A stretch of 64,000 bases of DNA, from the NCBI GenBank assembly GCA_045863235.1, contig BTUM01000029.1, forward strand, positions 1 to 64,000. The letters are read 5' to 3'. Each line of letters opens with the position of its first letter. The first letter of the stretch is position 1. Below the pieces are notes generated by a model. The model was not told where the DNA came from. It made no database searches and worked only from the letters and a program-made list of their open reading frames with translations. This document shows positions 1 to 64,000 of this stretch, in pieces. Position numbers and translations under genes: made by a program. Origin of the DNA: Candidatus Xenobia bacterium (lineage in GTDB: Bacteria; Vulcanimicrobiota; Xenobia; Xenobiales; QWHO01).

Positions 1-99
1 CCGGGGCTGCGCCACCGAGTGGGGCGCGCATGCGCACCCGACTTGCCCGCGCAAGCCAGCAACCTGCCCTGCCCAACCCAGCACAGCCCTTGCGCCACC

Positions 100-960
100 T
101 CAGGCGGCCAGCTCGACCCCGGCCGCGGCGGCCAGCTTTTCCAGGAAGCGCTGCTTGAAATTGCGAGCGCAGACGTCGTCCTCCGTCAACCGCACACGGG
201 GCAACCCGATGGCGATCTGGCGCTTGCGATCATACTCCGAGTCGTGCAGGGGGCCGTCGATCTCGACGTTCAACCACACCAGGCGGTCTCCGACTCGCAG
301 GCATGCCAGCAGGTCCATTCGATAAGGCTGGCCGGGCGTACGTACCCGCACCTGGGGGAACAGCGCGCACAGGAAGGGTTGCTCGAAGGCCAGCACAGGC
401 CACAGCCGGTCGCCCACCACGTCCCCCGAGGGCTCCTCGATGACCGGCAGCCGCCGCCACCCCAGCCTGGCCAGGCTGACGTAGGAGATGACCGCGAACT
501 CCAGGATGCGCAGCCAGGCCATCATCTCCAGGCCTGAGCCACAGCAGGCGAAATGCAGCAGCTCGGTGAGCGCCGCTCGCCCGTGCAGGGCCACCACCCT
601 GGGGAAATGGAGGCCGTAAAGCAGCGGGTAGGCTTTGCGGGCGGCCAGCAGGCGCACCCAGCTGTCGCGCTCGCGATCAAGACGATAGCGGCGGGGATGC
701 GGGGTGAATCGCTCCCACAGGGCGCTCAGCTTCCAGGCTGGCCAGCCCCCCTTTCCAGGCGGGGGAATCGGGGCCTCGATGGCGATTCCCAGCGCTGCAG
801 CCAGGCGGGCGACGTGATCGGCGGGCGGCATGCGGGTTCCCAGCTCGTAGTGCGCGATCTGAGAGCGAGGCACCCGGGCAGTCCGAGCCAGCTCGGACTG
901 GGTCCAGCCTCGCAGTTTGCGCTCCTTGCGCAGATGACGGTGAAAGGGCGTTCTGTCCAT
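100..960 (-). CDS. XRE-family helix-turn-helix protein fused to a DUF559/Vsr-like endonuclease domain
   Basis: N-terminal LRKERKLRGWTQSELARTARVPRSQIAHYELGTRMP is a classic HTH_3. C-terminal PYRMDLL...VEIDGPLHDSEYDRKRQ...GLPRVRL resembles DUF559. Confidence 0.8.
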   Translation of the reverse strand: MDRTPFHRHLRKERKLRGWTQSELARTARVPRSQIAHYELGTRMPPADHVARLAAALGIAIEAPIPPPGKGGWPAWKLSALWERFTPHPRRYRLDRERDSWVRLLAARKAYPLLYGLHFPRVVALHGRAALTELLHFACCGSGLEMMAWLRILEFAVISYVSLARLGWRRLPVIEEPSGDVVGDRLWPVLAFEQPFLCALFPQVRVRTPGQPYRMDLLACLRVGDRLVWLNVEIDGPLHDSEYDRKRQIAIGLPRVRLTEDDVCARNFKQRFLEKLAAAAGVELAA

Positions 961-1078
961 GCCTTCATGGTGGCAGGCAGAAGTGAACGCGATGCTGCCG
1001 ACTTCTTGCCAGGAGCTTGCCGCGAAGTTGCCGTTCTTTGAACGGGGGATCGGACCGGCCTCCCCGAAGGAGCATCCC

Positions 1079-2713
1079 GTGGGGGGACTCTTCCGGAAAA
1101 AGCCAGGCCTGCAGCTCTTTCAGCGCATCGGCACGGTCCATGCCAGCATCCTGCGCCCGCGCTATGAGCACCCCGACCTCGAGTTCTATCTGACCCTCGG
1201 CGCGGTCTACGGACGCTTTTTCTACCAGTCGGTCGGCCTGAGCGGGGGCACCGGGAAGGAGGCGGCCGCCTTCATGGAGGCCATCACGCCGGCGCTGGCG
1301 CGCTGGAATGCGCGCTCGCTGCCTGCCCTTTCCGAATTGTATCGGGGCATCGAGCCGATTCTCCCGCTGGTGGGCTTCTCCCCTTACCTGCTGCGCACCC
1401 GGGTGGGGGGCTGGATGCTTGCGGGCATGGGCAACCCGGAGCCCCCCCGCGACCTCTGCCTGGCCCTTGGAGGACCGATGCTCCAGCTGGGCATCGACAT
1501 CCTGGCCAAACGGGTCGACAGCGCCACCTCGGATGCCGACCTGCGAGAGCGTCTGGCCATGGTGCTGGACAGCATGCTGGCCGAGCTCGCCGAGGAGGAA
1601 TCGGGTGGTTGTGTGGTTTTCATCGAGAGCAAGGAGAGCGGGCCCCAAATGCTGGAGGTGGCAGAGCGCAAGACGGCTCTGGCCGACGTCCACGGCACGA
1701 CCTTCGTTTTCACCGCCGAGGAGGACTCGGTGCGGGTGGTCATCGCCGGGGCGCCCCAGCCAGGGAGCCACCCGGTGACCAGCGCAGAATGGCTGAGGAA
1801 GTCCCGGGTGCTACTCAGCGCCAACCAGGGCGAGCTGATCATCGAGGAGCGCGAGGGTGACCGGGTCCGAGGAAGCTTTCAGGCCTCCGGGCCGGAGGGA
1901 ACGCTGGAGTGCGCCGACTTCGAGGTCGAGGTGCAGGACTCTGCCGAGAGCATCACCGACCAGGACCTGCGGGTGCTGGAGGCGACCAGTTCGGGCGACC
2001 TGGCCCGGCTCGAGCAGGCGCTGTCCGAGGGAGCGCCGGTCAACGCCCGCTCGGCCAAGGGCCGGACCGCGCTGGGCTACGCTGCCTACGCCAACCGTCC
2101 CGAGTTGATCGACCGCCTGCTCCAGGCGGGAGCCGACCCCAACCTGGGAGATCTGTGGGGCCTGACCCCGCTCATGGTGGCGGCGACCGAGGGGCACAGC
2201 CAGGTTGTCGGTCGACTGCTGGCGGCCGGAGCCTCGCCCGACCTGCAAACCTCGCGCGGGATGACCGCCCTGATGCTCGCCGCCATGCAGGGCCATGAAG
2301 AGCTCGTAGACGTTCTGCTTCGGGCCGGGGCCAATCCCAACTTGCAGGATAGCGGGGGGATCGCGGCCCTCATGCCGGCCTGTGATCGGGGGCGCATCTC
2401 CCTGGTCCGAAAGCTCCTCGCGGCCGGGGCCGATCCCAATCTGCGCGACCAGGGCCAGGGCACCGCCCTGCTAGGGGCCGCTTTCAGCGGCAACCTGGAG
2501 ATTTTGGAGGCGCTCCTGCAGGCCGGCGCCCGCCACGATCTGGCCGACGGCGAGGGCTTCACCGCCCTGATGAGCGCCGCCCGGGCCGGCCACCCCGCGC
2601 TGGTGGCCCGCCTGCTCGAGGCGGGAGCTGCGCCGCAGACTCGCGATCAGGCGGGCAAGACGGCGCTGGACCACGCCACCAACCCGGAGGTTCGCCGTCA
2701 GCTGGCGCGGTAG
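1079..2713 (+). CDS. Ankyrin-repeat protein with an unknown N-terminal domain
   Basis: About seven G-x-T-[AP]-L-x-x-A-A...LL-x-AGA-x-P-[ND] repeats in the C-terminal half. Start placed at GTG 1079 after AAGGAG; the ORF track starts at 959. Confidence 0.85.
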   Translation: MGGLFRKKPGLQLFQRIGTVHASILRPRYEHPDLEFYLTLGAVYGRFFYQSVGLSGGTGKEAAAFMEAITPALARWNARSLPALSELYRGIEPILPLVGFSPYLLRTRVGGWMLAGMGNPEPPRDLCLALGGPMLQLGIDILAKRVDSATSDADLRERLAMVLDSMLAELAEEESGGCVVFIESKESGPQMLEVAERKTALADVHGTTFVFTAEEDSVRVVIAGAPQPGSHPVTSAEWLRKSRVLLSANQGELIIEEREGDRVRGSFQASGPEGTLECADFEVEVQDSAESITDQDLRVLEATSSGDLARLEQALSEGAPVNARSAKGRTALGYAAYANRPELIDRLLQAGADPNLGDLWGLTPLMVAATEGHSQVVGRLLAAGASPDLQTSRGMTALMLAAMQGHEELVDVLLRAGANPNLQDSGGIAALMPACDRGRISLVRKLLAAGADPNLRDQGQGTALLGAAFSGNLEILEALLQAGARHDLADGEGFTALMSAARAGHPALVARLLEAGAAPQTRDQAGKTALDHATNPEVRRQLAR

Positions 2714-4488
2714 CGCCGGATGAAGACGCCCGGCAGGCGGATGCCCTCGGAGGTCTCGCTCAGGTTGCCCCCCGGCTCGGTGGCGGGGTCCTTGCGGGGC
2801 TCCTGAACCAGGTTGCCAACCTGCTGGGGATAAAGGTGCAGCACGCCTCCGCCCTCGGTCGTGGCCACCACCGAGCGGCCGTCCTGGCCGGGCTGGATGG
2901 CAGAAATGGTGTCCTCGAGCTCGTAGCTCTCCGAAGAGCTGATGCGCTTGGGGTCCCACCACCACAGGCGGGTGTCGTGCTCGCCGGCGGCGGCCACCAC
3001 GGGGCGGCCCTCGGCCATCAGGGGGAGCACGTGCTTGAAGTCGCCGGTCTGCGAGTGCTTCTGGCCCTCGGGATCGGTGACCTCGACGAAGTGAGGCTCG
3101 TGGCGCGCCCAGCTCGGCAGTCCGCCGTCCTGGCGGAACAGGTCGCTCACGGTGGGCGCCTGCACGGCGGCCGCCACCGCAGCCGGCAGGGCGTCCAGGG
3201 CGGGCAGAGTGAAGTTCAGGCAATAGTCCCCGGTGGTAAAGGGCTTGCCGGGCTCGGCCGCCAGGCGGGCCGGGCCGTCGAGCTTGAGGCGGTGGGTCAG
3301 GGTGAGCATCAGGCGATCCCACTTGCCCGGGCCCTCACCGAAGCTGACGAAGTTGGTGGTGCGGCTGGTGATGCGCTCGTTGGCGGGCACGGTGCCCCGG
3401 GGCAGCGCCTGCAAGAGCTCGCCCAGGCTGCCGAATTTCGAGCCATCCTCCGCCAGCTCCACCCCGGAGGCGCTGAAGATGGCCGTGCGACCGTCGGAAA
3501 GGGCGCTGACCACGGCGTCGCCTTTGGTCTCGAAGATCTGCTTGAGACGGAAGGTCTGCAAGTCGAGCCGGTGGACGCGCGTGTTGAACTGGAGATCCCC
3601 CTCCACCACGAAGGCCGAGCGACCGTCGGTCGACAGCTCCACCTGGCCCAGGATGGCCTCCTCGGGCAGCTTGACGCGCTTCACCAGCTTGCCGTCGGTG
3701 CCGTGAACGGCGATCGCAAAGCAACCGGGAGAGCGCTCGCTGAGGAGAAAGCGTCCGTCCTTGAGGGGCGAGACCATCTCCACCCCGTTGCTGGTGGGGG
3801 ACTTGGAGGTCTTGCCGGTGGTCAGGTCGTGCAGGCAGAGCCGGCGGCTGTTGGACTGCTCGGCCACGCGCCCGGCCTTGTACTCGCGGCGCGTGGTCTC
3901 GACGTAGACCAGCTTGTTTCCGCTTAAAATCGGGTCATTGACCGCGTGGTCGCTCTGGTGCAACACCTTGCCGGCGCTGTCGCGGACCTCGATGTTGGAG
4001 CCGTCGAAGGCGGCCAGCTGTCCCTGGGGCAGCTCGAGGAAGCGGGCCCGCAGAAGGGCGGTGGGCTGGTTCCAGGAGGGCGTGAGATCGGGGTGCAGCA
4101 TCAAGAGCTGCCCGTGCTCCGACCAGGTAGCCACGTTCAGGGCCAATCGCCCGTCCGAGAGCACCTGCATGCTGGACTGGTGGCTGTGGTTTTCGGGATG
4201 GATGCTGCCCTGCAGCTCGCCGGTCCGGGCCGAGATGGCCTGGATGCCTCCCCAGTCCTGCACCAGGTAGCGGTCGGCCCCGGGTTGGTACTGCACGCTC
4301 TGGATGTAGTCCTCGGCCGGATGGGTGAACTGCTGGTTGCCCTGAGCGTCCACCACGCTGAGAAACTTCGAGCCGCGCTCGGTGAGGGCCAGGTTGTCCT
4401 TGCCGATGGCGGGCTCCCCGGTGTAGGGAAGCTTGGCGTAGGGCTGGTACCCGCCGCCCTCGCGGGGCATGTAGTGAATGGTCGGCAT
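2698..4488 (-). CDS. Beta-propeller-like (WD40-like) hypothetical protein with the shared C-terminal motif
   Basis: 596-aa ORF with beta-rich blades and WD-like segments (TRLWWWD, ISAIQPGQDGRSVVATTEGGGVLHL). Ends in LSETSEGIRLPGVFIRR. No signal peptide. Confidence 0.65.
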   Translation of the reverse strand: MPTIHYMPREGGGYQPYAKLPYTGEPAIGKDNLALTERGSKFLSVVDAQGNQQFTHPAEDYIQSVQYQPGADRYLVQDWGGIQAISARTGELQGSIHPENHSHQSSMQVLSDGRLALNVATWSEHGQLLMLHPDLTPSWNQPTALLRARFLELPQGQLAAFDGSNIEVRDSAGKVLHQSDHAVNDPILSGNKLVYVETTRREYKAGRVAEQSNSRRLCLHDLTTGKTSKSPTSNGVEMVSPLKDGRFLLSERSPGCFAIAVHGTDGKLVKRVKLPEEAILGQVELSTDGRSAFVVEGDLQFNTRVHRLDLQTFRLKQIFETKGDAVVSALSDGRTAIFSASGVELAEDGSKFGSLGELLQALPRGTVPANERITSRTTNFVSFGEGPGKWDRLMLTLTHRLKLDGPARLAAEPGKPFTTGDYCLNFTLPALDALPAAVAAAVQAPTVSDLFRQDGGLPSWARHEPHFVEVTDPEGQKHSQTGDFKHVLPLMAEGRPVVAAAGEHDTRLWWWDPKRISSSESYELEDTISAIQPGQDGRSVVATTEGGGVLHLYPQQVGNLVQEPRKDPATEPGGNLSETSEGIRLPGVFIRRYRAS

Positions 4489-4494
4489 GAAGTC

Positions 4495-4528
4495 AGTCTA
4501 GGCCAGGGAGCTGAAAGGGAGCTGAAGA
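4495..4528 (-). promoter_or_regulatory. Direct-repeat box promoter (TCTTCAG-N4-CTTTCAG-N10-TAGACT-N6-ATG)
   Basis: Read on the minus strand directly upstream of ATG 4488. Same geometry at 13040, 16112 and 36870. Confidence 0.7.
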
Positions 4529-4673
4529 GCAGGAAAAATGATGAAGTTTCAAGAACCTCTCGCCCACTCGGACTGGCCAGAGGCGCTGAGCCCCCTTCTG
4601 AAGGCCTACTCCAATTGACCCTGTGCTTGCCCTTCGGGGATCCTGCATTTCCTTTGTCGAAGAGAGGTGGACC

Positions 4674-5333
4674 ATGCTCGCGAGCGACCAGGAAGCCTTC
4701 TATCCCTATTACGAAGACACGGTGACCGAGTCCGACTCGCACTTTGCCGCCATCACCTACCTGCTGGGCGCACTGCGCCAGCATCTGGCCGATCGGCCCG
4801 CCGACTGGGCTTTCGCCAACATGTTCGTCTACGACCAGCCTGGAAACCGGGCTCGGAAGGTGTCCCCCGACGTATTCGTTGCCTTCGGCTGCGGCCACCA
4901 TACGCGACGGGTCTTCCGCACCTGGGTCGACGGGGGTCCGCCGGTGGCGGTTTTTGAGGTCACGTCACGATCCTCGCGCCGGACCGATCAGACCACCAAG
5001 CGGGTCCGCTATGCCGAGATGGGTGTGGAGGAGTACTTCCTGTTCGACCCTCTGGCAGAGTATCTGCCCGGTCAACTGCGGGTCTATCGCCGCGAGCATC
5101 AAGACCTCGTGCCCGTCGTGACCCGGGGGCGCTACCTCAGCCGGTTGCTCGGGCTCGAGCTGGTGGTGGAGAACGAGCTCTTGCGCCTGGTCGATCCGGT
5201 CAGCGGAATTCTCTACCCGACTCAGGCCGAGTCGTTTTTGGCGAGCAAAGTCGAGCGCCGCCGGGCCGATGCTCTCGAGCAAAAGCTGCGCGAGCTCGGC
5301 GACAACTCAAGAGCCGGCCCTCCGCCCCGGTGA
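4674..5333 (+). CDS. Uma2 (DUF820) family putative endonuclease
   Basis: ESDSH, SPDVFVAFG, PPVAVFEVTSRSSRRTD, KRVRYAEMGVEEYFLFDP. ATG at 4674 after GAGG. Confidence 0.9.
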   Translation: MLASDQEAFYPYYEDTVTESDSHFAAITYLLGALRQHLADRPADWAFANMFVYDQPGNRARKVSPDVFVAFGCGHHTRRVFRTWVDGGPPVAVFEVTSRSSRRTDQTTKRVRYAEMGVEEYFLFDPLAEYLPGQLRVYRREHQDLVPVVTRGRYLSRLLGLELVVENELLRLVDPVSGILYPTQAESFLASKVERRRADALEQKLRELGDNSRAGPPPR

Positions 5334-5373
5334 ACAACTGACCTGTGCTCGGCCCGCGCGGGGAAACCGTGGA

Positions 5374-6090
5374 TTACCCGACCTCTGTGACGCTGCACGA
5401 GCCCTGGCGACTCTGGCCGGGATCCACCCCCACCTCGTGACAGGCGAGGAAGAATTCCAGCTCCAGCAAATGGGCCCCACCCGGATCGCGCACCTGCGAG
5501 GAGCGAACGAAGAACGACCGGGCGCCCTCCGGGTCCTGCTCGTCGAGACAGCGCACGCCTGCCCAAAAGAATGCCTGGCAGGCCCTGCGATTCTCCAGCG
5601 TCTCGTTCTGGAAGGTGCGCTTGGAGACGAAATCTTCTGGCGGGATGGCGCGGAGCAAGAAGCCGGAAATCGGCCCGGGCCAGATCTGCTCGAGCTTGGG
5701 CTTCCAGCGTTTCTTGAGCTTTTGGATCGCCTCCTTGCGCAGAACCTGGTCGTGGAGCTTGAGCGCAGCATAAAACAGGACGGCTGGAACGATCACCCCC
5801 CCGGCTGCATCCGTATAGGGCGTCTTCCAGCCCTCTCGCCAGGTCTCCACGGCTTGCGCGGCTCGACCCTGACACCACAGGCAAAGGCCCGCCATCAGGA
5901 AATCTCCGTCACAGAGCAACCACTTTTGCCGGTCGGACTCGATGCAGCCGAGATAGGTCTGCAGAGCCTCCTCATAGCGCCCGAGACACAGAAGTGCCGT
6001 GCCCAGGTTCCTCCCCTTGCTCCAGTCTGACTCGCGCAGCGCCGCCACGGCCTCCTCGAATCTCCCCGAGGCGATCAGCTCCCAGCTCAC
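5374..6090 (-). CDS. Tetratricopeptide-repeat protein
   Basis: NLGTALLCLGRYEEALQTY and MAGLCLWCQGRAAQAVETW TPR-like helices. Start overlaps the stop of the upstream transporter. Confidence 0.65.
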   Translation of the reverse strand: MSWELIASGRFEEAVAALRESDWSKGRNLGTALLCLGRYEEALQTYLGCIESDRQKWLLCDGDFLMAGLCLWCQGRAAQAVETWREGWKTPYTDAAGGVIVPAVLFYAALKLHDQVLRKEAIQKLKKRWKPKLEQIWPGPISGFLLRAIPPEDFVSKRTFQNETLENRRACQAFFWAGVRCLDEQDPEGARSFFVRSSQVRDPGGAHLLELEFFLACHEVGVDPGQSRQGSCSVTEVG

Positions 6091-7565
6091 CAGCGCAAAA
6101 TCCCCACCGAAGCAAGCGACTGGTAGGCGATCCCCAGCCCCATCGCCACGATCACGCAGTAGGAAGCCAGCGTGACCCGATCCAGCAACCTCTGCCCGGG
6201 GTAGTAGCGCTCCACCACCTTACCGGCGGTCACCAGCACCACCCCGATGGCGATCAGCACCGAGGCCAGGCCCGCTGAAAAGGCCAGCAAAATCAAAAGC
6301 CCCAGCACGATCTTGTTCAGAGCGATGGCGCTCAGCAGCACCACCAGGGCATCCGGGCAGGGCACCATCCCTCCGCTCACGCCCAGCGTGATCAGGCTGT
6401 AGAGGGTCACCTTCTCGGGCACGTGGTGGGTGTGGTAGCGGCCGCCGTGGGAGTGTCCCATGACCAGGGGCGCGTCCTCGGTCTCGACCGCGGCCACCTT
6501 CCAGCCGGGCTGGGTGAGCAGCTGGCCATCGGCCACCACCTGCACGGGGGCGAGGTAGGCCGACTGGTGCCCGCCCCCCCGCTGCTCGCCCTTCACCGCC
6601 TGCTCGCGGCGGCGCAGGCGAAACAGGTAGACGCCCATCACGGCCACCAGCATGCCCGACACGAAGCCGATCCAGGGCAAGAGGGTCTCGGGCAGGATGT
6701 ACTGGGTGGCAAAAAGCGTGACCAGACCCAGCAAGATCACGCTGAAGGTATGGGTGACGGTGACCACCGCCCCCAGCAGGATGGCCTGGGGGATGGTGCC
6801 CCGCGAGCCGATCAGGTAAGCGGCCACCACCGTCTTGCCGTGGCCGGGGCTGAGTGCGTGCAGGGCTCCCAGCACGAAAGCCAGGCCCAGGGCCACCAGC
6901 AGGAAGCTCTCGCCACTGAGCATGTCCACCATGGGGTTGGTAGAAACCCCGGGCGAGGGGCGGTGGGAGGCGGGGAACGCCAACGTAACCCCGCTCTGCG
7001 AGCGCGAGAACTCGATGCTGGCCCGATCCTGCAGCGCCTCGGCGGCGGTCTTGGGCAGATGGGGGCCGTGGTCGACGGCAAAGCCCTGGCCGCGCACCAT
7101 GACCTCCTTCCAGCCCGGCGTCCCGGTGAAGTTGGTGTCCAGGAACTCGAGCCGGTTGCCATGCTCTTGCACCAGGCCGGGGGGCACGTCCACTTCGAAG
7201 CGGTAGTGCACGAGCATGACGTGCAGCTCGCCCGAGGGGCCCTCCTCCACCTTCAGGTCGGCCTCGGCCACCCGCACCGGCAGCTTGCGGCCGTTGAGGG
7301 TGAAAAAGAGCTCGCTCTCATACATCCGGCTGGCCTGGGGCAGATAGGCGGCCTTCTCGGCCTCGCTGAAGACGCCGTCCTTGTCGGCGTCCAGGCGCTG
7401 CACCTGGCTCAGGGCCGAGACCTCGGGCAGGTACAGGTGAGCATCGACCTCGATGCAAGGCTCGGCCAGGGTGATCTGGTAGGTCACGTCCACGGCCAAC
7501 TCGCCGAAAGGATGGGCCAGCGCCGCCGTCGCCAGCAGCGCGAACCAGAGCAGGAAGCGCTTCAC
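6087..7565 (-). CDS. High-affinity nickel/cobalt transporter (NicO/RcnA family) with an exported N-terminal domain
   Basis: Signal peptide ending AHP, LHALSPGHGKT motif, His-rich loop HSHGGRYHTHH, GMVPCPDAL, multiple TM helices. Confidence 0.85.
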   Translation of the reverse strand: MKRFLLWFALLATAALAHPFGELAVDVTYQITLAEPCIEVDAHLYLPEVSALSQVQRLDADKDGVFSEAEKAAYLPQASRMYESELFFTLNGRKLPVRVAEADLKVEEGPSGELHVMLVHYRFEVDVPPGLVQEHGNRLEFLDTNFTGTPGWKEVMVRGQGFAVDHGPHLPKTAAEALQDRASIEFSRSQSGVTLAFPASHRPSPGVSTNPMVDMLSGESFLLVALGLAFVLGALHALSPGHGKTVVAAYLIGSRGTIPQAILLGAVVTVTHTFSVILLGLVTLFATQYILPETLLPWIGFVSGMLVAVMGVYLFRLRRREQAVKGEQRGGGHQSAYLAPVQVVADGQLLTQPGWKVAAVETEDAPLVMGHSHGGRYHTHHVPEKVTLYSLITLGVSGGMVPCPDALVVLLSAIALNKIVLGLLILLAFSAGLASVLIAIGVVLVTAGKVVERYYPGQRLLDRVTLASYCVIVAMGLGIAYQSLASVGILRW

Positions 7566-10500
7566 GACGTGGGGGCGCGCCGCTTCTTGACCATGACCCC
7601 GCTGAACACGACCCGGTCGGCCTCATCGCGCAGGATGGCCGCGCCCGTGTCGGGGCGGATCTCAAGCTTGGCCACCTCGGCGATGTTGTCCAGGCGCTTT
7701 TGCAGCTCCTCGGGAGTCACGCCCTTGGCCTGCTCGGCGGCGTAGATGTTGCTGACCAGGTCGGCCGCCTGGGCGCTGGTCTGGCCCAGCTCGATCAGCT
7801 TGCGATAGATCTCGGCCAGGGTGGGCAGCTGGCCCGAGGAGACGTCGGGCAGGGTGACCAGCATCCCCCAGGTTCGCCGCATCAGGCTGCGGCCGTCCGT
7901 GGAGCTGACCTGGCAGAGCTGCTCGAAGGCCTTGCGACGGTCCTCCAGGCTGGTGGGGCCGACCGGCTGCTTGAGGGCCTCGAGCAGCCCCAGCGCCTCG
8001 CGGGGAGCCACCCCCGAAGCACGGAACTGGGGATACATGTCCAGCGCCTCGGAGGGCAGGTCTTTGAGGCTCAGGTGAGCCGTCTGGCAGACCTCGACGG
8101 ACTCGTGGTGGCGCAGGAGGTCCTCGAAGACGCCGCTCCAGCGCAGCATATCCTTGGGGGGGTCAAGCAGCAATTCGAGCACGGGCTTTGACTCCGTGAG
8201 ACCCCAGCCTGTGAGGCCGAGATTGCGGGTGACCAGCTGGCGCACCTCAGCATTCGGCAGGCCGGCCTGCTCGCCGGCGTAGAGCAGCTTCTGGTGCACC
8301 TGGGGCAGCCAGGTCAGGCGGTAGATGCTGGCCTGCTGGAAGGAGCCGACCTCTTGCAGCGCCTCGATGCGCTTCCTGTAGTCGCCGCCGGTGGCCTCCA
8401 GGTCGCCGAGCAGGGGGGCCGCGTGGGCGGGGTAGAGCTCGAGCAGCCGGGCGAAGGCCTGCACGGCCTCGGTACGACCGGCCAGTTTCTGGTTGTAGAG
8501 GGCCAGGGCCGGCTCGCCTGGCAGCTTGCGATCGGCCAGCGTTTTCGCCAGCAGCTCCAGCTCGTCTGGCTGGCCGTGCTGGTCCAGCGCAGCCGTGAAG
8601 CCCCGGGCCAGGTCAGAGCTCAGGGAGTCGCCATACCCGCCCAGCTGGCCAACCAGCCGGCTGTGGGCCGCCAGATGGTCGGCCGGAGCATTCTGCACGG
8701 TGGCCAGGGCCACTCCGGGAGGCACCGCCGCGCCCACCATGGCGGCAAAGTGCTTTCGTTGCTCAGGCTTGCCCAGAAGCTCGTTGGACCAGGCTCGGGC
8801 GGCCGTGCAGGCATGGCGCTCGCTCAGCCCTCCGGTCAGGCTCTTGAGCTCAGCCGCCGCCCGGTCGATCCGGGCGCCTTGCTCGACCTCCTTACGCAGG
8901 GCCTCGAGCACGGCCGCATTGCGGCCATACTCGTAAGCCAGCTCCAACGTCTCGAAGGCTTGCTTGCGCTCGGAGAAGCTGGTGCGGCCCAGGTCGCGGT
9001 GCAGCTCCCTGGAGGTGGCCACAGCCTGATCCGGCTCCCACTGCCCGGTGATCAGCGAGGCCAGGAAGGCGCGCTCGTCGGGATGAGCCCCGAGCTCGGC
9101 GAGCTGGGCGAAGACCGGCCGGAGAACTTCCCGATTCCAGTTCTGCGTCTTCCACACGCCGGTCAGCTGCTGCTTGACCTCGGCCAGCCGGGCCCCGTTC
9201 TGCAGCGGAGCGGCCAGGGCTCGATAGAACGAGGCCGCAAAATCGTGGTTCTTGCCCGGATCTCCCTGATAGTAGCGGCTCAACCCGCCCACCTCGACAA
9301 AGGCTTCGTAGCGCTCGGTGAGGGTGGTGGAGCCGGCCGGCTCCTGCATCAGCTCCAGCAAACAGATGGCCGCCTCGGGAGACTGCTGCTCTTGGATCAG
9401 GCGGGCAAAGATCTCGCTGGCCTCCACCTTGCCGGCCAGCTTCTCGCCCCAGTAGCCGGCCGCTCTGGCGGCCACGTCGCCCCTGAGCTGGCGCGCTCCG
9501 ACCGCGTCGGCCACCCGGGCCAGGGTCAGCCCGGCGGTATGGCTCGAGACTCCGCCCGACAGGGCCTTCTCCTGAGCCTCCTGGAAGGCGGCCGCCACCC
9601 GATCATCGAGCAAGTGGCCCGCTTTGCCCAGCCCCTTCAGCCCCTGCAGGCGGCCCAGGTCGCCGCTGGAGCGGGCCCGCTCCAGGGCAGCCACGGCCAC
9701 GCTCGGCTTCACACCGGCCTGCAGCTGTTCGAGCAGGGCGGTGAACTCGGGCCGGGGGCCGGCCAGATGCTCGGCCACGTGGTCGAAGGCTTTGCAGACC
9801 TCGGCCTCGGCCCATTGCCCCACCGCCTTCTGCAGGCTCTGGAGCTTGGCCACCGCCGCCTGGCTGGTCTGGCCCGCTCCCACTTCGGAGCGGTAGGCCT
9901 GGAACTGGCTCTCGCGCACCGGCAGGCTCAGGGAGGCGAGCTCAAGCTCGTGGAAGGCCTGGATGCGCTGCTCGACGCGCGTATTGCCGGCCGGCTCGGC
10001 CACCAGGTTGGAGGCGTGCACGGCCGAGCCGACCTCGTAGCGCTGGCCCAGCAGGCCCAGATACAACTCCCGTCGGGGGCTCTTGCCCAACCCGGCCAGG
10101 TGCTCGAGAGCCTGACCGGCGTCCTGACCGTGGTAGCCGTGGTAGAGCCCGTTCCACAGGCTGGTGAGGGCGGCGGTGGCCTCCTTGACGGTGGCCCCGC
10201 TCGCAAGCTGGGCCCGCAGGGCCTCGGCGTGCTTCACGGCCAGCTCGACCTTCTGGCCGGGACCCTGGTAGTTCGAGTTCAGCCCCCCCGAGCCCAGGAA
10301 GGCCTCCAGTCGCTCGGTCAGCGTGCTGGAGCCGGCCGGCACGGCCAGGGCCCGGTACAGCTCAACGGTCTGAGGAGCGGTGAACCGGCTCTGCTCGTGC
10401 AGACGCGAGAGCACCTCCACCTCTTCGCGCTTGCCGTTCAGCTCCGCACGGAACAGCTCGGCCAGTGGCGCTGCCACGACGGGGCGCTGCCCGAAAGCCT

Positions 10501-13006
10501 GGCACAGACGGCCCAAAGTGGCCGGGTCGGGCTGCTCGATGGCCTGGAAGGCCTGCACTTCCTTGTCGTGCAGGCTGCGCCCGGCCTTGCCCAGCCCCAG
10601 CAGGGGCTCAAGCCGGCCGCCCTGGGCCCGATCCAGGGTGGACCCGGCCACCCGGGCGGGAAAGCCGGCCTTCAGCAAGCTCACGAAGCGCTCGCGCTCG
10701 CGCGGCCTATCCGTGGTGTAGGTCAAAGCGCAGGCTCCCGCGTCGCACTCGAGCCCCTTGACGAGACTCACCAGGGGAGTCAGGCAGGCCGGGTCCTCGC
10801 CACCCTCCAGGGCGCCCTTCACGGCGCCGATCAGGGCCAGGCGCACGGCCTGGTCTCCCAGCTCCTCCAGGCCGAGCTTGAAGGCGGCCTGGATTCGTTG
10901 CGACTGCCCCTGGCGCGGATCGGTCAGGGCCCGGGCGCACTCGATGGACGGATCCACCTCGCCGGTGACCTTGAGGATGCGCTGCAAGCAATCCAGGGCC
11001 GACTCGTTGCCGGCCTGCTCGGCCATGAAGCTGAAGGCGACGGGCACCTGATCGTAGTGATACTGACGCAACAAGGTGCTCTGGACATCGGTCATGCGGC
11101 CCTGCACCGTCTCCAGGCTGGCGCCCGTCTGCAAGAGCGCGCCCATGGCCTGCAGGGCCGAAGCCAGACCCTGCTTCTGGGCGCTCAGACCGCCGTAGTT
11201 GGAGTTGAAAGCGTGAAGGCCATCCAGCGCTTTCAGCCGCTGGTCCAGGGTGGTGGAGCCCGGCCAGCCTTCGATGGTGTGCAGAACCGACACCGTCTGC
11301 TCGCCCGTGCCGCGCTCCACCAGACCGGCCGCCAGGTCGCTGCGCGCGGGGTGGTTCTTCCAGTCGTCCAGGACGGGCCTGGGCTCGGCCAGCTTCGCCT
11401 TGTAGACCGAGCCGGCCAGCTTCTCGAGCTGGGCCAGTCCCCGGGGGTCGCGCTCGAGCACCGCCAGAAACTGCGGGCCAACCTTGGGGGCGCGCTCGCG
11501 CAGGGCGGCCAGCACGCCGACGCGCTCGGGGTGGTCGGCGATCGAGTCGAGCAGCGGCCCGATGCCAGCCGGAGGGACGCGGGCCTCGAGCAGGCGGCAC
11601 ACCCCGTCGAGACGGTCGGGATGGCTGGCGGCATAGGCCGCGGGAGCCGCCTCAGGGCTCTGCCCCAGCGCCTCCACCAGGCGCTGGGCCCGCTTGACGA
11701 CCTCGGACGGGGGCCTGCCGGCGGCGAGATCGGCCTGCACCAGCCCCCAGGCGAGGTTCTTGCCCGCCAGCGAGCCGGGAATCTTCCCCAACAGGTCGAT
11801 GCGCTCGGTCTGCGACAGCTTGCCAGCCGGCTCGGCCAGCTTGCGGGCCACCTCCAGCGCGTCCGAGGCGCTCCCCTGGAAGACCAGGGTCGTGAACAGT
11901 CCGATCTGAGCCGGGGTGGCCGGACAGAGCGAGCCCAGAGCCCCGAAGACCTCGTTGAAGCCCTCGTTGTAGTTGCGAGCCAGCGCGTTGCTCAGCTCGA
12001 CGCAGTTCTTGCGCGCCTCGCCCGAGCTCAGCCTGCTCTCGATCATGCCGTCGAAAGCCTTGCCCAGAAGCGAGAAGTCTGGATTGCCAGAGTGATAGCC
12101 TTGGAAGTAGTGGATGTCTTCCATCAGCCCCAGTCGGTCGCCCAGCTCGCCCCGGGTGGTGAGAGCCAACCCTTTGGCGAGCTTGCTCAGGTCGTGCTGT
12201 CCCAGCACCCGCCGCAGCGAGGCGTAGCTGCTCGCCTCAGGACCGCTCTCGAAGCGCGCCAGGTCGGCGGCCACCTCCTCTTTGCGAGGGTAGAAAGCGC
12301 ACAGATACTGCGCCACCGCCACCGGGTCGCCGGCCGCCGCCCGGGCCTTCCCGAGCCGCTCCTCGAGCTTGCCAAGATCCACCTGGCCCGGGTCGAGCCG
12401 CTGCACGGGTAGCTGCTGGAAGCGCACCGTGACGGGGGCCGGCTGCTCTTCGTGGGAGGGCCAGCCGGTGGTGAGGTAGTTGTAGGCGCCATAGGCATCG
12501 GTAGGGAAACCGCCCACCGTGAAGCTCAGGCCCCTGGAGGCCAGCTCCTTCAGCTGCTCGCCCAGCTCAGGCTCGGCCAGGGAAGCGGTGGAGCCCTGGC
12601 CGTGCAGGGCTTCGAGCTTGGCCAGGTCGGCCTCCCCGGTGAGAGGCAGGGCGGTCGCTTCGGGACTGGTCTTCACCTTGAGGCGCGCGTCGCCCATCCA
12701 ACTGGCGGCCTTCTCGGGCTTGACGGTCTTGTTGGGAGCCATGAACCAGAGCCGGAAGCGGCGCCGGACCTGGTATTCGACCGGGATGCGGGCCAGCCGC
12801 TCGGCCAGGGGCAGGCTGGCCAGGCCCGGCAGGGCGCTCAAAGTCGCATGATGAGCCTGCTGGAGGGGATCCACCTCGACGGAGGTCCGGCCGGGCTGGC
12901 CACCCTGCACCTCGGCCAGGTCCTGGGGCTGCTCGGAAGCCACCTGGCGCGGGCTGACCGCGGACAGGGGGAGAGAATGTGCCGGCAAGGAGGTGGGACG
13001 GATCAT
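7562..13006 (-). CDS. Giant (1814 aa) alpha-helical repeat protein with the shared C-terminal motif
   Basis: Long ORF with recurring PAGSTTLTER-x-EAF...GGL-x2-[NY]YQG blocks. Ser/Pro-rich N-terminus. Ends in LRDEADRVVFSGVMVKKRR. Confidence 0.8.
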   Translation of the reverse strand: MIRPTSLPAHSLPLSAVSPRQVASEQPQDLAEVQGGQPGRTSVEVDPLQQAHHATLSALPGLASLPLAERLARIPVEYQVRRRFRLWFMAPNKTVKPEKAASWMGDARLKVKTSPEATALPLTGEADLAKLEALHGQGSTASLAEPELGEQLKELASRGLSFTVGGFPTDAYGAYNYLTTGWPSHEEQPAPVTVRFQQLPVQRLDPGQVDLGKLEERLGKARAAAGDPVAVAQYLCAFYPRKEEVAADLARFESGPEASSYASLRRVLGQHDLSKLAKGLALTTRGELGDRLGLMEDIHYFQGYHSGNPDFSLLGKAFDGMIESRLSSGEARKNCVELSNALARNYNEGFNEVFGALGSLCPATPAQIGLFTTLVFQGSASDALEVARKLAEPAGKLSQTERIDLLGKIPGSLAGKNLAWGLVQADLAAGRPPSEVVKRAQRLVEALGQSPEAAPAAYAASHPDRLDGVCRLLEARVPPAGIGPLLDSIADHPERVGVLAALRERAPKVGPQFLAVLERDPRGLAQLEKLAGSVYKAKLAEPRPVLDDWKNHPARSDLAAGLVERGTGEQTVSVLHTIEGWPGSTTLDQRLKALDGLHAFNSNYGGLSAQKQGLASALQAMGALLQTGASLETVQGRMTDVQSTLLRQYHYDQVPVAFSFMAEQAGNESALDCLQRILKVTGEVDPSIECARALTDPRQGQSQRIQAAFKLGLEELGDQAVRLALIGAVKGALEGGEDPACLTPLVSLVKGLECDAGACALTYTTDRPRERERFVSLLKAGFPARVAGSTLDRAQGGRLEPLLGLGKAGRSLHDKEVQAFQAIEQPDPATLGRLCQAFGQRPVVAAPLAELFRAELNGKREEVEVLSRLHEQSRFTAPQTVELYRALAVPAGSSTLTERLEAFLGSGGLNSNYQGPGQKVELAVKHAEALRAQLASGATVKEATAALTSLWNGLYHGYHGQDAGQALEHLAGLGKSPRRELYLGLLGQRYEVGSAVHASNLVAEPAGNTRVEQRIQAFHELELASLSLPVRESQFQAYRSEVGAGQTSQAAVAKLQSLQKAVGQWAEAEVCKAFDHVAEHLAGPRPEFTALLEQLQAGVKPSVAVAALERARSSGDLGRLQGLKGLGKAGHLLDDRVAAAFQEAQEKALSGGVSSHTAGLTLARVADAVGARQLRGDVAARAAGYWGEKLAGKVEASEIFARLIQEQQSPEAAICLLELMQEPAGSTTLTERYEAFVEVGGLSRYYQGDPGKNHDFAASFYRALAAPLQNGARLAEVKQQLTGVWKTQNWNREVLRPVFAQLAELGAHPDERAFLASLITGQWEPDQAVATSRELHRDLGRTSFSERKQAFETLELAYEYGRNAAVLEALRKEVEQGARIDRAAAELKSLTGGLSERHACTAARAWSNELLGKPEQRKHFAAMVGAAVPPGVALATVQNAPADHLAAHSRLVGQLGGYGDSLSSDLARGFTAALDQHGQPDELELLAKTLADRKLPGEPALALYNQKLAGRTEAVQAFARLLELYPAHAAPLLGDLEATGGDYRKRIEALQEVGSFQQASIYRLTWLPQVHQKLLYAGEQAGLPNAEVRQLVTRNLGLTGWGLTESKPVLELLLDPPKDMLRWSGVFEDLLRHHESVEVCQTAHLSLKDLPSEALDMYPQFRASGVAPREALGLLEALKQPVGPTSLEDRRKAFEQLCQVSSTDGRSLMRRTWGMLVTLPDVSSGQLPTLAEIYRKLIELGQTSAQAADLVSNIYAAEQAKGVTPEELQKRLDNIAEVAKLEIRPDTGAAILRDEADRVVFSGVMVKKRRAPTS

Positions 13007-13039
13007 TCATGCGGTGATTGGCTTTTGCGGCACGAAGTT

Positions 13040-13073
13040 CCTACAGACTTCTTTCAGAGCATGGTGCTATGGT
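13040..13073 (+). promoter_or_regulatory. Direct-repeat box promoter (CCTACAG-N4-CTTTCAG-N10-TATGGT)
   Basis: TACAG 13042-13046, CTTTCAG 13051-13057, TATGGT 13068-13073. Lies between the divergent 1814-aa gene and the PilZ gene. Confidence 0.6.
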
Positions 13074-13174
13074 ACTCGTGTGTAGAGTGACTTGTATGGA
13101 GGCGCCCCCGAAGGATAGGCAAACCTTCATCACGGAACGCTCAACACGCGGGGGGAGAGCGGGAGACCAAATCG

Positions 13175-13543
13175 ATGAGCGTGGTGCGCAGCAAAGACCG
13201 CCGGAGCGCAGAGCGCCAGGCGGACCGACGGGTCTATGCACGGGCCCACAAGATCGTCCCGGTGTGGTATCGCCACGAAGGAAAAGACCGGCGTGGATGC
13301 GCCCTGGACCTCGGCACCGAAGGGGCCTGCCTGATCGCTGAGGTGGCTTTCGCAGCCTCCGAGGAGTTCGAGCTGGTCCTGCAACTGGAGGAGGAGCTCG
13401 AGGTGCGAGCCTCCGCCCGCGTGCTGTGGAGCGACCCGGCGCCGGATCAGAAGACCCACATGCTGGGCGTGAGCTTCAAGTCCTTCAAGTCGGGGGACAA
13501 GGCGGCGCTGGGGAGCTGGGTGCAGCGTTACGGACGCGTTTGA
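13175..13543 (+). CDS. PilZ-domain protein (c-di-GMP receptor-like)
   Basis: RxxxR motifs (DRRSAER, ERQADRR) and DLGTEGA (D-x-[SG]-x-x-G), followed by ARVLW...GVSF. Confidence 0.8.
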   Translation: MSVVRSKDRRSAERQADRRVYARAHKIVPVWYRHEGKDRRGCALDLGTEGACLIAEVAFAASEEFELVLQLEEELEVRASARVLWSDPAPDQKTHMLGVSFKSFKSGDKAALGSWVQRYGRV

Positions 13544-13691
13544 CCAGCTCGCGCGGGAGCTGGCCAGGGCCAGACAGGCCCCAGCGCTCGACCAGCTTTT
13601 GACGGCACGCCTGCCAGCACGATTGGACGCAGGCCCATCCCTCCCGCAAGCAGAACTCCGGGTCGTGCAGCTCAAGATCCCCTCCACCTGA

Positions 13692-14516
13692 ATGGAGAAG
13701 CTCGACCGCCTCGGGTGGGCGGGCGGCGTGGCGGTGGCCCCTTATGGCGTGACCATCGGGGTTCGCGTGAGCCGTTCCGGAGAAGCTCTGCAGGCGGTGG
13801 AGCGCCTGCTCCTGCCTCACTGGGAGCGCCAATTCAGCGACGGTTTCCAGGGGAACGTCGACCAGTTGTTCTCGCTGCGTGTGGGCGGAGAGGGCCCGCG
13901 CCCAGGTGTGCGCAATTACCACCTGCTCTACGACGGCGCGGCGCGCGTGGCCCGCAGCCACGACCTGGACGAGGTCCTGCGCGTTCTCGAGGGCCGACTC
14001 CACCTGTGGGTGGGCGCCACCGCCCGCGACCGGGTCTTCGTGCACGCCGGGGTGGTGGGCTGGCGGGGCCAGGCGATCGTTCTCCCCGGGCGCACCATGA
14101 CAGGAAAATCCAGCCTGGTCAGCGCCCTGGTGTCCCGCGGAGCCACCTTCTACTCCGACGAGTACGCGGTGCTCGATCCGGAGGGGCTCGTGCACTCTTA
14201 CCCGCGCCCCCTCTCGCTGCGCGAGCCAGCCCGTCGGGTGGCTCCCGAGCAACTCGGCGGCGGGCCGGACCTACCTCCCCTCCCGGTGGGGTTGGTGCTG
14301 CAAACGCGCTATCGCGACCAGAGCCGCTTCGCCCCGAGAGCAGTCTCGACCCGGGCCGCCGTGATGGGCCTGATGGCCAACGCGCTCTCGGCCGTGCTCA
14401 ACCCGGAGCTGAACATGCGGGTGCTGCCCCTGGTGGCGTCCCGCGCCCTGCGACTGAGCGGCCCCCGTCCGGAGGCCGGCGACATGGCGGACCGGTTGCT
14501 GCGTCGCCTGTCGTAG
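13692..14516 (+). CDS. HPr kinase-related P-loop kinase
   Basis: FVHAGVV...AIVLPGRTMTGKSSLVSALVSRGATFYSDE, the typical HprK-like signature. Confidence 0.75.
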   Translation: MEKLDRLGWAGGVAVAPYGVTIGVRVSRSGEALQAVERLLLPHWERQFSDGFQGNVDQLFSLRVGGEGPRPGVRNYHLLYDGAARVARSHDLDEVLRVLEGRLHLWVGATARDRVFVHAGVVGWRGQAIVLPGRTMTGKSSLVSALVSRGATFYSDEYAVLDPEGLVHSYPRPLSLREPARRVAPEQLGGGPDLPPLPVGLVLQTRYRDQSRFAPRAVSTRAAVMGLMANALSAVLNPELNMRVLPLVASRALRLSGPRPEAGDMADRLLRRLS

Positions 14517-14564
14517 AGATTTCCCCTCACCGGGAAACAGCAGCTGAGCGGTGAACTTGTCCTC

Positions 14565-15206
14565 ATGCTCGCATGGGGGATACTGCTTCTGGGTGGGCTG
14601 ATTCTACTGTCAGCCTGGGGATCGATCCCACCGACCTGGGTGGTGCACTGGAACGCGCACGGACAGCCGGACGGCTGGGCCCAGCGCACCCCGCTGGGAG
14701 TCTTCGGGCCCCTGCTCTTCGGAGCGTTCCTGGTGGGCTTGATGCAGGGCCTCAAGCCGCTCCTGCGCACCCAGCAGAGCCCCTGGGGGCACGGGCCGGA
14801 GGCGTCCCGAAGGCTGGCCGATCTGGGCGCCGAGTCGCTGGATGCGGTGGCGACGGCGATGGCGTTGAGCAGCGCTGCCATTGCCATCATCCTGCCCCTG
14901 GTCCCGGGGCAGCTCGGCCTGGTGCTGGGGGTGAGCTTTCTGAGCGTCGCTCTGGCGCTCGTGCGCATCGTGCAGCGAAACCAGCAGGTTCTCAAGGAGC
15001 TGCGCGATCAGGGAGTCGACCTGAAAGGCTTCTCGGGACTGGCCTACAGCAACCCGGACGATCCCCGGCTCTGGGTTCCCAAGCTTTCCGGGATGGGCAC
15101 CACCATCAACTTCGCCCACCCGATGGGCTGGCCGGTGATGATCGCCCTGGTGGCCATGCCGCTGGCGATGGTGGGGTTGGTCCTCTTCTTCGCACTACGC
15201 CCTTAG
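14565..15206 (+). CDS. DUF1648/DUF5808 membrane protein (SdpI/YhfL-like)
   Basis: VHWNAHGQPDGW (DUF1648) and YSNPDDPRLWVPKLSGMGTTINFAHP (DUF5808), plus TM helices. Confidence 0.8.
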   Translation: MLAWGILLLGGLILLSAWGSIPPTWVVHWNAHGQPDGWAQRTPLGVFGPLLFGAFLVGLMQGLKPLLRTQQSPWGHGPEASRRLADLGAESLDAVATAMALSSAAIAIILPLVPGQLGLVLGVSFLSVALALVRIVQRNQQVLKELRDQGVDLKGFSGLAYSNPDDPRLWVPKLSGMGTTINFAHPMGWPVMIALVAMPLAMVGLVLFFALRP

Positions 15207-15289
15207 AGCAACGATCGCTGCCTGTGCAATGAACTCTCAGTCCGATCGCCCGTGCCACAACACTTCAAAACTGCCCGTTTCGTGGCAAT

Positions 15290-16105
15290 CTAGAGCCGCA
15301 CGCGCACCTTGGCTTTGGGTCGAAGCTCCACCGAAGTGTCCGAATCACCCCGCAACTCGGGCCCGATGATCACGCTGACGGCCGCCTTCTTGCCGACCAG
15401 GGTGGTCTCGAAGTCGCGCCGCACCCCGACCAGCATCGAATAGTCAAACCGGTTGGCCGGCTCGGCCGAGTGTCCCTGAACGCGGTAGCTGTAGCTCTGA
15501 CGGCCCTCGGCCGCCCAGCTCAGTGGCTGGCCGAGCACGCTGAAGGAGCCACCCTTGAGCTCCTGGCGCATCTGAAAGCCCACCCGGGTGGTGTTGTGGG
15601 CCAGATCCCGATAAGCTCCGGCCGAGACCTCGAAGAGGGCAGGACGGTCCGTCATGATCGTTCCCTCCCAGCGCCGGAAGGCTTCCAGGTTCAGCGAGGC
15701 CTGGCTGGTCGAGAAGGTGGTGTACTCGCCATGCACGCGGCCGCGCAGGCCCTGAGTGACCGTGGAGCCATCGTTCCGGGTCATCTCCCGCGAGAGCTCG
15801 CTGTCCAGCCACTCGCCCTTGAGCTTGAGGCCGAGCTTTCCGTCCTCGAGTCGAGGCCTGACGTCCAGATCGGCCGGGCGCACGCGCAGGGTGTAATCGC
15901 CCAGGCGCGTCCTGGTCTCCTCCGCCTCGGCGGGCTGGGGAGCCAGGGCCGCTCCCGCCAGAGCAAGAGCGCTGAGCGCTTTGGACATCGCCATGAAGTC
16001 ACCCTCCTCCCCTGCGGGCTGAAAGGTATCCAGCATGAAGGCGGGCGTCGAGCGGTTGAAGACTCGCCCGGCTGAGGCTCCCTGGCTGTAGTTCACGGCG
16101 ATCAT
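15290..16105 (-). CDS. Putative outer-membrane beta-barrel-like protein with an internal signal peptide
   Basis: Amphipathic beta-strand pattern and C-terminal KAKVRVRL. Signal-like MSKALSALALAGAALAPQPAEA begins ~38 aa in. ATG 16105 sits 6 nt after a -10 box; an alternative SD-led start exists at 15994. Confidence 0.55.
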   Translation of the reverse strand: MIAVNYSQGASAGRVFNRSTPAFMLDTFQPAGEEGDFMAMSKALSALALAGAALAPQPAEAEETRTRLGDYTLRVRPADLDVRPRLEDGKLGLKLKGEWLDSELSREMTRNDGSTVTQGLRGRVHGEYTTFSTSQASLNLEAFRRWEGTIMTDRPALFEVSAGAYRDLAHNTTRVGFQMRQELKGGSFSVLGQPLSWAAEGRQSYSYRVQGHSAEPANRFDYSMLVGVRRDFETTLVGKKAAVSVIIGPELRGDSDTSVELRPKAKVRVRL

Positions 16106-16111
16106 GGCCTC

Positions 16112-16145
16112 ACTGTAGCCGAACCGACTGAAAGGATCCTGCATC
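16112..16145 (-). promoter_or_regulatory. Direct-repeat box promoter (GATGCAG-N4-CTTTCAG-N10-TACAGT-N6-ATG)
   Basis: Read on the minus strand upstream of ATG 16105, with spacing identical to the 4495 and 36870 boxes. Confidence 0.7.
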
Positions 16146-16169
16146 GGGCAGCCGAACCCGAGGCATCCC

Positions 16170-17864
16170 ATGCAAGGCACAGAATTCATCCTCTCCACCC
16201 TTCCCCCGCATCTTTTCATGTTCGTCGGCGGGCTCGTGGACCCGTTTCTGCCGGCCGTCGCCAACGGCCCCGTGACGCCGGTGGTGGCCGCCAATGAGGC
16301 CGGCGCCGTCTACGCCGCCGACGGCTACGCCCGGGCCACCCGCACTTACGGGGCCGTGCTGATGATCGGGGGCCCCGGCGCCTTCAACGCCGTGGGGGGC
16401 GTGGGGGCGGCCAGCGCCGACGGCGTGCCCCTGCTGGTCATCACGGGTGAGACGGCCACCAACCTGCAGGGTCGCGGCGCCTTCCAGGATGCCTCGGCAG
16501 TTGGGGTCAGCGACCTTCCCGTGTTCGAATCGATGACCGGATTCTCGCACCACGTGCCCTCGCCGCCCGCCCTGGTCCACTACCTGCGCCAGGCCCACAA
16601 CACCATGCTGGGACACCGTCGTCCGGTGCACCTGGCCGTGCCTAAAGACGTGCAACAGGCCGAGGTAGGCCATCCGGTCTGGCACCCTGCACCGATCGGG
16701 CCGCCCCGTATGCTCGACCAGGACGCCTTCGACCGCTTCGCGCTGGAGGCCCTGAGCAAAGCCACCAACATCGCCATTCTGGCCGGGGGAGGCACGCTGG
16801 CCTCGGACGCCAGCGCCGAGCTGCTGGCCGCCGCTGAAGCCCTGCAGATTCCCGTGGCCACCACGTTTCGGGCCAAAGGGGCGCTGAGCGAGGACCACCC
16901 CCTCTCGCTGGGAATGTTCGGGTACGCCGGCCATCCTCCGGCCGAGGAGTGCCTCACCAGCCCTGATCTGGAGGCCCTGCTGGTGCTCGGCTCCAGTCTC
17001 AACCAGCGGGACACGCTGGACTGGAACCGCCGCCTTCAGCCCAAACTGGGACTGGCCTCGGTCAACCTGGACGCGGCCACCATCGGGCGCGACTTCCCGG
17101 TCAGCCACCCGGTGGTGGGCGACGTGCGCACCGCCCTGAGACGGCTGATCAGCCCCGACGCTCCCTGGGCCGAGGCTCTGCGACACAGCGCCGCGGCCCG
17201 CCGGTCCTGGGCCGACGGCTATCTCTCCCGGCCCCGCTTTCTCAATCCCGAGCACCTGACCAGCGACGAGACACCCATCCATCCCGCCCGCATCGTCGGC
17301 GAGCTGAGGAAGGCTCTGCCCCGCGACGCGGCCCTGCTGATCGACTCGGGCGCCCACCGCGCCTTCGCCGGGCACTACTTCCCCATCTATCAGCCCAACC
17401 GTCTGTTCAGCGCCACCGGGCTGGGACCGATGGGCTGGGCCATCGCGGCCAGCATCGGGGTGGCCACCGCCCTGCCCGGCACGAAGGTGGCCGTCATCAC
17501 CGGCGACGGCTGCATGTTGCAAAACGGCCTCGAGCTGGTCACGGCCGCCCGCCACAAGCTGGACATCCTCTACGTGGTCTGCAATAACTCGGCTCTGGGA
17601 AACGTTTACCTGCGGGCCAAGAAGGTCGGGCCCGGTCCGGCCTCGCTGACCGAGCTGCCCACTCTGGACTGGACCGCCTTCGCCAACTCGCTGGGAGTCG
17701 CTGGGATCACGGTGGAGGAGCCCTCGGGGCTGGCTCCGGCCTTTGCCCGCTTCCTCGAGCAGGGCGGCCCCCTGCTCGTGGACGTGCGCTGCGACCGCGA
17801 GGCGGCCACTCCGGTGGGCCCCTGGACGGAAGCGCTGAGCCATCCCGACATCTACGCGGAGTAG
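16170..17864 (+). CDS. Thiamine pyrophosphate-binding enzyme (acetolactate synthase large subunit-like)
   Basis: NEAGAVYAADGYAR, GPGAFN, GLGPMGWAI and the GDGC...NN TPP-binding motif. Confidence 0.9.
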   Translation: MQGTEFILSTLPPHLFMFVGGLVDPFLPAVANGPVTPVVAANEAGAVYAADGYARATRTYGAVLMIGGPGAFNAVGGVGAASADGVPLLVITGETATNLQGRGAFQDASAVGVSDLPVFESMTGFSHHVPSPPALVHYLRQAHNTMLGHRRPVHLAVPKDVQQAEVGHPVWHPAPIGPPRMLDQDAFDRFALEALSKATNIAILAGGGTLASDASAELLAAAEALQIPVATTFRAKGALSEDHPLSLGMFGYAGHPPAEECLTSPDLEALLVLGSSLNQRDTLDWNRRLQPKLGLASVNLDAATIGRDFPVSHPVVGDVRTALRRLISPDAPWAEALRHSAAARRSWADGYLSRPRFLNPEHLTSDETPIHPARIVGELRKALPRDAALLIDSGAHRAFAGHYFPIYQPNRLFSATGLGPMGWAIAASIGVATALPGTKVAVITGDGCMLQNGLELVTAARHKLDILYVVCNNSALGNVYLRAKKVGPGPASLTELPTLDWTAFANSLGVAGITVEEPSGLAPAFARFLEQGGPLLVDVRCDREAATPVGPWTEALSHPDIYAE

Positions 17865-17867
17865 CCC

Positions 17868-18404
17868 GTGGCCAGCATTCGCGACCTGACAAGCCACCTC
17901 ACCCCGGAACTCCAGAAGAAGCGCCAGGAGATGCTGGAGCAGCGCCAACTGCCCAACCTGGGCTTCTATGATCAGCTGATGGTTTATCCGGAGCTGTTCG
18001 AAAGGCTCAGCGAGCTGGGCAGCTTCGTGCGCTTTCACTCCAGCTTGAGCGACCCGGTGCGCGAGGCGACCATCCTGATGACGGGCGTGGAGCTGAAGAG
18101 CGAGTTGGAGTGGTCCACCCACCAGGAGCCCGCCAGGCGGGCCGGATTGAGCCCGGAGCTGCTGCACCGCATCGGCTCGGGGAGCGCCCTCGACCCCGAG
18201 CACGAACGCTTGCGCCAGTTAGTGCGGACGGTGACCGCCCAGCAGAGCGTGCCTCAGGCCCTCTTCGACGAGCTGGTCGAGGCCTACACGTTGCAGGGAG
18301 CGGTGGAGCTGGTCACGCTGGTCTCCATGTACCGCATGTTTGCGGCTCTGGGCGCGGCCTTCGACTCGGTCATGCCGGGCGGCGCCGCCCCCCCCTGGTC
18401 CTGA
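17868..18404 (+). CDS. Carboxymuconolactone decarboxylase/AhpD-like protein
   Basis: SSLSDPVREATIL...EWSTHQEPARRAGLS...LFDELVEAY...VELVTLVSMY. Lies 3 nt after the TPP enzyme gene. Confidence 0.75.
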   Translation: MASIRDLTSHLTPELQKKRQEMLEQRQLPNLGFYDQLMVYPELFERLSELGSFVRFHSSLSDPVREATILMTGVELKSELEWSTHQEPARRAGLSPELLHRIGSGSALDPEHERLRQLVRTVTAQQSVPQALFDELVEAYTLQGAVELVTLVSMYRMFAALGAAFDSVMPGGAAPPWS

Positions 18405-18517
18405 CCTGCATTGAGAAGGAAACTGGTGTGACCAGGCAACGTTCTGTTTACACAGATTACAGTTTCGCAACATTGTCCGGGGTGTCGAAAGGCCAACTGG
18501 TGGGATAAGGTCAGTGT

Positions 18518-19285
18518 ATGGATCCACTTGCACAACTCTTTGCCGCTGGCCCCGCCAGCCAGTCCCCCAGCTTCGGGATGCCCTCCTGCCCCGGGTGCCT
18601 CGGAGCCGCCAACCAGCGCCTGATGGCCGACCCCACCGGAGGGATGGCCGCCATGGCCAACCTGCAGCAGATGATGATGGGCCAGCAACAGATGATGATG
18701 CAGCTCTTGACGCTTCTCCTCCAGCTGATGGCCGGCACGGGGGGACTCGCCAACCTGGCTCCGGGCGGCAGCCCCGGCTTCAATGCAGGCGGAGGAAGCC
18801 CGGGCTTCAACTCGGGCGGCTCCCCCAGCGTGGGCGGCTCCTCGGGAGGAGGCGGCGGGGGTGGAGGCGCCTTCAACACTCCCGGCGGCGTTGCGGCTGA
18901 TCCCTCCCAGTTCCAGGGTGGCACCGAGATGAGCCGCCGGCTGGCTGCGGCCGCGCTGCGCGAATCCACTGACGGCGACAGCAACGGGGGCTGGTGCGCC
19001 CGCGACGTGGGCGAGGCCCTCCGGGCGGTCGGTCTAGGGGTGGCCCGGGGCGACGCCTGGACCAAAGCGGCCGTGCTGGCCGGCGATCCCCGTTTCCGCG
19101 AGCTGAAGGTGGCCCCCAACGAGATCGACAAACTCCCCCCGGGCGCCATCATCGTGTGGGACAAAGGGCCGGGCCTACCCTACGGGCACATCTCCATCGC
19201 ACTGGGCGACGGCCGCGAGGCCAGCGATCTGCTCAAGAAGCAGATGCACCTCAAGACCAGCTACCGGGTGTTCCTGCCGATCTAA
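18518..19285 (+). CDS. Gly/Gln/Met-rich protein with a C-terminal NlpC/P60-CHAP-like peptidoglycan amidase domain
   Basis: GWCARDVGEAL (Cys), PGAIIVW and YGHISIALGDG (His). Low-complexity N-terminus with no signal peptide. TAAGGT-N6-ATG upstream. Confidence 0.7.
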   Translation: MDPLAQLFAAGPASQSPSFGMPSCPGCLGAANQRLMADPTGGMAAMANLQQMMMGQQQMMMQLLTLLLQLMAGTGGLANLAPGGSPGFNAGGGSPGFNSGGSPSVGGSSGGGGGGGGAFNTPGGVAADPSQFQGGTEMSRRLAAAALRESTDGDSNGGWCARDVGEALRAVGLGVARGDAWTKAAVLAGDPRFRELKVAPNEIDKLPPGAIIVWDKGPGLPYGHISIALGDGREASDLLKKQMHLKTSYRVFLPI

Positions 19286-19290
19286 AGGGT

Positions 19291-19860
19291 TCAGGTCCCT
19301 TCCTGGCCGGGCAGAAGTCCCTTGCGCTGGTCGGCCTCGAGCAGCACGCCGGCCATGAACAGGGCGGTGGGGACGTTGGCCGAGCCCACCTTGGAGTCGC
19401 CATAGGTCACCGCGCTGGTGACCTGAGTGGTCAGGCTGTCATAGCGAGCGGCCGTGATGCCCTGATCGGCCTTGTGGAAGTCGACCAGCTTGCTGGCGAA
19501 CTGATCCAGATTCTCGGGCGAGCTGACCAGCTCGTGCAGCTTGTGCTGCAGAGCGTCGGTGACGGCCGCGCCCACGACGGGGCCGAGCATGGCTCCGGCG
19601 GTCATGAAGAGCGTGTGGCTGGACATCTGGGCCAGATTGCGAGCGTCGGGCGAGCCCGAATCGGGTACCCGGGCCCAGACGGCCCGCTTGAGGGCCCCCA
19701 GGTCCTCGGCCATGGCCGACTTGTCGCCCTTGTCCAGGGCGTCGGTCACGCCGGCCGCGCTGTCGGCCAGGTTGGTGGCCACCGACTTGAGGTTCTGGGC
19801 GTGAACCCCGTGCATCAAGTGGGCTTTGGAAACCCCTACGCTGTTGATCGCATCTGCCAT
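19291..19860 (-). CDS. Hypothetical protein
   Basis: ORF with GGAGG SD before ATG 19860 and one hydrophobic glycine-rich segment. Confidence 0.6.
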   Translation of the reverse strand: MADAINSVGVSKAHLMHGVHAQNLKSVATNLADSAAGVTDALDKGDKSAMAEDLGALKRAVWARVPDSGSPDARNLAQMSSHTLFMTAGAMLGPVVGAAVTDALQHKLHELVSSPENLDQFASKLVDFHKADQGITAARYDSLTTQVTSAVTYGDSKVGSANVPTALFMAGVLLEADQRKGLLPGQEGT

Positions 19861-19956
19861 GGCCACACCTCCAGATCGGCATGATTCGCGATGGGGGCCG
19901 GGCCCTCCCTGCAAGAAATGGCGTGCAATGGACCTCTTCCGGAAAAGAACGGCAGC

Positions 19957-21024
19957 TCAGGCCGCCTTCCATTCGCCAGGGGTCTGAGCGGCGCTCTTGA
20001 TCCGCACGGGCACACGAATGCCGCCCACCACGACGTGCGACTCGCGCTCTTCCACGCCCGACCCCTGGACGTTCATTCCCTGAGCCAGTCCCTGCACGTC
20101 CTGGGCGCTGCGGGCCACGTTCTTGAGCCCGTCCAGCTGAAGCTCCCAGCGGTTGACCGTGCCGATCAGGTAGTTGTTGCGCGCTTCGTGGTCGGTCAGG
20201 GTGCCGGCCCGAACGGCCAGCCCGGCGGCTCCAGTGGTCGTGACCAGCGTGACCGCCGGGGCCAGATGGAAGGCGACGCTGACCAGGCTGGCCCCAAAGG
20301 CGGCCAGCGAGGCCACCAGGAACTTTCTGCTCAGCTGGTTGGAGCGCGTGGTGTCCTGGCGGGCCAGCTCGCGCATGCCCTCCAGGGACTCCCCGGGAGC
20401 CTTCTCGATCACGGCGCGATCGCTGCGCACCTGTCCCAGGGCTGCCTGTACCGAGGGTTCCGGCGGTTGGGCGGCCAGATAGTCTTCGGTAGCCTGCATG
20501 ACCTGAACCAGCTCGGACTTCATGTTCTCGGGCGCCGCCAGCTCGAGGGTGGAGCGCACCAGGCTACCCCCACCGGCGGGTGCTCCCGCAGTCAACCTGG
20601 GATACTGCTCTTCCCAGGCTTCCAGAAATCCCGAGAGGCGGTCGTTGCGACCGATCGCATCGCCCACGGTGGCGCCCCACACGAAGGTGCCCACCCCGCC
20701 CACCATGCCAGCCAGCCGTCCGGCCACCACCAGATCGCTGGCGGGCATCAGGGCGGTGGCTGCGGCGGCGGCCATCATCAGGCCCCCGGTAGCCATGAGC
20801 AGGTTGCGCTTGCGGCGCAGCCTGGCGCTCTCTTCGGCCAGAATTCCGCGCCCGTCAGCCAGAGTCTCGCCCGGCGCGCTCTCCAGCGTGCGCACTTCGG
20901 CCATGAGCTCGTCGTAGGCGGCCCGGGTGGGCGGGCTCGACAGATGCGCTTCCAGGGGCTCGGCCTTCTTGCGGATGGCCTCGGCCACTTCGAGACGGCG
21001 TGGGGATGCCTGGGTGACCTGCAT
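19957..21024 (-). CDS. Internally duplicated membrane protein with the shared C-terminal motif
   Basis: Two copies of APGE[TS]L...hydrophobic hairpin...RN..L...WE.Q. Carries VEERESHVVVGGIRVPVR near the C-terminus. Confidence 0.7.
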   Translation of the reverse strand: MQVTQASPRRLEVAEAIRKKAEPLEAHLSSPPTRAAYDELMAEVRTLESAPGETLADGRGILAEESARLRRKRNLLMATGGLMMAAAAATALMPASDLVVAGRLAGMVGGVGTFVWGATVGDAIGRNDRLSGFLEAWEEQYPRLTAGAPAGGGSLVRSTLELAAPENMKSELVQVMQATEDYLAAQPPEPSVQAALGQVRSDRAVIEKAPGESLEGMRELARQDTTRSNQLSRKFLVASLAAFGASLVSVAFHLAPAVTLVTTTGAAGLAVRAGTLTDHEARNNYLIGTVNRWELQLDGLKNVARSAQDVQGLAQGMNVQGSGVEERESHVVVGGIRVPVRIKSAAQTPGEWKAA

Positions 21025-21278
21025 GGGATCGATCTTGCCACCTCACGCCCAAAAAGGGCTGAAACGCTTGCCTCGGCTCTGACCGGGGTTTGCCTGGCCA
21101 GGTAGCCTCCCGAACCGGGTGCAGCCCCGTCCGCCAGGAGCAACCTGACATCGTAGATCAGATCGGCGATTACTTTGGCGCCGCGTTCCGATTCGGAAAC
21201 GCACGGCTGGTTCATCAGCTGGAAGCCTGAAAGCAAACGGCACCCGGTGCCGCCTGCGTCCTGGGTCGCGAGCTCTTG

Positions 21279-21590
21279 TCAGACGCCGTAGTTCTGCGTC
21301 AGGCTCGAGAGCCAGCCCATTCCGTTGTCGTCCTGCTCGTCGTGCTGGCCCAGCGTCACGGTATCGTTCACCGGCGGCGGTGCGGCGGTCACTTTGACGG
21401 CGTTGTCCTGGCGCGGCTCGCTGACTTCGCGGGCGGGGGCGGCCTGGGTGGCCTCGCGTGGACCCTCGGCGCGCTCGGTCGTCTGGGTCTTGGACTGCTG
21501 AAGAAGCGACTTCAGCCGCTCCATCCCCCGGTCGGCGAACCCCGAAACCGACTGGGTGTCATCAATTTTCTCGATGTGATCGTAAGCCAT
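21279..21590 (-). CDS. Small hypothetical protein, probably disordered
   Basis: AGGAG SD and extended -10 TGcTACCAT upstream. 103-aa ORF. Confidence 0.65.
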   Translation of the reverse strand: MAYDHIEKIDDTQSVSGFADRGMERLKSLLQQSKTQTTERAEGPREATQAAPAREVSEPRQDNAVKVTAAPPPVNDTVTLGQHDEQDDNGMGWLSSLTQNYGV

Positions 21591-21669
21591 TGTATGCTCC
21601 TATCACGACTATGGTAGCACAAGAAAATAGCTCCACGGTGAACAAACTGAAACCAATGTTGCCAAAACG

Positions 21670-22143
21670 TTACAAATCTGGTCCAGTTTGGAGGCGTTTG
21701 AAGAGCCGAACAAAGGAGTCCGGCCGGGGCTGTAACTCATAGCCCAGGCCCACGAAGAGCTGCTGAAGCCCGTGGTTGTGCTCGTCGGTGTAGGTGGCCG
21801 CCAGCCGAGCACCCTGCCCGCGCAGCCAGTCCTCGCCCCGCCCCACCAGCAGACGAGCCACCGAGCGGCGACGGAAGGCCGGGTCCACGTAGGTGGTCGA
21901 GAACAGTCCTTCCTCGGGCTCCAGGCGCAGGATCGTGTGCCCGGCGAGCCTCCCCTGCTGGTCTTGAGCCAGGAAGATCATCCCGTGCTCGAGATGGAAA
22001 TCCACCCGCTCGCGGAGCCAATCCAGCGTGTACATAGCGCGCCCGCGCTCGAGTCCGAGCACCTCCTCGAGAGTCAGGCGCATCCTGAGGGCCACCAGCT
22101 CGCGCTCGGCGGACAAGCTCGGATCGAGGGGGCGAATCACCAT
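21670..22143 (-). CDS. GNAT family N-acetyltransferase
   Basis: YVDPAFRRRSVARLL acetyl-CoA motif A and NHGLQQLFVGLGY. Start chosen at ATG 22143. Confidence 0.8.
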   Translation of the reverse strand: MVIRPLDPSLSAERELVALRMRLTLEEVLGLERGRAMYTLDWLRERVDFHLEHGMIFLAQDQQGRLAGHTILRLEPEEGLFSTTYVDPAFRRRSVARLLVGRGEDWLRGQGARLAATYTDEHNHGLQQLFVGLGYELQPRPDSFVRLFKRLQTGPDL

Positions 22144-22209
22144 GTCTGCAAGGGATAGTCGCTCGGAGCGAGAACCCCTTCTGCCTTCGACGAAAGGGGC
22201 TCGGAATCG

Positions 22210-22491
22210 ATGAAATGTTCTTGTGGTGGTGAAATGGAGCTTGGATTCATCCCGGACTTCGGAATGTTCGCGACCTGGACGACAGTCTGGCTCCCGGGGG
22301 AGGCAACGACCCAGAAGTCGGTCCTCGACCGCCTGCGCACGGGCGCCGGGGTGAGCACCGAGGTGGGCGAGGCCAGGATGCTGGAAGCTCACCGTTGCGG
22401 GAGCTGCGGCCTGGTTCAGCTGTTTGCGCTGAAGCAGGCGCCATTGGGAGCCACTCCGGTCGTGTCGGACACCTCTAGCCGAACGGCTTAA
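22210..22491 (+). CDS. Small zinc-ribbon protein (DUF6487-like)
   Basis: MKCSCGGEMELGFI ... AHRCGSCGLV, two Cys knuckles. Confidence 0.7.
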   Translation: MKCSCGGEMELGFIPDFGMFATWTTVWLPGEATTQKSVLDRLRTGAGVSTEVGEARMLEAHRCGSCGLVQLFALKQAPLGATPVVSDTSSRTA

Positions 22492-22504
22492 GGGTCACAG
22501 GATC

Positions 22505-22611
22505 GAGAGTCCGTCCGCTCAAGAGTCTGCTCGCCGCTCGCGAGTCTGCTCGCCGCTCGAGAGTCCGCTCGCCGCTCGAGAGTCCGCTCGCCGCTCGAGA
22601 GTCCGCTCGAG
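22505..22611. repeat. 19-bp tandem repeat, about 5.5 copies of GAGAGTCCGCTCGCCGCTC
   Basis: Units start at 22505 (degenerate), 22521, 22540, 22559, 22578 and 22597 (partial). Confidence 0.9.
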
Positions 22612-22767
22612 GCGCTCCCACAGCTCGGCCGCCAGCAGGCACCCGTCGGCGACTTAGCGCCTGGGCCCATACGACCGGCTCGGTTCTTTGTGGGAGTAGG
22701 GCTGCGGGGCAAGGCCATGCCCACGGCCCCGCTCACGACGACTTCTCTTACGAGTCCATATGAGCTC

Positions 22768-23376
22768 GTGTAGTGCCAATTACTCCAATTTGCACTACAC
22801 ATCATGATAGGCTGACTCACATGGACAGCTTGCCTTCGAACGGCACAGGGGGCCTTCGACCCCCCTGTCTGTCTGCGAGCGAAACAACCTGCACCTCGCG
22901 TAGTGCAAAAACACGCCTCTTGCACTATACCCGGCCCTACGCATGCGTGATTGGATCACCCACGCCGATTCTCAGGTTGCCTTCGAACCCTTTGTCTGCG
23001 AGCGAAACAACTAGCACCTCGCGTAGTGCAAAAACACGCCTCTTGCACTACACCCAGCCCTACGCATGCGTGATTGGATCCACCCACGCCGGTCCTCAGG
23101 TTGCCCTCGAACCCCTGTCTGTGAGCGCAACCTACACCTCGTCTGCGAAGCAAAACAACTAGCACTTCGCGTAGTGCAAAACACGCCTCTTTGCACTACA
23201 TCCATTTGCCCTACATGTTTGGATCACCCACGCCGGTCCTCAAGGTTGCCTTCGAACCCTTGTCTGCGAGCGAAACAACTAGCACCTCGCGTAGTGCAAA
23301 AAGACAGCTCTTGCACTACACCCAGCCCTACACATGCGTGATTGGATCACCCACGCTGGTCAGCTTGCCTTCGAAC
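22768..23376. repeat. ~123-bp tandem repeat array (four units plus one lone upstream palindrome), each carrying GTAGTGC-N15-GCACTAC
   Basis: GTCTGCGA anchors at 22871, 22994, 23141 (partial duplicate 23117) and 23262. Palindromes at 22770, 22900, 23023, 23171 and 23291. Confidence 0.9.
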
Positions 23377-23403
23377 TCAGACTGTTCCAACAGCTCAGGC
23401 GTC

Positions 23404-24822
23404 TCAGGGACCCAGGAGATTCGGAAATCGCTCCAGGTCGAAGGCCCCGATCACGCTGGTGGCGCGACGGTCGCGCTCCGACAGAGCAGGCAGCCCAAAG
23501 CGGTCCTCGATCAGCCTGAGGATGGACTGGGTATTGTAGAGCGTGTGGTCCACGTAACCGCGACGGGCCAGGGGCGAGATCAGCAGGCAGGGCACCCGGT
23601 TGCCCGGACCCCAACGGTCCTCCATGACGGGAGGCACGTGGTCGTAGAACCCGCCGAAATCGTCGTAGGTCACGAAGATGGCCGCGCTGTCCCAGTAAGG
23701 CGAGTTGCGAACCTCCTCGATCAGGCCCACGGTATACTCCTCCGAGCCATAGATGGGCGATTGACCCGAGTGCTCGTCGAAGCCGGCCATGGGCTTGATG
23801 AAGGAAACAGCCGGAAGCGTGCCGTCGCGCAGGGCTTTTCGAAAGTCCTCCACGTCCTTGAGATGGTTGGCGCGCAGAGTCGTGCCAGGTTTGTAGGCCT
23901 CGAAGTAGACGAAGGGCTGGTGATGGTAGATGAAATCCGGGCTGGGATTGCCCGCGGCCGCATCGTTCCAGCCCTGGGAATACCAGGCCCAGGTCACCCC
24001 CTTTTGATTGAGCAGGTCGCCGATGGTGAGGTTGGTCTGGGGAGGAACGCGCTGGTCGTCGGGCGTTCCAGCGGCAAAGGGAGGATAGAAAGGCTGGGCA
24101 TCCTCGACGGCAAAGCCGTCGGGAGTCACCACGCCATTGGGATTGTTCAGCCCGACCAGCCGCCCGGCGGCGTCGAACACGGGCTGGAGAACCAGGCTAG
24201 CAGCCGCGTTGGGCCACACCGGGGTCCGGGCCGCGATGAGCCAGAAGTGGCCCAGCATCGAGCCCCCGAACTGGGAGCCGAAAAAGTTGTCCATGAGCAC
24301 GAACTCGCGAGCGTAGGGGTAGAGCGGCAGCCTCTCGGTATCGTAATAGCCCATGGCCAGCGTGCCCTCGTCGCCCACGGCGCTCACAAACATGTTCATG
24401 CGGAAGTTGCCGAAGCGGCCCTCTCCGAGCGGATCGCCATTGAGCTGCATCAGGTTCTGGTAGAAGCGGTGCACCGGGCTGGGGTAGATGTCGGTCTCAC
24501 TGTAAAAGGGGTTGATCAAGAAAGGCGCGTTGGGCAGATTGGCGGGCAACTTGGAGCCCGGCACCGGGGGCAGGGTGGCCAGAACGTTGCCGCTCTGGTC
24601 GACCTGAGGCACGATCCCGCCCGGGCTGTCGAGCCCGTTGGCCCCGGGGAACTTGCCGAAGAGCAGATCGAAGGTGTGGTTCTCGGGGAAGATGATGATG
24701 ATGTGGTCGAGGCGGCGTTGCTCGAGCGGGTTGGGAACCGGGCCGTTGGCCACGGCCGATTGCGCCGTTCCGCAGCCGGTGGACCAGATGAGAGCAAGCA
24801 AGAGCAAGAGGAGATGGTTCAT
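23404..24822 (-). CDS. Phosphoesterase family lipoprotein (acid phosphatase AcpA/phospholipase C-like)
   Basis: Lipobox STGC, HIIIIFPENHTFDLLFG, DNFF, DEHSG, TYDDFGGFYDHVPP, GNRVP. Confidence 0.9.
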   Translation of the reverse strand: MNHLLLLLLALIWSTGCGTAQSAVANGPVPNPLEQRRLDHIIIIFPENHTFDLLFGKFPGANGLDSPGGIVPQVDQSGNVLATLPPVPGSKLPANLPNAPFLINPFYSETDIYPSPVHRFYQNLMQLNGDPLGEGRFGNFRMNMFVSAVGDEGTLAMGYYDTERLPLYPYAREFVLMDNFFGSQFGGSMLGHFWLIAARTPVWPNAAASLVLQPVFDAAGRLVGLNNPNGVVTPDGFAVEDAQPFYPPFAAGTPDDQRVPPQTNLTIGDLLNQKGVTWAWYSQGWNDAAAGNPSPDFIYHHQPFVYFEAYKPGTTLRANHLKDVEDFRKALRDGTLPAVSFIKPMAGFDEHSGQSPIYGSEEYTVGLIEEVRNSPYWDSAAIFVTYDDFGGFYDHVPPVMEDRWGPGNRVPCLLISPLARRGYVDHTLYNTQSILRLIEDRFGLPALSERDRRATSVIGAFDLERFPNLLGP

Positions 24823-24909
24823 GGTCTGGCCAGAATACGGGGCCCGCGATCTTCCTCCTGCGGTCGGGCTGACGTAGGAACCTGGCCCTGCAGGCAGAAC
24901 CGGGGCGGA

Positions 24910-29406
<4,497 letters not shown>

Positions 29407-29489
29407 GCTCTGGCGCAGGTGGTGCGACCGGGTCGGCCGCCTCGAGCGGGGAGAAGGAAGCCCCGCCGGGGCGAGAAACGATCCAGCCA

Positions 29490-30236
29490 ATGTTCAACAA
29501 GTTCCTGGAGGGCTTGCGCCAGATTGCCCTGGCTCCGCGCACCCGGCCGGGTGAGGAGCTGCGCAGCCGCATCCGGGTGCTGTGCCGCTATCCCGTGCAG
29601 ATCGAGAGCGGCGAGGGCCCGCCCGACCGGGCCTACGTGGTGGACATCGGACTCAATGGGCTGCGCGTCGAGGACGTGCGCCGGCTCAAAAAGGGCAGCC
29701 TGGTGCAGGTGGCTTCGGCCTATCCCGGGCTGGAGCACAACCGCCTGACCTGCGAGGTCGTCTGGTGCCGAGAGCGCATCAGCGGCGGCTACAACGCTGG
29801 CTTGAGCTACGAGACAGCGCCGCCCGGCAGCTGGGTGCGGGTCATCCTCGACGAGCTGGGCCTGGACGAAGAGCGAGGAGCGCAGCGGCGCCGCTACGTG
29901 CGCATCGCCACCTCGCTGCGGGCCCAGGTGCGCGATCTCTCCTCCAATCAGCTTCTCACCGAGGGACGGGTGGTCAACCTGGGATTGGGTGGGGTGCTGC
30001 TGCGCTCGCCCCGGCAACTGGCCGAAGGCAACGAGGTGCTCTGCCTGTTCGGACCTTACTCGCACTATCCGCACCTGTCCGTGGAGGCAACCTGCCTCAG
30101 CTCGCATTATGACGAGGACGACCAGGATTGGTACCACAGCCTGGGATTTGCCAATCTGACCGCCCGCGAGGTGCGGGAGGTGGGACGGTTCGTGGTGGGA
30201 TTGCTCAAGGAACGCTCGGATGCGCCGAATTCTTGA
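29490..30236 (+). CDS. Tandem PilZ-domain protein
   Basis: Two RxxxR plus [DN]-x-G-x-x-G units (LRSRIR/DIGLNG and RRRYVR/NLGLGG). Confidence 0.8.
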   Translation: MFNKFLEGLRQIALAPRTRPGEELRSRIRVLCRYPVQIESGEGPPDRAYVVDIGLNGLRVEDVRRLKKGSLVQVASAYPGLEHNRLTCEVVWCRERISGGYNAGLSYETAPPGSWVRVILDELGLDEERGAQRRRYVRIATSLRAQVRDLSSNQLLTEGRVVNLGLGGVLLRSPRQLAEGNEVLCLFGPYSHYPHLSVEATCLSSHYDEDDQDWYHSLGFANLTAREVREVGRFVVGLLKERSDAPNS

Positions 30237-32508
30237 CCTGCTCGAGCAGAGCCGTACCCGCGACGCGCTGAAAGCCGCCCTGGCACGCTCGAAGGAGCGC
30301 CCCATCCGGGGACTGCTGCCCACCCTGGCCTTCCTCAACGAGGAGCGCAGGCTGGGGCTGCGGTGGATCCACCGCCTGTGCGACGAGGACGAGAACGTGC
30401 CCCAGCTCTGCCGACTGGCTCACCTGGCGGCCCAGGTGGGAGCCTTCAAGCTGGCCGACCGCTGTCTGGAGAAAGCCCGCCGCCTGGGGAGCGAGGAAGG
30501 CTTGCTGCGGGCCGAGGAGCTGCGCCAGGCCCGTCTGCGGGGTAAGTTCCGCCAGGCCTACCGGCTGGCCGAAGACCCCGAGGAGAAGGCATCCCTGGCT
30601 GCCCGGCTGGGCAAGATGGAGCAGGCCCTGGACCTCTACGCCCGCGTTGGCGGCGCCTACGGCCATCACCAGCGGGCCGAGGTGTTTCTACGCCGGGGCG
30701 ATCAGGGGGCTGCCCGCCGGGAGCTGAAGAAGGCGCTCCAGGAAGACCCGGGCTACCTCTGGTCGCGCTGGCGCCAGGCCCAGGCGCTGGCCCTCAAAGG
30801 GGATCTCCCCGCCGCTCTGGCCGAGTTGGAGCGGATCGACCCCGACTTTCTCCAGCGCGCCGACCTCTTGCGCGCCGCCTGGCTCGAGCGCCTCGAGCGG
30901 CACGAGGAGGCCGAGCGGTTGCGCCGTCCGTACGCCTCGCCGCTGGTGCTGAGGAGGCTGCGCGAGCTGCGCGCCGGGGGACTGATGGAGTGGCGCCAGT
31001 ACAGCGGGCGCGAGCGGGCCGTGCAGCTCACGGTGCACGTGCTGGGCGAGCTCGACCCATCCGGGTTGAAGGCCTGGTTCGAGCGCGAGCTGCCCTACAC
31101 GCGCTGGGACTTCAAGCCAGGCAAGGTCTACGGCCTGCTCGATTTCGAGGAGCTGAGCGGGCATGTGCTGCGCTCCAACAAGCTGGCCGTGGGACGACTC
31201 TCGCGCATCAAGCGGGTTCCCGAGGAGCACGGCATCCTGGTGGTGGTGCCGGGCGAGGCCCCCTGGCGGGCCAACCGCGGCTTCGGTGGCAGCCGGCTGG
31301 CGCTGGTGGAGGCCGACCCGGAGGACCTCTACCTCGAGTCGGTGGTGGCCCACGAGCTGGGCCACGCCCTGCTCGGTCTACAGCACAACGACGGGCTGAA
31401 ATTCTACGAGGACGCCTTCTGCCTGATGGGTTACCCGGGCTCGATGTCTCCCCTCGAGCTGAGCTATCTGGACTTTCGCCAGAAGGCCGCCATGATGACC
31501 TTTCCGGGCCGGGCCGACCGGGTCGAGGAGGCCTGGGAGCTGGAGAACAAGGGCTTCTTCGACCGGGCCGAGCGCGAGTACCGCGAGATCCTGCGGCGCG
31601 ACCCGCTCGATCACTGGGTGCGCGGTCGGCTGGCCCGCCTGGCGCTGGGCCACGAGCGCCCCCAGGAAGGCTTCAAGCGCGTGCGCCAGCTGCGCCGCCG
31701 GGACCTGAGCTACGAGCTGGCCGCCTGGCAGGGCGAGCTGCTGGTGCGGCACGGTCACAGCGAGCTGCCCGGCTATCCTGACCACGACCCGGGCGCCCGG
31801 CTGGCCCGGGGCCGAGCTCGGCTGCGCGCTCTGGACTACAAGGGCGGTGCCTTCGACCTCCACGTCAGCTACGGTCTGTCGCCCGAGTCGAAGGAGGCGA
31901 TCTTCAGCCTGGCATGCCTTGCCCTGGAGCGCGGCCAGTTCGCACGCGCCGAGCAAGGCTTCAAACGCTGTCTGAAGGCCTGGCCCAACTGGGGAGAGGC
32001 CTGGCGCCGCCTGGCCCTGGGTCAGGCCGAGCAAGGCCGCTACCACGAGGCCGAGAAGCTCCTGTGGAAGGCCAACTGGCTGCAGCAAGACTCGGCCGAC
32101 CACGCCTGGCACGAAGGCCAGCTGGCCTGGCTGAGGGGCGACTTCGACAAGAGCAGGCGCGATTTCGCGCGCTGTCAGCGCTGGGCCCCGGAAGAGCAGG
32201 TGCCCCACTATCACCTGGGCTACTGGGAGATCTGTATCAACGGACCGCGCCGGGCGGTTTCGCGCCACTTCGCGCACTGCCATCGCCAGGACCCCAGCAC
32301 CTTCCTGGGCCGAGCCAGCGCCGCCTGGCTGGCCGCTCTCGAGGGGCGAGGCGAGCAGGCGCGCGAGCTGGCCGCCCCGCTCTTGCGGCGCGTTCCCAGG
32401 CACGGGCCGCTGGTCTACCTCATGGTTTTTCTGGGAGAGGCGTGGGAAGAGCGGCTGCGCGGGCTGGAGCCCAACCACCCTCGGCTGGACAGCCCGTTCC
32501 TGACGTAA
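30220..32508 (+). CDS. TPR-repeat protein with a central metzincin-like zinc metalloprotease motif
   Basis: VAHELGHALLGLQH followed by Met-turn CLMGY, flanked by TPR-like helices. Confidence 0.7.
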   Translation: MRRILDLLEQSRTRDALKAALARSKERPIRGLLPTLAFLNEERRLGLRWIHRLCDEDENVPQLCRLAHLAAQVGAFKLADRCLEKARRLGSEEGLLRAEELRQARLRGKFRQAYRLAEDPEEKASLAARLGKMEQALDLYARVGGAYGHHQRAEVFLRRGDQGAARRELKKALQEDPGYLWSRWRQAQALALKGDLPAALAELERIDPDFLQRADLLRAAWLERLERHEEAERLRRPYASPLVLRRLRELRAGGLMEWRQYSGRERAVQLTVHVLGELDPSGLKAWFERELPYTRWDFKPGKVYGLLDFEELSGHVLRSNKLAVGRLSRIKRVPEEHGILVVVPGEAPWRANRGFGGSRLALVEADPEDLYLESVVAHELGHALLGLQHNDGLKFYEDAFCLMGYPGSMSPLELSYLDFRQKAAMMTFPGRADRVEEAWELENKGFFDRAEREYREILRRDPLDHWVRGRLARLALGHERPQEGFKRVRQLRRRDLSYELAAWQGELLVRHGHSELPGYPDHDPGARLARGRARLRALDYKGGAFDLHVSYGLSPESKEAIFSLACLALERGQFARAEQGFKRCLKAWPNWGEAWRRLALGQAEQGRYHEAEKLLWKANWLQQDSADHAWHEGQLAWLRGDFDKSRRDFARCQRWAPEEQVPHYHLGYWEICINGPRRAVSRHFAHCHRQDPSTFLGRASAAWLAALEGRGEQARELAAPLLRRVPRHGPLVYLMVFLGEAWEERLRGLEPNHPRLDSPFLT

Positions 32509-32514
32509 CTCGGT

Positions 32515-32892
32515 TCAGGCCATCAGGATGTCTGCAGGGTAGCGAGCCAGTTGCGTGTCGGCAGTCAGGAGCCAGGCAGACTCGCAGACAGACTGGGCGA
32601 CCAGCAAGCGATCGAACGGGTCGCGATGAATGGGAGGGAGGGCGGCCACAGCTGCGCCATGGTGAGCGGTCACCGGTAAGTGCGTGAACCCGCTCCCTTC
32701 GACTCCGGCGATCAGATCCAGGGGGTCGACCTCGAGCTTGCCCGTTCCGACCTTGATGGCGGCCTCCCAGATCGACGCCGCACTGATCACAACGGCTTGA
32801 GCATTCAAGATGTGGCCACGAGCCAGGGGGGTCAGTCGCGGCGAGTCCTCCAGATACCAAAGATACACCTGGGTATCGAGCAGCAGCTTCAC
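32515..32892 (-). CDS. vapC: VapC-family PIN-domain toxin
   Basis: MKLLLDTQ, SAASIWE, HRDPFDRLLVAQ, LLTAD. Confidence 0.92.
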   Translation of the reverse strand: MKLLLDTQVYLWYLEDSPRLTPLARGHILNAQAVVISAASIWEAAIKVGTGKLEVDPLDLIAGVEGSGFTHLPVTAHHGAAVAALPPIHRDPFDRLLVAQSVCESAWLLTADTQLARYPADILMA

Positions 32893-33119
32893 GACTCGAA
32901 GAGCCCGAGCAGATCGTCGGGCAAAGGTGCATCAAAGTCGTCGGCAATTCGAATGCGACCTTTCAAAAACCCGGGCCGGCGGGGCGCGGGCTCTTCATAG
33001 GGAACCAGCCGCGCGACGGGCTTTCCGGCCCGGGCGATGATGATAGTCTTTCCCTGGCTGACCTCCTCCAGCAACCTGGAGAGATGGGTCTTGGCCGCGT
33101 GGATGTTGACGGTTTCCAA
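32889..33119 (-). CDS. Phd/YefM-family antitoxin
   Basis: VNIHAAKTHLSRLLEEV...IIARAGKPVARLVP. TTG start at 33119 after GGAGG. GTGA overlap with vapC. Confidence 0.9.
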   Translation of the reverse strand: METVNIHAAKTHLSRLLEEVSQGKTIIIARAGKPVARLVPYEEPAPRRPGFLKGRIRIADDFDAPLPDDLLGLFES

Positions 33120-33386
33120 GCTGGCGCACCTCCAAACCAAACTTAGTTTAGTCTACAAAATGGGTCCTCGTCCAGATGTTGACCAAATCTTCGGGCACTG
33201 GGGCGCATGTTCGACACAAAGCTCAGAGAACGCTTCGTTGCGGTCTTGCTTGTTTCGATTTTTGAACCGCCGGTTCATTTCGAGAAAGCTTGTTCGCCAT
33301 GAATTCTGGCCCACGATGTCTCCCAGCAAGAACCTGCGCTTGATCCCGCTTCGAGCAGTTGCCCCTTTTAGAGCGAAGCGCGTTGG

Positions 33387-33578
33387 CTACAGGACGAGTC
33401 TTTTCCACCGGACTGTTTGAAAAATCCGGCAGCGCACGACCTCGCTCAGGCGGAGCACCTCGAAAACGGCCTCCCGCTCCCCGTGGTCCTCCAGCCCGGG
33501 CGCAAAGAGACCCCCCCAGCTCGCCTGCTCTTGCAGGCGCTGCCAGACCTCAAGCCTCTGGAGAGTCCACAGGCGCAT
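33387..33578 (-). pseudogene. Probable internally deleted DUF3841-like gene remnant
   Basis: 63 aa. The start MRLWTLQRLEVWQRLQEQ and the end EAVFEVLRLSEV resemble my recollection of the two ends of DUF3841 proteins, with the middle missing. Confidence 0.4.
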
Positions 33579-33921
33579 CGGCCTGCCTCCGCCCCGCCTC
33601 CAGCTCGCGCTGCAGGAAATAGTTCAAGAACGTCCGCACCACCGCCAGCGTGGCCAGCTTGGCCAGGGCCTCGAAGGAGGGAGCCACGGTGGTGCCCACG
33701 ATATCGGCTCCCAGCTGGAACTCGAGGGCCAGGGCCAGCCAGCTGCCAAAGCGCAGGCGCAGAGCCGAGAAACCCAGCTCATGCGGCCGCCGGCTGGCCG
33801 CCAGCCGCAGCGTGCTGACCAGGCCCAGCGCCACGCACAGGGCCGAAATCGCTTCCAGCAAGAACTTGAGCAGGCCGACCGCCACGGTCAGGCCGTTCTC
33901 GAGGGGTTGCAGCCATTCCAC
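33550..33921 (-). CDS. DUF1622 membrane protein
   Basis: LRLRFGSWLALALEFQLGADIVGTTVAPS...VVRTFLNYFLQRE. Start uncertain (GTG 33921 or ATG 33984). Confidence 0.85.
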   Translation of the reverse strand: MEWLQPLENGLTVAVGLLKFLLEAISALCVALGLVSTLRLAASRRPHELGFSALRLRFGSWLALALEFQLGADIVGTTVAPSFEALAKLATLAVVRTFLNYFLQRELEAGRRQADAPVDSPEA

Positions 33922-33999
33922 GGGCTCTGGCTTCCCGGCAACCACACGGTAACCCTCCGGCAACCATTTCTGGTGCCTGTTCATGATTGACTGTTGGCT

Positions 34000-35664
34000 A
34001 TGAACGTGACCGGACTGCCGACCGCCCGCAAGAAATGGACCATCCTCTACTACATGGATGGCAAGAACAACCTCTCCAAGATGATCGAGCGCTCGGCCAG
34101 CTCGCTCGAGAAGGTGGGCTCGGACCCCAACGTCAACCTGGTGGCCGAGATCGGGCTGGCCGGCATGGACGAGGTCAAGCGCGGCGAGCTGGTCAAAGGC
34201 CAGGGCCTGGCCGAGCTTCACAGCATCGGCTCGCAGGACATGGGCAGCGCCAGTACGGTGCAAGACTTCGTCGAGTGGGGCATGCAGCGCTACCCGGCCG
34301 AGCGCTACGCGGTGGTGCTCTCCAACCACGGGGCCGGGTTCCAGGGGGTGCTCAACGACGACGAGTACGGCTCCGTGGTGCAAAACGAAGACCTGGCTCA
34401 GGCCCTGGAAGCGGCCCAGCGCAACACCGGCCAGAAGATCGAGGTGGTGGCCTTCGACGCCTGCCTGATGGCCCAGGCCGAGGTGGGCTACGCCCTGCGC
34501 AACTCGGCCAAGTACATGGTGGCCTCGGAAGAAGTCGAGGCCGGCTTCATGCTGCCAGTCCCCGGGATGAACGGCGGCATGCCGCTGCGCAAGATCGCCG
34601 AGGAGCTGCAACAGGTGCAGGGCGATCTGACCGGCGAGGAGCTCTCGCGGTTGTTCGTCTACGAAGCCGGGCGCCAGGTGGGCCGATCCAATTTCACACC
34701 CACCCAGTCGGCCATCGACCTCAAGCGCATGGGCGATGTGCGGCAGGCCAGCGAAGACCTGGCCGGGCGCCTGCTGCAGGCCATGTCGGGCGACTCCTCG
34801 GTGAAAGGCCGGCTCCGAGCGGTGATGTCGGCCACCCAGAGCTACACCGAGTGCGCCGGCACGGTGGATCCCTTCAAGGACTACCGCGACCTGGGCGACT
34901 TCAGCCGCCGCCTGTGCAAAGCGTTCCCCGACCAGCCCGGGGTCACTGCCGCCGCCCAGCGCCTGCAGCGCGAGCTGGTGGGGGCGGTGATTGCCGAATC
35001 GCACAGCGTGACCGCCTCGGGCACCTCGATGTTCGGCTCCACGGGCCTGTCGGTCTACCTGCCCACCCACTTTCAGGACAACTTCGGCTATTCGCGCACC
35101 GACTTCGCGCGCGGGTCTCAGTGGTTGCGCATGCTGCGCGTGATGTCCGAGCCCGAGACCGGTTTCAGCCTGCCCAACGCCAACGCCGGGCCGCTCAAGC
35201 TCATGCGCTCCATCGGGCGCCTGGAGCTCCCCTTCGTGGCCGCCATGGGCGGACTGGGCCCGGTGGGACCGGTGGTGGCGCTGATGGCGGGGGTGGACTC
35301 GGTCTATCGCCTCAAGGGCGGGGTGGAGAAGGTCTCCGAGGGCATCGAGGGCTTCGGGCGCAAAGGGACCACCGCCATGCTGGCCGAGGGAGCCCTGGAG
35401 ACCACCACGGGGGCGCTCACCGGAGCTGCCGCTGTCAGCTACCTCCTGGGCAATCACACCGCGGCCGCCGGGCTGGGGCTGCTCTCGCTGGGGCTCGAGC
35501 TCTCGGCCGGGGCCGTGAAGCTGGGGGGAGCCCTGGTGCGCAAGGCGGTGGACTCCACCCGCAGCGTCGAGGACAAGGTGGCGGCCACCCGCGAGAGTGG
35601 CTTCGCGCCCTCGCTCGAGCCCGCCGTGGCCCCGCCCGGAGGGCAACTGGCCCGGGCTGCCTGA
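34000..35664 (+). CDS. Clostripain-related (C11) cysteine peptidase with a C-terminal hydrophobic region
   Basis: KKWTILYYMDGKNNL, YPAERYAVVLSNHGAG (His), FDACLMA (Cys), VASEE. TTG 33994 is an alternative start. Confidence 0.9.
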   Translation: MNVTGLPTARKKWTILYYMDGKNNLSKMIERSASSLEKVGSDPNVNLVAEIGLAGMDEVKRGELVKGQGLAELHSIGSQDMGSASTVQDFVEWGMQRYPAERYAVVLSNHGAGFQGVLNDDEYGSVVQNEDLAQALEAAQRNTGQKIEVVAFDACLMAQAEVGYALRNSAKYMVASEEVEAGFMLPVPGMNGGMPLRKIAEELQQVQGDLTGEELSRLFVYEAGRQVGRSNFTPTQSAIDLKRMGDVRQASEDLAGRLLQAMSGDSSVKGRLRAVMSATQSYTECAGTVDPFKDYRDLGDFSRRLCKAFPDQPGVTAAAQRLQRELVGAVIAESHSVTASGTSMFGSTGLSVYLPTHFQDNFGYSRTDFARGSQWLRMLRVMSEPETGFSLPNANAGPLKLMRSIGRLELPFVAAMGGLGPVGPVVALMAGVDSVYRLKGGVEKVSEGIEGFGRKGTTAMLAEGALETTTGALTGAAAVSYLLGNHTAAAGLGLLSLGLELSAGAVKLGGALVRKAVDSTRSVEDKVAATRESGFAPSLEPAVAPPGGQLARAA

Positions 35665-35730
35665 GCCGGATAATCCGGCACAGAAGGTCGGATTGTCCGG
35701 ACAATCGAACCCTAAGGGAATGATTGTCCG
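35665..35730. promoter_or_regulatory. Palindromic operator cluster upstream of the AAA-DUF4143 gene
   Basis: GCCGGAT-A-ATCCGGC (35665-35679), perfect GATTGTCCGGACAATC (35691-35706) and a half site GATTGTCCG (35722-35730). Confidence 0.6.
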
Positions 35731-36868
35731 CCAGTTTCAGTTGCCCGACCAGGACGATCGCTCGGTCTTCCTCTGGGGCCCTCGCAAGACCGGCAAGAGC
35801 AGCTGGATCAAAACCCACCTGCCGCAGGCGAAGGTCATCGATCTGCTCCAGACCGACGTCTACTTCGAGTACGTGCGCCGTCCAGCGCTGCTGCGAGAAC
35901 GCTACCAGCCGAGTCCGCTGGTCGTGATTGACGAGGTGCAAAAGGTGCCCGCCCTGCTCGACGAGGTGCACTGGCTGATCGAGAATCGGGGCGCCCGCTT
36001 TCTGCTGACCGGGTCGAGCCCGCGCAAGCTGCTGCGCGGCCAGGCCAATCTGCTCGGAGGGCGCGCCTGGCGTCGAGAGATGCGACCTTTGTGCTTGCGC
36101 GAGCTGCTCGACCACAAGCCTGCCCTGGACCTGGAGGATCTGATGGTGCGAGGCACCCTCCCGCCCCACTTTCTGGCCAGGCGACCGCTGGAAGACCTGG
36201 CCAGCTATGTGGGCGACTACCTCAAGGAGGAGATCGCAGCCGAGGGCCTGACCCGCAATTTGCCGGCCTTCTCGGACTTCCTCCGGGTGGCCGCCCTGAG
36301 CAACGGCGAGCTGATCAACTACGAGAACATCGCTCGCGAATGTGCCGTTTCCGCCAGATCGGCCCGCAGCTACTACCAGATCTTGAGCGATACGCTGCTG
36401 GGCGCCGCGCTGCCTCCCTGGCGGGCCAGCCAACGGCGCATGATCCAGACGGACAAGTTCTATCTCTTCGAAGTTGGGGTGACCAACTTTCTCTCGCGAC
36501 GAACTCCCCGCATCGGCACCCCCGAGTTCGGCCGCTCCTTCGAGCAACTGGTCTGGGCCGAGCTGCTGGCCTTCCGCTCGTACCGTCGACGCGATCTCGA
36601 GCTCTTCTACTGGCGCACCTCGACAGGCATGGAGGTGGACTTCGTTCTGGTGGACCGGGTCGCCGCCATCGAGGTCAAAGCCTCCAGCCGGGTGCACGAG
36701 ACCGACCTCAAGGGCCTGACGGCCCTGGCCGATGACGCTCCGGTAGGTCGGCGCCTGCTGGTCTGCCTGGAGCGCGAGCCCCGCCAGTTAAGCGATCGCC
36801 ACGGCCAGGTGCTGGTTCTTCCCTGGGGCCACTTCGTGGACCGGCTCTGGGCCGACGCTCTCTGGTAG
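35720..36868 (+). CDS. AAA_14 ATPase with a DUF4143 domain
   Basis: Walker A GPRKTGKS, Walker B VVIDEVQK, LTGSS, KFYLFEVG and YWRT...EVDF...IEVK. Confidence 0.9.
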   Translation: MIVRQFQLPDQDDRSVFLWGPRKTGKSSWIKTHLPQAKVIDLLQTDVYFEYVRRPALLRERYQPSPLVVIDEVQKVPALLDEVHWLIENRGARFLLTGSSPRKLLRGQANLLGGRAWRREMRPLCLRELLDHKPALDLEDLMVRGTLPPHFLARRPLEDLASYVGDYLKEEIAAEGLTRNLPAFSDFLRVAALSNGELINYENIARECAVSARSARSYYQILSDTLLGAALPPWRASQRRMIQTDKFYLFEVGVTNFLSRRTPRIGTPEFGRSFEQLVWAELLAFRSYRRRDLELFYWRTSTGMEVDFVLVDRVAAIEVKASSRVHETDLKGLTALADDAPVGRRLLVCLEREPRQLSDRHGQVLVLPWGHFVDRLWADALW

Positions 36869-36869
36869 T

Positions 36870-36903
36870 CCTTCAGCAGCCTTTCAGACCGGTCCCCTAA
36901 GCT
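36870..36903 (+). promoter_or_regulatory. Direct-repeat box promoter (CCTTCAG-N4-CTTTCAG-N10-TAAGCT-N6-ATG)
   Basis: TTCAG 36872-36876, CTTTCAG 36881-36887, TAAGCT 36898-36903, ATG 36910. Confidence 0.7.
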
Positions 36904-36909
36904 GGGAGC

Positions 36910-38466
36910 ATGATCGGTGCCCTGTCGCCCATGGCCAACTTTGCCAGCTTACCCATTCGGGCGACCGCATCTCGCCCGGAGCAGGGCCCGCCGGCCGAGG
37001 CGAGCCCCGAGGTGGAGTGGCTGCGCAGCAAGGTGCCCGGAGGCAAGCCCGAAGAGCTGCTCGGCCTCTACCAGTTGGGGCGCAAGCTCTTCTCCGAAGA
37101 CCAGCCCCAGCGCGACCAGATGCTGGCCGAGAGCCTGCAACGGCTGCACGAGCGGATCGACCAGCCGAAGGGCTTCATGGCCGACGTCCCGCGTAACGAG
37201 CGCGTCCACATCTACGAGCGGCTGGTCGAGGCCTGCCCTCCGAAGCCCGAGTGGGTGCTCGACCACTCCGACGTCTTTAGGCCCCTGGAGCATCTGCACA
37301 AGCTCGCCAACCTGAGCGAGGAGTCGGTCCAGGGCTTCCAGGTCGGTCCCAGCGGGAACTACACCTTCGTGCAAAAGCCATCTGGGCAGCCCATCTCGCT
37401 GACCCGGGCGGTGGACGAGTACTGCGAGCAGCTCGATCGCATCACCCATGCCCGAGGCCGCAAGTCGGCCGCCCAGGATTGGAGCGACGACCACTCCGCC
37501 TGGAGCGCGGTCAACCTCGAGCACAACGCGCTCGGTAACGATCCTGAGCAGGTGGCCACCTTCCGCGAGCTGCTCAGCTTCTACCAGTGCCCCTGGGCCT
37601 CGATGGCCGTGCTGCAAACCTCTCAGGGGGTTGCCGAGCAGCGTCGAGCGGAGTATTTCCAGGAGCTCGAGCAGCGCATGGTCACCCGGCGCGACGAGAA
37701 GGGCTGGCCCCAGAGCCACCTCGAGGCCAACGCCGAGGGCGGCTTTGTGCACCATGTGAGCCGCTGGGTGGCCCTGGCGGTGACGGCCCGACGCGAGGGA
37801 GAAAGTCTGGCCGCCAGCGAGCAAGACCTGGAGGCGGCCGCCCGGAGCATGGACCGCGACCTCCGCCGGTGGTATCCGCTGGAGACCCTGGCGGCCGCGG
37901 TGACGATCCGGACCCCCGAGGAGAGCACCACCAGCGCGCTCGGTCGCTTTCAGAGCGCCTACCAGCTCTTGCAAGAGCAGCCCGGGATGAGCGCCTCCAC
38001 GGCCTTTGACATGGCTCGCCAGATCGGCTCGCAAAACCCTGGCTTCCTGGACGACCTGGCCGAGTGCAGCGCCTACCTGCGCTCGCTGGGTCTACCCAGG
38101 GAGCACACCGCCGCGGCCCTGGAGCACGCTTTGCAGGCCGACAAGCAGGGCCGAAGCCCGCTCGAAGCGCTGCGCGGCTACCTCAAGGGCTTCGAGCTCA
38201 CGGGCGAGTTGGACGGCCTGGACAAAGTCCGCCAGCAGATCGAGGAAGGCGTCCAGACGGGGCGCCTGCAGGGCAGCTCCGAGGAGCTGATGTCACGCTT
38301 TCTCTGGCGCCTCGAGCAGCTGCAGCTTCTCACCAGCGACCGTCGCGGCTCGACTCAGCAGGCCCTGAGCGAGCTGTTCGAAGGGCATACGGCCGGCCTT
38401 CAGGTGGGCCAGGTGGGTCAGAGCTTCGTTCTGGGCGGCACCCGTCTCAAGCTGAAGAGCCGATGA
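36910..38466 (+). CDS. Alpha-helical hypothetical protein with the shared C-terminal motif
   Basis: 518 aa with a Ser/Pro-rich N-terminus. Ends in VGQVGQSFVLGGTRLKLKSR. Confidence 0.7.
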   Translation: MIGALSPMANFASLPIRATASRPEQGPPAEASPEVEWLRSKVPGGKPEELLGLYQLGRKLFSEDQPQRDQMLAESLQRLHERIDQPKGFMADVPRNERVHIYERLVEACPPKPEWVLDHSDVFRPLEHLHKLANLSEESVQGFQVGPSGNYTFVQKPSGQPISLTRAVDEYCEQLDRITHARGRKSAAQDWSDDHSAWSAVNLEHNALGNDPEQVATFRELLSFYQCPWASMAVLQTSQGVAEQRRAEYFQELEQRMVTRRDEKGWPQSHLEANAEGGFVHHVSRWVALAVTARREGESLAASEQDLEAAARSMDRDLRRWYPLETLAAAVTIRTPEESTTSALGRFQSAYQLLQEQPGMSASTAFDMARQIGSQNPGFLDDLAECSAYLRSLGLPREHTAAALEHALQADKQGRSPLEALRGYLKGFELTGELDGLDKVRQQIEEGVQTGRLQGSSEELMSRFLWRLEQLQLLTSDRRGSTQQALSELFEGHTAGLQVGQVGQSFVLGGTRLKLKSR

Positions 38467-39812
38467 GCCAGCCTGTTGGCGGCCTGGCCGAGCCCGAGGT
38501 CCGCAAGCCGGGGTTGCTCGACCCCCCGCCCCCCGCCCCACCGGTTCCCGCCGAGCAGGTCCGCCCGCTCTTTCGCTACTGGCGTTTGCGCCTGCTCAGC
38601 TCCACCTTCATCGGCTATGCCGTCTACTACATCGTGCGCACCAACCTGCCCGTGGCCATCAAGGACATGGGCCGCGAGCTGAACATCGACAAGGGCGGAC
38701 AGGGCATCATCCTGACCGTGCACGGGCTGGTCTACGGGGTCTCCAAGCTGTTCAACGGCATGATCGCCGACCGCACCAACCCGCGCATCCTGATGTCCAT
38801 CGGCATCCTCTGCTCGGGGGTGGCGTGCTTCACCTTTGGTCTTTGCCACACCCTGACGGCGCTGGTGGTGGTGTGGGCCCTCAACGCCTGGTTCCAGGGC
38901 ATGGGGTTCCCGCCCGTGGCCCGCATCCTCAGCCACTGGTTCAGCCCCGGCGAGCGCGGCGTGAGCTGGGGCATCTTCAACACCTCCCATATGTTCGGAG
39001 CCGCCATCGCGGCCGGGCTGTCCGGCTGGCTCCTGCACCACTACGGTTGGCGCTCGGTCTTCTTCGTGCCAGCCGGGATCGCGGTGCTGTGCTGCTTCTT
39101 CCTGCTCGACCGGCTGCGCGACACGCCCGCCTCGCTGGGCCTTCCCCCGGTCGAGGTCTACTCGGGCGAGACCGAGCTCGAGCACGCCGGCGAGCCCGAG
39201 CGCGAGCTGAGCTCGAGCGAGTTCAAGGCCTTCGTCTACAAGCACGTGTGGGCCAATCCCACCATCTGGATCCTCTCGCTGGCCAACTTCAACGTCTACG
39301 TGGTGCGCTACGCCTTCCTCAACTGGGGCCCCACCTATCTGCAGGAGGCGCGCCACTTCAGCAAGATCGCCAGCGGCGGCATGGTGGGCGCCTTCGAGGC
39401 GGCCGGGCTGGTGGGCTCGCTGGCGGCCGGAGTCATCACCGACCGGTTCTTCCCGCACCGCCGCTCGGCGGTGTGCGTGGCCTACATGCTGGGGGCCACG
39501 CTGGGCTGCTGGCTGTGCGCCCACACCGGCTTCACCAAGCTGAGCTTCATCGTGGCTGGCTTCACGGTCTACGGACCGCAATTCCTGGTAGGGGTGCTGA
39601 TGGCCGACATCGCCACCAAGCGCGCCGCCGCCACCGCCATCGGGCTGAGCGGACTGTTCGGCTACCTCTCGGGGCTGGTCAGCGGCTGGGGTATCGGGGC
39701 CCTGACCGAGCGCCACGGCTGGGACGCTGCCTTCGACCTGGTGATCGCCAGCTCGCTCCTATCGGCCCTGCTCTTCGCCATCTGTTGGCGGGCCCGCGCC
39801 CGCGAGGCCTGA
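38463..39812 (+). CDS. MFS organophosphate:phosphate antiporter (GlpT/UhpC/PgtP-like)
   Basis: FIGYAVYYIVRTN, YGVSK, NAWFQGMGFPP, HWFSPGERG, NTSH, YVVRY, YGPQ. Confidence 0.88.
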   Translation: MSQPVGGLAEPEVRKPGLLDPPPPAPPVPAEQVRPLFRYWRLRLLSSTFIGYAVYYIVRTNLPVAIKDMGRELNIDKGGQGIILTVHGLVYGVSKLFNGMIADRTNPRILMSIGILCSGVACFTFGLCHTLTALVVVWALNAWFQGMGFPPVARILSHWFSPGERGVSWGIFNTSHMFGAAIAAGLSGWLLHHYGWRSVFFVPAGIAVLCCFFLLDRLRDTPASLGLPPVEVYSGETELEHAGEPERELSSSEFKAFVYKHVWANPTIWILSLANFNVYVVRYAFLNWGPTYLQEARHFSKIASGGMVGAFEAAGLVGSLAAGVITDRFFPHRRSAVCVAYMLGATLGCWLCAHTGFTKLSFIVAGFTVYGPQFLVGVLMADIATKRAAATAIGLSGLFGYLSGLVSGWGIGALTERHGWDAAFDLVIASSLLSALLFAICWRARAREA

Positions 39813-40589
39813 GTGCTGTTTCGCTCGGAATACCTCAAGCTGGGCAGCGACCTGCCCGGACTGGCCCGCGAGTTCGGCCACCAGCTGACCGACCAGCAGC
39901 GCCAGGACGCGCTGGTGCTGGCTCTGGCCATGGACCGGATCGACGACCGCATCGACTCGTTGCCCACCCGGGAGGAGCGTGAGCAGGTCTACCGCCTGGT
40001 GCTCGACTCGCTGGCCCACGGCCAGCGCGATCTGAGCGCCGAGTCGGAGCCCTTCCGCTTCGCCCTGACGGGAGTTCGCGAGGCAGCCCTGCGGGCTGGA
40101 AGGCTGCCGGAGTTCTGCCAGGTGGTGGAGGATCTCATGCTGCTGGGCGAGTCTGTGCGACAGGTCGAATCCCCCTCTCGTTACGCCGACCTGGCGGTGC
40201 GCGAGGCGGACGTGACCGTGGCCCTGCTCTACCTGATCCTCACTCCGGCCCGTCCCGGGCCACGTTTCCGGCGCTTTCTGCGCCAGAGCGGAGTGGTCGG
40301 CAATCTCTTCGACAAGCTGGTGGACCTGGGCGAAGATCGGCGCGAGGGGCGCAGCCGGGTGCGCTGGGGGGCCTGGTGGCCGCTCACGCGAATCATCCTG
40401 GCGGCCAGCCTGGAGATCCCCCGCCTGCACCCGCATCCGCTAGCGCTGCTGCGCTGGGGGGCCAGCTACCTGGTCTACGGGCTGCGCTACCAGCTCGGAC
40501 TCGAGCCCCGTTTGCGTCCCTACGAGCGCCCTCGGGAACGAGCCCTGGCCTCCCGACCCGCTACGTGCCGCTTTGATCCCAGGGATTGA
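39813..40589 (+). CDS. Hypothetical protein, possible class I isoprenoid-synthase fold
   Basis: IDDRID (DDxxD) and NLFDKLVDLGEDRREGR (second metal-binding-like motif). All-helical. Confidence 0.5.
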   Translation: MLFRSEYLKLGSDLPGLAREFGHQLTDQQRQDALVLALAMDRIDDRIDSLPTREEREQVYRLVLDSLAHGQRDLSAESEPFRFALTGVREAALRAGRLPEFCQVVEDLMLLGESVRQVESPSRYADLAVREADVTVALLYLILTPARPGPRFRRFLRQSGVVGNLFDKLVDLGEDRREGRSRVRWGAWWPLTRIILAASLEIPRLHPHPLALLRWGASYLVYGLRYQLGLEPRLRPYERPRERALASRPATCRFDPRD

Positions 40590-40992
40590 GGACCGACGCG
40601 CCGCTCTGAGCGAAGTGGCGGGCGTTCCGGGTGACCACCGTCAGGCTCGACCGAAGTGCCGTGGAGGCAAGCAGACTGTCGATGACGGGCAGTGGCAATC
40701 CCTGTGACTCGCCTCGGGCTTGCAGCTCACCCCAACCGACAGCGACGGCTGAGTCCACCGCTAAGATGCGCCCCTGAAACTCGGCCGGCAACTCGCTCTC
40801 AACCCACTCCATCAAGCGCGTTCGCTTGCGGCCGGGCGCGAGTTTGCACACGCCCTTCCACAGCTCTCCAAGAGTAAGAACGCTGAGGAAGAGCTCGCCC
40901 GGGTCCCTGGTATCGAGGAATTCCCGTACCCCCCGGTCGGGCTCGGGACGCAGGGCTTCGGAGAGCACGCAGGTATCCAGAAGATAGCTCAA
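40561..40992 (-). CDS. vapC: VapC/FitB-family PIN-domain toxin
   Basis: SYLLDTCVLSE, SVLTLGEL, IDSLLASTA, VVTRNARHF. TTG start overlaps the antitoxin stop. Confidence 0.92.
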   Translation of the reverse strand: MSYLLDTCVLSEALRPEPDRGVREFLDTRDPGELFLSVLTLGELWKGVCKLAPGRKRTRLMEWVESELPAEFQGRILAVDSAVAVGWGELQARGESQGLPLPVIDSLLASTALRSSLTVVTRNARHFAQSGASVLNPWDQSGT

Positions 40993-41237
40993 AGCTCGAC
41001 CTCCCGGCCCGTGTCCGGGGACCGATCCAGCTCGAGCTCGACACCCACCAGGGGCGAAGCGCGCAAGAACTCCCACATCGAGCGCCGCGGGCGGGTGAGT
41101 TGGCGATACTGCTCGACCGCCACCACCACCACGGCATCGTGGCCTCGCACGGTGATGGTCTGGGGCCCATGCTCCTGGGCCTCGCGGATCACCTCGCTGA
41201 GACGGTTCTTGGCCTCCTGTAACTGCCACCTGATCAA
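40989..41237 (-). CDS. Phd/YefM-family antitoxin
   Basis: WQLQEAKNRLSEVIREAQEHGPQTITVRG. Confidence 0.9.
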   Translation of the reverse strand: MIRWQLQEAKNRLSEVIREAQEHGPQTITVRGHDAVVVVAVEQYRQLTRPRRSMWEFLRASPLVGVELELDRSPDTGREVEL

Positions 41238-41318
41238 TTGTCGGCCGCTCCTGTCCTCGCTGAAATGACAAAAATCTCCTAGACAGTCTAGACAGCTGTC
41301 ATGATATCCAACGAGGGG

Positions 41319-42197
41319 TCAGCGAGTCAAGCGCCACAGTCGGTGGGCCTTGCGGTTGCGAAAATCCACCGGCACCGTGTCCAGCTCTTGACCACGAAAC
41401 TCCGGGCTGAGCGTAAAGCGCTGGTGGTTGGTAGAGAACAGCAGCTCGCCCTCGGGCGTCAGTCGCTCCAGGCAGGCGCGGATCAAGATCGGATGATGCT
41501 CGGCCACGTCGAAATGGCCGCTCATCTTCTTGGAGTTGGAGAAGGTGGGCGGGTCGCACACGATCAGATCGAACAGGCCGTGGCCCTCCTCGAGCCAGGC
41601 CAGCACGTCGGCCCGCTCCAGCCGGTTGGACTCGAGGTCCAGGCCGTTGAGGCGAAAGTTGCGCTCGGACCATTCGAGGTACGTGTTGGACAGATCCACC
41701 GACACGGTAGCTCGCGCCCCGCCGTCGGCCGCGTAGACGCTGAAGCTGCCGGTGTAGCAAAACAAGTTGAGCACGCGCTTGCCAGCCGCCCGCTCGCGCA
41801 CCATCGCTCGCGTGTCGCGGTGGTCGAGAAACAGGCCGCTGTCATGGTAATCGGTCAGGTTGACCAGAAAGCGCAGGTTTCCCTCGCCCACCTCGAACTC
41901 GTGGGCTGGCGAGCCCTCGGCCTGGTACTGCCCCCCCGGCCGGCGGTCCTTGAGGAAGACCTCGGTGGGCTCGAGAGCATCGCGCACCTCTTGCTCCACC
42001 CGCGCCATCCAGGCCGAGCGGTCGTCGGTGTGCTTCTGGGCGCACTGAACCAGGGCCCGCCCCTCGTACCAGTCGACCGTGACCGGTTCTTCGGGGATGT
42101 CGCGATCATAGACGCGAAAGCAACTGACGCCCTCGCGCCGGGCCCACTTGCGCAGGTGGCGGAAGCTCTTGCCCAGGCGGTTGGCGAGCTGGCCCAA
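41319..42197 (-). CDS. Class I SAM-dependent rRNA methyltransferase (RlmK/RlmI-like)
   Basis: FRVYDRDIPE, VNLTDYHDSGLFLDHR, LNLFCYTGSFS, DLSNTYLEW, DPPTFSNSKKM. Matches the C-terminal half of RlmKL. Confidence 0.88.
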   Translation of the reverse strand: MGQLANRLGKSFRHLRKWARREGVSCFRVYDRDIPEEPVTVDWYEGRALVQCAQKHTDDRSAWMARVEQEVRDALEPTEVFLKDRRPGGQYQAEGSPAHEFEVGEGNLRFLVNLTDYHDSGLFLDHRDTRAMVRERAAGKRVLNLFCYTGSFSVYAADGGARATVSVDLSNTYLEWSERNFRLNGLDLESNRLERADVLAWLEEGHGLFDLIVCDPPTFSNSKKMSGHFDVAEHHPILIRACLERLTPEGELLFSTNHQRFTLSPEFRGQELDTVPVDFRNRKAHRLWRLTR

Positions 42198-42312
42198 CCT
42201 GAGCTACACGTCCCTGTTCAGAATTGCGCCAATTCCTGAGGTCAGGTCGGACTCGAGCTTTCCGCACCTGAGCGGCCCCGCGCTCATTCCTGAAGAGGTC
42301 AACTCGCGGCGC

Positions 42313-43785
42313 CTAGTTGAGCTGTTTCAGGAGCCCGACGCGGTTATTGAACTCGTCGATCAGCGCGTCCAACTCGTCGAGTCGACCGTGGATTCGGGTC
42401 CAGTAATCCTTCTGATACCACTGAGCCTGGATCTCCTCGTAGGTCTTGCCCTGCTGCTCGACCCAGGTGTAGTACTTCAGGTTGTGGACCCGCTTCTTGC
42501 CCCAGTAGTCGAGCTCTTCCATCTCGTCGGTGCTCAGACCCAGCAGGTAGCGTGCGTGGGTGGCGGCTGCCTGGGCCTCGGTGAGAGGCCCGCGCGACTC
42601 GTTCAACTCGCGCAGGCGGCTGTGATACATCTCCAGCGAGTCGGTGAGCACGGTGATGATCACGTCCTTCTCGCCCATCTCGTACCACTTTGCCATCTTG
42701 ATCGCGGCCGCCAGGTTCCCGATGCACGAGATGCCGAGCCAGGACAGCTTGTCGATGAACGGAGAGGAAAGCCCCTGGCTGGCCAGGTACTTCTGGCCGG
42801 CCGGCTCATTGAGCAGGCGCAAGACCGAGATGGGCCCCTCGTCGTCCACCGCGATGACGAGGTCGGTGTTCTTGACATTGTGAATCCAGGGCACGTGCTT
42901 GTCGCCGATGCCCTCGATGCGGTGCTCGCCGAAGCCATTGCGCAGCAGGGTGGGGCACTGAGTGGCCTCGCTGGCGGCGATCTTGGAGTGAGGCCAGACC
43001 TCCTTGAGGTAGTCACCGGCGGCGATGGTGCCCCCCGAGCCGGTGGCCGACACCAGCCCGCGGAACTCGTCGCCGGGCCGCATGGCGGCGCGCAGCACCT
43101 CTTCCATCGCCCGTCCGGTGATCTCGTAGTGCCAGAGGTAGTTGCCGAACTCTTCGAACTGGTTGAAGATCGACAGGCTCTGGCCGGAGTTGCGCAGCTC
43201 CCAGCACTTGTCAAAGATCTCCTTGACGTTGGACTCGCTGCCGGGAGTCTTGATGATCTCGCCGGCCACCTTCTGGAGCCACTCGAAGCGCTCGGCGCTC
43301 ATACCCTCGGGCAAGATGGCGATCGACTCGCAGCCGAGCAGGGCCGAGTCGTAAGCACCGCCGCGGCAGTAGTTGCCGGTTGAGGGCCAGACGGCCTTCT
43401 GGCTGGTGGGGTCGAACTGGCCGGTGACCAGCCGCGGAACCAGGCAGCCAAAGGCTGCGCCCACCTTGTGGGCTCCGGTGGGGAACCACTTGCCCACGAC
43501 GGCCAGGATGCGCGCCTTGACCCCCGTCAGCTCGGGCGGGAACTCCAGGTAGGTGACCGGGCCGAAGCCGCCCCCCTGAGGAACCGGCTCATTGTGCCAG
43601 GTGATGCGGAACAAATTGATCGGATTGAGGTCCCACAGGCCCACCTCCTTGAGGCGGGCCTTGACGGGCGCCGGCACCAGGCCGGGATCGCGCTGCTGCT
43701 TGAAGGTGGGGATGATGATGTTCTTCTCGCGAGCCCTTTGGACGGCGCGCTGGAGCGGTTCTTCGTGAACGGTGAGGTCGAGCAT
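42313..43785 (-). CDS. PLP-dependent enzyme (fold type II, cysteine synthase/threonine dehydratase superfamily)
   Basis: FPTGAHKVGAA (PLP Lys), STGNY, TGSGGT, HRIEGIG. Confidence 0.85.
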   Translation of the reverse strand: MLDLTVHEEPLQRAVQRAREKNIIIPTFKQQRDPGLVPAPVKARLKEVGLWDLNPINLFRITWHNEPVPQGGGFGPVTYLEFPPELTGVKARILAVVGKWFPTGAHKVGAAFGCLVPRLVTGQFDPTSQKAVWPSTGNYCRGGAYDSALLGCESIAILPEGMSAERFEWLQKVAGEIIKTPGSESNVKEIFDKCWELRNSGQSLSIFNQFEEFGNYLWHYEITGRAMEEVLRAAMRPGDEFRGLVSATGSGGTIAAGDYLKEVWPHSKIAASEATQCPTLLRNGFGEHRIEGIGDKHVPWIHNVKNTDLVIAVDDEGPISVLRLLNEPAGQKYLASQGLSSPFIDKLSWLGISCIGNLAAAIKMAKWYEMGEKDVIITVLTDSLEMYHSRLRELNESRGPLTEAQAAATHARYLLGLSTDEMEELDYWGKKRVHNLKYYTWVEQQGKTYEEIQAQWYQKDYWTRIHGRLDELDALIDEFNNRVGLLKQLN

Positions 43786-43847
43786 GGCTGCGCTTTCGAC
43801 CCGCCGGGGGGAAAGCCCCTCTCGGAAGAGAAACGCCTCGGCGCACC

Positions 43848-44453
43848 GTGAACTTCCTCTGGAACGGCCCCGCACGGGGTCCCAAGCTGCTGCTGGCCCA
43901 CGGCTCGGGAGCGCCGATGGATTCGCCCTTCCTGGATACCATCGCCACCGGTCTGGGCAAACGAGGCTTGCGGGTGGGGCGCTTCGAGTTTCCCTACATG
44001 CAAAAGCGCCGCGAAAGCGGGGGCAAGCGCCCGCCCGACCCGCGCGAGAAGCTGATCGCTTGCTGGCGCGAGGCCGTGGCGGCGGTGAGCGGCCCGGTGG
44101 TGCTGGCCGGAAAGTCGCTGGGAGGGCGTATCGCGAGCTACCTGACCGACGAGGTGGGGGCCCGGGCCCTGGTGGTGCTCGGTTACCCCTACCATCCCCC
44201 GGGACGCCCTGAAACCCTCCGCATCGAGCACCTCGAGCACCTGAAGACTCCCGCCCTCTTCTTGCAGGGCACCCGGGACGTGTTCGGTTCTCCCGAAGAG
44301 ATCGCCGGCTATCCCCTGGCGGCGAGCATCCGCCGCGAATGGATCCCCGACGGCGATCACGCCTTCGTGCCGCGTGCCTCCTCGGGCCGCACCGAGCAGG
44401 AGAACCTGGCCCTGGCGGTGGATCGGGTAGTAGACTTTCTGGACGGGTTGTGA
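43848..44453 (+). CDS. Alpha/beta hydrolase (KANL3/Tex30-like)
   Basis: LAHGSGAPMDS, GKSLGGR nucleophile elbow, GYPYHPPG, QGTRD, DGDH. Confidence 0.88.
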   Translation: MNFLWNGPARGPKLLLAHGSGAPMDSPFLDTIATGLGKRGLRVGRFEFPYMQKRRESGGKRPPDPREKLIACWREAVAAVSGPVVLAGKSLGGRIASYLTDEVGARALVVLGYPYHPPGRPETLRIEHLEHLKTPALFLQGTRDVFGSPEEIAGYPLAASIRREWIPDGDHAFVPRASSGRTEQENLALAVDRVVDFLDGL

Positions 44454-44458
44454 TATTC

Positions 44459-44483
44459 TGTAAGTGTCAAACATACACTTACA
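44459..44483. promoter_or_regulatory. Inverted repeat TGTAAGTGT-N7-ACACTTACA, probable operator
   Basis: Perfect 9-bp arms in an AT-rich spacer directly before the GGGAGG SD of the 44501 gene. Confidence 0.55.
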
Positions 44484-44500
44484 CGGGAGGCGTGAAGACG

Positions 44501-45160
44501 ATGGGGAACAACCGGTTCCAGCTCTACTCGCTGCTGGCGATGGCGGTGGTCTGTCTGGCCATCATCGGGGTCGCCAAGAGCATGATGAAGCCCCAGACCT
44601 ACCCGGGAGACCGCACCGAAATGCGCGACTGCCGCTGGTGCGGCGGCACCGGTGAAGGGGGCGACGAGCGGGAGATGGCCATGCAGGGCGAGGGGATGCC
44701 TCCTCGCGGCGGCGGGGGCGGAGTGTGTCCTGGCTGCCGGGGCAAGAAGAAGCTCAGCGTGATCGTCCCCGGCCCCAACCACCCGGCCGTAGTGCGCGGC
44801 AGCGTGCGCGACGTCAAAGCGATGGGGGCTGAGGCCACAAGCCCGGAAGCGGCCGCGCTGCTGGCCTTCCACGAAAATCGCAGCCCGGGCCCGGTCAAAG
44901 GCGCGGTGGGGGGAGCGAAGGTCGTGTTCGACAACGGCAGCAAGAAGGTGGAATACACCGTGCCCGCCAACGGCAAGATCAAGACGATGCTGGTCCCGGG
45001 GCACTACAAGGTGACCGTGACGGCGGAGGGCTTCCAGGATTACCACGATGAGGTCGACGTAGCCGCCCGGCGCGAGCCCATCTGGGACGAGCGCGCCCGG
45101 CTCATCACCGAGGAGTCGGTGGCCGACCAGACCGAGGTACTGTTCCTGCTCAGCCGCTGA
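44501..45160 (+). CDS. Membrane-anchored protein with a DnaJ-type zinc finger and a carboxypeptidase-regulatory-like beta domain
   Basis: N-terminal TM helix, CRWCGGTG and CPGCRG, VRGSVRD...LVPGHYKVTVTAEGF. Confidence 0.6.
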   Translation: MGNNRFQLYSLLAMAVVCLAIIGVAKSMMKPQTYPGDRTEMRDCRWCGGTGEGGDEREMAMQGEGMPPRGGGGGVCPGCRGKKKLSVIVPGPNHPAVVRGSVRDVKAMGAEATSPEAAALLAFHENRSPGPVKGAVGGAKVVFDNGSKKVEYTVPANGKIKTMLVPGHYKVTVTAEGFQDYHDEVDVAARREPIWDERARLITEESVADQTEVLFLLSR

Positions 45161-45743
45161 ACGGAAAGTGCAGCCCCTGCTTCTCGGCCCGCTCAGCATC
45201 GAGCTCGAAGACCGAGATGGCGTGAATGCAGTCGGAGTTGAAGCCGCACTTGAGGCCCGCCCGCACGGTCTCGAAGGCCAGGCCCGGATAATACAGGGGG
45301 CCGGTCACGAGACTCTGCAGGGCGTGCTGGTTTTCATGGTCCATCACCCGCTGGCTGAGCTTGCGCGAAGCAAAGCCCAGGCAGCCGGGGGTGAAGGCGG
45401 TGGTGTCCTCCAGGAAGGTCTTGCCGATCCAGCGGGCCACCCCGCGCGAGTTCTCATACAGGGCAAAGCCGTACTGCCCGGTACGCCGCTCGCCAGTAGT
45501 ACCCAGCGAGATCAAGAGACTGACCGTATTCTGCACGATAGTGGTTGGGTTCACGCAGGTCACAGCCACCGCCAGGGCCAGGTCTTTCGTCTTGTCGACG
45601 GCGTAGTCGCGGGCTTTCTCGCCCAGCGAGCGGAAGTCGGGCGGGGCGTCCACGCTCCAGTTGCAGTCGACTTCTGGAGCGCTCGCGGGAGCCTGAATGG
45701 GCATGCGGGAAGGAGCGCAGGCGGAGAGGCTCTGAATCTGCAT
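45150..45743 (-). CDS. Hypothetical protein with a zincin-like HExxH motif
   Basis: DHENQHALQ...FELDA. TACAAT-N6-ATG upstream supports the 45743 start. Ser/Pro-rich N-terminus. Confidence 0.55.
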   Translation of the reverse strand: MQIQSLSACAPSRMPIQAPASAPEVDCNWSVDAPPDFRSLGEKARDYAVDKTKDLALAVAVTCVNPTTIVQNTVSLLISLGTTGERRTGQYGFALYENSRGVARWIGKTFLEDTTAFTPGCLGFASRKLSQRVMDHENQHALQSLVTGPLYYPGLAFETVRAGLKCGFNSDCIHAISVFELDAERAEKQGLHFPFSG

Positions 45744-45795
45744 CGCCTCATTGTAGTGTTGCCGATCTGCGATGAAGGTTAGCAAGCCGTAAACA

Positions 45796-46647
45796 TCAAG
45801 GTTGGCAGCCCGGGCACCAGTACGTGACCCGAGCCTCGGCCCCCCAGACCCGGCGCTGAATGGGGGCCCGGCAGACCCGGCAGGGCCGCCCGCCCATTTC
45901 GTAGACCCAGTGGGTGGGCCTAGCGCGCTGGGGCTCGCGGCGGCGATCGAAGGTGGTCGTGCGCTCCCAGCCGCCCAGGTTGGCCAGCAGGGCGTCCCGA
46001 CCCCGCGCCAGCAAGCTGAGAACCGCCTGCGGACCGATCTCACCCACGGGGGTCCAGGGATTGTAGCCCTCGTGAGGCTCGAAGAAGCGCCCCTGCAGGG
46101 CCCAGTTGGGGTAAGCGCCCAGAAAGCAAAGCTCGCTCTTGTAGACATTGCCCAGCCCCGCAGCCACCCGCTGATCGAGCAGCACCTCGGCCAGAGGCCT
46201 GTCGGGCTGGCTCAAGGCGCGCTGACCCGCCACCTCGAGCGCTGGCTCGGGGCCGAGCAAATCCGGCCCCAACCTGGCGATGGGCAGAAAGATTGGCAGC
46301 TCACGAGCTTCGAACAGATCGGCGTTCTTGGGAGTGAAGCAGACGAAGACGTGCTCAGGGGTGGAAAGCTGCACGCGAGCATCGCGGGCCGACCCCTTCC
46401 AGCTCTCTTCGGGAGCGTAGCGATGCCAGCTTCCGTTCATTCCAAGGTGGACCCGCAGCATCATCTCGCGCTTGCCCTGCAGCGTGAAGAGGAAGTTCTT
46501 CCCCCTGGTCTCCAGGCTGGTGACCAGGCTTCCCTTCAGCCGCTCCGAGCCGACCACGGTGAGAATGCGAGCTCGCTCGAGCCTTTGCCCGACCAGCAGC
46601 GGTCGCATTGCGGCGGCCACCTTGTAGACCGTGTCTCCTTCCGGCAC
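45796..46647 (-). CDS. nei: Fpg/Nei family DNA glycosylase (endonuclease VIII-like)
   Basis: MPEGDTV, RGK, VHLGMNGSW, H2TH LLDQRVAAGLGNVYKSE, C-terminal CxxC...CxxCQ zinc finger. Confidence 0.9.
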   Translation of the reverse strand: MPEGDTVYKVAAAMRPLLVGQRLERARILTVVGSERLKGSLVTSLETRGKNFLFTLQGKREMMLRVHLGMNGSWHRYAPEESWKGSARDARVQLSTPEHVFVCFTPKNADLFEARELPIFLPIARLGPDLLGPEPALEVAGQRALSQPDRPLAEVLLDQRVAAGLGNVYKSELCFLGAYPNWALQGRFFEPHEGYNPWTPVGEIGPQAVLSLLARGRDALLANLGGWERTTTFDRRREPQRARPTHWVYEMGGRPCRVCRAPIQRRVWGAEARVTYWCPGCQP

Positions 46648-46798
46648 AGGGAACCAGGCTTCGCCGACCGCGGCGGCAGGCCTTCGCGTCGATCGGGAAT
46701 GCGCATGCGCTGGGACTCGTGCGGGAGCAACCCGCCCGCATGAGGCGGCGTTCGACCCACATGCGCAAGAGGTCGTGCGGAGCGGGGAGCGCTCATAA

Positions 46799-46827
46799 GA
46801 GAGGCCCCCGGAAACCGGGGGCCTCTC
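46799..46827 (-). terminator. Intrinsic terminator-like hairpin after the S8 protease gene
   Basis: GAGAGGCCCCCGG-AAA-CCGGGGGCCTCTC, a perfect 13-bp stem. Confidence 0.75.
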
Positions 46828-46848
46828 AGCCTCAGGAGCTTTGAAGGG

Positions 46849-49107
46849 TTACTTCTGCTCGCTGCTCTTGTCGCCGGCGATGACCATGTTGTCGAGGTAG
46901 AACCCGTCCGCGGTCTGGCTCGAGTCGGCATTCAGGCGGAAGCGCAGCTGCACGTCCTGGCCGTCGTACTTGGAGATGTCCACCGAGCGGCTGCTCCAGT
47001 CGGAGGAACCGGTGAAGCCAGCCAGGCGCTCCCAGTTCTGCCCGTCCGTCGAGCCTTCCACGTAGACGTTGTCGTAGCGGCGCTCGAGGTCGAACTTGGT
47101 GTCGAAGATGAGCGTGCTGCCCTGGAACTGCTGCAGCGAGATCGGCCGGGTGGTCAACGAGGTGTTGGCCCGATCGGCGTAGTTCCCGCTGGGGCTGTCG
47201 GTCCAGACCTTGCCGCGACCCTCGGCGTCCACCTGGGCCCAGCTATCGGCCGGGATAAAGTTCTCGGCGCCGCCGTCCATGTTGTCCTCGAAGGCCAACT
47301 GGGCGGGAGGCAGGTTCACGCTGCCGGTGCGGATCTCGGAGGCGTTGCCCACGTTGTCGCGCACCTTGAGGGCGTAGTACTTGGTCCGCTCCTGGCCGGA
47401 GGGAACCACCGAGAAGCTGGCCTGCTCCAGAGTGCCCGTGGCGCTGGGCTTGGCCGTGGCAACCAGCTCGGCGTTGGAGAAGGACACCTGGCCTTCGGCC
47501 GCCTCGCCGTCCACGATGGGCTTGTCGGAGACGCGCAGCTCGTAGCTGCCCGCCTGGCCGCACCAGCCGTCGTCGCCGGTGGCGGTCCACTGCAGGGTGG
47601 CGCCGTTGGCGCGGGCCGAGATGGCGCGCAGGTCGTTGGGAGCGGCCGGGGCTACCGAGTCGTTGTCGAGGGCGTTGGCCGCGTTCAGGCGTCCGCCGCT
47701 GACCACCTTGCCGTCGAGCTGGGACAGCTTGTCCGAGCCGTTCATCAGGCGGGCCTTGATCTCTTCGTTGGTGGCGTTGGGATAGGCGGCGGCGATCAGG
47801 CCGGCCACGCCGGACACGTGCGGAGTGGCCATCGAGGTGCCGCTCATGTCGCCGTAGCTGCCCTTGCTGACCGGCACGGTGGACCAGATGTCCACGCCCG
47901 GCGCGGCGATGTCCACCGAAGTGGCGCCGAAGCAGGAGAAGTCAGCGAGCTGGTCGTTGCGGTCGGTGGCCGCCACGGCCACGTTGTTGGGCAGGTCGTA
48001 GCTGGAGGGGTAGTGCGGGCTGGTGTCGTTGTCCGAGCCCGAGTTGCCCGCGGCCATGATGTGCAGGGCCGGGCTGTTCTTGAAGGCGTCGTAGATGCCC
48101 TGATTGAACTGGCCGCCGCCCCAGCTGTTGGAGGTGATGCGGGCGCCCATCTGGGTGGCGTAGTTGATGCCGCGAATGATGCTGGCGGCGTCGGTCGAGC
48201 CCTGGTCGGAGAAGATCTTGACCGGCATGATGGTGGCCTGCCAGTTCACGCCCACAACGCCCTGGGCGTTGTTGCCGCTGGCGCCGATGGTGCCCGAGCA
48301 GTGGCTGCCGTGGGAGTGTCCGTCCATGGGGTTGCCGTTGTTGGCCAGGGCGTTGTAGCCGTGCACGTCGTCGATGACGCCGTTGCCGTCGTTGTCGATG
48401 CCGTCGCCCGGAATCTCGCCAGGGTTGGTCCAGATGTTGTCCTTCAGGTCTGGGTGGTTGAAGTCGGCGCCGGTGTCGATCACGGCGATGATGGGGCCAC
48501 CCGCGTCGGTGCGCGCGCCGGTGCTGACCGTCCAGGCCTCGGGAGCGTCGATGTCAGCGTCGGCCGTGCCGTTGTCCTGGCCGCTGTTGTTCAGGCCCCA
48601 GAGGCGGGTGTCCAGGTCGTCGGGCAGGTTGACGCCTTCTTTGGGCTGGGAGCCATCCAGCGTGAAGGTGTGGTTGGGCTCGACGTAGGCAACCCGGTCG
48701 TCCTTGGCCATGACGGCCATCGCCTCGGCGGTGGACATCCCGGCCGGCAGCTTGAGCTGTACCAGCTCGCCGTCAGCGTTCTTGAACAGGTTGGGAAGAT
48801 TGAACTTGTGCAGGGTGGAGGCGCCATACTCATTGGCGAAGCCGTCCACGTCCATCAGGCCGTTCTCGCCGGCCTTCAGCTTGACCAGCACCTGGCCTTC
48901 CACGTGAGGTCCGAGCTTGGACTCGAGCGATTTGGCCTCGGAGGCCACCGAGGCCTGCATGGCGGCGAGGTCCTGGCGCGAGGGCAGCGAGCTCGCCTCG
49001 ACGCTGGCGCCGCGGCCGTCGGCCGGGCTCGAAGGGGCGGACGGGGCCGCCGACTGGGGGCGACTGAGTGAGCTCAGTCCGCTCTGGTGGTGGATCTGGG
49101 AAATCAT
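46849..49107 (-). CDS. S8 subtilisin-like serine protease with prodomain, FN3-like and C-terminal beta-sandwich domains
   Basis: IAVIDTG (Asp), HGSHCSG (His), AAGN, SGTSMATPHVSG (Ser). ATG 49107 after GGGAGG. No signal peptide. Confidence 0.95.
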   Translation of the reverse strand: MISQIHHQSGLSSLSRPQSAAPSAPSSPADGRGASVEASSLPSRQDLAAMQASVASEAKSLESKLGPHVEGQVLVKLKAGENGLMDVDGFANEYGASTLHKFNLPNLFKNADGELVQLKLPAGMSTAEAMAVMAKDDRVAYVEPNHTFTLDGSQPKEGVNLPDDLDTRLWGLNNSGQDNGTADADIDAPEAWTVSTGARTDAGGPIIAVIDTGADFNHPDLKDNIWTNPGEIPGDGIDNDGNGVIDDVHGYNALANNGNPMDGHSHGSHCSGTIGASGNNAQGVVGVNWQATIMPVKIFSDQGSTDAASIIRGINYATQMGARITSNSWGGGQFNQGIYDAFKNSPALHIMAAGNSGSDNDTSPHYPSSYDLPNNVAVAATDRNDQLADFSCFGATSVDIAAPGVDIWSTVPVSKGSYGDMSGTSMATPHVSGVAGLIAAAYPNATNEEIKARLMNGSDKLSQLDGKVVSGGRLNAANALDNDSVAPAAPNDLRAISARANGATLQWTATGDDGWCGQAGSYELRVSDKPIVDGEAAEGQVSFSNAELVATAKPSATGTLEQASFSVVPSGQERTKYYALKVRDNVGNASEIRTGSVNLPPAQLAFEDNMDGGAENFIPADSWAQVDAEGRGKVWTDSPSGNYADRANTSLTTRPISLQQFQGSTLIFDTKFDLERRYDNVYVEGSTDGQNWERLAGFTGSSDWSSRSVDISKYDGQDVQLRFRLNADSSQTADGFYLDNMVIAGDKSSEQK

Positions 49108-49233
49108 GGTGGTCCTCCCGACTCTATGTTGTGCCAGCATCCTAAACCGGACGGGCCGGGGGGAAGGTGACCGGGTCGTTAACAGGCCGCCATGGTTTTC
49201 AGGCTTTTTTCAGCCGGTGTCGAAGGCCCGGGC

Positions 49234-49611
49234 ATGCGAACGCTGATCCTCATATTCGTGGCTACTGGCTGGCTGGCCGCCGCCGAGACAGGCCCGGGCA
49301 AGACCTACCAGACTTACGCAGCGCTGGTACACAAGTGCGTGTCGCTCAAGGAGCTGTTTCCTTACTTTGACGACGCCCGGCGCAAGGAATTGTCGACTCT
49401 GGAGAAAGACGATCGGGAGATGATGCTGACCATGCTGCGCAGCCTGGCCCCGACCGAGGTGAAGGTGACCTCGGAGAAGGTTCAGGGCGACAGGGCCACC
49501 CTGGTGGCCCTGGGCAAGATCAACGGGAGGCTGGCGGACGGTCAGGTCACCATGGTCAAGCAGCAGGGCACGTGGCGGCTGGCGGGGGAGAGTTGGCAAG
49601 CACGCAAGTAG
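49234..49611 (+). CDS. Small exported protein (NTF2/DUF4878-like)
   Basis: Signal peptide MRTLILIFVATGWLAAA and VTSEKVQGDRATL...MVKQQGTWRL. Confidence 0.6.
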   Translation: MRTLILIFVATGWLAAAETGPGKTYQTYAALVHKCVSLKELFPYFDDARRKELSTLEKDDREMMLTMLRSLAPTEVKVTSEKVQGDRATLVALGKINGRLADGQVTMVKQQGTWRLAGESWQARK

Positions 49612-49612
49612 C

Positions 49613-49641
49613 TTGACCCTTCATGCTTAGTCGACTAGGAT
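49613..49641 (+). promoter_or_regulatory. Sigma70-type promoter with a palindromic operator for the TA operon
   Basis: TTGACC-N17-TAGGAT, with the TAGTCGACTA palindrome at 49628-49637. Confidence 0.65.
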
Positions 49642-49647
49642 GAAGGA

Positions 49648-49872
49648 GTGAGTCGCACGGTGAACATGCACGAAGCCAAGACCCAGCTCTCGCGCCTGGT
49701 TGAGGCCGTGCTTGCAGGTGAGGAGATCATCCTGGCCCGGGCCGGCAAGCCGGTTGTCAAACTGGTGCCGGTCGAGGCCGCCAGCGAGCGACCTCTGGGC
49801 TTTCTCAAAGGCCGGCTGACCGAAGCGTTCTTCGAGCCGCTTCCCGAGGAAGAGCTGAAGGCCTGGGAATAA
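49648..49872 (+). CDS. Phd/YefM-family antitoxin
   Basis: VNMHEAKTQLSRLVEAV...ILARAGKPVVKLVP. Confidence 0.92.
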   Translation: MSRTVNMHEAKTQLSRLVEAVLAGEEIILARAGKPVVKLVPVEAASERPLGFLKGRLTEAFFEPLPEEELKAWE

Positions 49873-50259
49873 TTGCGTCTGCTGCTGGACACGCATTGCT
49901 TGCTCTGGGCGCTGATGACACCCGAGCACCTGTCTGAGCGGGTTCGCAACCTTCTGCGCGACCCCCGGAACGAAGTCCTGGTCTCCGCTGCTTCAGCCTG
50001 GGAAGTCGCCACCAAACACCGACTTGGCAGGCTGCCCGAGGCCGAGTCCGTGGTCGGTGATTACCCGGGAGCGCTCGCGAAGTTGATGGCTCTAGAATTG
50101 CCGGTAAGCTCTTCCCATGCCCTGCTGGCGGGCAGCTTCTCGAACGCCCATCGCGATCCGTTCGACCGGCTGCTGGCCGCCCAGGCGACTCTTGAGCGAG
50201 TCCCGCTGGCCACACTCGATGGAGCCTTTCGAGACTTTCCAGTGCGAGTGCTCTGGTAA
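49873..50259 (+). CDS. vapC: VapC-family PIN-domain toxin
   Basis: RLLLDTH, SAASAWE, HRDPFDRLLAAQ. Confidence 0.92.
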   Translation: MRLLLDTHCLLWALMTPEHLSERVRNLLRDPRNEVLVSAASAWEVATKHRLGRLPEAESVVGDYPGALAKLMALELPVSSSHALLAGSFSNAHRDPFDRLLAAQATLERVPLATLDGAFRDFPVRVLW

Positions 50260-50281
50260 CTCGAGTCCCCAGGGCGCTGCC

Positions 50282-51709
50282 TCAGGTGTGCACCATCCGC
50301 AGAGCCCGCCGGCGCACCAAGTAGGCCGCCCCGGCCACTGCCACGATCAAGAGCAGGTTGTCATACCACTGGCCCAGGTAGCAGCACATCCCCAGCACCA
50401 GTTGCATCAGGCCCACGTAGCCCAGCGCGAAGGAGCCCGCCTGGGCCCGGCTGCGAGCCTGGGTGGAGGCCAGCACGCCCAGGTAGGCGGCCAGGTAGCA
50501 CGAGCCCAGCAGCCAGACATAGGCAGGTACGATGACCAGCGGCGCGGCGCTGCCCAGTTGGAGGGCCACCACAAAGCAGTAGAGCACCATGAAGAGCGAT
50601 TCGCTCACCCGGTAGCGCCAGCCGAAGGAGGCCCAGCCATCCAGGAACTCCTCGGCCTTGATCTGGGTGAGCGCGAGCGACTCCAGCGTGCGCCGCTCGC
50701 GCTCCTCCACCAGCGAGGTGGACACGTTCATCGAGGCCATCAGGGGCTGCAGGATAAAGAGGGCGGGAAAGACATACCAGGCGATCTCGAGCCCCCTCTG
50801 GGGCAGGAAGAGCAAAGCCAGCGCCAACACCAGGAAGAAGAGGCCGTGGTGATAGAACAGCACCGCGGTCACGCCCCCGCCCGAGAGCTTGCGGGCCAGT
50901 CTTGCGCTCTCGCGGATCACGATGGGGTTCTCGTTGTAGGGCCGTTGAAATCGGTTGGTGGAGGGGCGCTTCTGGACTTCGGTCAAAACCGGGGCGGAAT
51001 CTCCGCGCTGGAGCCACTCCAGGGCCAGCTGCCGGCAGGCCATCACGAAGCAGAGCACTCCCAGGGCCATCAGCAGCAGCCCGAAGCTCCCCCCGTTGGC
51101 CAGGCCGTACACGCCCATCAGGATGGAGGTGGCACCCCAGGCCACCCCGACCGGAGAATCCATGTCGATGCGATCGCACACCGCACAGACCAGGAAGACA
51201 TTGCAGGCCACCAGGTTCACGACCAGACAGAGCCCGCACCACAGGACGGGAGCGAGGATCCAATCCGCATCGAAGGCCCCCCCAAACCTGATGTAGGCAA
51301 GCATCTGGCCGAACACGGCCAGGCACAGCCAGGGAGCGCTCTTGAGAGAGCTGACGAAGGAGAAGTGCACGACCGAGTCGATCCAGGCCGAGGAAGTCAT
51401 CCTGGTGGTCAGGATCTCGTCCAGGCTGCGCCCGTAGCGCAGCATGCCGATGATGGACGCATCCTGGTAGGCCGTCAAGAACGGGTAGACCAGGGTGACC
51501 AGCGCTCCCAGCGTGAGCCAGACTCCAGCGCTGTCGGGATAGAGCCGGGCCACCGACCCGACCGCCGCGCTGGCCACCAGCGTGCAAAACAGGGCCCATT
51601 TGCGATAGCGGCGCCGGGCCGGACTGGCCAGCATCAAGGCCAAAGGCGGAGCCTCATAGGGAGCGATCGTCAGTTCTTCGGCCGGGCAAGCCGGATGAGT
51701 CATGCGCAT
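50282..51709 (-). CDS. Polytopic membrane protein, ABC-2 permease-like
   Basis: Many TM helices. EERERRTLESLALT, with a related GRSLDEILTT in the first half. Confidence 0.6.
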   Translation of the reverse strand: MRMTHPACPAEELTIAPYEAPPLALMLASPARRRYRKWALFCTLVASAAVGSVARLYPDSAGVWLTLGALVTLVYPFLTAYQDASIIGMLRYGRSLDEILTTRMTSSAWIDSVVHFSFVSSLKSAPWLCLAVFGQMLAYIRFGGAFDADWILAPVLWCGLCLVVNLVACNVFLVCAVCDRIDMDSPVGVAWGATSILMGVYGLANGGSFGLLLMALGVLCFVMACRQLALEWLQRGDSAPVLTEVQKRPSTNRFQRPYNENPIVIRESARLARKLSGGGVTAVLFYHHGLFFLVLALALLFLPQRGLEIAWYVFPALFILQPLMASMNVSTSLVEERERRTLESLALTQIKAEEFLDGWASFGWRYRVSESLFMVLYCFVVALQLGSAAPLVIVPAYVWLLGSCYLAAYLGVLASTQARSRAQAGSFALGYVGLMQLVLGMCCYLGQWYDNLLLIVAVAGAAYLVRRRALRMVHT

Positions 51710-51925
51710 CCTCCTCGGCTGTCTGTGCGGGAAAATTCGACAGCCTGGAAGCGGGGCCTTCTAGGTAGCGTCAGTTCTCCTCAGCAAGAAGACAGGTCAT
51801 GCCAACGGGAACAAAATGCAGGTCGAGCTTCCCGGTGGCAGCATTCTACCGGTAGCCCGCTGGTAGACATGTGCCTGTTGCCGCAGGCCGGTTCGAGGTA
51901 TTCTGAGTTCAGAAAGATTCAGTTT

Positions 51926-51963
51926 GAGGCCCGACGGGTGACCCCCCCCGACCGTCGGGCTTC
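51926..51963 (-). terminator. Hairpin after the gdh operon
   Basis: GAGGCCCGACGG...CCGTCGGGCTTC inverted repeat, 16 nt beyond the stop at 51980. Confidence 0.6.
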
Positions 51964-51979
51964 AATATTTTCAACGTTC

Positions 51980-52681
51980 TCAGGCCGCTTCCGCCGGCTG
52001 TCCGAGTTGCAGCATCTCATAGCGGCGCACGAACTTCGGCGGCATGCGCGTGGTGACCAGATCTGCCCCCCGTCGCGGCTCGGTCAGCTGCTGCAATCCC
52101 TTCGAGCTCATATCGACGGCATCGTGGCCGATCTCGCCCATCTCGCCGGCGGCGGCCAGGAAGACCCCCACGCGGCTGACCCGCTGGCGCTCCACCGCGC
52201 CGCACTGGCCGCACTCTTGCTTGTCGGGACCTTTGGCCAGACCGCAGTCGGCGCACATGTTGATGCGCTCGAGCAGGCTGACGTTGTGCACCTGGTGCAC
52301 GGGAGAAACCTGGATGGCGTCGGCCGGCGGCTTGAGCTGAAACTCGGGCGGCGGGGTCCAGAGCACATTGCCGACGTGATAGGAGCCCCGCGGTCCGCTG
52401 ACCCGCTTTTCCTTGATCTCGGGCAGCTCCTCGTCGAGGTCCTCCAAGTTGTCGGACATGTCCAGCGCCCGCATGAGGCGCTGGCGATAGGCCTGCAGCT
52501 CATCGGGCGAGAGGTCTGCTCCGAACAGCAGCTTGGAAAGATTTTCCTGGGCCACCCGGGCCCGCTCGACCGACTGGACGCCGGCCAGTGGCGACATGCG
52601 CCGGAAAGCCATCGGGGAAGCCGACGAGCCTCCCCACAGGTTCAGGGAGACCCGGACGTTCAGCTCGGGAATAGCGTCCAT
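51980..52681 (-). CDS. Hypothetical protein with a zinc ribbon
   Basis: CADCG...CGQCG. Start overlaps the upstream stop. Confidence 0.6.
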   Translation of the reverse strand: MDAIPELNVRVSLNLWGGSSASPMAFRRMSPLAGVQSVERARVAQENLSKLLFGADLSPDELQAYRQRLMRALDMSDNLEDLDEELPEIKEKRVSGPRGSYHVGNVLWTPPPEFQLKPPADAIQVSPVHQVHNVSLLERINMCADCGLAKGPDKQECGQCGAVERQRVSRVGVFLAAAGEMGEIGHDAVDMSSKGLQQLTEPRRGADLVTTRMPPKFVRRYEMLQLGQPAEAA

Positions 52682-53046
52682 CAGTAGCTCGCCCTCACTT
52701 CCTCATCCAGAATCTGGCGCGTTTCGCTGGCCCGCTGGCGCACCAATCGGAGCGTGTCGCAGGCCTCCTGGATGCACTCGAGTGCTTTTTCGGCCAGACC
52801 GGGGTCGCCTTCCTGGTTGCTGCGCATGATCAGCTCGGCTGCCTCGCCATAGAGGTTGGCCGCCTCGCGGGTGGCTTCGTCCAGGCTCTCCAGCCCCTCG
52901 GGGGCGGGATTGTCCTCCAGCTGCTGGTAGACCTTCTCCAGCTTCTCGGCCACCCGCAAGCCCACCAGGGCCAGGTCGTGGGGGTCGAACTCCTGACCGT
53001 CGCGCAACCCCCGGGCCACATCGCCTAGGTAGTCGGTCAGGTTCAT
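52681..53046 (-). CDS. Helical hypothetical protein
   Basis: MNLTDYLGDV..., ATGA-coupled to the upstream gene. Confidence 0.65.
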   Translation of the reverse strand: MNLTDYLGDVARGLRDGQEFDPHDLALVGLRVAEKLEKVYQQLEDNPAPEGLESLDEATREAANLYGEAAELIMRSNQEGDPGLAEKALECIQEACDTLRLVRQRASETRQILDEEVRASY

Positions 53047-53438
53047 GAGGGGGTCTCGTAGGCTTCGATGGCATATTCGAGCACGACCTGATCCTCCAGA
53101 TAGACTTTGACCGGGTAGAATCCGGCGACGGGGAAGCTGAAGCCCTGCAGGAACCAGATGGACTGGTCCAGCGCGCGCGGGCTCTCGAGCTTGAAGGGCC
53201 GCTGGCCGGTGTCGAGCAGTGTCGTCTGGCCATCGGGAGCGGTGATCACCACCCGCTGCTTGAACTCGCCCTCGCCATCGCACCAGGCGTTGACCAGGAA
53301 GAACCCGGCGTCGGCCGGGAAGCGGTAGGGGAACGAGGCCAGCGGCAGGCGGTAGAAGACATAGTTGAAGCTGGGGGGGCCGTGGCGCTCGTCCACCCCC
53401 AGACAGGTCAGCGAATACTGCAGGCTGGGCTTTTTCAT
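53043..53438 (-). CDS. DUF6941-like hypothetical protein
   Basis: FPYRFP...W..GEGEF...I.APDG...F.FP..G.Y beta-sandwich pattern. ATGA-coupled to gdh. Confidence 0.6.
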   Translation of the reverse strand: MKKPSLQYSLTCLGVDERHGPPSFNYVFYRLPLASFPYRFPADAGFFLVNAWCDGEGEFKQRVVITAPDGQTTLLDTGQRPFKLESPRALDQSIWFLQGFSFPVAGFYPVKVYLEDQVVLEYAIEAYETPS

Positions 53439-56400
53439 GCCAGCGCCTGGGCCATCTGGCTCAACTGGCGGGCCAGCACCCCGCAGGAAGCCAGCGACAA
53501 TGCATTGGATTCACGGATCTCGGTGAGGGCCATCTCGTAGCGCCGCACCCGCTCGCCCAGGCTGGCCAGGAACTCGTCCGGGCTGCCGTGCTTGAGGCTG
53601 CCCAGGGCCAGCTTCAGCTGCAGCTGGCGAAGATCCATGATCAGACCCTCCAGTGCGATGGTCTCCCACTTGTTGTGGCCCGTCAGGCGAGCCAGGCGGA
53701 TGCGCAGCCAGCCCAGCGCCAGGCGATCACCCAGAGCGTAGTAGTGCTGGGCCGCGCGGGGGATGTCCACCTGGGCCATCCGGCCTGCATCCACCACCCC
53801 CAACCCGCTGGGCAGATAAGCCAGAGTGGCGATGTGGCGGGCCAGCTCGCTGGGGAAACCGTGAGCTTCGAACTCCTTCTGGCGTGCGCTGAACAGCTCT
53901 TGCTCCTTGGCCGGCAAGAGGTCCGGGAAGCGCTGGCGGATGTCCAGCAGGGGCTCTCGGTAATCGCGCACGAACTCGCTCACGGTTCCTCGCATCCCAT
54001 GGATGAGCAGCATCTGGTTGACCACGCTCTCGACCGTCTCGAGCACGCTCCAGAGCGCATCATACTGGGCGGCCGCCGGCACCTGGTTGTCAAGTCCGAA
54101 GATCTCGGTGATGAGCGGCTCGAGGTTGAGAATCTCCAGCGCCATCAGGGCCGCCCGAACCACCGCCACGGGAGTCGCGCCGGTGTTTCGGATGGTGCGA
54201 TGGACAAAGGTGATGCCCAGAATGTCCACCACCCGATTGGTGAACTGGGTGGCGATGATCTCGCGCCGCAGCTGGTGATTCTTGATCTCTTCCGGGAAGC
54301 GCTCGCGCAAGAGGGTGGGGAAGTAGTGGGTCAGGTAGTGCTGGAAGTGCGGCTCCTCGGGGAAATCGGTCTCCAGGAGGCGCCGGAACAGCCCCATCTT
54401 GGTGTAGGCCAGCACGATGGCCAGCTCGGGGCGTGTCAGGCCCTCGCCGTTCCGCTCGCGCTCGGCGATGGCCTTGAGGTCGGGCAGGAACTCCACCTCG
54501 CGCTTGAGCCCGCCCCGCTCCTCGAGGTAGTCGATGAGGGTCGAAAAGAGCGCCATGTCTTGCCTGGAGCGTCGCTCGGCCAGGCTCAGAGCCATCGACT
54601 GGCAGTAGTTGTCCAGCAGGACCAGCGCGTTGACCTCGTTGGTCATCTCCTCGAGAATCTTGTTGCGCTCTTCCAGGGTCAGCTTGCCCGAGGACAGCAA
54701 CGGCTGGAAGAGGATCTTGATGTTGACCTCGTGGTCGGACATGTCCACGCCGGCCGAGTTGTCGATCGCGTCGGTGTTGACCCGACCGCCCAGGCGAGCG
54801 TACTCGATGCGGGCCAGTTGGGTCATGCCGTTGTTGCCGCCCTCGCCGAGCACCTTGCAGTTCAGCTCATGGGCGTTGATGCGCACCTGGTCGTTGTTGG
54901 AGTCGCCCACCTCGGCGTTGCGCTCGCTGGTGGCCTTGACGTAGGTGCCGATCCCTCCGTTCCAGAGCAGGTCGACCGGCGCCCGCAGGATGGCCTTCAC
55001 CAGGTCGTCCCCGCTCAGCTTCTCGGCCTCGATGCCCAGGGCCTTGCGCACCTCGGGGGTGAGGCTGATGGACTTGGCATGGCGCGGGTGCACTCCGCCC
55101 CCGGCACTGATCAGGCTCTTGTCGTAATCGTCCCAGGTCGAGCGCGGCAGGTTGAACATGCGCACCCGCTCGGCGTAGCTCTTGTCAGGGTCGGGATCGG
55201 GGTCGAGGAAGATGTGCAGGTGATTGAAGGCCGCCAGCAGTTTGATCTTGTCCGAGTAGATCAGGCCGTTTCCGAACACGTCCCCGGACAGGTCGCCGAT
55301 ACCTGCCACCGTGAAGGGCACGTCGAGGTTGATTCCGATCTCGCGGAAGTGGCGCTTGACGCATTCCCAGGCTCCCCGGGCGGTGATGCCTTCCTTCTTG
55401 TGATCATAGCCGTAGGATCCGCCCGAGGCAAAGGCGTCCCCGAGCCAGAAACCGTACTCGGCCGCCACCGAGTTGGCCGTGTCCGAGAAGGTCGCGGTGC
55501 CCTTGTCGGCGGCCACCACCAGGTAGGGATCGTTGTCGTCGTAAATCACCAGGTCCTTGGGATGGACGATCTGCCCCTCCACGATGTTGTCGGTCAGGTC
55601 GAGCAGGCCGCGAATGAATGTCTTGTAGCGCTCCACCACGTAGGCGCGCAGCTCGTCGCGGTCTGAGGGAGGATTCTTGAGCAAAAATCCGCCCTTGGAG
55701 CCGACCGGGACGATGACCGCGTTCTTGGTCATCTGGGTCTTCATCAGGCCCAGCACCTCGGTGCGGAAGTCGGGCCGATCGCTCCAGCGCAGGCCGCCGC
55801 GCGCCACCTTGCCGCCGCGCAGATGGATGCCTTCCACGCCCGGGCCGGCCACCACGATCTCGTAGAGCGGGCGAGGCTCGGGCATATGATCCACGGCTTG
55901 AGAGCTGATCTTCAGGCTGATCCGGTCGTGGCCCAGGAAAAAGCTGGCCCTCAGCGTGGACTCGACCAGATTGAGCAAAGATCTGAGGGTGCGATCCTCC
56001 GGCAGGCTGGTGACCCTGTTGAGCGCCTCCAGGAAGCGCTCCTTGACGGCATGACACTCGCTTCCGCGCGCTTCCACGCCCGGCTTGAAGCGGGCCTCGA
56101 AGAACTCATAGAGCAGACGGGCGCAGTCGGGGTGGTTCAAAAGCGTGTCGTTGATGAAGCGACGGCTGGTGGAGTCGATCTGGGAGAGATAAAGCTGATA
56201 GACTCGCAGCAGGGAAACCTGACGCACGCTCAGGCTGGCCGTCAGGATGAGTCCGTTGAGTCGGTCGTCCACCGCCCGGCCGTCGAGCAGGGCCACCATG
56301 GCCTCGCAGAGGAGGCAATCCGCCGCCTCGGGCAGAGGCTTGCGGTCGCGATTCAAGACGCGATAGACGTCCACCCCGCAGGCCGGCCGCTCCTTGACCT

Positions 56401-58156
56401 GGACGGCAAAGGAGAGTTGCTCGAGCACCACCAGGCCCAGGTTCTCCAGGAAGGGCATGGTGTCGCTCAGCGTCAGGTTGTTGCGGCGATGGTAGATCTT
56501 CAGCCAGCTGACCTCGGCATCGGAATGCAGGCCAACGAGGTAATCGCGATCCTCGAAAGCCTCCATCTGAGCCACGTCCTGGGCCGCCATGGCGGGCGTG
56601 TTGCAGGCCTTGTAGGCCTCGTTGAAGGCTCCCCGGTAGCGATCGGACAGCTTTTCGCCGGGACCCTCGCCAAACTGGTCCTTGATGTGCTCCTCGAGCA
56701 GGTCCTCCCAGGAGCGCGTGAGCGTGGCCACATCCGTCTCCAGGGCCTTCAGGTCGGTATCCTCGACTCCAAACTCGGTGGTCAGGAAGAAGTGAAAGCG
56801 AACCTGGGACATGTCCTCGCCGATCGAGAGCTGGTAGTCCACCTGGCGGGCCTTGAAGCGCTCCTGCAAGAGCTCTTGAATCTTGAGACGCACCCCGGCG
56901 TTGAAGCGCTCTCGGGGCATGATGACCATCACCAGAACTCCCCGAGCCAGCGGATCGCGGCGCACGGTGAGGCGCACTCGATTCTCCGCCTCCATCTGCA
57001 TGATGGCGCGGATCTCCCTGAGCAGTTGCTCGGGCTCGCCCCAGAACAGCTCTTCACGAGGCAGGGAGTTGAAGATGCTGACGATCTGCTTGAAGTCGTG
57101 CGAGCCCTCCGGGCTGCCGTCGAGCTCGAGCACCCGGGCCATCTTGAGGCGCAGAATGGGAATATCCTTGCAGGGCGTGGAGAGAGCGCTGGAGGTGAAC
57201 AGCCCGAGCAGCCTCAATTCGCCCCCTTCCGAGCGCTTGACCCCCACGTAGTCCATGCGCACCGGGCGATGGACCGTGGCTTCGGCGTTGGACTTGGTCA
57301 CCACCATCATGGGACCCTGGGTGATCCGCTGGCGCAGGTTCTCGGGCAGGTCGGCAAGCGGGACCGGTTCCTGGTAACTGGACGTTTTGGCCGTGCCGCG
57401 CAGGATGCCCAGACTGGAGCCCTTGTCCATACTGAGCTTGTCATCCTTGATGGTGTACTCGCGATAGCCCAGGAAGACGAAGTTTCCCTCGCCCAGCCAT
57501 TTGAGGAACTCGGCATACTCGCGCACCTCCAGGGCGCGCTCGGCACTGAGCGAGGCATCCTGGCTGTAGCGGGTGATGTAGTCAGCCATCCCCTCGGCTT
57601 TCTGACGCAGTGCCGTATAATCGTCGGTGGCCAGCACCACGTCGGCCAGCACCCGGCTGACCGCCTCGGTGAGCTCGCTCGCCTCGGCCGGCTCCAGGGG
57701 GTCTTCCATCAGATAGAGCTGGTAAGACTCCTGCGAAGGCTTGCCGGAGCCGCCCGAGCGCACCACCTTGCCCTTGTCGTCGCGATGGATCTGCAAGATG
57801 GGGTGCAGGTTATGGGAGACCTCGCGACCGTGGCGACGCAACTCGGCCCGCACCGAGTCGACCAGGAAGGGACGGTCGGCAAGATGGATCTCCATGACCG
57901 ACCCGGGCCAGCTCCAGCCGTGCTCCTTGAGCTCGGGCTGGTAAACGCGTACCTTCACCTGCTCGGGGGGGCCCTGCTCGATGAGCTTCAGGGCCCCCAT
58001 GGTTACGGCCAGCAAGCCATCAGGCTCGAACCGCTCCAAGAACTCGGGGTAGGCTTTGTCGAACAGGACCTCGCTGAAGCTGCGAATGAACGCGGCCTCC
58101 TCTCCGGTCACCTGCTCGAGGATGTAGGACTTGAGTTCGGCAAGGCTGGCCGCCAT
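53435..58156 (-). CDS. gdhB: Large NAD-specific glutamate dehydrogenase
   Basis: GIHLRGGKVARGGLRWSDR, KNAVIVPVGSKGGF, YLVVAADKGTATFSD, GIGDLSGDVFGNG, NTDAIDNSAGVDMSDHEVNIKI. Confidence 0.96.
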   Translation of the reverse strand: MAASLAELKSYILEQVTGEEAAFIRSFSEVLFDKAYPEFLERFEPDGLLAVTMGALKLIEQGPPEQVKVRVYQPELKEHGWSWPGSVMEIHLADRPFLVDSVRAELRRHGREVSHNLHPILQIHRDDKGKVVRSGGSGKPSQESYQLYLMEDPLEPAEASELTEAVSRVLADVVLATDDYTALRQKAEGMADYITRYSQDASLSAERALEVREYAEFLKWLGEGNFVFLGYREYTIKDDKLSMDKGSSLGILRGTAKTSSYQEPVPLADLPENLRQRITQGPMMVVTKSNAEATVHRPVRMDYVGVKRSEGGELRLLGLFTSSALSTPCKDIPILRLKMARVLELDGSPEGSHDFKQIVSIFNSLPREELFWGEPEQLLREIRAIMQMEAENRVRLTVRRDPLARGVLVMVIMPRERFNAGVRLKIQELLQERFKARQVDYQLSIGEDMSQVRFHFFLTTEFGVEDTDLKALETDVATLTRSWEDLLEEHIKDQFGEGPGEKLSDRYRGAFNEAYKACNTPAMAAQDVAQMEAFEDRDYLVGLHSDAEVSWLKIYHRRNNLTLSDTMPFLENLGLVVLEQLSFAVQVKERPACGVDVYRVLNRDRKPLPEAADCLLCEAMVALLDGRAVDDRLNGLILTASLSVRQVSLLRVYQLYLSQIDSTSRRFINDTLLNHPDCARLLYEFFEARFKPGVEARGSECHAVKERFLEALNRVTSLPEDRTLRSLLNLVESTLRASFFLGHDRISLKISSQAVDHMPEPRPLYEIVVAGPGVEGIHLRGGKVARGGLRWSDRPDFRTEVLGLMKTQMTKNAVIVPVGSKGGFLLKNPPSDRDELRAYVVERYKTFIRGLLDLTDNIVEGQIVHPKDLVIYDDNDPYLVVAADKGTATFSDTANSVAAEYGFWLGDAFASGGSYGYDHKKEGITARGAWECVKRHFREIGINLDVPFTVAGIGDLSGDVFGNGLIYSDKIKLLAAFNHLHIFLDPDPDPDKSYAERVRMFNLPRSTWDDYDKSLISAGGGVHPRHAKSISLTPEVRKALGIEAEKLSGDDLVKAILRAPVDLLWNGGIGTYVKATSERNAEVGDSNNDQVRINAHELNCKVLGEGGNNGMTQLARIEYARLGGRVNTDAIDNSAGVDMSDHEVNIKILFQPLLSSGKLTLEERNKILEEMTNEVNALVLLDNYCQSMALSLAERRSRQDMALFSTLIDYLEERGGLKREVEFLPDLKAIAERERNGEGLTRPELAIVLAYTKMGLFRRLLETDFPEEPHFQHYLTHYFPTLLRERFPEEIKNHQLRREIIATQFTNRVVDILGITFVHRTIRNTGATPVAVVRAALMALEILNLEPLITEIFGLDNQVPAAAQYDALWSVLETVESVVNQMLLIHGMRGTVSEFVRDYREPLLDIRQRFPDLLPAKEQELFSARQKEFEAHGFPSELARHIATLAYLPSGLGVVDAGRMAQVDIPRAAQHYYALGDRLALGWLRIRLARLTGHNKWETIALEGLIMDLRQLQLKLALGSLKHGSPDEFLASLGERVRRYEMALTEIRESNALSLASCGVLARQLSQMAQALA

Positions 58157-58280
58157 GAGTGTTCCTCCGGGTGAAAGTCCAGCGGTCCTTCTACGCGCCC
58201 CATCGGGGGCCTTCTGCGGAGCTTGCCCGGGATGATTCCCGTCATTTTTCGCGTCGGGCAATCCCTGGTATCCTTTTGTC

Positions 58281-58745
58281 GTGAGCCATCTTGGAATGCT
58301 ATTGCTTGCGGCCCTGTTCCTGGCGCCTCCCCTGTTGGCCCTGGGAAATCTTGCTCGCTGGGTTTTCCGCCGCGAAAAGCTCTATCTGTTGAGGGGCCTG
58401 GCCTGGCTGACATTCTTTCTGCTTTGCTGCCTTCCGTTGGGCCTGATGCTCCGGGCATTCTGGCTGGCACGCCTAGAATCCAGGACAAAAGCCTGTCAAG
58501 CCAACCTCGAGCGTTTCCGTACCGCCGTGGAGTTCTACGCTGCCGATCACGAGGGGCGTGCCCCGCAGCGACTCAATCAACTGGTTCCCGACTACCTCAA
58601 GCTCATTCCCGACTGCCCTCTGGGAGAGACGGCCAGCTATCACCTGGTCGTCAACCGGCAGAAGATGCCGGAACGGTACACCTTGTTCTGCGCAGGACGC
58701 CATCGCGTGCAACCCCTCCTCGGCCCGAGTCCGCAGACCCGCTAA
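58281..58745 (+). CDS. Membrane protein with a pseudopilin/GspG-like C-terminal domain
   Basis: Two TM helices then CQANLERFRTAVEFYAADHEGRAP..L.QLVPDYLKLIPDCP. No prepilin G-F-x-x-x-E site. Confidence 0.6.
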   Translation: MSHLGMLLLAALFLAPPLLALGNLARWVFRREKLYLLRGLAWLTFFLLCCLPLGLMLRAFWLARLESRTKACQANLERFRTAVEFYAADHEGRAPQRLNQLVPDYLKLIPDCPLGETASYHLVVNRQKMPERYTLFCAGRHRVQPLLGPSPQTR

Positions 58746-58848
58746 GGCGCCGCGCGGTGAAAACTTCAGGATGGCGCGGCGCCGTTCAACAGATTGTCTA
58801 CACTCCCGCGCGTTCCAATTCTGAACAGGTCAACGCGCGGGAGTGTAG
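58746..58848. repeat. Two adjacent inverted repeats (10-bp arms/18-nt loop and 17-bp arms/17-nt loop)
   Basis: GGCGCCGCGC(58746)...GCGCGGCGCC(58774) and CTACACTCCCGCGCGTT(58798)...AACGCGCGGGAGTGTAG(58832). Confidence 0.8.
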
Positions 58849-58904
58849 CAACGCAGGGAGGACTCGGAAGGAGAGAGAATCCACCTCAGGGGAGGATTGA
58901 GCCT

Positions 58905-59699
58905 GTGCGGATTCTATTGACGCTCTGTCTTGCGGCAACTCTAACGGTGAGCGCGACCGCCCAGGGTCCCTGCGGCCCTTGCGGACCCTGTGGGCCGTCG
59001 GGCCCGAGCGGTGGCGTGACCACTCCAGGTCCGATGCTCGGACCCGGCGATCGAAGCATGAACGACGGAGACCGCGATTCCGGCCCCGGGTCACGCATTC
59101 GCAGTCAGAAAGACCTTGATCAGTACATTCAAGATGAGTACGGAGGCGACTACACTCGGGCTGGCAATGATCCACGGGTTAAGGACTACTTCAATGGTCT
59201 CCAGGGCGAAGAGCGATACATCCTGCAAGACAGGCTGAGCGCCAATCACGACTACGCGAACCCCAAGGACCCGAGCATGCAGCGAATCACGGGCACCGCT
59301 TCCAACGACTATTACTGCCACGATTTTGCCTGGCGCCAGGGGGACAAGTCTCCTCCCGAGGGGGGACACCTCGACCCGAACCCGATCCTGGCCGACCCCG
59401 GAACGTACGGCTATACCCGTGTCACCACCCCTCAGGCAGGGGACATCGTGATCTACCATCAAACAAGCACCTCGGTGGCCGACCATTCCGGCCTGGTTGT
59501 CCGCGTCAGCGACGGCAATGTGCACATGATCAGCAAGGACGTCAAGAACTCGCTCTTCCGCCACACCCTGGACAGCCCCAACAACTATTTCCGAGGCGCT
59601 TATGGTGCCCAGGGGATCACGATTCTGCGCCCTGGCCCCTACGCGGTTCCCCCCGGGACAGCGGGCAACCCGCCCAGGCCGGCCGTCTCAGGTCCTTAA
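58905..59699 (+). CDS. Secreted protein with a papain-like (Cys-His) domain and GPC repeats
   Basis: Signal peptide from GTG 58905 after GGAGG, GPCGPCGPCGPSGPS, YYCHDFAW, AGDIVIY...DHSGLV...SK. Confidence 0.6.
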   Translation: MRILLTLCLAATLTVSATAQGPCGPCGPCGPSGPSGGVTTPGPMLGPGDRSMNDGDRDSGPGSRIRSQKDLDQYIQDEYGGDYTRAGNDPRVKDYFNGLQGEERYILQDRLSANHDYANPKDPSMQRITGTASNDYYCHDFAWRQGDKSPPEGGHLDPNPILADPGTYGYTRVTTPQAGDIVIYHQTSTSVADHSGLVVRVSDGNVHMISKDVKNSLFRHTLDSPNNYFRGAYGAQGITILRPGPYAVPPGTAGNPPRPAVSGP

Positions 59700-59767
59700 T
59701 CAGGACCCTCGGCTTGACAGTTCCGCGCGCGGTTCCGTGCGCTGCAGAATCGGCTTGAACGTTCCAG

Positions 59768-59846
59768 CTGGGCGCGTTATCAGGGGCTGATGCAAAACCG
59801 ATTGTGTAGGGCATCAGCCTGAAAAGCCCTGGGCGCGTTATCAGGG
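59768..59846. repeat. 18-bp direct repeat flanking a small hairpin at the 3' end of nth
   Basis: CTGGGCGCGTTATCAGGG at 59768-59785 and 59829-59846, with GGCTGATGC/GCATCAGCC between them. Confidence 0.8.
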
Positions 59847-60464
59847 CGCGCCAGTGGCAGCCCAGGAGCAGATGGGGCACTCCTGTGGCCTGTGTCGCAG
59901 CGCCGGGCAGTATTGCCGCCCGAAGTAGATGATCTGCAGGTGCAGCTTGTTCCAGGCCTTCCGAGGAAAATGGCGCTTGAGGTCGCGCTCGGTCTCGGCC
60001 ACGTTCTTCCCGCTGGAAAGGCCCCAGCGCCGGGCCAACCGGTGGATGTGGGTATCCACCGGGAAGGCAGGCTCGCCGAAAGCCTGGGCCATCACCACCG
60101 AGGCCGTCTTGTGGCCGACTCCGGGCAGGGCCTCCAGCTCCTCGAAGCTGCGCGGCACCTGACCCTGGTGGCGCTCCACCAGGAGATGACTCAGGGCTTT
60201 GAGGTTGCGCGCCTTGGAGGGGGCCAGGCCGATGGCCCGGATCAACTGGCGAATCTCCTCCTCCTCCAGCTCGGCCATGGCCTGCGGGGTACAGGCGCGA
60301 GCGAACAGGGCCGGGGTGACCTGGTTGACCTTCTTGTCGGTCGTCTGGGCGCTCAAGAGGACGGCCACCAGCAGCGTAAACGGGTCCTGATGGGCCAGGG
60401 GAATGTCCACGGTGGGATAAAGCTCGTCCAGGATGGCCTGAATGCGAGCCGGCTTCTTACGCAC
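59841..60464 (-). CDS. nth: Endonuclease III
   Basis: LLVAVLLSAQTTDKKVN, HhH LPGVGHKTA, PVDTHIHR and C-terminal Cys residues. Confidence 0.95.
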   Translation of the reverse strand: MRKKPARIQAILDELYPTVDIPLAHQDPFTLLVAVLLSAQTTDKKVNQVTPALFARACTPQAMAELEEEEIRQLIRAIGLAPSKARNLKALSHLLVERHQGQVPRSFEELEALPGVGHKTASVVMAQAFGEPAFPVDTHIHRLARRWGLSSGKNVAETERDLKRHFPRKAWNKLHLQIIYFGRQYCPALRHRPQECPICSWAATGAP

Positions 60465-61953
60465 GACCGTAAGTGCGCGCGAGATCGAGCAAGAACTGCT
60501 CGTGCTCGGGCTTGATGGCCCCCTCGTCGTAGCGCCAGAGCCAGTTGTCGTGGCGGCGGCCGGGGAAGTTCATGCGAGCCTCGGTGCCCACCTCCAGCAC
60601 GTCCTGCAGGGGCACCACCACCATCGAGGCCACGCTGGCGAACACACCGCGAATCAGGGTGTGGGCCACCCGTAAGCCGTCGGTGTTGAAGTAGCGCCGG
60701 AAGTAATCCTTCTGACCTTCGTCAGCGGTCTCGTACCAACCCTGGCTGGTATCATTGTCGTGGGTGCCGGTGTAGGCCACGCAATGGCTGTTATAGTTGT
60801 GGGGCAGGAACTTGTCATGGGCATCCGAGCCAAAGGCAAACTGGAGCACCTTCATCCCCGGAAAGCCGGTGGCCTCGACCAGCTTGAGGACGTCCGGGGT
60901 GATCAGCCCGAGGTCCTCGGCGATGATGGGCAGATCTCCCAGCACCTTCTTGACCCGGCGGAACAACTCCAGCCCGGGCGCCTTGACCCAACGGCCCTGA
61001 CGGGCGTTCTTGGCCTTGCCGCTGACCTCGTAATAGGCGGCGAAACCGCGGAAATGGTCCACGCGCACGATGTCGTAGAGCCGGAAGGCAGCCTGGATCC
61101 GGGCCAGCCACCACAGAAAGCCATCCTGCTTCATCTCCTTCCAGCGGTAGAGGGGGTTGCCCCAGAGCTGTCCATCGGGTGAGAAGTAATCGGGCGGTAC
61201 GCCGGCCTGGACGCTGGGCCGCTTGTCCTTATCCAGATGAAAGGCGTGCGGCGCCACCCAGGTGTCGGCGCTGTCCATGGCAACAAAGATAGGAATGTCG
61301 CCGATCACCCGGATGCCCTTGCCGTTGGCATAACTGCGCAGATGCTGCCAGCCACGCTCGAAGAGCCACTGGATGAAGCGGTGTCCGTGCACCAGCTCGG
61401 CCTGCTGGTGGCGGGCCCGGGCCAGGGCCTCGGGATGCCGGTCACGCAATTCGACCGGCCATTCGTTCCAGGCCTTGCCCCCCTGCACGTGCTTGAGGGC
61501 CATGAACAGGGCAAAGTCATCCAGCCAGTCGGGCCCGTGCTGACTGCAAAAGTGGTGAAAGTCCGCCTTCTGGGAGGGATTGGCCCGACGTTCGAACTCC
61601 CCCGCCGCTTTGAGCAGCAAAGGGAGCTTCCACTCATACATCTGGCAATAGTCGACCCCCCTGGGCAGGAACTGAGGATGGCCATCGAGAGCGGCGGCAT
61701 CGAGCAGACCTTCCTCTACCAGGGTCTCCAGAGGCACCAGGTACGGGTTCCCCGCAAAGGAGCTGAAACTCTGATAGGGACTGTCACCATAGCTGGTGGG
61801 GCCCATGGGCAGGACCTGCCACAGCTTCTGACCGGCCCGAGCCAGGAAGTCGACGAACTCGTAGGCGACCTTGTTGAAAGAGCCGATCCCATAGGGGCCG
61901 GGGAAGGAGGTTGGATGCAGCAGAATGCCACTGCAACGGGGAAACTCAGCCAT
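60457..61953 (-). CDS. malQ: 4-alpha-glucanotransferase (amylomaltase, GH77)
   Basis: GILLHPTS, WQVLP, GDIPIFV, AGVPPDYFS..GQLWGNPLY, RVDHFRG, IAEDLG, YTGTHDNDT. Confidence 0.96.
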   Translation of the reverse strand: MAEFPRCSGILLHPTSFPGPYGIGSFNKVAYEFVDFLARAGQKLWQVLPMGPTSYGDSPYQSFSSFAGNPYLVPLETLVEEGLLDAAALDGHPQFLPRGVDYCQMYEWKLPLLLKAAGEFERRANPSQKADFHHFCSQHGPDWLDDFALFMALKHVQGGKAWNEWPVELRDRHPEALARARHQQAELVHGHRFIQWLFERGWQHLRSYANGKGIRVIGDIPIFVAMDSADTWVAPHAFHLDKDKRPSVQAGVPPDYFSPDGQLWGNPLYRWKEMKQDGFLWWLARIQAAFRLYDIVRVDHFRGFAAYYEVSGKAKNARQGRWVKAPGLELFRRVKKVLGDLPIIAEDLGLITPDVLKLVEATGFPGMKVLQFAFGSDAHDKFLPHNYNSHCVAYTGTHDNDTSQGWYETADEGQKDYFRRYFNTDGLRVAHTLIRGVFASVASMVVVPLQDVLEVGTEARMNFPGRRHDNWLWRYDEGAIKPEHEQFLLDLARTYGRA

Positions 61954-62098
61954 GAGGTCGGGGTTTATCGAGCGGAGGGGAATCCCCTCTCGGTGTCAAG
62001 TTAACATCCTGTCAATCTCCACGTAACGACCGCGCCGCCCCTTGCGCCTAGGATGCCTCAAAGCAACATACAAACCTGATGATTCAAGGGGGAGCTCC

Positions 62099-63196
62099 AT
62101 GAGCACCGTTATCGTAAATTCCTCTCTGGCCAACATGGCCCCGCCCCGCGCCCGACTCGTGGCGCCTCAGGCGCAGCGCGCTTCGGGCAGCGCCGATCAG
62201 GTCCAACTGAGCGGCCTCAAGGCCTCCGAGGAGAAGCCGACCGACCGGAGCACCTCGGTATCGACGCGGGTCCTGGCCGGAATGGGCCTGGCTCTGGCCA
62301 TGGGTGGCGCCCTGGCCGCCTGCACCGGTGCCGTCGCCGCCCCCGTGGCTCCTCCGCCCCCTCCGGCGATCACCCAGACCGTGCAGCAGGTCGGCATCCA
62401 GCCCATTTCGCCGCAGCATCAGGAGCTGATGAAAGAGGTGGCCGCGCCGAGCCTGACCGACAACCTGACCGCCAACCAGGTCCGCAACCGCTACGGGTCG
62501 GGCGTGGAGGATGCCATGGCCGAGGCCACTACCTTCCAGGAGATGCACACCCGGCTCAGCACCGTGGGCGAGAAGCTTCAGAGCTATGCCGATCAGCGGC
62601 CCGATGGCGGAAGCTTCGTCGACAACGGCAGTATCATCGGGGTGGAGAAGGACTCGGGCCGGACCACGGTCACCGTGCAAATGCCCGACTCGTCCGTGCA
62701 AGAAAGCGTGCGCAGCCGCTTCAGCCACACCGTGCGCGAGCGCGACTCGCGCGGCAACGTGGTCACCATGGAAGAGACTGCCCGCTTCGTCAAGATCACC
62801 GAGGACGGAGTCACCCGCACTTACCAGCGCCAGAGCGGCGACTTCGAAGTCGTCAGCGAGCAGGGGCCCCGCCTGCAGACCCGTCTGACCATCGACGGGG
62901 CTTCCATCCGCCAGGAGGTCAAGCAGACCATCTCGGGCTTCGCCGGCGACGTGATCGTGACCCGCACCACCAACTACGACGTGCCGGAGACCTCCATCAT
63001 GGTCTACCCGCGGGTGCTGGTCACCGAGACCACCACGACCACCACGCAAGACGTGGAGTTCGGCGGTATCAATCGGGAGAGCATCAAGACCGAGGTCTAC
63101 GATAATGGGAGCAGCCGCACCATTCGCAAGGGCGGGGACGGCAAAGAGCAGATCCAGGAGGAAGGCCCGGCCATCTTGATCGCCGGCGGTCGCTGA
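62099..63196 (+). CDS. Hypothetical beta-rich protein with a disordered leader and an internal lipoprotein-like signal
   Basis: ATG 62099 after GGGGGAG. Leader containing DQVQLS, then RVLAGMGLALAMGGALAAC. Ends in IQEEGPAILIAGGR. Confidence 0.7.
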   Translation: MSTVIVNSSLANMAPPRARLVAPQAQRASGSADQVQLSGLKASEEKPTDRSTSVSTRVLAGMGLALAMGGALAACTGAVAAPVAPPPPPAITQTVQQVGIQPISPQHQELMKEVAAPSLTDNLTANQVRNRYGSGVEDAMAEATTFQEMHTRLSTVGEKLQSYADQRPDGGSFVDNGSIIGVEKDSGRTTVTVQMPDSSVQESVRSRFSHTVRERDSRGNVVTMEETARFVKITEDGVTRTYQRQSGDFEVVSEQGPRLQTRLTIDGASIRQEVKQTISGFAGDVIVTRTTNYDVPETSIMVYPRVLVTETTTTTTQDVEFGGINRESIKTEVYDNGSSRTIRKGGDGKEQIQEEGPAILIAGGR

Positions 63197-63218
63197 GCCT
63201 GAGCCCTTCCAGGCTCCC

Positions 63219-63246
63219 GAAAGCCCGTCCTCGGACGGGCTTTCTT
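63219..63246 (+). terminator. Intrinsic terminator
   Basis: GAAAGCCCGTCC-TC-GGACGGGCTTTC followed by TT. Confidence 0.75.
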
Positions 63247-63269
63247 GCTGAAGCGGCGAAATCAGAAAG

Positions 63270-64000
63270 GTGAAGGTCTTTCAGCTCGACCTCCGCTCGC
63301 TGGCGCTGCTCCGGGTATCCCTCGGCTTTCTGGTGTTGCTCGATACCCTCTTGCGCGCTCGCGACCTCGAGGCTTTCTACACCGACAACGGACTCTTGCC
63401 GCGGGCCGACCTGGTGGAGCGTCCCTGGGGGGACCCCTGGCTCTGCCTGCACCTGGGGGCCGGCGGGGTGGTGGGCCAGGCGGTCCTCTTTCTCCTGACC
63501 GCCTTCTGCGCCGTCCAACTGATGCGTGGCTGGCGCACCCGGCTGATGATCTTCGCTTGCTGGTTGTCGCTCAACTCGCTCTACCAGCGCAACCCCCTGG
63601 TCAACGACCGGGGTGATCTCGAGCTCATCCTGGTCTTGTTTTGGAGCTTTTTCCTGCCGCTCGGGGCACGCTGGTCGGCGGACGCGCGACGGCACGGCTC
63701 CCCGGCTGAGCCAGCCTGCACGTCGCTGGCCTCGGCTGCCCTGGTGCTGCAGTTTGCGCAAATCTACCTGTTTGCGGCTCTGCTCAAGAACGGGCTTCCC
63801 TGGTTGCGCGGCGACGCGCTGCTCCTGTCTTGCCGCAGCGCCCTCTTTTGCACCCCCCTGAGCCAGAAGCTGGCCGAGTATCCAGAGCTGCTCCAGGCCT
63901 TGACCCACCCGGTCATCGCTCTGGAGCTCTTGATCCCCTGCCTGCTCCTCTTTCCCTGGGCCAACGGTCCCATCCGCAGCCTGGGGGTCCTGCTGCTCGT
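63270..64000 (+). CDS. HTTM-domain membrane protein (partial, runs off the window)
   Basis: Translated by hand from GTG 63270: VKVFQLDLRSLALLRVSLG...FYTDNGLLPR...RNPLVNDRGD...FLPLGARWSAD. Absent from the ORF track because there is no stop in the window. Confidence 0.85.
   Translation, partial: MKVFQLDLRSLALLRVSLGFLVLLDTLLRARDLEAFYTDNGLLPRADLVERPWGDPWLCLHLGAGGVVGQAVLFLLTAFCAVQLMRGWRTRLMIFACWLSLNSLYQRNPLVNDRGDLELILVLFWSFFLPLGARWSADARRHGSPAEPACTSLASAALVLQFAQIYLFAALLKNGLPWLRGDALLLSCRSALFCTPLSQKLAEYPELLQALTHPVIALELLIPCLLLFPWANGPIRSLGVLLL

Follow-up and report, generated by a model that had tools for sequence, protein, structure and literature searches.

A repeat-box promoter and a C-terminal tag on dispersed orphan genes of a Vulcanimicrobiota genome that carries a flagellum-derived export apparatus

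Tagged and boxed genes in the window

The window analysed here is a stretch of 64,000 nucleotides (contig BTUM01000029.1, positions 1 to 64,000) from an uncultured, Xenobia-like wastewater bacterium of the Vulcanimicrobiota. Two short signals recur in it. One is a promoter element, the box, with the consensus TTTCAG-N5-TTTCAG-N10-TAnnnT, called wherever the promoter matrix scored at or above a cut of 16; the other, the tag, is a C-terminal beta-meander of about 21 residues with three strands and a basic tail. The original prediction had named four tagged proteins and all four were recovered, while outside them every C-terminus among the 53 called genes scores -10 or lower. Rfam gave no match within the window.

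Gene 4488 (2698..4488, reverse strand) encodes a 596-amino-acid protein of no known family, without Pfam or PDB sequence match, and carries the tag at residues 573-594 (2707..2772, reverse; 18.3 bits). Its box (4495..4527, reverse; 30.4 bits) has two exact TTCAG copies at an 11-bp period followed by TAGACT, and ends 6 nt from the ATG of a leaderless start. In the ortholog of a relative (genome G004, 47% protein identity) the tag, both repeats, the -10 element and the 38-nt distance are kept and the spacers have changed; a paralog on another contig also has both tag and box. An equally exact repeat pair, TTCAG-N6-TTCAG, precedes the leaderless gene 36910 (box at 36871..36903, forward; 27.5 bits; 38 nt to ATG), whose 518-amino-acid product (36910..38466, forward) is tagged at 38395-38460 (22.8 bits) and again matches nothing in Pfam or in a PDB sequence search. 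The box of the leaderless gene 21024 (21032..21064, reverse; 24.3 bits; 39 nt to ATG) is degenerate in its second repeat, as had been noted, and the tag of its 355-amino-acid protein (19957..21024, reverse; no Pfam family) is the strongest of the four (residues 321-342, 19999..20064, reverse; 43.0 bits) and stands at the end of all seven database homologs. The fourth protein, of 1814 amino acids and without Pfam or PDB match (gene 13006, 7562..13006, reverse), is tagged at residues 1788-1809 (7580..7645, reverse; 30.1 bits) and unboxed, with a box score of 8.3; a boxed, tagged gene precedes its paralog in an operon on another contig.

Gene 13006 is divergent from a box (13041..13073, forward; 26.8 bits) that faces a single-domain PilZ gene (13175..13543, forward; PF07238, E 2e-8) from 133 nt upstream of its start. 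The PilZ protein is untagged (-30.7). It had been proposed that PilZ and c-di-GMP feed into the programme; since the PilZ gene sits downstream of a box, PilZ is a target of the regulon, and nothing points to c-di-GMP input.

Neither signal falls on gltB, gdhB, malQ, nth or nei (box -8.5 to 3.4, tag at most -16.8), as first read. The hydrolases lacking signal peptides that had been seen in the window include a clostripain-family peptidase (34000..35664, forward; PF03415), unboxed (1.8) and with a weak internal tag (35485-35547, forward; 18.9 bits), and a subtilase with a MAM-like domain (46849..49107, reverse; PF00082; box -6.0, tag -31.0), in which an S/P/A-rich N-terminus replaces the signal peptide and reaches the 99.5th percentile of the N-terminus score described below. 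Exact box repeats at 49197..49228 (forward; 22.6 bits, with a poor -10 part of -6.3) face the gene at 49234-49611 and do not serve the subtilase. An unboxed, untagged orphan of 197 amino acids without Pfam family (45150..45743, reverse) bears the same N-terminal signature, at the 99.7th percentile, and a scan for the N-terminal motif found D-x-V-x-L-S at residue 33 of another unboxed orphan (62099..63196, forward).

Box and tag across the genome

Genome-wide (97.6% complete, 166 contigs), the promoter matrix places a box before 355 of 6932 genes, with gene starts set by a home-made caller, and about half of the boxed genes have leaderless starts. Exact TTCAG-N6-TTCAG occurs 112 times, against 3-27 occurrences for each other spacing from 5 to 30. 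At 12 bits the tag matrix recognises 187 of 6873 C-termini and a single one of 5220 internal control windows; an FHA protein on another contig is probably a false positive and was left in the counts. The tag can also stand inside proteins, eleven of which have an internal copy only. In a scan of 86 tagged proteins no Pfam family covers it; neither an Atlas cluster nor a PDB fold matches it, and a comparison with 1.84 billion representatives gave no family and ten matches in all. In seven of these the motif is C-terminal, four of them being named Eremiobacterota or 'bacterium CPR1'; the remaining three are repeat proteins and were discarded as false.

Box and tag are both real and are linked genome-wide. 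The contingency check that the original prediction called for shows them to be far from independent: a box precedes 117 of the 187 tagged genes and 238 of the 6745 others (odds ratio 46). Among operon-leading genes only, the figures are 97/155 and 216/4248 (odds ratio 31); the strictest control leaves an odds ratio of 4-5, and against untagged genes with the same type of N-terminus the comparison is 102/161 versus 94/359. That paralog expansion or gene-start calling created this association is hardly credible. The largest tag family does have 22 members and the starts do come from our own caller, but the tagged proteins form 116 families, about 71 of which are boxed when one gene per family is counted, and 53 of 89 singletons are boxed, as are 9 of the 11 proteins with an internal tag only, which were held out. 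In addition, the G004 ortholog of gene 4488 keeps its box despite altered spacers.

The Pho box is described as two direct repeats at an 11-bp period next to the -10 element (PMC4415409), and our box has this geometry. A Pho-like starvation regulon, with tagged genes merely among its targets, could also claim the four phosphate-releasing proteins among the 64 boxed untagged proteins scanned. We nevertheless hold it to be very improbable. The genome gave no match to PhoU or to one signature motif of PstB, none of its 14 OmpR-type regulator genes is boxed, and its sole Pho-like TGTCAC repeat of box geometry precedes another regulator. Moreover, 117 of the 355 boxed genes are tagged orphans and 37 of the 64 boxed untagged proteins have no Pfam family, so that the boxed genes are not mainly phosphate-related or metabolic, the outcome that would have refuted the original prediction.

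The box differs from both the Pho box and the HilA box (repeat TTTCAT) in its TTTCAG repeat and in its roughly 350 mostly orphan targets, in a genome where no PhoU was found. HilA of Salmonella SPI-1 is described as activating T3SS genes and as belonging to the OmpR/ToxR type (PMC5122947). From the geometry of the box we would expect a single activator, with the OmpR/PhoB winged-helix type the most likely, to bind the tandem TTTCAG repeats, which replace the -35 element; some 350 scattered promoters, about half of them leaderless, would thereby be switched on and read by the housekeeping sigma factor. A STAND-BTAD regulator downstream of a boxed gene was dropped as candidate master regulator, having a match in only 2 of 16 genomes of family f2. 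A sigma-28 link was also rejected: a CGAA element lies 7-12 nt upstream of the start in 14 of 70 unboxed tagged genes, yet 11.7% of 3869 other leading genes have it too, and it thus marks a general promoter class. The FliA-like gene has no box.

Products of the regulon and a flagellum-derived export apparatus

Most tagged proteins (67/82) have no Pfam family; the recognisable ones include beta-propellers (11/82) and MAM/CUB-type binding domains (2/82), and other recognisable members of the regulon are peptidases, acyltransferases, endonuclease I, a phosphodiesterase, a lytic transglycosylase and a TonB receptor. The tagged proteins scanned contain no recognisable toxin domain; an ATLF peptidase-like domain in one boxed protein is a weak, below-cutoff match (E 3e-5) and was not taken as a toxin. 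By a crude hydrophobicity proxy, signal-peptide-like N-termini occur in 0.5% of the 187 tagged, 6% of the boxed untagged and 25% of the other proteins.

Tagged and boxed proteins share an N-terminal signature that begins M-x-I/V, is rich in S, P and A, and often has D-x-V-x-L-S/G near residue 28. The motif is present in 22/187 and 26/226 of these proteins versus 129/5848 (about 1.5% in shuffles), and also in a 473-amino-acid pilin-domain protein of the export locus described below. A classifier trained only on tagged N-termini recognised boxed untagged proteins with an AUC of 0.81; in leader-matched comparisons it was positive for 40.6% of 69 versus 8.6% of 1038 Shine-Dalgarno genes, and for 48.7% of 39 versus 16.7% of 180 leaderless genes. 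The score mostly reflects disorder, being at or above the 81st percentile in all eight FliK proteins and not high in FlgB, FlgC or FliE. Judged by sequence, the N-terminus appears type-III-like, on a score in which cytoplasmic FliM also ranks high. Type III signals generally lie at the N-terminus, and the likelier arrangement is that the shared N-terminus serves as the export address and the tag marks a subclass. The disordered N-terminus would thus direct proteins to an export gate, and the tag with its basic tail may give about 190 large orphan proteins a further module for docking or sorting.

Among 300 neighbours of tagged genes no chaperone or immunity family recurs. TY-Chap1, a candidate class I chaperone with three genes in the genome, shows no regular linkage to tagged genes; it is found in 4/4 genomes of family f1, 15/16 of f2, 3/3 of f4 and 0/19 of f3, and its case as obligatory tag receptor is weakened by four tag-bearing f3 genomes in which it has no match. 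The range that TY-Chap1 and the box have in common amounts to one or two losses.

A search of the genome for delivery machinery, and for a box on it, had been suggested. A candidate does lie outside the window, on another contig, as a flagellar-type export locus in the order flgB-flgC-fliE-F-G-G-H-I-J-slt-fliK-rod-fliM-N-N-O-P-Q-Q-R-flhB-flhA, with flgF, flgG and flgJ on a third contig; its operon, however, is unboxed. Export gate, ATPase, MS-ring, C-ring and rod, as in a motility flagellum, are present. Flagellin has no match in the 97.6% complete genome, tblastn with FlgD, FlgK, FlgL, FlgA, FlgH, FlgI, MotA and MotB of relatives gave none either, leaving hook cap and junction, L/P rings and stators without a match, and the sole MotA/ExbB match sits in a TonB operon. 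An injectisome encodes an SctC secretin with its export genes and lacks FlgB, FlgC and FliE; here these three are present and the export cluster contains no secretin, the genome's three secretins being elsewhere, two of them in T2SS/pilus operons. No translocon family was recognised in the export locus, nor was an outer-membrane ring identified.

Behind the export locus lies a gene for an 81-residue protein whose model features resemble Atlas HrpA/HrpE pilin clusters (likeness 0.91, 0.90 and 0.88); 23-24% of the members of the clusters matched at 0.91 and 0.90 carry HrpA_pilin. It has no Pfam match and, searched with the pilin alignment, no PDB sequence match, and its AlphaFold model is one long helix. 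We treat its possible pilin identity as a lead only. A third tandem copy is boxed here and in two relatives (L089 and L090), with a drifting spacer; seven other pilin-family genes and the five FlhA-domain paralogs are unboxed. One boxed pilin in eight is within chance for one genome, and the conservation covers three close species only. Scores of at least 16 before pilins at 7 of 32 sites in relatives include five AT-rich stretches without repeats, which were left uncounted. RNA contig depth is highest over the pilin genes in three of four runs; because three identical copies add to one another there and contig depth gives no ranking of genes, only RNA coverage was used.

The export gene order is the same in five relatives from four families, and the multi-copy pilin-like subunit is retained at the locus across the phylum. 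In a FliP tree restricted to Vulcanimicrobiota sequences the export system forms a clade split 97/92 from the flagellin-linked system, and two or more FliP occur in 15/16 flagellin-bearing genomes versus 6/45 others. A congener has flagellin, hook cap and junction genes in a second system. The phylum's motility flagellum has a homologous export gate, C-ring and rod; it differs in possessing FlgD, hook, FlgK, FlgL, FlgA, FlgH, FlgI, MotA, MotB, FlgM and flagellin, and in its separate FliP/FlhA clade. The pilin is present in each of the 14 genomes in which the tag has a match. The ranges of box, tag and machine differ: family f3 has the machine, with pilin in 19/19, box in 1/19 and tags in 4/19 genomes, and family f2 has the box in 16/16 and a tag found by the model in 1/16. 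In one f2 genome, visual inspection showed diverged tags on 3 of 21 boxed genes.

Searches with one marker family each found no T4SS, T6SS, T7SS or contractile sheath (VirB4, TssC, WXG100, sheath) in the genome, including the T4SS, T6SS and contractile loci whose search had been suggested. T2SS and type IV pilus systems are present, and it is conceivable, albeit unlikely, that the regulon is real without being served by the flagellum-derived system, the tag acting inside the cell (oligomerisation, degradation, localisation) or docking to a T2SS or type IV pilus while the export system has another job. The unboxed export operon, the differing ranges of box and machine, the C-terminal position of the tag with its internal copies, and seven PilB-like ATPases, one of this family being encoded behind a boxed gene, all speak for this. 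T2SS and pilus routes, however, require Sec signal peptides, which tagged proteins lack on the crude proxy above; no box precedes the T2SS and pilus operons seen, the disordered N-terminus stands in for a signal peptide on enzymes that are usually exported, and three species have a boxed pilin copy.

A candidate delivery system and its relatives

Hrp regulons of plant pathogens consist of dispersed orphans with disordered, S/P-rich N-termini and include a small helical pilin (HrpA/HrpE). The regulon described here resembles them (hrp box, PIP box) in its scattered, mostly orphan genes under one promoter motif and in the pilin likeness computed above. In contrast to Hrp systems, the apparatus is flagellar (FlgB, FlgC, FliE, FliG, FliM, FliO, rod) with no secretin in the cluster, the repeats of the box recur every 11 bp, and many products have a C-terminal tag as well. 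Basic tails of T4SS substrates, XVIPCD and the T9SS CTD are portable C-terminal modules on unrelated proteins. A C-terminal signal is also documented to target flagellar rod and hook subunits to the export gate (PMC10936197). Unlike these, the tag is a beta-meander rather than a helical D0 end, and the genome has no VirB4 match.

Two predators offer further comparisons. In Myxococcus xanthus a secretin-less type III core, T3SS*, acts with the Tad-like Kil system in contact predation, with effectors reported to be unknown (PMC10433427); T3SS* has Sct-type parts and no needle there, whereas here there are flagellar rod genes, a pilin-like subunit and a definable set of candidate substrates. Lysobacter enzymogenes OH11 has co-opted a flagellin-less flagellar export apparatus for toxic proteins (PMC7688988), reportedly a remnant still exporting FlgD, with three named substrates; ours is instead a conserved clade beside a separate motility flagellum across the phylum, without FlgD and with hundreds of candidate substrates. 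A predatory lifestyle has been proposed for the related Ca. Eudoremicrobiaceae (PMC9259500). We found no paper describing this system of box, tag and export apparatus.

The evidence tilts modestly towards reading the regulon as the substrates of a secretion system that derives from a flagellum and is directed against other cells, with export, target, regulator and tag receptor all predicted. Most products would leave through type III export without motor, hook cap or flagellin, and a thin filament could be built from the 81-residue protein. They would be delivered onto or into a contacted cell, with lipid-, peptide- and nucleic-acid-processing enzymes and uptake systems added, as in the attack phase of a predator or parasite. 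What stands of the effector-like, co-regulated arsenal first proposed is the box-tag link, the non-Pho targets and a candidate machine in the genome; PilZ as input does not.

The same regulon and machine might instead serve to bind and digest particles and dead biomass, with proteins released to the medium or retained on the surface of the producing cell and none injected into a living cell, which we consider rather improbable. The known members (beta-propellers, MAM/CUB-type domains, peptidases and other enzymes, a TonB receptor) would fit such use, and neither translocon nor immunity genes were identified. However, the 67 of 82 tagged proteins without Pfam family are unlike ordinary scavenging enzymes, a T2SS is available for plain secretion, and a multi-copy pilin-like subunit has been kept at the locus across the phylum.

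Beyond delivery against other cells, we raise tentatively, as a possibility we would not bet on, that a flagellum was converted, a second time and independently, to an injection device and that much of the Vulcanimicrobiota has kept this device beside a dispensable motility flagellum. It would be a rod-anchored, Hrp-like pilus for 200-500 proteins under one activator, each with a two-part address made of an N-terminal signal and a new C-terminal beta-meander, and would be the killing machine of an uncultured predator. If so, the repertoire would be among the largest effector repertoires in any bacterium, and a living, phylum-wide intermediate between flagellum and secretion system would bear on the origins of injectisomes. 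If its proposed role is true, the portable C-terminal tag would add a new class of sorting signal to type III export; the many protein activities that the tagged orphans represent are unexplored. The promoter, two protein signals, an export machine, a putative filament subunit and the genes themselves, 187 of them tagged and about 240 more boxed, make up a testable parts list for possible attacks on other cells by an uncultured lineage that is abundant in sludge, gut and sea.

Box and tag on the same genes

The original prediction that a promoter box and a C-terminal tag fall on the same genes was confirmed in the window and holds at genome scale. The genome, of which the window is contig C29, comprises 8.36 Mb in 166 contigs and is 97.6% complete, and a self-trained hexamer model called 6942 genes with approximate start positions. 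Its lineage marker has its nearest named records in Ca. Eremiobacteraeota and Vulcanimicrobiota, further relatives including UBP9, Xenobia and Ca. Bruticola. We found the box upstream of 117 of the 187 genes encoding tagged proteins and of 238 of the 6745 others (odds ratio 46, p 3e-109). When only operon-leading genes were counted the figures were 97/155 and 216/4248, and with one gene per tag family about 71 of 116 were boxed. Against untagged leading genes with a like N-terminus the comparison gave 102/161 versus 94/359 (odds ratio 4.9), and 9 of the 11 proteins tagged internally without a C-terminal copy were boxed as well. Within the window the genes starting at 4488, 21024 and 36910 are all boxed according to the box matrix, the gene at 13006 is tagged yet unboxed, the adjoining box driving a PilZ gene, and the housekeeping genes gltB, gdhB, malQ, nth and nei carry neither signal, all in line with what had been read there by eye. 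The window also encodes two CHAP-domain amidase-like proteins (18518-19285 and 58794-59699), the former with a low-complexity M/Q/G-rich N-terminus as in two boxed genes on contig C61, and small antitoxin/PIN-toxin-like pairs called from sequence starts alone (32515-33119, 40561-41237 and 49666-49872).

A promoter of Pho-like geometry

The box reads TTTCAG-N5-TTTCAG-N10-TAnnnT, and at a matrix cut of 16 bits it stands upstream of 355 of 6932 genes, compared with 2 of 4293 intragenic control windows. TTCAG repeats with an 11-bp period occur 112 times in the genome versus 3-27 times for other spacings, TAnnnT standing 10 nt downstream of the repeat pair; as perfect repeats in the box geometry they number 54, while no other 5-mer is found more than 3 times. 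At 188 genes the distance from box to start codon is 37-42 nt, making these promoters leaderless; such genes account for 92 of the 117 boxed tagged genes versus 96 of the 238 boxed untagged ones. In the related genome G004, the ortholog of 4488 (47% identity) has kept both repeats, the -10 element, a 38-nt distance and the tag, with the spacers changed. The strict pattern is present in 32 of 61 genomes (4/4, 16/16, 1/19 and 3/3 in families f1 to f4, respectively). The repeat period is Pho-like (PMC4415409) and points to a candidate binder of OmpR/PhoB type; a search of the genome for the regulator of the box did not find it.

Other promoter features were noted alongside. The window segment 4529-4620, between the box and a Uma2 gene, recurs elsewhere in three congeners at 81-87% identity, without a box. 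The 117 boxed tagged genes all lack a second common promoter class, AGG-N18-CGAA placed 9-11 nt before the start, that precedes about 12% of the 3869 other leading genes. An OmpR-type regulator (C6:55737-56399) lies behind the only TGTCAC-N5-TGTCAC-N10-TAGACT site in the genome, which is Pho-like, has the same geometry as the box and likely serves autoregulation. Receiver/winged-helix/BTAD-like regulators are expanded, with at least 13 genes noted, and the genome has 26 winged-helix regulators.

The boxed genes are not mainly phosphate-related or metabolic, the alternative that had been weighed in the original prediction. Of the 238 boxed untagged proteins 64 were scanned: 4 of these release phosphate and 37 belong to no family, and among the remainder are 4 acyltransferases, 2 clostripains, other peptidases, a desaturase, a lytic transglycosylase, a TonB receptor and an ECF sigma factor. 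A Pho regulon is made very unlikely by this phosphate-releasing share (4/64), by PhoU not being found in the genome and by one PstB signature motif having no match there. The high-affinity phosphate system of this 8.4-Mb genome may be missing.

Terminal signals of the encoded proteins

A loose pattern derived from the four tagged window proteins, none of which has a Pfam family, matched 120 of 6873 C-termini versus 1 of 5376 internal windows, and the iterated matrix at a 12-bit cut matched 187 of 6873 versus 1 of 5220 controls. The tag has the consensus G-x-G-V/I-x-E-x4-V-x-V-G-G-V-R-V/L-R/K-R/K-R and closes, at the median, 3 residues before the stop; AlphaFold modelling from an 81-tag alignment gave three strands with a core block pLDDT of 81-83. 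The 187 tagged proteins form 116 families spread over 83 contigs, with normal GC3. A Pfam scan of 82 of them from outside the window left 67 without a family and recovered 11 beta-propellers, 2 proteins with MAM-like domains, 1 DUF885 and 1 FHA. Internal tag copies were seen in 12 proteins, 11 of which lack a C-terminal copy; the database protein P0004 ends in two tandem copies.

Signal-peptide-like starts were found in 0.5% of tagged, 6% of boxed untagged and 25% of other proteins. Tagged and boxed proteins begin with M-x-I/V followed by an S/P/A-rich stretch, position 3 being I/V in 62% of the tagged leaderless set (92 proteins) versus 14% of 4149 others. Training a classifier on the N-termini of tagged proteins gave an AUC of 0.87 under family-grouped cross-validation and of 0.81 for boxed untagged proteins new to it, an effect that persists once leader type is matched. 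The motif D/E-x-V/F-x-L/I-S/G near residue 28 is present in 22/187 tagged, 26/226 boxed untagged and 129/5848 other proteins. About 310 more unboxed, untagged proteins, the window subtilase among them, exceed the 95th-percentile cut by construction. Since FliM scores high and FlgB, FlgC and FliE score low, the N-terminus score largely measures disorder.

A flagellum-derived export system and its putative pilin

The search for delivery loci suggested with the original prediction returned a flagellar-type export operon, a T2SS and a type IV pilus system, the operons of all three being unboxed, while T6SS, T4SS, T7SS and contractile sheath, sought by one marker each, were not found in the genome. 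At least seven PilB-like ATPases are present. The export operon, on contig C27, runs flgB flgC fliE fliF fliG fliG fliH fliI fliJ slt fliK rod fliM fliN fliN fliO fliP fliQ fliQ fliR flhB flhA, and contig C74 carries flgF, flgG, flgJ, an FlhB-tail protein and a FliA-like sigma factor. Flagellin was not found, and FlgD, FlgK, FlgL, FlgA, FlgH, FlgI, MotA, MotB and FliC of relatives had no tblastn match in the genome; queries for the hook brought up only paralogs of the rod and a single weak additional gene, the FlhA control being matched. The parts missing here are carried by the separate flagellin-linked system of relatives. Across the 61 genomes FliP occurs in 59 and flagellin in 16, of which 15 have at least two FliP copies. 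The C27 gene order recurs in G013, G007, G060, G046 and G056, and in a 13-row FliP tree the C27-type copies split from the flagellin-linked ones (97/92), two long rows being of unsure place on the C27-type side; a 9-row FlhA tree agrees. Extra lone FliP copies on long branches, outside flagellar clusters, were seen in G007 (C10, L139), G019 and G023 of genus g4. The motility flagellum of G004 (C163) and G013 (C1) looks fragmented, with scattered genes and an unusually long FliK (899-1091 aa).

Downstream of flhA we found a conserved 104-aa gene, three identical genes for an 81-aa helical protein, the third boxed here and in locus records L089 and L090, and a 473-aa protein sharing a C-terminal domain with the 81-aa family. 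This family occurs in 47 of the 61 genomes, with a diverged copy at the equivalent place in G007, and among named Atlas clusters it lies closest to HrpA- and HrpE-like pilins. The pilin genes, flhA and flhB are all covered by contigs assembled from RNA in four studies (bioreactor, sludge and wastewater), which reflects presence in such libraries and not expression level. Pilin-family matches also lie in two records named Acidobacteriota (L125:10001-10198 and L129:10001-10135), where the 10 kb around the match holds no export gene.

The Hrp regulons, the HilA box sequence and the C-terminal signals of T4SS and T9SS are well-known terms of comparison, as are the marker genes that separate a flagellum from an injectisome. 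The features tested set the system apart from a motility flagellum and from a canonical injectisome alike. We found no published description of the box, the tag or a second export system in the phylum, in a search of mainly open-access papers. In the parts available, PMC9259500 puts forward predation for Ca. Eudoremicrobiaceae and records flagellar and T3SS hits without reaching a decision, PMC9758169 describes the one cultured member of the phylum as having no flagella and no flagellin gene, and PMC11484240 makes no mention of secretion or flagella; comparison systems were drawn from PMC7688988, PMC10936197, PMC10433427, PMC4415409 and PMC5122947.

All 14 genomes positive for the tag model are also pilin-positive, with at least 104 tag copies in each of the five genomes of the genus and 1-21 in the others. 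However, the absence of a box from the export operon weakens the link between regulon and machine, as does the tag model missing most of f2 and f3, where diverged tags were recognised by eye on 3 of the 21 boxed genes of G013. The tag may have another role, which we consider unlikely. Candidate tag receptors are three chaperone-like TY-Chap1 proteins and five soluble proteins with the cytoplasmic domain of FlhA (on C80, C3, C1, C106 and C107; L156-L160), two of which are fusions with the N-terminal domain of FliG. Neither a translocon nor immunity genes nor toxin domains were recognised, and the regulon products could be exported without injection, a rather improbable reading. Given co-regulated orphans that lack signal peptides and bear N- and C-terminal signals, together with a conserved export system, the best reading, and one we hold to be somewhat probable, is that these genes would form a regulon of type III substrates directed against other cells.
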